From assembly GCA_015256915.3 (NCBI GenBank), contig CP076101.2, forward strand, positions 480,001 through 512,000: a stretch of DNA of 32,000 nt, in the 5' to 3' direction. A program made the translations under genes and the position numbers. Each line of letters opens with the position of its first letter. Positions within the stretch are counted from its first letter, which is position 1. The DNA is from Candidatus Saccharimonas sp. GTDB lineage: Bacteria > Patescibacteriota > Saccharimonadia > Saccharimonadales > Saccharimonadaceae. Below the pieces are notes generated by a model. It did no database searches and was not told the DNA's origin. It was given only the letters and a program-made list of their open reading frames with translations. This document shows positions 1 to 32,000 of this stretch, in pieces.

Positions 1-445
1 TATTATAAATTACTGCAATAACTTCAGCATCATAAGAAATACTTAACTTGTCTCGCCCAATCACATCAATATCGCATTGATAAAATTCACGAAAACGACC
101 TCGCTGCGCCCTTTCGCCGCGATAGACTTTACCAATTTGCGAACGTTTAAAAGGAAATTGCAACTGACCAAAATTCTCTGCAACAAATCTTGCAGTAGGT
201 ACAGTTAAATCAAACCGCAAACTTAAATCGTTATCACCTTTCGAAAAACGATAAATCTGTTTCTCAGTCTCACCACCAGCTTTTGCAAGAAGGGTCTCCG
301 TTCGCTCGATTACTGGCGTATCAATCGGAGTAAATCCGAATTTTTCATAATTTTTCTGAATAATTGCCATAATTCGATTAAATTCGAGCTGTTCTTCTGG
401 TAATAACTCCATCATCCCAGGTAATGGTTTTGTATTAATTTTCAT
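1..445 (-). CDS. hisS: histidine--tRNA ligase, N-terminal part (gene runs off the window start)
   Basis: Reverse-strand translation from the ATG at 443-445 reads [26 protein letters not shown]...[16 protein letters not shown]...[25 protein letters not shown]. This is the class II HisRS motif 1/2 region. It is absent from the ORF track because the window edge truncates it. Confidence 0.85.
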
Positions 446-529
446 AATTCCTCAAATTCATTTTAATTGACTATTTAACTAAATGATACCATAAAATAGC
501 GTTTTTTTCAAATTTCAAAAAGGCCATTT

Positions 530-558
530 TTGCAGTTTTTGCACTAAAATGGTAAAAT
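530..558 (+). promoter_or_regulatory. sigma70-type promoter of rarA (leaderless configuration)
   Basis: TTGCAG (530-535), 17 nt spacer ending in TGG, TAAAAT (553-558). Only 6 nt (ATAGAA) separate it from the ATG at 565, and there is no Shine-Dalgarno sequence. Confidence 0.6.
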
Positions 559-564
559 ATAGAA

Positions 565-1770
565 ATGGATTACCAACAAAGAATTCCCCTTGCTGAAAAA
601 ATGAGGCCAAAAAAGCTTGATGAAGTCGTTGGCCAATCTCACCTTATTGGTAAAAATGGAATTTTACGAAAAATAATTGAAAACAAAGAACCTATTAGCT
701 TAATCTTTTGGGGGCCAGCTGGAACTGGCAAAACTACCCTTTCAAGAATTTTGGCGAATGAAGTCAATGCAGACTTTATTGAAATTTCAGCCGTCACTAG
801 TGGCAAAAAAGATATCGAAAAGGTTATTGAACATGCTCGCCAAAACTGGAACCTAGGGACGCGAACAATTCTTTTCGTTGATGAAATTCACCGCTTCAAT
901 AAATCGCAGCAAGATGCTTTTTTGCCGCATATTGAAAGCGGCTTAATAAATTTGATTGGGGCAACAACCGAGAATCCAGGATTCGAAATTATCACGCCGC
1001 TACTTTCAAGAAGTCGAGTCCTGTCGCTCAAGCCTTTAAATACTGAGGAGATTTCAAAAATCATTAAAAATGCACTTGAAAAAGTTTCGCCAAAAACAAA
1101 AATAGATCCAGAAGCACTCAAAATTCTCACTAAAATAAGTAGTGGCGATGCTCGAAATGCACTTGGAAATCTCGAGCTAATTTTAAATTTTGAAAAAAAT
1201 AACATTACACCGGAAGTTATTAAAAATTCAATCGAAAATCCAACCTTAATTTATGATAAAAATGGCGATTCTCATTATGACACAATATCAGCTTTTATTA
1301 AAAGTATGCGAGCCAGTGATGTTGATGCAACTGGCTACTATCTAGCTAAAATGCTAAACGCTGGCGAAGACCCAAAATATATCGCCCGCCGAATGATTAT
1401 TTTTGCAAGTGAGGATATTGGGCTAGCTGGAAATGGCGCCCTTAGTTTAGCAAATTCTGCTTTTGATGCGGTTGAAAAAATAGGAATGCCAGAAGCTAAA
1501 TATAATCTATTCCATGCTGCAATAGCTTTAGCAAAATCTAAAAAATCACGCGAAGCCACCGGAATTATGTATCAATCTTACAACTTAGCCCAAAAAGCTC
1601 CGAACGCCCCTATTCCTTTACACTTAAGAAATTCTACTTCTAAAATTACCGAGGAGCTAGGCTATAATAAGGGATACCAGTGGACGGCAGGTTTCAAGCA
1701 CCCAGAAGATAATCTGCCTAAAGAGGTTCGCGAGCTTATATCATTAGATAAGCAAAATAAAAAATCTTAG
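565..1770 (+). CDS. rarA: replication-associated recombination protein A (AAA+ ATPase, MgsA/RarA)
   Basis: 401 aa. N-terminus MRPKKLDEVVGQSHLIG, Walker A GPAGTGKTT, Walker B LFVDEIHRF, and a C-terminal MgsA-type helical domain (YDTISAFIKSMRASDVDA..YYLARML..GEDP.YIARR). Confidence 0.9.
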   Translation: MDYQQRIPLAEKMRPKKLDEVVGQSHLIGKNGILRKIIENKEPISLIFWGPAGTGKTTLSRILANEVNADFIEISAVTSGKKDIEKVIEHARQNWNLGTRTILFVDEIHRFNKSQQDAFLPHIESGLINLIGATTENPGFEIITPLLSRSRVLSLKPLNTEEISKIIKNALEKVSPKTKIDPEALKILTKISSGDARNALGNLELILNFEKNNITPEVIKNSIENPTLIYDKNGDSHYDTISAFIKSMRASDVDATGYYLAKMLNAGEDPKYIARRMIIFASEDIGLAGNGALSLANSAFDAVEKIGMPEAKYNLFHAAIALAKSKKSREATGIMYQSYNLAQKAPNAPIPLHLRNSTSKITEELGYNKGYQWTAGFKHPEDNLPKEVRELISLDKQNKKS

Positions 1771-1807
1771 ATGGTGAATGGTCACCAGAAATTAAAGAAC
1801 TAACGAA

Positions 1808-2407
1808 ATGACATACAAAAGTAACAGATTAATATTGTTTCTGATATTCACTTTCTACATAATTATTCCGTTTTTATTACTAATTAATCCATTATTTTTT
1901 AAAAATAAATTCATAATTTTAACTATCAGCGGAATTTTAATTTATATTCTACTCAGATTATTAGGTTTCAATAACAGCTCCCTCGGCATCAAACCGGCAA
2001 AGACCACACAGTCAATTCGAGATATTTCAGCGATAACACTTATTCTTATAGTTGTTGGAATTATTTTATCCAGCTTTAAAATATCAAGATTCCAGCCAAG
2101 CGAAACTTTGTCTTTTTACTTATTTTATATTTTTATATCTTCGCCTATTCAAGAATTTCTTTACAGGGGAGTATTAACGAGCATTTTACAACAAATAAAT
2201 TTTCGAAAATTTTCAATCATCTTGACTTCATCGATTTTATATAGCTTAGCGCATTTAGGCTATAAAGATCTCATAACCTGCATATTAACATTTCTAATTG
2301 GTCTATTGTGGCATCAAAAATATCTCAAAACCAAGAACCTCACTGGAGTAATCATTAGCCATGCAATCTTAGGAGTTATCACAATTTTTATTGGGATCAT
2401 TGATTAG
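1808..2407 (+). CDS. CPBP family intramembrane glutamic endopeptidase (CAAX protease-like)
   Basis: 199 aa polytopic membrane protein with the CPBP motifs EFLYRG, SLAHL and SHAILG. Confidence 0.8.
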   Translation: MTYKSNRLILFLIFTFYIIIPFLLLINPLFFKNKFIILTISGILIYILLRLLGFNNSSLGIKPAKTTQSIRDISAITLILIVVGIILSSFKISRFQPSETLSFYLFYIFISSPIQEFLYRGVLTSILQQINFRKFSIILTSSILYSLAHLGYKDLITCILTFLIGLLWHQKYLKTKNLTGVIISHAILGVITIFIGIID

Positions 2408-3852
2408 TCAGTTTCTGGTAAAATATTTTCAAGCCAAAGTTTAATTTCTTCTAAAATATATTCTTCTTGTGAGTTTAAATTTTGGTTATTTGCAATCTCT
2501 TGGAATTCTTTCATAAAATTGGGCATCATTTTTTGTAAATTTTCTACCCGATACTCTTCCCAAAGCTCTTTTTCTTGAGAACTTAAACTTTTCGGAAAAT
2601 TCCTTGCTTTATAATGAAGAAGTAGATCCGTCAATCGTTCGTCAGCAAAATCTGGATGAAAATCAGCAAGCTCACGATCAGTTGAATTTCGAACAGCTTC
2701 AATTTTAATATCATCACTTCTTGAAACAAAACCTTCAAAAAGCCGAGCTTCTGGAGCTGTTTTTTCTGCACTACTCTTATTTTGAAAGACTTCACTTCGC
2801 CTTTCAAAAGCAGATCTAAGGTTTTCAGCAAAGTGCGGATTATTTCGTAAAATGTCTAAATTTTTTTGAATTTCAGCTAAATTAATCTTCAATCTTTGCT
2901 GGTCCTCATCAGTCAAAACGCCCATTGGCGCAACTGCTGGACATTTATTATACTGCAAAATCTTTGCTGCAACAGGTTCGAAATCATCACTCGAACGTGT
3001 TTCGAAATCTGCCGTAATATTTTCAAGAATTTGATCCTCACTCCAATCAATAAATTTTTCAGGAGAAAACCGCAAATCCCAAACAATTACATTTTGATTT
3101 TTAGCCGGCGCAATAGGAAACGCTACGGTAGTTTTTTCAAACTCAACTTTAAATCGGCCAGAAGTATAAACAAATGGTTTCGGATTCTCAAGATTAACTA
3201 GTTTTTGCACTTCATTCTTTGAACGAATTTTAAAGAGATAATCAAAAATCTGCGGCTGTTTTTCTTTCAAGAGTCGTGCAACATCTATCAAACCATCAAC
3301 ATCACTCATTGCATCATGAGCATTCTCATGCAAGATTCCGTTTTCTTTAGTTAAAAGCTCAAGCTTATTAGCCGCAAATTTTTCACCAGTTTCTTCATTT
3401 ATAATAAACGGCCAATTAATACCTTCCGGACGAAGAGCGCGAATCATTCGCACAACATCAAGTAAATCCCAACGCGAGCGACCATCTTTCCACTGCCAAT
3501 CATATGGTGGGTAGAAATTTCGCCACAAAAGATGCTGAATATGAACATCGTCAAATCGAACATTATTATATCCGACAATCACTGTATCTGGCGTAAAATA
3601 TTCTTCAACGAGCATTTTCGAAAATTCAGCCTCAGTATAGCCTTCTTCAACTGTTTTTTGTGGGCTAATTTTTGTAACCATTAATGCACTCGGGCTTGGC
3701 AAAACATCATCATTCAATCTAACTAAAATATTAATAGGCTCACCAATTCGATTAAGGTTTTCATCTGTTCGCTGCCCTGCAAATTGCATAATTCGGTCGT
3801 TTTGCGGACTAAATCCACTGGTCTCTAAATCATAAAAAAAGAAAGTCTTCAT
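2404..3852 (-). CDS. sbcB: exodeoxyribonuclease I
   Basis: 482 aa. N-terminal DEDDh exonuclease motif FFFYDLETSGFSPQNDRIMQFAGQRTD, then H..HDAMSDV, with the length and C-terminal domains typical of ExoI. Its stop overlaps the convergent CPBP stop by 4 nt. Confidence 0.85.
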   Translation of the reverse strand: MKTFFFYDLETSGFSPQNDRIMQFAGQRTDENLNRIGEPINILVRLNDDVLPSPSALMVTKISPQKTVEEGYTEAEFSKMLVEEYFTPDTVIVGYNNVRFDDVHIQHLLWRNFYPPYDWQWKDGRSRWDLLDVVRMIRALRPEGINWPFIINEETGEKFAANKLELLTKENGILHENAHDAMSDVDGLIDVARLLKEKQPQIFDYLFKIRSKNEVQKLVNLENPKPFVYTSGRFKVEFEKTTVAFPIAPAKNQNVIVWDLRFSPEKFIDWSEDQILENITADFETRSSDDFEPVAAKILQYNKCPAVAPMGVLTDEDQQRLKINLAEIQKNLDILRNNPHFAENLRSAFERRSEVFQNKSSAEKTAPEARLFEGFVSRSDDIKIEAVRNSTDRELADFHPDFADERLTDLLLHYKARNFPKSLSSQEKELWEEYRVENLQKMMPNFMKEFQEIANNQNLNSQEEYILEEIKLWLENILPETD

Positions 3853-3858
3853 GGTTAT

Positions 3859-3887
3859 ATTTTACTCTATCTCTCCATTTTTTTCAA
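3859..3887 (-). promoter_or_regulatory. sigma70-type promoter of sbcB (leaderless configuration)
   Basis: On the minus strand: TTGAAA (3887-3882), 17 nt, TAAAAT (3864-3859), 6 nt (ATAACC), ATG at 3852. Confidence 0.55.
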
Positions 3888-4029
3888 TTTTCTTTACTTT
3901 TTAGTAATCTTACCTTACAATTATATCATACCGGTGATTATGAATACTAAATACCTTGACATGGATGTAACACAAATATTAAACCCATAAACTATGTCAC
4001 TTATGGCGTCTTATTCAGGAAAGGATTTT

Positions 4030-6603
<2,574 letters not shown>

Positions 6604-6612
6604 TTAAATATT

Positions 6613-7674
6613 TTAGTGTATATAGTTCGAAACACTACTTGCAGGTACTGTTCGAGTTGTTACAACATTTAGTTTTCCAGCATAATTCATATCTGAAACA
6701 GTGATTGTTCCATCAGAATTCACAGATTCAACAATAGCAACATGTCCGTAACCCCAGATGTATGAGTTTGCGTAAGCATTCCACTGAGCAATTGCACCTA
6801 CAGATGGATTTTGGTCAACTTTATATCCAGCAGCTCTAGCACTAACCGCCCAAGTTGAAGCATTACCCCAGAAACTTCCGATATCTGGACGGCGATTATA
6901 TGCATACCAAGTACAGTTTCCCCAGGCATAAGCATTTCCAGCTTTGACATTGTAATTAGAAGATAGAGATACTGGCGATACATTCACAGAACTAGAAGAT
7001 TTTCGAGAATTTGAAGTTGTAGAAGTTGAGAAAACCTTAGATTTAGGATTATAATCTGGTCGCTCTTCTTCAGGCAAGATACCACCAGGAATTACAATCT
7101 CAACGCCTTCTTTAGGCTCTTCGCCATCTTTAAGCTTATTATAAGAAATCAATCTCTCTAAATTGGCTTGGTATTTTTCTGCTACAGATTTAATACTATC
7201 GCCAGATTTAAATCGATAAACAATTCCATCTACAGGCAGAATCCTTAGTTCTTTATTAGCCTCAACTTTATCACCCTTCAAGCTATTAACCCATTTAATA
7301 GTTTGAGCAGTTATGCCATATTTATCAGCAATAGCTTGAATAATCTCTTCTGAAGTTGTAGTGTATTTAATGATTTCACGTTTTTCAGAAGAAACCTCAA
7401 GAACTTTAGGCTTTTCAACAGAAGCAGCAGCTTGAGGTGAATCCTGAAGTATCGCAGTAGATGTTGAAAGACTCGCTACAGAAGATGCGATTGCTAAATC
7501 AGCAGACTCCGCAAGATTAGCAACAACACCAGACTCCGTAACTTTGTCTGCTACAGAATATTTCTCATTACTATTTTGAGTATTTTCAACAGATTTTGAA
7601 TTAATTTGATTATTTAGCTCAGTCGATTTTTTAATATCTGGCTGACTACCCCCAAATACAGCAATCATAACCAC
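6613..7674 (-). CDS. secreted peptidoglycan hydrolase with two LysM repeats and a C-terminal CHAP domain
   Basis: LysM-like repeats (YTTTSEEIIQAIADKYGITAQTIKWVNSL and YRFKSGDSIKSVAEKYQANLERLISYNKL). CHAP catalytic Cys/His context (GNCTWYAYNRR ... GHVAIVESV). The 5' end is uncertain: 7674 is a GTG inside a hydrophobic segment (see findings). Confidence 0.8.
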   Translation of the reverse strand: MVMIAVFGGSQPDIKKSTELNNQINSKSVENTQNSNEKYSVADKVTESGVVANLAESADLAIASSVASLSTSTAILQDSPQAAASVEKPKVLEVSSEKREIIKYTTTSEEIIQAIADKYGITAQTIKWVNSLKGDKVEANKELRILPVDGIVYRFKSGDSIKSVAEKYQANLERLISYNKLKDGEEPKEGVEIVIPGGILPEEERPDYNPKSKVFSTSTTSNSRKSSSSVNVSPVSLSSNYNVKAGNAYAWGNCTWYAYNRRPDIGSFWGNASTWAVSARAAGYKVDQNPSVGAIAQWNAYANSYIWGYGHVAIVESVNSDGTITVSDMNYAGKLNVVTTRTVPASSVSNYIH

Positions 7675-8011
7675 AATAATAAAAATAGAAGAATAAACAA
7701 CAGTTGATTTTAAACTTAGTATATTAATTATCTTTAGAAAAGTGGAATCAGAAACTTTATTATTTCTATTCTGTATGATTTCAATCTTAGGAGATTTAAC
7801 TCCTTGTTTTTGACTACAAATAATTTTTCTCCCGCAAACACATTACTGTGATGCACTACCTTAATAATACCCTTTCTTTTCGAAAATTAGCATAATGTCG
7901 ACCTTTTTAATTAATATTATAGAGTTAAACGAATGCTATAAAGTATTTTCTGGTAGGTGCCTTAATATAAAAATACACAAAACATCATTTTTATATTAAT
8001 TTACATATAAA

Positions 8012-8040
8012 ATTCTATCAAATATTAATGAAATTGTCAA
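8012..8040 (-). promoter_or_regulatory. candidate promoter upstream of the LysM/CHAP gene
   Basis: On the minus strand: TTGACA (8040-8035), 17 nt, TAGAAT (8017-8012). This would give a leader of about 330 nt before 7674. Confidence 0.45.
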
Positions 8041-8046
8041 GCTTAA

Positions 8047-9216
8047 TTATAAAATCAAGCACTTTTTTGCACAATATTTTTTAATATTATTTTGATGCTC
8101 TATATCTGTTCTACCGTAATAAGTCTTATCATCATCTCCACTCAAAAAGAATAAATAATTATGCTCAGCCGGAGAAGCTGTTGCCTTAAGAGTAGACAGC
8201 CCCGGTGTTGCAATTGGAGTAGGTGTTAAACCTTTATATTTTCGAAGATTATAAGGGCTATCTAAATTTGGAGTTCTTTCAACTCCTATTTTATCCGCGA
8301 TATATTGATATGTCACATCTGAGCCAAGCGTCATCCCAGCTTTCATTCTATTATAGAAAACACCTGCAACTTTTTGTTGATCTTCGAAATCGCTCAAGGT
8401 TTCTTTTTGAACAATTGAAGAAAGTGTGATTCCTTCATATAAACTCAAACCTTTTTGTTTGAATTTATTCTCAAGGTTTAATTCTTTAATTTTAGCTTCA
8501 AAGTCTGCAAAATATCTCCGCAAAATATTTTCAACTCTTGTGCCTTTCTTAAAATTATGAGTTTGTCCATAAAGAAAACCTTCAAGATCCGTATTTTTTG
8601 GCTTACCAGAGAAAAGAGTTGGAAATTCTCCAGAATAATCTTTCGAAAAAGCATCATCAATTTCATTTTTCGAATAGCCAGCTTTCAAAAGAGCGTTTTT
8701 GGCCATTTTTACCGTTCCACCAGGTAAAAAGGTAATATTGAAACTATCAACAGCTTGGCCTTTATTTAAAATATCCAAAACCTCAGGAATTGTCATGCTT
8801 GAAGATAACTGATAACTACCAGCTAAAATATTTCGCTTATTATTCATTCGTGCATAAAAAATAAATGAGTTTTTAGAAATAATTATTTTTTTATCAGCCA
8901 ATTTCTGAGCAATTAAATCTAAAGATTCGCCCTTGCTAATATTGAAGTTAACTTTTTTAGAATCGTTAGTTTTATAATTTATTGCGCTATTATAGCTTAA
9001 GAATAAAATTCCACAAAAAGAAATAAAACAAAACAATAAAACCGTAAAAATAACTAAAATCCTCTTTTGAAAAACTCTTTTTTTATTATTTTTTACATCC
9101 AAGATAACAGCAGCTTCTCTTTCACGCTTAGATATTTCCTCAATAGCTCTTTCAGCACGATCTTCTATTAGCTCCCGATCATCTCTATTTACTGGCGGTT
9201 TTGTAATTTCATCCAT
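8047..9216 (-). CDS. mltG: endolytic murein transglycosylase MltG (YceG family)
   Basis: 389 aa. N-terminal TM anchor, a LysM-like domain, and the YceG signature region QKVAGVFYNRMKAGMTLGSDVTYQY. Its start overlaps the ruvX stop (TAATG). Confidence 0.85.
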   Translation of the reverse strand: MDEITKPPVNRDDRELIEDRAERAIEEISKREREAAVILDVKNNKKRVFQKRILVIFTVLLFCFISFCGILFLSYNSAINYKTNDSKKVNFNISKGESLDLIAQKLADKKIIISKNSFIFYARMNNKRNILAGSYQLSSSMTIPEVLDILNKGQAVDSFNITFLPGGTVKMAKNALLKAGYSKNEIDDAFSKDYSGEFPTLFSGKPKNTDLEGFLYGQTHNFKKGTRVENILRRYFADFEAKIKELNLENKFKQKGLSLYEGITLSSIVQKETLSDFEDQQKVAGVFYNRMKAGMTLGSDVTYQYIADKIGVERTPNLDSPYNLRKYKGLTPTPIATPGLSTLKATASPAEHNYLFFLSGDDDKTYYGRTDIEHQNNIKKYCAKKCLIL

Positions 9217-9632
9217 TAAAAATTCTCCTCCAAATAATCTTGTAAAATAATTGAAGCCGCATTCATATCAATATCACCTTTTGAATATGGCTTTCCATAG
9301 CTTTTTAGCCTGTCCTCAGCCTGAATACTCGTCAAGCTTTCATCTTGAAAACAAATTTTATCGACTGAATATTCAAAATTTTTTACAAATTCTTTGGTAT
9401 AAGCAGTTTGCGAAGTCTCTTCACCACTCTGATTTCGTGGCAGCCCAACCACAAGAACGTCGATTTCTTCTTTCGAAATTATCTCAATAATTTGTTTTAT
9501 TGCAGAATCTATATCATTATTAATTTCAACAGTAGTAAATGGTATTGCTATTTTAATAAAGGAGTCAGCCAAAGCAATACCAATCCTCTTAGTACCAACA
9601 TCAAGCGCCATTAACTTTAAAGATTTCATCAT
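9216..9632 (-). CDS. ruvX: putative pre-16S rRNA nuclease / Holliday junction resolvase-like YqgF
   Basis: 138 aa. LMALDVGTKRIGIALAD N-terminus and VVGLPRNQSGEE, typical of YqgF/RuvX. Its ATG overlaps the upstream stop (ATGA). Confidence 0.85.
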   Translation of the reverse strand: MMKSLKLMALDVGTKRIGIALADSFIKIAIPFTTVEINNDIDSAIKQIIEIISKEEIDVLVVGLPRNQSGEETSQTAYTKEFVKNFEYSVDKICFQDESLTSIQAEDRLKSYGKPYSKGDIDMNAASIILQDYLEENF

Positions 9633-11239
9633 TTATCAACCGTAAACTTGATATTAATTTTTTTATCATCGTTCGGTACAGTATTTACCCAAAAGAATGA
9701 AAACTTCACATCAACATTTTTTACACCCTCTTTTGCTTCAATTAAGCTTCGGACTTCACCAGATTTTTTACCCTTAATTTTATCTTTCAGATTATCTATA
9801 TCAATAACTGGGCCAATTTTTACATTTGATGAAATTTCTACACTATTACCACTAAATTTCGAAAATGAGACATCTTTCAAGCCATAATCATAAATTTTTT
9901 GATTATTTAAATCACCAATTTTATTTTTAGCAAGAGAAGAGATAATTCTTTCAATACTTCTATTCTCAATTGCTAAGATTGAATATAGATAAGTTGCTTT
10001 TAGTGTAGCCTTACCGTTTGGAGCCTCTTGATTGACGGCAACGGAAGAAGAAATCTCACCCTCTTTCACAGAGAAACTATCGTTTAATACAGTATAATCT
10101 GAGCTGAATTTAGCTTTTAGAGAACTCTTAATAGAATCCATATTTTCTGTATTGATTTTAGCTTTTGCTGCATTTATGTCATTTTGAGAAACAACTTTTA
10201 AAGTTTTTTTCGAACCACCTGAAAGCTGACCACCACTTGCCGAAATACCTTTAATTGACGAAACATATTCTTGCGCCGATAGATTACATTGCTCGCCAAT
10301 AGTCGTCGCCTTAATTTTAACACTTGCTTTTCCATTGGAAATCACACCGCCTTTAATTTTTACTCCTGGAATAGTAACAGATGAGGTTGTAATAAAATTA
10401 CATTGCCCAGCCGAAAATGCAGAACCTTGCGCCACGGTAATAGGATCACTATCACCACTTTGAGAAAGATTTAAAGTTCCTGAAGCTGCCTCACCCTCTT
10501 CACGAGTTCCAGTAGCTTCAAAAGTAATTTCATGATTTTTTTCAATAGTTTCAGTTTTTGAAAGTAACGAATTTTCACTTGTGCTATTAGAAATCGAAGC
10601 AACACCTTTTACGTTGGTAGTCGAGGTTTTTGCAGCAATCGTGATATCCGCAAATGGAGCAAAGAATATCGCCCAAATCATAAATACTAAAAATACAGAA
10701 AATACCCCACCAATAATGAGAATTTTTTTTCGAAACTTTGAAAAATCTGGAACTTTCAATCCTTTTCTGGATTTATTAGTCTTCTCTTTTTTAAGCTCTG
10801 GATTAATCTTGTTAAAATTCTTGTTATCATCAATATCAATTCCTTCAAGAATTTCAGCCTCCTTCTCATCGGAAGTTGGGCCGCTAAATTCCGAAATTGG
10901 CAAGCTTTCACCATCAATAACATCATCTCCTTCAACTTCTAAAATATCAATTTCTGGTATCTCTGGCTTACTTTGAAGGGTTTTCGAAACTGGAATTTTT
11001 ACCGCTGCCGACATAGTCTTTAATGCAGAATTATTAGTAATAAAAACAATTTTCTTATCATTTTTTTGTGCAGCTCGAGAAAGCAAGCGAATATTTACAG
11101 CACTCCTAAAAATACCCAAACTTTTTGGCGGGACAATTGCAATAATTCTCTCTTTCGAAGATTTTATTTTATTAACAACATCAGTAATATCATCTTCAAC
11201 GTCAACATAGATTACATCTTTTTTAACTTTTTCACTCAT
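9629..11239 (-). CDS. hypothetical bitopic membrane protein (cytoplasmic N-domain, one TM helix, roughly 340 aa Ser/Thr/Gly-rich beta-type ectodomain)
   Basis: 536 aa ORF with an AAGAGG Shine-Dalgarno 6 nt before the ATG. TM segment ILIIGGVFSVFLVFMIWAIFFAPF. Translationally coupled to ruvX. I cannot assign a family from sequence alone. Confidence 0.7.
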   Translation of the reverse strand: MSEKVKKDVIYVDVEDDITDVVNKIKSSKERIIAIVPPKSLGIFRSAVNIRLLSRAAQKNDKKIVFITNNSALKTMSAAVKIPVSKTLQSKPEIPEIDILEVEGDDVIDGESLPISEFSGPTSDEKEAEILEGIDIDDNKNFNKINPELKKEKTNKSRKGLKVPDFSKFRKKILIIGGVFSVFLVFMIWAIFFAPFADITIAAKTSTTNVKGVASISNSTSENSLLSKTETIEKNHEITFEATGTREEGEAASGTLNLSQSGDSDPITVAQGSAFSAGQCNFITTSSVTIPGVKIKGGVISNGKASVKIKATTIGEQCNLSAQEYVSSIKGISASGGQLSGGSKKTLKVVSQNDINAAKAKINTENMDSIKSSLKAKFSSDYTVLNDSFSVKEGEISSSVAVNQEAPNGKATLKATYLYSILAIENRSIERIISSLAKNKIGDLNNQKIYDYGLKDVSFSKFSGNSVEISSNVKIGPVIDIDNLKDKIKGKKSGEVRSLIEAKEGVKNVDVKFSFFWVNTVPNDDKKINIKFTVDK

Positions 11240-11251
11240 ATCTTACCTCTT

Positions 11252-12511
11252 TTAAGCTCGTAAAATCCTGTTTAGTTTATCACGAAAACTCTCGCTAGCA
11301 TTTTCATCAGTACTGTAAGTATCATATCCGACCCGTAAAAGCCCCATTGCTGTAATAAATGTATGGTCGTTAATTTTTCCAGATTCATCAATAACTCCCG
11401 AAACTTCAGAAGGCTTAATATGCTTTACTATAGGCTTTTTATTGAACGGTAATTCCTGCCACCAATCATCATCTTCCAATCTTTCAACAAGAGAATTTAA
11501 GCTTGAGCCACCACCACATAATAAAATCTTACTTGGCAAATAATCAACATTTTCAAAATCACTTAAAGCTAGTTCAACACCAGAGATCCAAACGTCCAAA
11601 GTATTGTCAATTGCATCAATCGCCTGCTTTGCAATGGTAGACTTGAGTTTTTCATTCGAAAGGTTTATCTTTAGTTTTTCAGCGTTCTTGTAAGACAATG
11701 AGAGTTCGTTCGCAATTTGATTTGTAAAACTTCGACCACCAATTCCGAACATTTTAGTTCCTTCAACACCACCATCATTCACGACAGCAATATCAGTTGT
11801 TCCACCACCAACATCAGCTAAAATTGCAGTAAAATTACTTGAAGAATCTGAACCAACAACACTTCTAGCAACCGCAAAAGGTTCAGCCGCTACCGCAATT
11901 AAATCAAGCGCAAGTTCATTCGCAACACGCTCAATAGCACCAATATGAACAGTTGGTGCAAAAGCTGTATAAATTTGAATTGAAACATCTTTCCCCTGAA
12001 AACCGATCGGATTTGAAACCTTATAGCCATCGATATGGATCCCAACAATCGCTGAATTAACAAGCTTAATTTCAGCTTCTTGATTTCCCGTCTCAAGAGC
12101 AATCTCTCTTTGAGCTTTAAGCTGAGCTCTTTCTTGAATTTTATCAATAATAAATTCCATTTCAGCTTCATCAAGAGGGCGATTTGGCTGCGGACGACGA
12201 TATTTAATTGTATTTGTCGCCCCTTTAACCAACTCGCCAGCAATTCCGATTACTGCTTTTTTGGCTTGAATCTCCGCTTGGTCTTCGGCCTCAATCAAAG
12301 CATTCTCACAATTTTGAACAACACTAGCAATATCAGCAATCGCACCCGAATGCATATCCGCCACATTCTGCCGTGCACGCCCAACACCAATAACACGAAT
12401 TTCATCACCATCAATTTCAGCTACAAGAGCCTTCACGAATTCAGTTCCAATATCAAGGGCAACGATATGATTATCGCTTAAATCTTCTTTTTGTTTATTA
12501 TTGAATAACAT
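11252..12511 (-). CDS. ftsA: FtsA-like actin-family ATPase (cell division protein FtsA homologue)
   Basis: 419 aa. Phosphate-1 motif VALDIGTEFVKALV, phosphate-2 ADVGGGTTDIAVV, GIGGRSFTNQIA, LLCGGGSSL, and a C-terminal amphipathic tail SFRDKLNRILRA like the FtsA membrane-targeting helix. The symbol is tentative. PilM-like or other actin homologues are not excluded. Confidence 0.7.
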   Translation of the reverse strand: MLFNNKQKEDLSDNHIVALDIGTEFVKALVAEIDGDEIRVIGVGRARQNVADMHSGAIADIASVVQNCENALIEAEDQAEIQAKKAVIGIAGELVKGATNTIKYRRPQPNRPLDEAEMEFIIDKIQERAQLKAQREIALETGNQEAEIKLVNSAIVGIHIDGYKVSNPIGFQGKDVSIQIYTAFAPTVHIGAIERVANELALDLIAVAAEPFAVARSVVGSDSSSNFTAILADVGGGTTDIAVVNDGGVEGTKMFGIGGRSFTNQIANELSLSYKNAEKLKINLSNEKLKSTIAKQAIDAIDNTLDVWISGVELALSDFENVDYLPSKILLCGGGSSLNSLVERLEDDDWWQELPFNKKPIVKHIKPSEVSGVIDESGKINDHTFITAMGLLRVGYDTYSTDENASESFRDKLNRILRA

Positions 12512-12520
12512 ACTAACACT

Positions 12521-12549
12521 ATTATAAACCGTTTAAGGTTTTTTTGCAA
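12521..12549 (-). promoter_or_regulatory. promoter of the ftsA-like operon (leaderless or near-leaderless)
   Basis: On the minus strand: TTGCAA (12549-12544), 17 nt, TATAAT (12526-12521), 9 nt, ATG at 12511. Confidence 0.6.
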
Positions 12550-12550
12550 A

Positions 12551-12583
12551 TTTTCGAAAGAAAAATCAGCCTTTCGGCTGATT
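12551..12583 (-). terminator. rho-independent terminator of alaS
   Basis: On the minus strand: AATCAGCC GAAA GGCTGATT followed by TTTTCTTTCG. An 8 bp perfect stem with a GAAA tetraloop, 8 nt after the alaS stop. Confidence 0.8.
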
Positions 12584-12591
12584 AATCTATT

Positions 12592-14475
12592 TTATCTTAA
12601 AACTGCTTTGATTCTTCGTACACCAGCACTTGAAGATTGCTCTTTAACAATCTTGAATTTCTTACCACCCTCGGCAAGTTCTCGTGTATTGTCAACATGA
12701 GGCCCACCACAAATTTCAACACTAAATGGCGTTTCACCTTCGGCTTTCATCGTATAGACTTTAACAGTCTCACCGTATTTATCACCAAACACACCAATCG
12801 CTTTTAGCTTATTTAAGGCGTAATCTGTTGGATATTCCGCCCAAGAAACTTCCAGTCCTTTCGAAATTTGATCATTAACCGTATCTTCAATCTGCTGTTT
12901 TTCTTCATCAGTTAGTTTTCGATCAAAAGTAAAATCAAAACGGAGCCGCTCAGCATTAATATTTGAGCCTTTTTGCGCAATTTGTCCCTTAAACATATTA
13001 TGGAGTGCCGCATTCATCAAGTGAGTAGCTGTATGAAGCTTGCGGTGTTCAAGGGTTTGCCCTTCAAGCCCGCCTTTAAACTTACCTTTTGAAGCCGTCT
13101 GCGAGCGTTCACGTTGCTCTTTCATTTTAATGTCAAATTCCTCACGCCAGTTTTTCGAAAGTGATATTTTGTGTCGGACAGCTTCTTCAGTTGAAAGCTC
13201 AAGCGGAAAACCAAAAGTATCATAAAGCTGGAATAATCCTGCACCCGTTAAACCCTCTTTTGAGAATTTTTCAAGCTCTCGCAAACCCTTTCGAAGCGTT
13301 CGACGGAAAGCTTTCTCTTCTTTCACCATAACTGCAATAATTTCATTAGATTTTAAAGCAACTTCCTTATAGTCTGGTGCATAGATATCGACAATTACTG
13401 GCACAATCTGTTCAACAAAATTATCTTCTACGCCCAAATCAAAAGCCTTAGCCATCGCGCGACGAATAAATTTTCGCATCACATAGCCTTGCTCTTTATT
13501 TGAAGGAATACATCCATCAACTGCCAAAAATGTTGCACTTCGCAAGTGGTCGGCAATCACGCGCATCGAAACCTTATTCTCATCGTATTTTTTACCACTA
13601 ATTTCTTCAAGTTTTTCGATAATTGGTTTCATCAAGCTAATTTGAAATACATCTGGATTGTTAATTTTCGCCGCAGCAATCCTTTCTAAACCACCACCAA
13701 AATCAACGTTTTTCTTTTCAAGTGGTTCGAAAGAACCATCTTCCGTTCGTCGATATTGCATAAAAACCTGATTGCCGATTTCCATAAACCGACCGCTGTC
13801 GCTCGCTGGATGAGCCTCACCGAAACTAACATCATGATTTTCTTCACCGAAATCATAAAAAACTTCTGAATCCGGCCCACAAGGATCACCAATTGGTGTT
13901 GAATCCAAACCACCACCACGGCTCCACCAGTTTTCTTTATCGTTATAAAAGAAAATTCGTCCGCCTTGAAGCCCGAGCCTATCACCGTTTTCGGCCGTGT
14001 CAAGCTCAACAATTTTTGCATCAATACCTTTTTCAGCAAAAACCTTTTGCCAAATCTCTGCTGATTCGTCATCACGTGGAATATTGTATTTTTCGTTACC
14101 AATAAAACAAGAAACGTATATTTTCGAAGGGTCAAGACCCACTACATCTGTTAAGAATTCAAAAAATTGCCGAATTTGCTGCTCTTTAAAATAATCACCA
14201 AGAGACCAATTTCCAAGCATTTCGAAAAAAGTTGTATGGCGGTTATCGCCAACATCATCAATATCTTGCGCCCGTAAGCAGGTCTGGCTATCTGTTAATC
14301 GCACACCCTTTGGATGTTTTTCACCCAAAAGATACGGTAAGAGCGGTTGCATTCCACTCCCCGTGAAAAGAGTTGTTGGGTCATCTTTTAAAATTAAAGA
14401 AGCGCGTTCGATTACTTCATGGCCATTTTTTTGACAGAATTCTAAATAAGCTTTTCGGATTTCTTGTGCATTCAT
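12592..14475 (-). CDS. alaS: alanine--tRNA ligase, short form (catalytic, tRNA-recognition and editing domains, no C-Ala domain)
   Basis: 627 aa. N-terminus MNAQEIRKAYLEFCQKNGHEVI..SLI..DDPTLLFTGSGM. Editing-site motifs HTATHLMNAALH and CGGPHV. Ends at ..SSSAGVRRIKAVLR, the usual end of the editing domain. Confidence 0.9.
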   Translation of the reverse strand: MNAQEIRKAYLEFCQKNGHEVIERASLILKDDPTTLFTGSGMQPLLPYLLGEKHPKGVRLTDSQTCLRAQDIDDVGDNRHTTFFEMLGNWSLGDYFKEQQIRQFFEFLTDVVGLDPSKIYVSCFIGNEKYNIPRDDESAEIWQKVFAEKGIDAKIVELDTAENGDRLGLQGGRIFFYNDKENWWSRGGGLDSTPIGDPCGPDSEVFYDFGEENHDVSFGEAHPASDSGRFMEIGNQVFMQYRRTEDGSFEPLEKKNVDFGGGLERIAAAKINNPDVFQISLMKPIIEKLEEISGKKYDENKVSMRVIADHLRSATFLAVDGCIPSNKEQGYVMRKFIRRAMAKAFDLGVEDNFVEQIVPVIVDIYAPDYKEVALKSNEIIAVMVKEEKAFRRTLRKGLRELEKFSKEGLTGAGLFQLYDTFGFPLELSTEEAVRHKISLSKNWREEFDIKMKEQRERSQTASKGKFKGGLEGQTLEHRKLHTATHLMNAALHNMFKGQIAQKGSNINAERLRFDFTFDRKLTDEEKQQIEDTVNDQISKGLEVSWAEYPTDYALNKLKAIGVFGDKYGETVKVYTMKAEGETPFSVEICGGPHVDNTRELAEGGKKFKIVKEQSSSAGVRRIKAVLR

Positions 14476-14483
14476 ATTCTTTC

Positions 14484-14512
14484 ATTTTACCAAATTTTAG
14501 CGTTTTTAGCAA
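14484..14512 (-). promoter_or_regulatory. promoter of alaS (leaderless configuration)
   Basis: On the minus strand: TTGCTA (14512-14507), 17 nt spacer ending in TGG, TAAAAT (14489-14484), 8 nt (GAAAGAAT), ATG at 14475. Confidence 0.6.
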
Positions 14513-14577
14513 ATTGTTAATTTTTGCAATTATATTTTATATAATTTAAATATTCTATTATACTTTGAAGGCACATT

Positions 14578-14742
14578 ATGAGTGGAATAAGAGCTTCTCG
14601 CTCATTTATAGTTTGTTTTTTACTTTCAGTTTTTATAATCATTTATATCGGTATACTTATATTCGCCATTTCGAATAATGAGTCCAACAACAATCAGACC
14701 AATGATCCAAAAAATGAACAAAGAATTGAAAAATTAGAATAA
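14578..14742 (+). CDS. small hypothetical membrane protein (54 aa), not in the ORF track
   Basis: ATG at 14578 preceded by GAAGG 6 nt upstream. Translation is MSGIRASRSFIVCFLLSVFIIIYIGILIFAISNNESNNNQTNDPKNEQRIEKLE: a positive N-terminus, one TM helix and a polar tail. A strong terminator follows. Confidence 0.4.
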   Translation: MSGIRASRSFIVCFLLSVFIIIYIGILIFAISNNESNNNQTNDPKNEQRIEKLE

Positions 14743-14774
14743 AACTACTATATCTAGACTTAATTATTTTCGAA

Positions 14775-14803
14775 AGTCAGTACATACTGACTTTTTGTTT
14801 TTT
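14775..14803 (+). terminator. rho-independent terminator after the 54 aa ORF
   Basis: AGTCAGT ACAT ACTGACT (perfect 7 bp stem) followed by TTTTTGTTTTTT. Confidence 0.75.
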
Positions 14804-14844
14804 ATAATAAATAAAACCACTCTTCAATTTTAGAAAAGTGGTTT
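14801..14844 (-). terminator. terminator of the pgk-tpiA-427aa operon
   Basis: On the minus strand: AAACCACTTTTC TAAAATT GAAGAGTGGTTT (12 bp stem with one G-U pair) followed by TATTTATTAT. It lies about 20 nt after the stop at 14867. Confidence 0.6.
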
Positions 14845-14866
14845 AATATCTTAAGACTACAAAATT

Positions 14867-16150
14867 CTATTGAAATGCCACCAGATACGCTACTAATCCA
14901 GCACCAGCACCAAGCATTAGAATTGCAATTATAGCTAGCACAACACCCCAGCCAGATTTCTTTTTATGCTTAATAGGTGCAGAATATTCATCGCTCGAAA
15001 GAATCGGTGCTGACATTTTTGCTCGCCGAAGTTCCTTTGTAATCGTTGCAGATTTTTGCTCGTAGTTAGAAACCGGCTTTTTAAATTCGAAACCTTTAGC
15101 CTGATTTTGATTTGTACCTAAAGGTCTTTTTTCAATTTGTGGATTCTGTACGAAAGGTGTTTTTGGCTTTTCAATTTCATCAACAGGCTGAATTATCACC
15201 TTTTCCGAAGCTTCATTTTGTTTTGAATTTTCTTCAATTCTTTCATCAACCTCAAAAATATCTATTCTTTTATTATTTTCTTTGATTTGCTCTGATTGAT
15301 TTTTCAGCCCAGTCTTAACTTCAATCTTTGAAGCTTCGGTTTCAGCTTTGTCATCTATATCCTTTTTAATTTCATCATAATTATCAAGAGTAATCGTATT
15401 ACCACTGGCTTTTAAGCTTGAAATTTCTGGCATAACTTTTTCTGGCTCATTTTCAAGATTTAGATTTTCAAAATTTGAACTAGAAACTTTTCGCTCTGGA
15501 ATTTCAACCGTATGTTCGCCATGGAAAACTCGAAGTTTATTGCTATCATCACCAATCCGATAGACACCAGCATAAAACTCCGCCCGACTTGGCGTGGTGG
15601 TTTTTTGCTCCGCAATATTAATTTCATTTTTTTGAGATTGAACTTCGGTTTCTTTTTTTACTTGAGCTTTTTCATTTTTTGAAACAACTTTTTTTCGAAT
15701 CGGTGAATTTTCAAGCTTTTTGATATTTCGAATTGGTTTTTCACCGCCATATGTTTCTAAAATTGGGCTTTCGAAAGCAATTTTCTCTTCTCTTGCCAAA
15801 AGTGAAACACCAAAATTGTCGCGGTGATGTTCTGGTGGAACGGGCGCACTAAAATCATCCAAAATTCGAACTCTTGGTTTTTTATAAACAGATTTTTTCT
15901 CATTTTTTGGTTTTTCAGCGACCTTTTCAATATTTCGAATTTGTGCTTTTTCGTTATTTTGATGCAATTGGTTTGCCGGCTGCGGAGCTTTTCGTGCAAA
16001 AACCATTTTTTGTTGCTCACGAGAATGCTCAATCTGGCTTTCGATTTTCGAAAAAACCTCATTATTTTTCTCTTTTGAATTTGGCACAACACCATTTTCA
16101 AGATAGCTTCCAACTGCTTTATCTAATTCTTCAAAATCTATATCTCGCAT
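14867..16150 (-). CDS. hypothetical Lys/Glu-rich, probably disordered protein with a single C-terminal TM anchor
   Basis: 427 aa. AAGGA Shine-Dalgarno 5 nt before the ATG, 10 nt after the tpiA stop. Low-complexity K/E/N-rich body. The C-terminus KKKSGWGVVLAIIAILMLGAGAGLVAYLVAFQ is a tail anchor. Confidence 0.65.
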   Translation of the reverse strand: MRDIDFEELDKAVGSYLENGVVPNSKEKNNEVFSKIESQIEHSREQQKMVFARKAPQPANQLHQNNEKAQIRNIEKVAEKPKNEKKSVYKKPRVRILDDFSAPVPPEHHRDNFGVSLLAREEKIAFESPILETYGGEKPIRNIKKLENSPIRKKVVSKNEKAQVKKETEVQSQKNEINIAEQKTTTPSRAEFYAGVYRIGDDSNKLRVFHGEHTVEIPERKVSSSNFENLNLENEPEKVMPEISSLKASGNTITLDNYDEIKKDIDDKAETEASKIEVKTGLKNQSEQIKENNKRIDIFEVDERIEENSKQNEASEKVIIQPVDEIEKPKTPFVQNPQIEKRPLGTNQNQAKGFEFKKPVSNYEQKSATITKELRRAKMSAPILSSDEYSAPIKHKKKSGWGVVLAIIAILMLGAGAGLVAYLVAFQ

Positions 16151-16160
16151 ATTTTTCCTT

Positions 16161-16928
16161 TTACTTTTTTATTGTTTCAAAAACTTTTTCTGCAATTTTA
16201 GCAAATTTTTCAACGCTCAAGCTTGCTCCGCCAATTAGCAAACCATCTATTCCTTTAATATTTGCATAATCCGTTGCGAATTCTGGCTGTACACTTCCAC
16301 CATAAACTACTTGAATATTCTCAGCAGTTTTTGCGCCATAAAGTTGTTTTATTTGATTTCGAATAACTTTTACCGCTTTTCGAATATCATCAGGGTTAGC
16401 ATTCACGCCAGTTCCGATCGCCCAAACCGGTTCATATGCAATAATCACTTTCGTAATATCTTCACTCGATACATTTGCAAGCCCGCCAATTAGCTGATCA
16501 TTCAGAACTAAATCAGTTTCATTATGATTTCGCTCATCAGATGTTTCACCAATACACAAAATTGGTCGAATATCGTTTCGAATCGCTGCAGCAACTTTTG
16601 CACGTATATCTTTATCTGTTTCGTGAAAAATATTTCGCCTTTCAGAATGGCCAACTAACGCATATTGGACAATTCCGCGGAGCTGTGAAATTGCTATTTC
16701 GCCAGTAAAAGCTCCGTGATCTCGCCAATAAAAATTCTGTGCTGCTAACTTAAATTGCCTATGATTAACTTGCAAACTCAAAGATTGCAGAGTGAAAGTT
16801 GATGGCGCGAGAATAATTTCCATTCCACGATGAGCTTGAATTTTATCACTCAATTTATGCAAAAAAATACTCGATTCCTGCATATTTAAGTTCATTTTCC
16901 AGTTGGCGATAACAAGTTTTTTATCCAT
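16161..16928 (-). CDS. tpiA: triose-phosphate isomerase
   Basis: 255 aa. VIANWKMN, GHSERR, AYEPVWAIGTG and YGGSV motifs. Confidence 0.92.
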   Translation of the reverse strand: MDKKLVIANWKMNLNMQESSIFLHKLSDKIQAHRGMEIILAPSTFTLQSLSLQVNHRQFKLAAQNFYWRDHGAFTGEIAISQLRGIVQYALVGHSERRNIFHETDKDIRAKVAAAIRNDIRPILCIGETSDERNHNETDLVLNDQLIGGLANVSSEDITKVIIAYEPVWAIGTGVNANPDDIRKAVKVIRNQIKQLYGAKTAENIQVVYGGSVQPEFATDYANIKGIDGLLIGGASLSVEKFAKIAEKVFETIKK

Positions 16929-16937
16929 AATACTTTT

Positions 16938-16966
16938 ATTTTATCATTTTATTTTATTTTTGTAAA
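16938..16966 (-). promoter_or_regulatory. candidate internal promoter for tpiA (leaderless or near-leaderless)
   Basis: On the minus strand: TTTACA (16966-16961), 17 nt spacer ending in TGA, TAAAAT (16943-16938), 9 nt, ATG at 16928. There is no Shine-Dalgarno in the 41 nt pgk-tpiA gap. Confidence 0.45.
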
Positions 16967-16969
16967 TTC

Positions 16970-18286
16970 TTATGCTTTATTTTCTAGAACTTCAAATCCT
17001 GGTAAAATTTCGCCACTCATCAATTCAAGAGCTGCACCACCACCAGTTGAAATTAATGAAAAATCTGCATTTTCCGCATTTTGACTCGACCAATCCAAAA
17101 CAAAAGCTGAAGTGTCACCACCGCCAACTATTGATTTTGCACCATTTTTTGTAGATTTCGAAATTGCAGAACAAGTTCGAGAAGAGCCTTTTGCAAAATT
17201 CTCAAATTCAGCATAACCAATTGTTCCATTCCAAACTATCATTTTTGCATTTAAAATTTCATTTTCAATTCTCTGAATCGATTTTTCCCCTAAATCAAGG
17301 ATGATCTCGTTTTCTAAAACCGCCGTAACAGGCTTTTCGATTCTCTCAGCATTTTTCGAAAACTCACTCGCCACAGCAACATCTTCTGGCAAAATTATGA
17401 AACTTCGCAAACCATTAAACCCAACTTTTCGCTCCGCAAGTTTAAAAATCTGTTCAATAATCTCATTTTGGCCATCTTCAATTCGACTTTTTCCAACTTC
17501 AACATTTAAATATTTTAAAAAAGTATTAGCCATAGCTCCAGCTACGATAATTTTATCGGCTCGCTCAATAAATTTCTCAATTAATGGTAATTTGTCAGAC
17601 ATTTTCGCACCACCCATTACCGCCACAAATGGTCTTTCGGGATTCTTAAAAGCTTGCAAGATTGTCGAGTATTCTTTTTCAAGTAACAAACCAGCTATGC
17701 TTGGCATTTTTTTAGCAATTTCACTAGTTGAAGTATGCCCACGATGAATAACGCCAAAACCATCTTGCACAAATAAGTCCGCACCAGTAACCTGCGCTAA
17801 CGCTTCCGCAAATTCTGGTAAATTATTTTTTTCAGCCTTTGAAAAACGCAAATTCTCTAACATTTCAATCTTATAGTTATCATCCGCATCTTTCATTGAA
17901 ACCGAGTATCGTGTTCGCGGAAAGATTGGCGTAGTGTGAAAATTCATAGGAAAATTCAAGCCTTCAGCTCGTAGAAGCTCGCGCAAATTATTAAAAACTG
18001 GTCGCAAAGAATATTTTCGAGTTCCATTAGGCAAATGTTCAAGTTCATCTAAATCGGCAATCCCTTCAACCGATTTTGGTCGCCCCATATGCGAAATAAT
18101 AATTATTTTTTTAGCCCCTCGTTCAATCAGATTTTTTATTGTTGGTAAACTCGCCCGAATTCGATAATTATTCAAAATTTTCGCTGAGCCACTTTCTAAG
18201 TATTCAATAGGTACGTTATAATCTGCACGAAGTAAAATTACTTTTCCTTGCACATCAACGTCATTTATAGTTTTTTTATTAAACAT
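16970..18286 (-). CDS. pgk: phosphoglycerate kinase
   Basis: 438 aa. LLRADYNVP N-terminal motif, GGAKMSDKLPLI and VGGGDT nucleotide-binding motifs. AAAGGAA Shine-Dalgarno 4 nt upstream and a TGTGTAAAAT -10 about 25 nt upstream. It is longer than typical Pgk because of an insertion around residues 75-130. Confidence 0.9.
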   Translation of the reverse strand: MFNKKTINDVDVQGKVILLRADYNVPIEYLESGSAKILNNYRIRASLPTIKNLIERGAKKIIIISHMGRPKSVEGIADLDELEHLPNGTRKYSLRPVFNNLRELLRAEGLNFPMNFHTTPIFPRTRYSVSMKDADDNYKIEMLENLRFSKAEKNNLPEFAEALAQVTGADLFVQDGFGVIHRGHTSTSEIAKKMPSIAGLLLEKEYSTILQAFKNPERPFVAVMGGAKMSDKLPLIEKFIERADKIIVAGAMANTFLKYLNVEVGKSRIEDGQNEIIEQIFKLAERKVGFNGLRSFIILPEDVAVASEFSKNAERIEKPVTAVLENEIILDLGEKSIQRIENEILNAKMIVWNGTIGYAEFENFAKGSSRTCSAISKSTKNGAKSIVGGGDTSAFVLDWSSQNAENADFSLISTGGGAALELMSGEILPGFEVLENKA

Positions 18287-18460
18287 TTTGTTCCTTTTTA
18301 TTTTGAAAATATTTTACACAATTTTAACATAAACTCATTAATTATTCAACTATTTTATTTCATAGGCTATATATTTTATATTACCAAAAAAATAGCAAAA
18401 CTCCGCTCCAGTCATATCTAATTCTATAAAATATGTTACACCAATTTTAATAATAATCTA

Positions 18461-18489
18461 TTGACATATAAATAATTTTGTGCTATAAT
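18461..18489 (+). promoter_or_regulatory. perfect consensus extended -10 sigma70 promoter with no annotated gene downstream
   Basis: TTGACA (18461-18466), 17 nt spacer ending in TGC, TATAAT (18484-18489). It points away from pgk and towards the 3' end of typA. Confidence 0.7.
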
Positions 18490-18495
18490 GATAAC

Positions 18496-18685
18496 ATAAT
18501 CATCCAAAAAATAAAAAGTATCAAAATAAAAAATGATTATAGAAAGGAAACATTTTGTTTAAAGTTATTCGAGTAAACCAATCCGAAGAATCTTATTCGG
18601 TGAACGTTCGAACAAGTCGCAAAAAATAATTAAGACTTTCAAAAATCTAAAAAATCGCCCGCTGTCCTTGGGGCGATTTTTAAAT
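18496..18685 (+). ncRNA. candidate orphan small transcript (sRNA and/or micropeptide mRNA), function unknown
   Basis: Bounded by the consensus promoter at 18461-18489 and the terminator at 18651-18685. Contains an 8 bp hairpin ATAATCAT..ATGATTAT (18498-18540), a CCGAA..TTCGG hairpin (18583-18600), and a possible 24-codon TTG-initiated ORF at 18555-18629 (MFKVIRVNQSEESYSVNVRTSRKK) behind AGGA. Confidence 0.3.
18651..18685. terminator. bidirectional rho-independent terminator (typA on the minus strand, orphan transcript on the plus strand)
   Basis: AAAATCGCCC GCTGTCCTTG GGGCGATTTT. The stem is flanked by an A-run on the left and a T-run on the right, so it reads as a terminator on both strands. 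It lies 25 nt after the typA stop. Confidence 0.75.
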
Positions 18686-18709
18686 ATTTTAATAAATTGT
18701 CAAGTGTTA

Positions 18710-20536
18710 TTATTTAGTAGATTTCGCCATTCGTTTGCGTTCATTTGAGTCGAGATAGCGCTTTCGAAGACGCAAATTCTGTGGCGTAACTTCAAGAAGT
18801 TCATCATCTTCAATAAAATCAATGCACTGTTCAAGACTTAAATCCGTAAATGGTGTTAACTGAACCGCACCATCAGAAGATTTTGAGCGCATATTTGTTA
18901 GATGTTTTTCTTTCACAACATTAATTTCAAGGTCTTCTTGGCGGTTATTTAGCCCCACTATCATTCCGGCATAGACTTCAGTTCCTGGGCCGATAAATAA
19001 TTCACCACGGCTCTCCGCACTTTGAAGTGCATAAGGTGTTGATACTCCTTTTTCGAAAGCAATCAATACGCCATTTCGGCTTGAAGGAATTTTAGCTCCC
19101 ATCTCTTGATAACCGTGCGGTAAACTATTCATAATGATAGTACCTTTTGTAGCGGTTAGCATTAGATTTCGAAGACCAATCATTGCACGTGTTGTAATAA
19201 TATAAGTTAAGCGAGTAGCTCCTGTTGGTAGGCTTTCTTGAGCACGCATTTCCGCTCGGCGAGTTCCCATCTCTTGGCTCACCGCACCGACAAATTCCGG
19301 CGCAACTTCAATAATTAATTCTTCAACTGGCTCTTTTTCGATACCGTCTTCCTGAATTGTAACCACTTGTGGGCGACCAACTTCAAACTCAAAGCCCTCG
19401 CGGCGCAAGGTTTCAATCAAAACAGAAAGGTGAAGTTCACCACGACCTGAAATAATAAAACCAATTCCACTTTCTTCAACTTGTAGCGAAACATTTGTTT
19501 CGAGCTCTTTCTTTAGTCGATCGCCAATTTGACGTGAAGTTGTAAACTCACCTTCACGACCTTTCATTGGGCTAGTGTTTGGGCCAAGATACATCGAAAG
19601 AGTTGGTTTTTCAACCTCAATTGTCGGCAAAGCTTCAGGATTATTTGCATCAGCCAAAGTTTCACCAATCTCAGCTTCAGAGACACCTGTAATTGCAACA
19701 ATGTCACCCGCAAAAGCCTCTGTAATTTCTTCACGATGAAGCCCTCGATACGCAAAAAGCTTATCGATTTTTGACTTTTTAACAGTTCCATCACGCTTAA
19801 TTAAAGCAATTTGTTCTCCGGCTTTAACTTTTCCGCGAGAAATTCGCCCAATCGCATATTTTCCTAAGAAATTATCGTAAGTCAAAGAAGTCACAAGTAA
19901 CTGGAAATCACCTTCAAGTTCAACTTTTGGTGCAGGAATTTCATTAATAATTGCTTCAAAAATAGGTTCGAAATTTGCTTCAGCTTCTGGATTCTCTGGA
20001 ACCTCAGGCCAAGCCTTACCATCGCGACCAATCGCATAGTATGTCGGATATAGAAGCTGATCATCATTTGTTGCTAATTCTAAGAATAAATCTGAAACTT
20101 CGTCGTTCACTTCTGTAATTCTGCGAGCCGGCTTATCAATTTTATTCACTACCACAATCGGCTTCAACCCAAGTTCAAGCGCTTTCGAAAGAACGAATTT
20201 AGTTTGCGGCATTGGACCCTCTTGAGCATCTACCACCAAAATCACGCCATCCGCCATATTTAGCGTGCGTTCAACCTCGCCAGAAAAATCGGCGTGTCCC
20301 GGAGTATCAATAATGTTAATTTTGTAATCGCCATGATAAATTGATGTCTGCTTTGCGGTAATCGTAATTCCGCGTTCTGATTCTTGATCTCCTGAGTCCA
20401 TCAAAAGAGTTTGACTCATTTCAGCCTGATTTTCACGAAAAGTATTACTCTGTTTTAAAAGACCGTCCACTAAAGTTGTTTTTCCGTGGTCAACGTGAGC
20501 AATAATCGCTACATTTCGAATATTTTCTGATTTCAT
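18710..20536 (-). CDS. typA: translational GTPase TypA/BipA
   Basis: 608 aa. [31 protein letters not shown], and the EF-G-like domain order with a BipA-type C-terminus. Confidence 0.92.
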
Positions 20537-20608
20537 ATTTTCTCTCTATTAAAAATTATTATAAAACTTTAAATATTCTACCACTTTTTTCGCTAAAAAT
20601 CAACCAAA

Positions 20609-21058
20609 CTATTTAGAGAAATTACGCCACCAAAGAATTTTATTTGTAACATTAAATAGCCAACGCACTCGCCGATTATAATTTAAAATTATCAAATGCG
20701 TGTGCTGATGCTTAACAGTTTTTCGAACGTTTTGCGCTGCACGAGCGTAAATTGAAAAACCCCGAGCTTCGTATTTTGACAAAATTTCAAAATATTCTTC
20801 CTTTTCTGCTGGCGAAAAATTACTAATTGTATCTGTAAATTTCTTTGGAATTAGAAGTAAATGTTTTTCAACTTCGAACCCATCCCAAATTTGATACGGA
20901 AACAAGTTTTCAACCAGTACAAAATGTTCAAATTTTTCTATAACCAAATTATCGCGTATTGCTCTGTTGTAAAAATTATAATCTTCGCCCTCATGTTTTT
21001 TATTTTTTGCATATTTTTCATATTTTTTACCAATCCCGTTAGGTTTTCTTGTGTCCAT
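20609..21058 (-). CDS. HIT (histidine triad) family protein
   Basis: 149 aa with the histidine triad HQHTHLI near the C-terminus and an LLIPKK strand typical of HIT folds. Substrate unknown. Confidence 0.65.
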   Translation of the reverse strand: MDTRKPNGIGKKYEKYAKNKKHEGEDYNFYNRAIRDNLVIEKFEHFVLVENLFPYQIWDGFEVEKHLLLIPKKFTDTISNFSPAEKEEYFEILSKYEARGFSIYARAAQNVRKTVKHQHTHLIILNYNRRVRWLFNVTNKILWWRNFSK

Positions 21059-21066
21059 TCTTTTTT

Positions 21067-21095
21067 ATTTTACCTTTCGATTATGCACATTTATC
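21067..21095 (-). promoter_or_regulatory. candidate promoter of the HIT gene (leaderless configuration, weak -35)
   Basis: On the minus strand: TAAAAT (21072-21067), 8 nt (AAAAAAGA), ATG at 21058. The -35 region is poor (GATAAA). Confidence 0.35.
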
Positions 21096-21147
21096 TAAAT
21101 AATCTTAACATAACTTTAATATTTTTTCAAAAAAATGAAAAAAGTTG

Positions 21148-21176
21148 TTGACTTTACAAAAAGAGTCTGCTAAAAT
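21148..21176 (+). promoter_or_regulatory. promoter of tRNA-Val
   Basis: TTGACT (21148-21153), 17 nt spacer ending in TGC, TAAAAT (21171-21176). The mature tRNA 5' end is 12 nt downstream. Confidence 0.7.
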
Positions 21177-21187
21177 GGTAATTGTTC

Positions 21188-21264
21188 GGGTGATTAGCTC
21201 AGTTGGCTAGAGCATCTCGTTTACACCGAGAGGGTCTGGGGTTCGAGTCCCTAATCACCCACCA
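21188..21264 (+). tRNA. tRNA-Val (anticodon TAC), CCA encoded
   Basis: Cloverleaf folded by hand: acceptor GGGTGAT/ATCACCC, D-arm GCTC AGTTGGCTA GAGC, anticodon arm TCTCG TTTACAC CGAGA, T-arm TGGGG TTCGAGT CCCTA, discriminator A, CCA. Confidence 0.9.
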
Positions 21265-21280
21265 ATTGAAATTATATCAA

Positions 21281-21312
21281 AAAGCTTCAATTCTGGAGCT
21301 TTTTTCTTTTTT
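21281..21312 (+). terminator. terminator after tRNA-Val
   Basis: AGCTTCA ATTC TGGAGCT (7 bp, one G-U pair) followed by TTTTTTCTTTTTTT. Confidence 0.6.
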
Positions 21313-21328
21313 TCGAAAGCTTTACTCA

Positions 21329-21357
21329 TTGACTTTTTAAGCTTTTTATGTTATTAT
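21329..21357 (+). promoter_or_regulatory. promoter of the 151 aa membrane protein gene
   Basis: TTGACT (21329-21334), 17 nt spacer ending in TGT, TATTAT (21352-21357). GTGAGGGG Shine-Dalgarno before the ATG at 21419. Confidence 0.6.
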
Positions 21358-21418
21358 ATAAGTATTCTAGTACCTTTCACATACTGGAAAATTCAGAAGA
21401 AAGTGAGGGGTTGAAAAA

Positions 21419-21874
21419 ATGATCAACCTTCTTGTAAATTTTATTTTATTTGTTTTGCGTATGTTTAACGCTGCTACTTTTGGCCTTATCGACAATCTAG
21501 CAACAGTTTACTCAATCTTAGTTTTTTCAACTTTTTTTGTTATTTTAAAACTTGATTCAGCAATACAGATTTGTGATTTTTGGCGAAAATCAGGGAAATT
21601 TATCAAAGTATTATTGCTTCTCGGAGTTCTCCTTAACTCATTACCTCAATGGTATTTATGGCTTATCGGAATGATTCTAATTATTCTAGCCTATTTTATT
21701 AAGCCAAAAGAGGGTAAAAAATCTTCCCTATTTTCGAAGATTAAAGCTGTTGTGGTTGAAGAATATCAAGAAAGTGATTTCAAAGAGAAGACTTCAAGCA
21801 CAATTCAAAAAGTAAAAAAAGTTTCGAAAAATAAATCAGGAACAAAACCTATGAAAGAGCTACCTCCAATATAG
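21419..21874 (+). CDS. hypothetical polytopic membrane protein with a basic C-terminal tail
   Basis: 151 aa with about 4 hydrophobic helices followed by a K/E/S-rich tail. It has its own promoter, Shine-Dalgarno and terminator. Confidence 0.6.
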   Translation: MINLLVNFILFVLRMFNAATFGLIDNLATVYSILVFSTFFVILKLDSAIQICDFWRKSGKFIKVLLLLGVLLNSLPQWYLWLIGMILIILAYFIKPKEGKKSSLFSKIKAVVVEEYQESDFKEKTSSTIQKVKKVSKNKSGTKPMKELPPI

Positions 21875-21881
21875 CTCTATA

Positions 21882-21915
21882 ATCGCCTTAAAATAAGGCG
21901 ATTTTTCTTTATTTT
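21882..21915 (+). terminator. terminator after the 151 aa gene
   Basis: ATCGCCTTA AAA TAAGGCGAT (9 bp perfect stem) followed by TTTTTCTTTATTTTTT. Confidence 0.75.
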
Positions 21916-21965
21916 TTCGAAAAAAATAAAGCGCTTGCGTTTATTTAATATATATTATATGCTTA

Positions 21966-21994
21966 TTGACTTTTTTATACTTTTGTGCTATAAT
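21966..21994 (+). promoter_or_regulatory. consensus promoter of the 465 aa surface protein gene
   Basis: TTGACT (21966-21971), 17 nt spacer ending in TGC, TATAAT (21989-21994). This implies a structured 5' UTR of about 140 nt. Confidence 0.65.
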
Positions 21995-22137
21995 TCTAGC
22001 AGTTGACATATCATAATCAGCAGATCTGTCAATGAAGCTTAAAAATCGGGTTATTATGAGGTATGAATCGTGTACCTCAGTGTTCCTTATTATTTTGGCC
22101 AAAATAATAAAATCTAAAGGAAGGAAGGTGGATAATA

Positions 22138-23535
22138 ATGAACACTACTAACAATAAAATCAAAGAGCTGCTGGGAGAAATTAAAAGTCTCATAGGAGAT
22201 AGTCAAAAGTCGATGGAATGGTTTGACAGAGTTCAAGCTAAAGCCTCCTCTTTTAAAACTCATCAAGAAGAACTAGAATATCTTGAAGATATTCTAGATA
22301 AGTTGAAAAAAAATGATGGTGAAGCTGCTAATGAAGCTACAAAATCAAATACGTGGCCAGCAATAGCTCTAGGGGTCGCGCTGTTTATACTTGTAGTTGG
22401 CGGAGCGGCGTTATACTTTTTGTTTTTAGCACCAAAGAGTGCTAACACTCCAAGCAGTAGCACAACTGCTGCTTCTTCTACAATTTCATCTGTGAATCTT
22501 CCGAAGGAAGATTTCCAGATCTTTGACTATAAGGTCGACGGCGATACTGTAGTTTACGACAGTCAAATTGCAAATACGCAACACAAAGTATTTGCAAATG
22601 GCTCAGCTGAGAACACTCTTTCAGCAAACGCTGAGAGCGCGGTTAACGAAATGGTTCAGTACATGAGTCACAATGCAACTGCATTGAAAGAGAAAGCCAT
22701 GACTTTTGGTATTGTCGATGCAAAAGCCGACGTCAAAGACTGGCTAGAAAAGGGTAAAGACGGAAGGGTTCGTTACAATAACAAGGGTAAGGACGTTTTC
22801 TATCAAACGAAAGCGTTCCTTTCTAGAAGTCAAACTTCTTCCAAGAGAATGGAAGAAGGCTCAAACTACTACACTACCGGAGTCAATGACAAAGGTGATG
22901 TAGTAGTGAGTAAAAATTCTCAGAATTTATCAGGACAAGAATATGTTGAAGTCTCAAGTCCAAAAGACTCAACTGAAAAGTATTCTTACCGTGTACTCAT
23001 TTACTGCGGTAATACTGTTCTGAAAAACAAGGTTCCTGGGATTCCGACAGAAAAAATCGAGATTCCTCCTACAAAACCAGGAAAACCTGACAAGCCAAGC
23101 GAAAGCAAGGTTGAGAAAAAAGACCCTAGCAAAGACCCAGCTAATCAGGGCAAAGCCCCTGTTGGCGGAGGTCAAAACGATGGATCAAATGGTTCAGAAA
23201 CTCCAAAAGCGAGTCTTCCTGAGAAATATGTAGCGCCTAAAGCTCCATCTTCACAAAGTTCTTCTTCAAGCTCAGCCACTACTCCAGCACAAGATGCTCG
23301 TATTAGCGAGCCATCTCAATGGTCTGGCGCTGGCAAGATAACAGATTCTAATGGCACTACAACAGTGACCAATGATGGGTCTGTGACCACCCCTGACGGT
23401 CGGAACTATAGCGGATTAACAAATCCAAGCTCAGTTCCACCAGTAGAGTCTGGAGCAAATGGGACTACAGCCCCATCAAGCTCTGCTAATTTTGCAGGCA
23501 ATGGCTCAATGAGCGAGCCTGCAATTGATGACTAA
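22138..23535 (+). CDS. hypothetical type II membrane protein (coiled-coil N-terminus, one TM helix, large Ser/Thr/Pro/Gly-rich ectodomain)
   Basis: 465 aa. Strong Shine-Dalgarno GGAAGGAAGGTGGA. TM segment WPAIALGVALFILVVGGAALYFLFLAP. PT/PK-rich linker and S-rich tail. Visibly higher GC than its neighbours (some 60-nt lines are about 50% GC). Confidence 0.7.
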   Translation: MNTTNNKIKELLGEIKSLIGDSQKSMEWFDRVQAKASSFKTHQEELEYLEDILDKLKKNDGEAANEATKSNTWPAIALGVALFILVVGGAALYFLFLAPKSANTPSSSTTAASSTISSVNLPKEDFQIFDYKVDGDTVVYDSQIANTQHKVFANGSAENTLSANAESAVNEMVQYMSHNATALKEKAMTFGIVDAKADVKDWLEKGKDGRVRYNNKGKDVFYQTKAFLSRSQTSSKRMEEGSNYYTTGVNDKGDVVVSKNSQNLSGQEYVEVSSPKDSTEKYSYRVLIYCGNTVLKNKVPGIPTEKIEIPPTKPGKPDKPSESKVEKKDPSKDPANQGKAPVGGGQNDGSNGSETPKASLPEKYVAPKAPSSQSSSSSSATTPAQDARISEPSQWSGAGKITDSNGTTTVTNDGSVTTPDGRNYSGLTNPSSVPPVESGANGTTAPSSSANFAGNGSMSEPAIDD

Positions 23536-23678
23536 CGACTAGCTTTGATTTTAACGATTGCACTTTGTCTTTCGAGACTCACGCTGGGCGGTTTTCCGCC
23601 GCCTGGCTTTACATTGATACTTCTTAATAACCCGATTTTAAGTTTTAACAATTCGGCTAAAGCGAAGAAAACAAAATA

Positions 23679-23707
23679 TTGACAAACAGAATTATGATGA
23701 TACTAAT
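23679..23707 (+). promoter_or_regulatory. candidate promoter of the LPXTG protein gene
   Basis: TTGACA (23679-23684), 16-17 nt, TACTAAT (23701-23707). Confidence 0.45.
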
Positions 23708-23755
23708 AATAAATTCTAATAAGTGGAGATTAGAAGGGAGAAAATGAGGGACCAA

Positions 23756-25990
23756 ATGAAAAAACTCATTAATTTTATTAAAAACCATTCAATAATCTCT
23801 GGTTCAGTTTTGGTGGCAGCAATAGCTCCAGCCCTAGTTTGGGCTTGGGGTCCATCTCGGCCATCATTCACTATTGAAAAACCAGCAGATTATATTACAT
23901 TTAACTCAATCACAAATAACCCTGTGATTGGCGGAGACGAAAAAGATTTCGTTGGAATCCGTGAAGTTGGCTCAAACGCAAAATGGACAAACAATATGAA
24001 AGTCCAAAATGGCAAAGAATATTACGTTCGAATGTACGTTCACAACAACGCGGCTTCGAACTTAAATCTTGTTGCCGAAAACGTGGTAGCAAAACTTAAC
24101 GTTCCAACAACAACAGCAAAAAATGTGACTGTTCAAGGTCAGATTTCGGCTTCAAATGCAAAGCCTAACACAGTTTGGGATGAAGCAACTTTTTCAAGTG
24201 ATAATGACTTTAACTTGGCTTATGTTGCTGGTTCTGCCCTTTTCGAAAATAACGGAATGGGTACAACTAAACTTCCAGACAGTATCGTAAATAATACTGG
24301 GGCAAAACTTGGATATGATAAACTTGACGGAAAAATCCCTGGATGTTTCCAATATGCAGGCTATGTAACCGTTAAAGTTAAAGCTCAAGTTAGCCAACCG
24401 CAAGAAAAAAATAATATCGACCTTGCGAAAACAGTTCGAAATAAAACAAATGGCGAAAAATCTTGGGTTGAAACTGCAAACGCAAAATCTGGCGACACAG
24501 TTCAATTCCAAATTCACGCTAAAAATACAGGTTCTACAGGAATTCAGAACTTAGTAATTCGCGATATTCTACCAAAAGGTTTGAATTATGTTGCAGGCTC
24601 AACAAAGCTCTACAACACATCAAATCCAAAAGGATTGAAAGTTAGCGACAATGTCATTCAAAATTCTGGAATCAATATCGGTTCATATCAACCAAATGGC
24701 GACGCTTATGTTCGGTTTGACGCAACTGTTTCAGCTGAAAATAGTTTACCAGTTTGTGGAGATAACACTTTAACTAACATCGCTCAAGCAAGTGACCAAA
24801 AAATTGTTAAAAACGACACTGCAAGCGTAAAAGTTACAAAAAAATGTGAAACTCCTAAAAATCCAATTTACAAATGTGAAGCTTTAAGTTTGAACATTGT
24901 TCGAAAAGACGAAAAACAAATTACTTATGCGGCTGACACAAAATATTCAGTAAAAGACACAGAGTTTACTGGCACAAAATATGTAGTAAAAAATTCAAAA
25001 AATGAAGTTGTTGCCGAAAAAGTTGTAAATGGTGGAACTAAATTCGAAATTACCGTTCCAAACAATGTGAACGAAAAATACACAGTTACTTCAACAATCA
25101 TCACTAAAAACGGTGAAAATTCAAATGCTAACTGTGAAAAATCTTTCGAAACTAAAGCTCCAACACCAATTCCATCTAAACCAGAATTAGTATGTCGAAA
25201 TATTACAATTAACCAAATTTCTCGAACAAAATTCGAATTTAACACTTCTTATACTGTAAATAACACAACATTCGTTGGTGTTAAATATATCGTAAAAGAT
25301 CAAAGTGGTAAAGTCGTAATTGAGAAAACTGTAAATAACGGCTCAAAATTGACGCTCAACATTGAAATTGTTGGTAAATTCACAATTTCTTCAACAGTTA
25401 TCACAAAAGATGGCGAAAACTCAAATTCAAATTGTGAAAAATCTTTCGAAGTTAAACGTGAAGAGAAACCTTCAATCCTTATCAAGAAAACTGTAAATAA
25501 TCAGAAAAATACTAAAGTTGAAGCGAATACTGATTTTAACTACGAGATTACAGTTTCGAATAACGGAAATGTTGATTTGAAAGATGTTGTTGTAACCGAC
25601 CGTGCACCAGCAAATATCACTTTTGTAAGTGCAGATAACGGTGAAATCAAAGATAATACTTTAACTCTAAAGATTAGCTCTTTGAAAGTTGGTGAAAGTA
25701 AAACTATTACAATTAAATCACAAGCAACAGCAACAGGAATAACTACCGTAAATACAGCTTGTGTAGATACACCAACAATTCCTGGTGATAATGATGGTTG
25801 TGATAGCGCGAAAGTGGAAGTTCCAAAGAAACAAACTCCACCAACACCTACACCAAACAACCCAACACCAAATATTCCAACAGAATTGCCACAAACTGGT
25901 GCAAATAGTATTTCTGCAATTCTTGGATTAACTTCGATGGTGACCGCCTTTGGTTACTACTTTACTAGCCGAAAAGCTGCAAGATTCTAA
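23756..25990 (+). CDS. LPXTG-anchored cell-wall surface protein with DUF11-like repeat domains (putative adhesin)
   Basis: Signal peptide MKKLINFIKNHSIISGSVLVAAIAPALVWA/WGP. Two DUF11-type modules (..SGDTVQFQIHAKNTGSTGIQNLVIRDILPKGLNYV.. and ..FNYEITVSNNGNVDLKDVVVTDRAPANITFV..). Pro/Thr linker, then the sorting signal LPQTG, a hydrophobic stretch and SRKAARF. The ORF opens at 23723 (GTG). ATGs at 23744 and 23756 are possible, and I prefer 23756 (GAGGGA 4-6 nt upstream). Confidence 0.85.
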   Translation: MKKLINFIKNHSIISGSVLVAAIAPALVWAWGPSRPSFTIEKPADYITFNSITNNPVIGGDEKDFVGIREVGSNAKWTNNMKVQNGKEYYVRMYVHNNAASNLNLVAENVVAKLNVPTTTAKNVTVQGQISASNAKPNTVWDEATFSSDNDFNLAYVAGSALFENNGMGTTKLPDSIVNNTGAKLGYDKLDGKIPGCFQYAGYVTVKVKAQVSQPQEKNNIDLAKTVRNKTNGEKSWVETANAKSGDTVQFQIHAKNTGSTGIQNLVIRDILPKGLNYVAGSTKLYNTSNPKGLKVSDNVIQNSGINIGSYQPNGDAYVRFDATVSAENSLPVCGDNTLTNIAQASDQKIVKNDTASVKVTKKCETPKNPIYKCEALSLNIVRKDEKQITYAADTKYSVKDTEFTGTKYVVKNSKNEVVAEKVVNGGTKFEITVPNNVNEKYTVTSTIITKNGENSNANCEKSFETKAPTPIPSKPELVCRNITINQISRTKFEFNTSYTVNNTTFVGVKYIVKDQSGKVVIEKTVNNGSKLTLNIEIVGKFTISSTVITKDGENSNSNCEKSFEVKREEKPSILIKKTVNNQKNTKVEANTDFNYEITVSNNGNVDLKDVVVTDRAPANITFVSADNGEIKDNTLTLKISSLKVGESKTITIKSQATATGITTVNTACVDTPTIPGDNDGCDSAKVEVPKKQTPPTPTPNNPTPNIPTELPQTGANSISAILGLTSMVTAFGYYFTSRKAARF
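24875..25453 (+). repeat. two tandem, diverged ~90-100 aa Cys-bounded modules inside the LPXTG gene
   Basis: Residues about 385-476 and 491-577 of the 755 aa ORF align: C..N/I..K..Y..DT/NT.F.G.KY.VK...VV.EK.VN.G.K......KFT/YTV.ST.ITK.GENSN.NCEKSFE. An 18 nt identical DNA segment TGTGAAAAATCTTTCGAA occurs at about 25133 and 25433. Confidence 0.75.
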
Positions 25991-26032
25991 GCTGACCGCT
26001 TCTCAATGGAGCGATCAAGCTTCAAATCTAAA

Positions 26033-26066
26033 AAAATAGACTTCCACTTGGAGGTCTATTTTATTT
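26033..26066. terminator. bidirectional terminator between the LPXTG gene and folD
   Basis: AATAGACTTCCA CT TGGAGGTCTATT (12 bp, one G-U pair), flanked by AAAAAA on the left and TTTATTTTTAT on the right. Confidence 0.7.
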
Positions 26067-26918
26067 TTATAAATCTTGCTGGCCTTTTTTATCAGCAATT
26101 TTTCTTGCTGCTATAATTACATTATCAATTAGTGAAGCCACCGTAAGCGGACCAACACCACCCTTCACAGGGGTAATTATTAAGTCTTTTCGAAAATCAC
26201 GAACTTCTTCAGCTACATCGCCTTTAATTTTGCCATTTTCGCTTGCCGTTCCGGCGTCAACAACCACAGCTTTATTTTTTAGCATTTCTGAAGTTATTAA
26301 ATTTGGCTTTCCAACAGCTGTAATTACCACATCAAAATCTTTAAGTTGTTCTTTCATTTCTTTCGAATTAAATTCATCAAATTTCGAAACTGGCACACCA
26401 GAAGCCTCAAGCATTTTTGAAAGTGGTGCACCTACAAGTTTACCTTGACCAACAATAGCAACTTTTTTATTCTCTAACGAAATATTATACCCCGCTAAAA
26501 GCCAATTTATCGCCTGGGCTGTGGCTGGCACAAAAGCACCATCATTCAAACCGTCAACATCTTTTTCTTTAGATATTTCTGATAAAATTTGCTCAGTTTC
26601 TTCTTTCGAAATTTTCTTACCATTTATATCTTCAAGTGGAAGCTGAACAATAATTCCATGAATATTTTCATTAAGATTTGCTTTCTGGATTTCTTTTTTC
26701 ATAAATTCAACAGCAACTTTTCTCCGTTCAACCTCGATTAAAATATCTTCACCATATTTTTCTTTAAGCCGCATATAAGTTTCAGTTACAGGATTTTTCG
26801 AAGAGTAAAAAATTAATAATTTTGGAAAAACCCGCCAACTTTGCCGCAAAGCCCGCACTTGCTTAGCTTGACGCTCTTTAATAAAATCGCGGAGTTCTGC
26901 ACCATCTAAAATTCTCAT
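26067..26918 (-). CDS. folD: bifunctional methylenetetrahydrofolate dehydrogenase / methenyltetrahydrofolate cyclohydrolase
   Basis: 283 aa. YMRLKEK, GIIVQLPL, VVGQGKLVGAPL and PVKGGVGPLTVA motifs. Confidence 0.9.
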   Translation of the reverse strand: MRILDGAELRDFIKERQAKQVRALRQSWRVFPKLLIFYSSKNPVTETYMRLKEKYGEDILIEVERRKVAVEFMKKEIQKANLNENIHGIIVQLPLEDINGKKISKEETEQILSEISKEKDVDGLNDGAFVPATAQAINWLLAGYNISLENKKVAIVGQGKLVGAPLSKMLEASGVPVSKFDEFNSKEMKEQLKDFDVVITAVGKPNLITSEMLKNKAVVVDAGTASENGKIKGDVAEEVRDFRKDLIITPVKGGVGPLTVASLIDNVIIAARKIADKKGQQDL

Positions 26919-26924
26919 TCTTTT

Positions 26925-26953
26925 ATTATACGCAAATATATTGAAAAATTCAA
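26925..26953 (-). promoter_or_regulatory. promoter of folD (leaderless configuration)
   Basis: On the minus strand: TTGAAT (26953-26948), 17 nt, TATAAT (26930-26925), 6 nt (AAAAGA), ATG at 26918. Confidence 0.6.
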
Positions 26954-27015
26954 TTTTTTAATATATAATTTAACATATAATCATTACAGAAGTTAATCAA
27001 AGAAAGGATTTTTGA

Positions 27016-27567
27016 ATGTATAATTATAATAGCTACCACACATATAGGTACAAAAATTACAGCCATAGCGCAGATGATGAAGCTATTGCTGGAATATCTA
27101 TTGCATTCTTTTTAATTTTCGTGCTAGTTGCTGCAGTTATAGGATATGTTATTAGCTCTCTTCTATACATGCTAATTTTTAAAAAGGCTGGAATCGATAC
27201 CAAAAAAGCTTGGATTCCTTTCTATAACAGATGGACGTTTTTCGAACTTGGTGGACAAGAAGGTTGGAAATCTCTTTTAACTTTCGTTCCTTATGTTGGA
27301 CTAATAATCTCATTAGTTTTCGAAGTTCTTGCAGTTATTGAGATTAGCAAAAAACTAGACAAATCACCTGCCTGGTCTGTTCTTTTCATATTTGCAGCCC
27401 CTATCTGGTTCTTAATTCTTGGCCTAGATAGTTCTCGCTGGAATGATATAGCCGGTAAAGAAAGCCTTGCAAAAGGAACTATACTTGGTTATAAAATCGT
27501 AGAAGAAGAGAAAGAAGCAGAAGAAGAAAAAACTCCTGAAGCCAAAGAAGAAAAAACAGAAGAATAA
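27016..27567 (+). CDS. DUF5684-like small membrane protein with an acidic C-terminal tail
   Basis: 183 aa. The segment MLIFKKAGIDTKKAWIPFYNRWTFFELGG matches, from memory, the conserved FKKAG..W.A.IP.YN core of that family. AAAGGA Shine-Dalgarno. Confidence 0.55.
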   Translation: MYNYNSYHTYRYKNYSHSADDEAIAGISIAFFLIFVLVAAVIGYVISSLLYMLIFKKAGIDTKKAWIPFYNRWTFFELGGQEGWKSLLTFVPYVGLIISLVFEVLAVIEISKKLDKSPAWSVLFIFAAPIWFLILGLDSSRWNDIAGKESLAKGTILGYKIVEEEKEAEEEKTPEAKEEKTEE

Positions 27568-27583
27568 TTCTTTTTTAAAAATT

Positions 27584-27620
27584 AAAACGACATTCGATTC
27601 AAGAATGTCGTTTTAATTTT
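27584..27620. terminator. bidirectional terminator between the 183 aa gene and murB
   Basis: AAAACGACATTC GATTCAA GAATGTCGTTTT (12 bp perfect stem) with A and T runs on both sides. Confidence 0.8.
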
Positions 27621-27622
27621 TA

Positions 27623-28669
27623 TTAAATCTCCAGTGGTTCTTGTTCAATTTTTAAACCAAATTTTTCAAAAACTCTATCCTGAATTATTTTTCTTGCTTT
27701 AGCCAGCTCATCATAGTTTTTAGCTGAAATATTTGTTAAAACTAAAGCATTCTCTGGATGAACTTTTATTCCAAAAAATTCTTTTCCCTTCAATTCCACT
27801 TGTTCAATAAGCCAGCCAGTTGCAATTTTGTATTTTTCACCCACTTCAAAGAGTGGTACATTTTGATATTTTTTGCGAATCTCTGCAGCTTTCTCTTTCG
27901 AAATTATTACATTCTTGAAAAAACTTCCAGAATTCGGAATTTCCTCTGGGTCTGGCAATTTTTTTGAACGAATTTCAGCCACCATGTTCATTACATCTTT
28001 CGCTGTTAGATTTTCTTTATTTTTGCCAATATTCTCAAGTTTCTCCTTTAAAACCTTATATTCAGGCATTTCTGGTTTAGATTTTGAAAGCTTCAAATTT
28101 ACCGAAACGATAAAATATTTTCCTTTAGCATCATTCTTAAAAATACTATCACGGTAGGCGAATTCACATTCACTTTTTAATAAAGTTTTGATTTCACCAG
28201 TTGAGATTTCGAAAACTTTAACACTTTTTAAAATATCAGCAATTTCCTGGCCATATGCACCAACATTTTGGATTGGTAGAGCTCCAACCGTTCCGGGAAT
28301 CATCACCATTGCTTCACAACCGCTAAAACCTTCCGAAACTGCAAATTTAACAAAATTATGCCAATTTTCACCAGATTTTATGCGGAATTCAATATTCTCA
28401 TCATTTTCGAAAACCTTTTCAAAACCTTTAATTTCATTTTTTATCACTATTCCTGCAAAGTTTTGATCCTTCACAATCGTGTTGCTTCCGCCGCCAAGAA
28501 TAAAAATCGGCAAATTATTTTTTTCTGAAAACTTAATCGCATTCTTAAAATCTTCGATATTTTTTACTACTGTAAAAAAATGAGCTTTTCCACTAATTTT
28601 CATAGTCGTAAGTTTACCAAAATCAATATTTTGCTGAATTTTTAGATTTTCGAAAATTATTTCCTTCAT
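27623..28669 (-). CDS. murB: UDP-N-acetylenolpyruvoylglucosamine reductase
   Basis: About 348 aa. FAD-binding domain (LGGGSN.IV), MurB C-terminal domain (GSFFKN, ATGWLIEQ). I took the start at the ATG (28669). The ORF track starts at a TTG 9 nt upstream. Confidence 0.85.
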   Translation of the reverse strand: MKEIIFENLKIQQNIDFGKLTTMKISGKAHFFTVVKNIEDFKNAIKFSEKNNLPIFILGGGSNTIVKDQNFAGIVIKNEIKGFEKVFENDENIEFRIKSGENWHNFVKFAVSEGFSGCEAMVMIPGTVGALPIQNVGAYGQEIADILKSVKVFEISTGEIKTLLKSECEFAYRDSIFKNDAKGKYFIVSVNLKLSKSKPEMPEYKVLKEKLENIGKNKENLTAKDVMNMVAEIRSKKLPDPEEIPNSGSFFKNVIISKEKAAEIRKKYQNVPLFEVGEKYKIATGWLIEQVELKGKEFFGIKVHPENALVLTNISAKNYDELAKARKIIQDRVFEKFGLKIEQEPLEI

Positions 28670-28677
28670 ATAAATCA

Positions 28678-28706
28678 ATTATATCATAAAAAATAAAACC
28701 CGCCAA
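28678..28706 (-). promoter_or_regulatory. candidate promoter of murB (leaderless configuration)
   Basis: On the minus strand: TTGGCG (28706-28701), 17 nt spacer ending in TGA, TATAAT (28683-28678), 8 nt (TGATTTAT), ATG at 28669. Confidence 0.5.
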
Positions 28707-28721
28707 AAGCGAGAAGATCTA

Positions 28722-28798
28722 TGGTACACCCGGCAGGATTTGAACCTACAACCGCCTGGTTCGAAGCCAGGTACTCTATCCAGTTGAGCTACGGGTGC
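28722..28798 (-). tRNA. tRNA-Arg (anticodon TCG), CCA encoded
   Basis: The reverse complement folds as GCACCCG TA GCTC AACTGGATA GAGT A CCTGG CTTCGAA CCAGG CGGTT GTAGG TTCAAAT CCTGC CGGGTGT A CCA. Pair 1-72 is G-U. Confidence 0.9.
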
Positions 28799-28840
28799 TT
28801 AATAAATAAATTATACCACACTTTTTTTATTTTGTGAAGA

Positions 28841-30433
28841 CTATTTTTTAATAAATTTTAAAATTTTATATAAAGAATCACCGTTTAATGAATTGTTATA
28901 ATCCATTTCTTTTGAAAAATTATAACCAGCAATTGGTGATTTTTTATCAGCGCTATTATATGGGGAAATTATAAAAAACTCTTTATTTTTCAAAAAACTA
29001 CTATCATTTTCAATCTTTGGCGTGTAATCAGCTCGAATCATATCGCCAGAACGATAAATTGGTGGTTCGCCATAAAACCAAATTTTACTTTCATTATTGG
29101 AATATTGTGCTGCTGAATAATATAAAAATCCGCCAACAGCAATTGCTGCATTATTTTTTTCATTTCGAACCTTTTCAATCGCTTGCCGAATTTCAGTAAT
29201 TTCTCCACCATTTTTAGAAATACCCTTTTGTAAATTAAGCTGAAAAATTCCAAAAATATGCGAAAAAATAATCAAAATAATCAATAAAATTGAAATGCTC
29301 TTTTTATTTTCAAAAAATTTAACCGCAATAATTGCCATTAAAATCGACACAAAAACTTCAGCCATAAGTAAATATCTGTCAACAAAAATTGAACTAAATG
29401 GTGGTAAACTTGCGATATAAAGCAAAAATATAGGAATCACTGAGACTGAAAAAATCAGCCAAAAAATACTATTATTTTTTTTGCTCCTCCACTTTTCGAA
29501 TGTAAAAAATACAATAATCAGAAGAATAACCATAGCCATCAAAGATAGCCAACCGTTAGTTTTGCTAGCATCAAGATAAAAAAAGAAATTCGATACCATA
29601 TTTGATATTGTTGTAAAATCAAGTGCAGGAATCCAGAACTTAGCTTTAACATAAGTAGCTTGCGAAACAAAAAATGGAACCCAAGGAGTATATAAAAATG
29701 CGATAATCAAATGTGAAGACAGCCATTTTTCAGCAAAAAAATTACCAAAAAACTGTCCCGTACTATTCTTCTGCTTTTGAAATTTCAAACAGCTAAAAAG
29801 ATGAAATCTATTGTTCTTTTCTTGATTCTTCGAAATATAAACTGCTCTAAAAATCCATAATGAAATTGGAATCAAAGCATAGAGATACTGCGTCCAAATT
29901 CCAGCGCAGACAGTAATAATATAAATTATTCGCCATTTTTTCTTACTTTTCATCGTATTTTCGGCAACCCAAGCTTCATAAAAGGCCCTCACCGTTAAAA
30001 CACTCAAAAATGCTACCATAGTATACATTCTAGCTTCCTGCGAATATCTAATTAGCATCGGTGAAATTGCAAGAAAACCGCTTGCCAATAGTGAAATTTT
30101 CTTATTATAGAGTCTTTTTACCAAAAAATATGCCAAAATTATAGTTAAAATACCAAAAAATACAGATAGACTCCTCAATGCAAAGTCGCTAGAGCCGAAA
30201 AATACACTCCAAATCTTCAATAAAAAATAGTAAAGCGGTGGATGAACGTCAACAGATGTGTAATGCCAAATCTCAGCAAAATTAAAACGAATTATGTAAG
30301 CCGAAAAAGCCTCATCGAACCAGATTGAGGCTTTCGAAATTGTTAAAAAAACAAGGGTTAAAAATCCTGAAATAATTCCCAGAAAAGCAATTTTAGAGCG
30401 GCACTCTTTAAATCTCGAAAAAACCATACCCAT
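28841..30433 (-). CDS. GT-C fold glycosyltransferase (family 39 / ArnT / PMT-like)
   Basis: 530 aa polytopic membrane protein. The N-terminal loop IWFDEAFSAYI...DVHPPLYYFLLKIW is typical of GT39/ArnT-type lipid-linked sugar transferases. An alternative start lies at 30427. Confidence 0.75.
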   Translation of the reverse strand: MGMVFSRFKECRSKIAFLGIISGFLTLVFLTISKASIWFDEAFSAYIIRFNFAEIWHYTSVDVHPPLYYFLLKIWSVFFGSSDFALRSLSVFFGILTIILAYFLVKRLYNKKISLLASGFLAISPMLIRYSQEARMYTMVAFLSVLTVRAFYEAWVAENTMKSKKKWRIIYIITVCAGIWTQYLYALIPISLWIFRAVYISKNQEKNNRFHLFSCLKFQKQKNSTGQFFGNFFAEKWLSSHLIIAFLYTPWVPFFVSQATYVKAKFWIPALDFTTISNMVSNFFFYLDASKTNGWLSLMAMVILLIIVFFTFEKWRSKKNNSIFWLIFSVSVIPIFLLYIASLPPFSSIFVDRYLLMAEVFVSILMAIIAVKFFENKKSISILLIILIIFSHIFGIFQLNLQKGISKNGGEITEIRQAIEKVRNEKNNAAIAVGGFLYYSAAQYSNNESKIWFYGEPPIYRSGDMIRADYTPKIENDSSFLKNKEFFIISPYNSADKKSPIAGYNFSKEMDYNNSLNGDSLYKILKFIKK

Positions 30434-30442
30434 GATAAATCT

Positions 30443-30471
30443 ATTATATCATAGCTTTTAGCTTTTCGAAA
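30443..30471 (-). promoter_or_regulatory. candidate promoter of the GT-C gene (leaderless or near-leaderless)
   Basis: On the minus strand: TGATATAAT extended -10 (30451-30443), 9 nt, ATG at 30433. The -35 position reads TTTCGA. Confidence 0.45.
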
Positions 30472-30484
30472 TATTAAAAATTAC

Positions 30485-31756
30485 CTATAAATCGCTTGGT
30501 AGCGGAAAATTTCTAGCAAAATCTGCAACTTCTCTTTTAATTTCGGTAAGTTTTTTAGAATCTTCACGGTATTTAATTGCAAGATCCATCCATTCAGCAA
30601 TTTTTGCCATCTCGATTTCCTTCATTCCACGCGAAGTTACAGCTGGCGTTCCAAGTCGGATCCCGCTTGGTGCGAACATAGACAAAGTATCATTAGGAAT
30701 CGAATTAGCGTTTAAAGTTAGGCCAATTGCATCCATTGCGCGTTCGGCAGTTTTCCCATCAATTCCAAAACTTGCATAAATATCAACTAAAATTAAGTGA
30801 TTTTTTGTACCTCCGGTCACAAGTTTAAAACCTCTTTTCGAAAGCTCTTCAGCCAAAAAATGAGCATTCTTTACTACCTGTTGAGCATAAATTTTAAATT
30901 CAGGCTGAAGTGCTTCATAAAAAGAAATTGCTTTTGCCGCAATTGAGTGCATTTGTGGGCCGCCTTGAGTTCCCGGAAAAACACTGCGATCAATTAAAGT
31001 TGGTAAATTTTCAAGAGTTTTTTCTGGTTTTTTGAGTGGATTCCCCACTTTTCCATTCGAAAGAATCATTCCGCCACGAGGGCCACGGAGGGTTTTATGT
31101 GTTGTAGTTGTCACAACATTAAAACCATACTCAAATGGGTTTTTCGAAACACCTCCAGCAATCAATCCAGCGATATGTGCTACATCCGCCATCAACATTG
31201 CTCCATATTTTTTGCCAATTTCAGCAATTTTAGCATAATCAATTTCGCCAGGATATGCAGAAAATCCCACAAGAATAATTTTTGGCTTATATTTTTCAGC
31301 TAATTCTTCAATCTGCTTATAATTAATTTCACCATTTTCATCTAAGCCATATCGCACAAAATTATAAATCTTACCACTACGCGTTACTGGTGAGCCATGT
31401 GTTAAATGACCGCCCTGAGATAAATCCATACCTAAAACCGTATCGCCAACTTCTAGCCAAGCATTATAAACCGCCTCATTAGCATTTGCACCACTATGTG
31501 GTTGGACATTCGCATGATCACAATTAAAAAGCTGTTTTGCGCGTTCGATCGCTAAACTTTCAATGATATCAGTATTCTCCTGACCGCCATAATATCTTTT
31601 CCCTGGGTAGCCTTCAGAATATTTATTCGTTAAGACCGAGCCAAGCGCCGCCAATACTTCTCTTGAAACATAATTTTCACTTGGAATTAATTCCAAGCCT
31701 TCTCGCTGACGATTTTCTTCATTTTCAATTACGTCAAAAATCTTTTCATCAAACAT
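30485..31756 (-). CDS. glyA: serine hydroxymethyltransferase
   Basis: 423 aa. LELIPSENY, YPGKRYYGG, and the PLP-lysine context TTTTHKTLRGPRGG. AAGGAGAG Shine-Dalgarno 6 nt upstream. Confidence 0.95.
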   Translation of the reverse strand: MFDEKIFDVIENEENRQREGLELIPSENYVSREVLAALGSVLTNKYSEGYPGKRYYGGQENTDIIESLAIERAKQLFNCDHANVQPHSGANANEAVYNAWLEVGDTVLGMDLSQGGHLTHGSPVTRSGKIYNFVRYGLDENGEINYKQIEELAEKYKPKIILVGFSAYPGEIDYAKIAEIGKKYGAMLMADVAHIAGLIAGGVSKNPFEYGFNVVTTTTHKTLRGPRGGMILSNGKVGNPLKKPEKTLENLPTLIDRSVFPGTQGGPQMHSIAAKAISFYEALQPEFKIYAQQVVKNAHFLAEELSKRGFKLVTGGTKNHLILVDIYASFGIDGKTAERAMDAIGLTLNANSIPNDTLSMFAPSGIRLGTPAVTSRGMKEIEMAKIAEWMDLAIKYREDSKKLTEIKREVADFARNFPLPSDL

Positions 31757-31870
31757 AAAAAACTCTCCTTAAAAATTAAACTTTTTGAAACTAAAAATAT
31801 AAAAAACCGTCGCTATATCATATTTTTAAGTATACCATATTTTTTAAAAATAAAAAAATTCTTAGAAAAC

Positions 31871-31900
31871 TTGTTTTTATTATACCATAAGTGATATAAT
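31871..31900 (+). promoter_or_regulatory. promoter of the XRE-like gene (leaderless configuration)
   Basis: TTGTTT (31871-31876), 18 nt spacer ending in TGA, TATAAT (31895-31900), 6 nt (TATTTT), ATG at 31907. Confidence 0.5.
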
Positions 31901-31906
31901 TATTTT

Positions 31907-32000
31907 ATGAACGAAGAACAAGCCTATTTAGAAAAAATCGGGAAGCTTATTCAAGAATCCCGCTTACACAAGAATTTAACTCAAGTTGAGCTTGCTGAAA
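31907..32000 (+). CDS. XRE-family helix-turn-helix transcriptional regulator, N-terminal fragment (runs off the window end)
   Basis: MNEEQAYLEKIGKLIQESRLHKNLTQVELAE. The G..I...R....LTQ.ELA pattern is the start of an HTH_3 (Cro/C1) domain. Confidence 0.55.
   Translation, partial: MNEEQAYLEKIGKLIQESRLHKNLTQVELAE

Follow-up and report, generated by a model that had tools for sequence, protein, structure and literature searches.

The window analysed here is a 32,000-nt stretch of DNA from a human-oral Saccharibacteria (TM7) member of the family Nanogingivalaceae, TM7 group G6, and over its whole length it carries copies of the palindrome TTCGAA. An exact count gave 91 copies, as in the preliminary description, roughly one per 350 bases (2.84 sites/kb), against a zero-order expectation of 10.7, close to the approximately 11 given there; 90 of the 91 starts listed at that time were right, while 20721 should read 20722. 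Forty copies form the full octamer TTTCGAAA, for which the zero-order expectation is 1.14 (about 1 in the earlier estimate) and the order-3 expectation 8.7. The octamer is the top 8-mer of the window by count, with all A/T-only words ranking below it. Per Mb, these values correspond to 2,840 hexamers and 1,250 octamers. AACGTT and ATCGAT, already described as rare, were counted 5 and 6 times, respectively. In the flank logo of the 91 sites, T is found at -1 in 68 and A at +6 in 54, and beyond ±2 nothing is conserved; the array is therefore not a mobile repeat. Since the word is palindromic, the array has no strand.

1..32000, no strand: dispersed TTCGAA array, n=91, extended consensus t-T-TTCGAA-A-a
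No strand: TTCGAA starts 1-46 (exact count), at 240, 982, 2202, 2688, 2977, 3001, 3617, 4423, 4550, 4965, 5243, 5660, 6314, 6465, 6626, 7879, 8241, 8383, 8642, 8669, 9472, 9858, 10209, 10729, 10983, 11154, 11655, 12553, 12860, 13154, 13290, 13726, 14123, 14221, 14670, 14769, 15086, 15694, 15727, 15770, 15865, 15934, 16047, 16358, 16379, 16577
No strand: TTCGAA starts 47-91 (exact count), at 17157, 17355, 18607, 18763, 19052, 19168, 19967, 20184, 20515, 20722, 20873, 21312, 21733, 21823, 21916, 24027, 24055, 24242, 24435, 24900, 25043, 25145, 25232, 25445, 25555, 26189, 26362, 26383, 26605, 26797, 27241, 27319, 27897, 28208, 28406, 28649, 28760, 29164, 29495, 29829, 30333, 30465, 30837, 31056, 31143
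239..31149, no strand: full octamer TTTCGAAA, n=40 (exact count), starts 239, 2201, 3000, 3616, 4422, 4964, 5659, 7878, 8641, 9471, 9857, 10728, 10982, 12552, 12859, 13153, 14220, 14768, 15769, 16046, 17156, 17354, 19051, 20183, 21311, 21822, 21915, 24241, 25144, 26188, 26382, 26604, 27896, 28207, 28405, 28648, 30332, 30464, 30836, 31142
15694..16052, minus strand: densest group, six TTCGAA sites in 359 bp, within a poorly conserved 427-aa gene
21922..24026, plus strand: longest TTCGAA-free stretch, 2.1 kb, containing the ORF 22138-23535
28760..28765, minus strand: TTCGAA in the T-loop (GGTTCGAA) of tRNA-Arg(TCG), 28722-28798, a part of the tRNA structure

The 427-aa gene (14867-16150) carries 5.45 sites/kb. 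Its product has only 26-29% identity to the proteins of the relatives L013 and L026, and the orthologue in L023 holds five TTCGAA in 70 bp; weak protein constraint is where the word accumulates. The ORF at 22138-23535 (42% G+C) encodes a Ser/Thr/Pro-rich, membrane-anchored, fast-evolving protein, whose identity between strains (79-89%) is under the locus average. It has no TTCGAA in the window and 0-4 per 2.1 kb in relatives, and F-E and [FLIV]-R-x peptides are absent from it. The copy at 28760 is not evidence for an iterated word, because tRNA structure accounts for it.

The excess at the DNA level

Markov expectations for TTCGAA in the window rise from 21 at order 1 to 34, 47.6 and 76.5 at orders 2, 3 and 4. 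Ranked by z-score, TTCGAA is the first 6-mer at orders 1 and 2, and the second at order 3, behind its own subword TTTCGA. According to the preliminary description, a count within about 2-fold of a higher-order expectation would have spoken against the enrichment; formally, orders 3 and 4 do bring the count within this range, yet the rule itself is flawed. The motif contains 91 of the 120 occurrences of TTCGA, 91 of 111 of TCGAA and 91 of 174 of TCGA, and the order-3 and order-4 tests are unsound here because the signal itself enters the fit of the models. The decisive nulls are external, namely a synonymous shuffle and the orthologous DNA of sister lineages.

In 1000 runs of a synonymous-codon shuffle that kept proteins and codon usage, coding sequences contained 24.4±4.3 TTCGAA (maximum 40), compared with 82 observed. 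The three reading frames hold 23, 24 and 35 sites, compared with 8.6, 7.4 and 8.3 after shuffling, and the earlier frame assignments hold for site 982 of the RarA gene (F-E, frame 0) and site 2202 of the CPBP gene (F-R-K, frame 1). Ten sites are intergenic (2.74/kb), a density equal to that of the 81 coding sites (2.86/kb), so the occurrence in all frames and between genes was correctly described. Codon choice follows the word: F-E is written TTCGAA in 23 of 52 cases even though TTC makes up only 22% of Phe codons, CGA is used in 24 of 29 xTT-Arg-Axx contexts vs 33% of all Arg codons, and TCG in 35 of 83 T-Ser-AA contexts vs 13% overall.

Every test thus supports a DNA-level excess that is neither a codon nor a peptide effect, as had been proposed: the word occurs in three frames, at equal intergenic density, far above the synonymous shuffle, and the same peptides are encoded without it in the sister lineage. 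An ordinary outcome of base composition, codon or codon-pair usage, dipeptide content or a repeated element is extremely improbable. Such an origin finds a point in its favour in the order-4 expectation of 76.5 against 91 observed, a model whose subwords lie mostly inside the motif; it is contradicted by the frame and intergenic densities, by the shuffle and by sister-lineage orthologous genes, which have similar G+C and lack the word, and as a mobile repeat it conflicts with the unconserved flanks.

Distribution and turnover among Saccharibacteria

Relatives were placed with the help of trees. Enriched groups are the window's clade, L021/L022/L031, L023 and L046/L025; unenriched are L013/L014/L018, L026 (Ca. 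Nanogingivalis gingivitcus HOT-870), L027 and L028. The density at this locus is 2.1-4.7 sites/kb in the window's clade and in three clades related to it, and about 0.2 in L026, the two other G6 genomes L027 and L028, and ~50 other Saccharibacteria loci; orthologous DNA of sister lineages has 0.23 sites/kb vs 2.84/kb in the window. TTCGAA is shown to be a lineage-specific highly iterated palindrome in part of the Nanogingivalaceae, at about 3 copies/kb. The orthologue comparison suggested in the preliminary description bears this out at synonymous opportunities: identical peptides are encoded by TTCGAA at 14 of 18 sites in L046 and 11 of 16 in L023, while L026, which shares the peptide at 19 of 52 sites, uses TTCGAA at none of them. 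In the nested clade L013/L014/L018, the density is 2.5-2.8 sites/kb in segments that share 85-99% identity with the window's clade and 0.5-0.77 in native DNA (64-76% identical). This clade carries the motif only where it has recently taken in DNA of the window's clade, and the locus shows inter-lineage recombination.

Within enriched lineages, all six positions of TTCGAA are conserved above background, with a per-position divergence of 0.009-0.094 at sites vs 0.055-0.157 in other NNCGNN hexamers; compared with L013 or L026, the sites show no protection from divergence. Synonymous changes affected CGA in 0.6% of cases in sites vs 9.6% outside and TCG in 10% vs 20%; TTC was no steadier in sites than elsewhere (27% vs 27% changed), and GAA in sites was unprotected within the window's clade. 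This synonymous protection is uneven and counts against the reading favoured below. The commonest strain difference at sites is TTCGAA vs TTTGAA or TTCAAA, in 57 of 113 non-conserved sites at ~92% identity. These two words occur at 2.8-3.3/kb in enriched lineages vs 1.26/kb in unenriched G6, and at ~2.2x a composition expectation of about 41 calculated from the base counts of the window. CpG transitions per site are 0.150 at TTCGAA vs 0.260 at other CpGs. Each distant enriched relative has 26-31 private sites, and in every lineage copies keep arising in new positions; the numbers of polarised gains and losses are too low for a direct demonstration of gain bias. Sites of the window's clade are spaced a little more evenly than at random (CV 0.73-0.95 vs 0.98±0.11), and those of L023 cluster strongly (CV 1.56; gaps under 50 bp number 50 vs 21 expected). 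Protein sequences are shifted towards Phe-Glu and Ser-Lys in enriched lineages: four of the five enriched groups have an F-E O/E of 1.39-1.54 and the fifth, L046+L025, one of 1.14, vs ~1.0 in unenriched lineages, and the O/E of S-K is 1.13-1.39 vs 0.81-0.86.

Known iterated words and possible origins of the array

The cyanobacterial word HIP1 was reportedly described by Robinson in 1995. HIP1 (GCGATCGC) and the alternate HIPs are palindromes of cyanobacteria (Elhai 2015, PMC4390886; Xu 2018, PMC5861425). Like TTCGAA, HIP1 is a short palindrome that reaches hundreds to thousands of occurrences per Mb, is found between genes and in every frame, is conserved above background, has palindromic flank extensions, and is carried by most members of a clade but sporadically lacking in close relatives. 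Unlike HIP1, TTCGAA is rich in A/T, its core is 6 nt and its information content lower, hence its O/E of 8-16 rather than the 15-300 of HIPs; it belongs to another phylum, to an ultrasmall epibiont whose genome is reduced and reportedly lacks MutS/MutL, and its cognate methyltransferase is putative. Non-palindromic words of 9-12 nt serve as DNA uptake sequences in Neisseriaceae (DUS) and Pasteurellaceae (USS), and the DUS receptor in Neisseria is the ComP pilin; TTCGAA, in contrast, is a 6-8 nt palindrome whose receptor and uptake bias are putative. It shares with them a density of the order of one per kb, genic copies in all frames, a cloud of one-off variants, a dipeptide imprint and a word that, if there is any, differs between related lineages. 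A further likeness is the natural competence of its host phylum (PMC10633639), together with the inter-lineage recombination seen at the locus.

AsuII/BstBI-type restriction-modification (TT^CGAA) has the same recognition sequence, and m6A TTCGAA methyltransferases are known (PMC5930826). A resident restriction enzyme's targets are normally avoided; TTCGAA, in contrast, shows an 8- to 16-fold enrichment. These genomes show strong, lineage-specific avoidance of CTTAAG, CGATCG, TTTAAA and ATCGAT, which fits ordinary restriction targets and the earlier argument that such a target would be avoided. The likeness drawn to HIP1 and DUS/USS agrees with the density, lineage specificity, site conservation, one-off variant cloud and protein imprint. 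The preliminary interpretation thus stands in part, with its DNA-level excess, its HIP1/DUS likeness and restriction-target avoidance upheld and its Markov criterion set aside.

VSP repair in E. coli is held to have inflated CCWGG, a methyltransferase target that is over-represented and dominated by C/T strain differences, as TTCGAA is. By analogy, an m5C methyltransferase and a Vsr-like endonuclease could inflate TTCGAA neutrally through repair or gene conversion of T:G to C:G in TT(T/C)GAA, and the prevailing strain difference fits this. We consider it very unlikely, as the presumed precursors TTTGAA/TTCAAA are enriched here and not depleted, CpG transitions at sites are not raised, with no sign of m5C hypermutability, and the reported TTCGAA methyltransferases are m6A enzymes (PMC5930826); T:G repair cannot explain why protection of the four outer positions is no weaker than that of the CpG. 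The VSP-type signature is absent. Elhai's HIP ratchet, in which sites are marked by a TTCGAA methyltransferase, site-completing mutations are fixed and site-destroying ones are undone by methyl-directed mismatch repair, would leave the word as a by-product that needs no function. The protection of six positions, the continuing rise of new sites and the patchy spread among close relatives, as for a mobile methyltransferase gene, suit it, as do the co-occurrence of cyanobacterial HIPs with cognate methyltransferases (PMC4390886) and the existence of TTCGAA m6A enzymes. It is nevertheless improbable: the ratchet requires both MutS and MutL, which Saccharibacteria are reported to lack (PMC8406219), and predicts saturation at ~1 site/kb, compared with 3-4.7/kb here and the 70-bp cluster of five in L023. 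A search of the window and its ±10 kb flanks for a methyltransferase, Vsr, reader or receptor gene, including the cognate methyltransferase that the preliminary description proposed to look for, found none, which counts against the ratchet and also against the reading favoured below.

It is also conceivable, although rather unlikely, that selection keeps TTCGAA as the site of an abundant chromosome-organising DNA-binding protein acting in nucleoid structure or segregation, as Xu et al. proposed for HIP1 after finding its conservation and periodicity (PMC5861425). A palindrome suits a dimeric protein, and the above-background conservation and slightly even spacing in the window's clade agree with this role; the spacing is nonetheless near-Poisson, strongly clustered in L023, and sister lineages with the same gene order dispense with the word.

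Because TTCGAA is absent from close relatives, a lineage-specific factor probably reads it. A directional force acts on (T)TTCGAA(A) as a DNA word: it makes the word 5- to 13-fold commoner at synonymous opportunities, guards all six positions, makes further copies and bends proteins towards Phe-Glu and Ser-Lys, and it is missing from the sister lineage HOT-870 and the nested clade L013/L014/L018. The putative factor would be trans-acting and dispensable, reading the palindrome as a dimer, and it may be, or depend on, a TTCGAA methyltransferase. Methylation of the word, if there is any, is more likely to be m6A than m5C, since the TTCGAA methyltransferases found reported are m6A enzymes (PMC5930826) and CpG transitions at sites are not elevated. 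Natural competence has been demonstrated in Saccharibacteria other than G6 (PMC10633639), and HIP1 boosts transformation in a way that depends on methylation and has been proposed as an uptake sequence (bioRxiv 10.1101/2024.09.10.611283; 10.64898/2026.06.24.733823). Against an uptake tag, a 6-8 nt AT-rich word discriminates only ~10-fold against relatives; it would discriminate far better against high-G+C host DNA. The L013 clade, with TTCGAA-rich imports and yet unenriched, neither supports nor simply fits uptake bias. Biased uptake or recombination plus selection is the mechanism proposed for DUS/USS and, more recently, for cyanobacterial HIP1, and copies of TTCGAA would spread in the same way, by molecular drive together with selection. 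We tentatively favour a HIP1/DUS-like word read by a putative lineage-specific factor, most likely in DNA uptake or recombination, where TTCGAA would serve these bacteria during natural transformation, as a 'self' tag for taking up DNA and/or for homologous recombination.

Abundance of TTCGAA and its independence of coding

The exact count gave 91 copies of TTCGAA in the window, 8.5-fold above the zero-order expectation of 10.7, and 40 copies of its octamer form TTTCGAAA against 1.14 expected. These values agree with the preliminary description, which had estimated about 11 and 1; of its 91 listed starts 90 are exact, while the one given as 20721 lies at 20722. At 34.7% G+C, TTTCGAAA is the most frequent 8-mer of the window, above all words consisting of A and T only. 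Palindromes of the same composition, described earlier as scarce, are at or below expectation, with 5 copies of AACGTT and 6 of ATCGAT. The counts of the window correspond to 2,840 TTCGAA and 1,250 TTTCGAAA per Mb. The data comprise about 52 kb of the window's strain and 5–22 kb per relative (21-kb loci); in this sample, as in the class of highly iterated palindromes (HIPs; about 500–2500 copies per Mb or more), a palindrome is the outstanding over-represented oligomer.

Markov expectations for TTCGAA rise from 21 (order 1) and 34 (order 2) to 47.6 (order 3) and 76.5 (order 4). It had been proposed that an excess of less than 2-fold over a higher-order Markov model would refute the enrichment; the excess does fall below 2-fold at orders 3 and 4, yet the test is unfair, because the subwords from which these expectations are built are mostly the motif itself (91/120 TTCGA, 91/111 TCGAA and 91/174 TCGA lie within TTCGAA). 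Ranked by z-score among 6-mers, TTCGAA is first at orders 1 and 2 and, at order 3, second behind its own subword TTTCGA. The maximal-order Markov model was dropped for the same reason, and since Markov nulls contain the signal, signal-free nulls were used instead.

Coding and intergenic DNA carry the motif at equal density, with 81 sites (2.86/kb) and 10 sites (2.74/kb), respectively; a scan of whole coding sequences counts 82, as one site lies in a gene overlap. All three reading frames are occupied (23, 24 and 35 sites). Shuffling synonymous codons with proteins and overall codon usage fixed gave 24.4±4.3 sites, with a maximum of 40 in 1000 runs, against the 82 observed, and every reading frame was 3- to 4-fold above its own shuffle mean. 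Where the protein permits TTCGAA, it is used far above the prediction from codon usage.

Codon choice where the protein permits TTCGAA, with overall codon usage
Phe-Glu written TTCGAA: 23/52 (TTC, 22% of Phe codons)
xTT-Arg-Axx written CGA: 24/29 (CGA, 33% of Arg codons)
T-Ser-AA written TCG: 35/83 (TCG, 13% of Ser codons)

The shuffle, the three frames and the equal intergenic density all support the earlier view of an effect at the DNA level rather than on codons or peptides, and the occurrence in all frames and between genes is the coding independence typical of HIPs. A T precedes the hexamer (position −1) in 75% of sites and an A follows it (position +6) in 59%, with nothing conserved past ±2. 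Because the flanks are conserved only at −1 and +6, the repeat unit is (T)TTCGAA(A) and not a piece of a longer repeat or mobile element. The copy at 28760 lies in the T-loop of a tRNA-Arg, a simple explanation for that copy. Codon, dipeptide and compositional artefacts and repeated elements are excluded, and we are confident that a lineage-specific force acts at the DNA level.

Two other compositional features of the window were recorded. Next in over-representation among 6-mers at low Markov order come CCACCA, ACCACC and CACCAG (32 vs 4.4, order 1); they occur at 11459–11805, 13691–13924 and elsewhere, scattered over minus-strand genes, and are probably due to the codon context of Gly and Val, not to a DNA word. 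The strands are strongly asymmetric, the plus strand holding 6367 C against 4746 G, and base skew and gene orientation coincide, since 17 of the 24 genes are on the minus strand.

Distribution among relatives and exchange at the locus

The genes of the window are housekeeping genes, encoding RarA, exonuclease I, Obg, MltG, RuvX, AlaRS, TIM, PGK, TypA, FolD, MurB and SHMT. The alanine-tRNA ligase is unusual in its length:

12592–14475 (−), alanine-tRNA ligase, short (627 aa), best match PRK01584, without the usual long C-terminal region

A TypA search of GTDB species genomes yielded 80 loci over which motif densities were compared, and the nearest of these belong to human-oral Saccharibacteria of the family Ca. 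Nanogingivalaceae (TM7 group G6). Many ENA metagenome-assembly contigs encode proteins identical to those of the window, and the motif continues at 2.5–3.0 sites/kb in the 10-kb flanks on both sides.

TTCGAA density in loci of relatives (divergence; sites/kb; observed/expected at order 0)
Window's clade: DNA differs 2–9%; 2.8–3.8; about 8–11
L020–L022, L031, L011: DNA differs 15–21%; 2.3–3.7; 7–11
L023 (44% G+C): DNA differs 24%; 4.7; 15.7
L046 / L025: TypA 92% identical; 3.5 / 2.1; 11.0 / 6.9
L026 (Ca. Nanogingivalis gingivitcus HOT-870): TypA 90% identical; 0.23; 0.7
L027, L028: TypA 86–87% identical; 0.5, 0; about 1.5, 0
About 50 other Saccharibacteria: TypA 77–80% identical; about 0.24; about 1

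Among 8-mers, TTTCGAAA had by far the top z-score (13–15) in all full-length enriched loci of the window's clade, and an 8-mer scan of the unenriched lineages returned no word comparable to it. CGCCAAAT, CGCGCCAA and TTCCGCCA, considered as a possible second iterated word in loci of Nanosynbacter, were not outliers under an order-3 model and were rejected. The non-palindromic 8-mer GGCGATTA/TAATCGCC is over-represented in the enriched relatives of higher G+C (13 vs 2.1 expected at order 3 in L023, 8 vs 1.1 in L025 and 11 vs 1.9 in L046) but not in the window.

Three related loci (L013, L014 and L018, hereafter the L013 clade) have an intermediate density of 1.05–1.38 TTCGAA/kb and are mosaics. 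Two segments, comprising TypA and part of AlaRS, are 85–99% identical to the window's clade, and the remainder is 64–76% identical; at the flanking genes the proteins are 64% (PGK) and 50% (MurB) identical.

Segments of the L013 clade 85–99% identical to the window's clade (locus; window)
about 9,500–13,500 and about 17,000–19,500; 12,500–14,500 and 18,500–21,000

These segments carry 2.5–2.8 sites/kb, compared to 0.50–0.77/kb in the native DNA, and the mosaic indicates recent homologous import into the L013 clade between Nanogingivalaceae species that differ by 25–30%. Because TypA and AlaRS are recombinant imports there, the TypA tree and our first four-gene tree misplace this clade; the latter was redone with six non-imported genes, which group the L013 clade with L046 and L023 (bootstrap 89 and 100). 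HOT-870 (L026) falls outside all enriched clades in the trees. The most parsimonious history is a single gain after the HOT-870 split, followed by loss in the L013 clade, with its native sites as decaying relics; alternatively, the gain may be very recent, or a mobile determinant may have been gained repeatedly. On either history, the locus shows homologous exchange between lineages 25–30% apart.

Conservation, turnover and local density of the sites

Sites of the window are intact in 77–86% of cases in nine full-length genomes of its clade (about 92% identity), compared to 65–71% for all hexamers and 55–64% for other CG hexamers, and in 49% against 20–22% of control hexamers in L046. Site positions are thus conserved above matched controls, as in HIPs. 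In the unenriched HOT-870 locus only 2/46 are intact, against 14% of all hexamers, with no excess conservation. Between enriched genomes the divergence along the six positions of TTCGAA is 0.032, 0.010, 0.077, 0.094, 0.024 and 0.009, compared to 0.055–0.157 in other NNCGNN hexamers. Protection thus covers the whole hexamer; it is absent from the comparisons with L013 or L026.

The preliminary description had asked whether synonymous sites preserve the motif in relatives. This holds for CGA and TCG but fails for TTC, and for GAA in the window's clade, with the qualification that the Fisher p-values of these comparisons are optimistic because relatives are not independent samples.

Synonymous change of codons inside and outside TTCGAA sites
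CGA: 0.6% inside, 9.6% outside
TCG: 10% inside, 20% outside
TTC: 27% inside, 27% outside
GAA (window's clade): 10% inside, 8% outside

This uneven protection points to a moderate force opposed by the strong C-to-T pressure of an AT-rich genome. Turnover is visible as private sites, of which the aligned part of each distant enriched lineage has 26–31 and that of the L013 clade only 3–6. Polarised singletons in 12 genomes of the window's clade, an underpowered sample, gave losses at 5/37 sites against 38/185 other CpGs, and gains at 2/30 against 61/976. The commonest alternative state at non-conserved sites is TTTGAA or TTCAAA (57/113), and one-off words reachable by transition are about 1.2- to 2.2-fold enriched; the one-off variants resemble a cloud of decayed copies of a word that is being maintained.

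The motif also leaves an imprint on proteins. HOT-870 encodes the identical peptide at 19/52 sites, none of them written TTCGAA, and has other residues at many of the frame-2 sites (x-Ser-Lys). Observed over expected Phe-Glu is 1.14 in L046 with L025 and 1.39–1.54 in the other four enriched groups, against about 1.0 in unenriched ones, and Ser-Lys 1.13–1.39 against 0.81–0.86. A drive on a DNA word can thus alter dipeptide content to a measurable degree.

Sites are spaced almost at random in the window's clade (CV 0.73–0.95) and clustered in L023; at this scale the spacing therefore gives no sign of a regular structural role. In L023, TTCGAA forms tight clusters of 3–6 copies in 20–110 bp inside weakly constrained coding regions (6178–6290, 15109–15174, 16887–16977 and others; at the tightest, five in 70 bp), and 50 gaps are shorter than 50 bp against 21 expected; the window's clade is without such clustering. 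In the window, the densest gene (5.45 sites/kb) encodes the least conserved protein, and the motif-poor gap is a fast-evolving gene for a putative surface protein:

22138–23535 (+), 465 aa, no family match; coiled N-terminal part, a single transmembrane helix and a long tail rich in Ser, Thr and Pro

Its G+C content is 42%, against 35% for the window. With 79–89% identity between strains it evolves faster than the genes around it, and in the more distant G6 genomes no match to it was detected at the DNA level; its product is probably a variable surface protein.

Restriction, repair and self-recognition as candidate explanations

TTCGAA is recognized by type II enzymes of the AsuII/BstBI class, and a resident enzyme of this kind would be expected to cause avoidance of its site. 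Such avoidance, strong and lineage-specific, does occur in the same genomes for other palindromes, and resembles the mark of restriction-modification systems that differ between lineages; TTCGAA is enriched instead, in line with the earlier expectation, and is unlikely to be a resident restriction target.

Avoided palindromes (observed vs expected)
CTTAAG, nine related genomes of the window's clade: 3 vs 47
CGATCG, L023: 0 vs 13
TGGCCA, L023: 2 vs 13
TTTAAA, L046 and L025: 4 vs 32
ATCGAT, L046 and L025: 4 vs 28
AGCGCT, L027 and L028: 0 vs 9

The window, its ±10 kb flanks and the unannotated ORFs held no gene for a DNA methyltransferase, Vsr or restriction enzyme. The only hit was a small ORF on the related locus L091, about 5 kb past the window's right end, with a weak match to SAM-methyltransferases:

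L091 6326–6844 (−), 172 aa (RrnaAD, E = 7.6e-6), between a ClpB-like gene and small unknown ORFs

It is strain-variable, missing at the same position in L092–L094, and was rejected because typical DNA methyltransferases are larger and belong to other families. A scan for clustered motifs in viral collections gave only chance pairs and tandem repeats, with no phage or lineage DNA; in metagenomes most hits were eukaryotic or unrelated contigs, with one likely relative among the hits and no DNA methyltransferase. The likely relative (L245) is a bacterial 4.1-kb part (36% G+C) of the 171-kb contig ERZ773031.3, not linked to the window locus; it has 17 TTCGAA in 4 kb, encodes HIT, RlmH-like and ABC/MacB-type genes, and may come from a further region of an enriched Nanogingivalaceae genome.

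A T:G repair bias of the very-short-patch type does not fit either. Such a bias should deplete TTTGAA and TTCAAA, yet the window has 2.84 of them per kb against 1.26 in unenriched G6, about 2.2-fold more than composition predicts. Protection includes the outer positions as well as the CpG, and the CpG of the sites undergoes fewer transitions than other CpGs, not more (0.150 vs 0.260 per site). The last result also argues against m5C at TTCGAA, and the TTCGAA methyltransferases that we found reported are m6A enzymes (PMC5930826). The ratchet proposed by Elhai, in which a methyltransferase and methyl-directed mismatch repair inflate a word, needs MutS and MutL and predicts saturation near 1 site/kb, not clusters (PMC4390886); it is argued against, as Jaffe et al. 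found neither protein in any Saccharibacteria (PMC8406219). A transcription-factor site is unlikely in view of the equal coding and intergenic densities, and the ten intergenic copies have no common positional context.

The resemblance to HIPs noted earlier extends to abundance, coding independence and site conservation. HIP1 proper is a different word, GCGATCGC, of cyanobacteria, whereas the present one belongs to a saccharibacterium. Uptake sequences (DUS/USS) leave a one-off cloud and a proteome imprint, and TTCGAA shares these together with a density of about 1 per kb or more inside genes; they are, however, asymmetric, 9–12 nt long and present in both orientations, unlike a palindromic 6- to 8-mer with no conserved flank past ±2. 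Judged from the sequence, TTCGAA has the descriptive features of HIPs and most of those of uptake sequences. In the literature searched, neither TTCGAA nor TTTCGAAA was described as an iterated word or linked to Saccharibacteria, and no uptake sequence or HIP was reported from Saccharibacteria.

We rank highest the reading of TTCGAA as a self tag in DNA uptake and/or recombination. A dispensable, lineage-specific factor would read the palindrome, and copies would be favoured wherever proteins tolerate them; candidate readers would be a methyltransferase-dependent system or a DNA receptor. This ranking rests on natural competence in Saccharibacteria, described at the level of the phylum (PMC10633639), on the exchange at the locus, the one-off cloud and the proteome imprint, and on the analogy with HIP1, the closest analogue, which raises transformation up to 100-fold in a methylation-dependent manner and has been proposed as an uptake signal (bioRxiv 10.1101/2024.09.10.611283; 10.64898/2026.06.24.733823). 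By our own reasoning, the DNA of the high-G+C Actinobacteria on which the epibiont lives would seldom contain an AT-rich word that includes a CpG. We regard a factor reading TTCGAA in uptake and/or recombination as plausible, if somewhat short of probable. More tentative, and rather doubtful, is the fuller proposal that TTCGAA is the self-recognition tag of a competent, uncultivated CPR clade, a short, possibly methylation-dependent palindromic counterpart of DUS/USS that arose after the HOT-870 split and in the L013 clade is switched off or only now being acquired.

To our knowledge, HIPs have so far been essentially cyanobacterial and uptake sequences confined to two proteobacterial families; the same kind of genome-wide word is now seen in a human-associated, ultrasmall epibiont with a reduced genome. 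One leading neutral explanation is removed by the reported lack of MutS and MutL in the host of the word. The phylogeny is unusually helpful, with four enriched clades beside two unenriched relatives and a nested clade with the word only in imported DNA; screening a few dozen genomes of about 0.7 Mb for gene presence and absence should therefore name the responsible gene. TTCGAA marks Nanogingivalaceae DNA and can aid binning and the detection of recombination. If the self tag is true, it would be the first signal for DNA uptake or recombination in bacteria other than Proteobacteria and Cyanobacteria, an epibiont on high-G+C Actinobacteria could tell its own DNA from that of its host, and the natural gain and loss lineages would let comparative genomics find the reader. 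If TTCGAA acts in transformation, it could make uncultivated oral bacteria genetically tractable.
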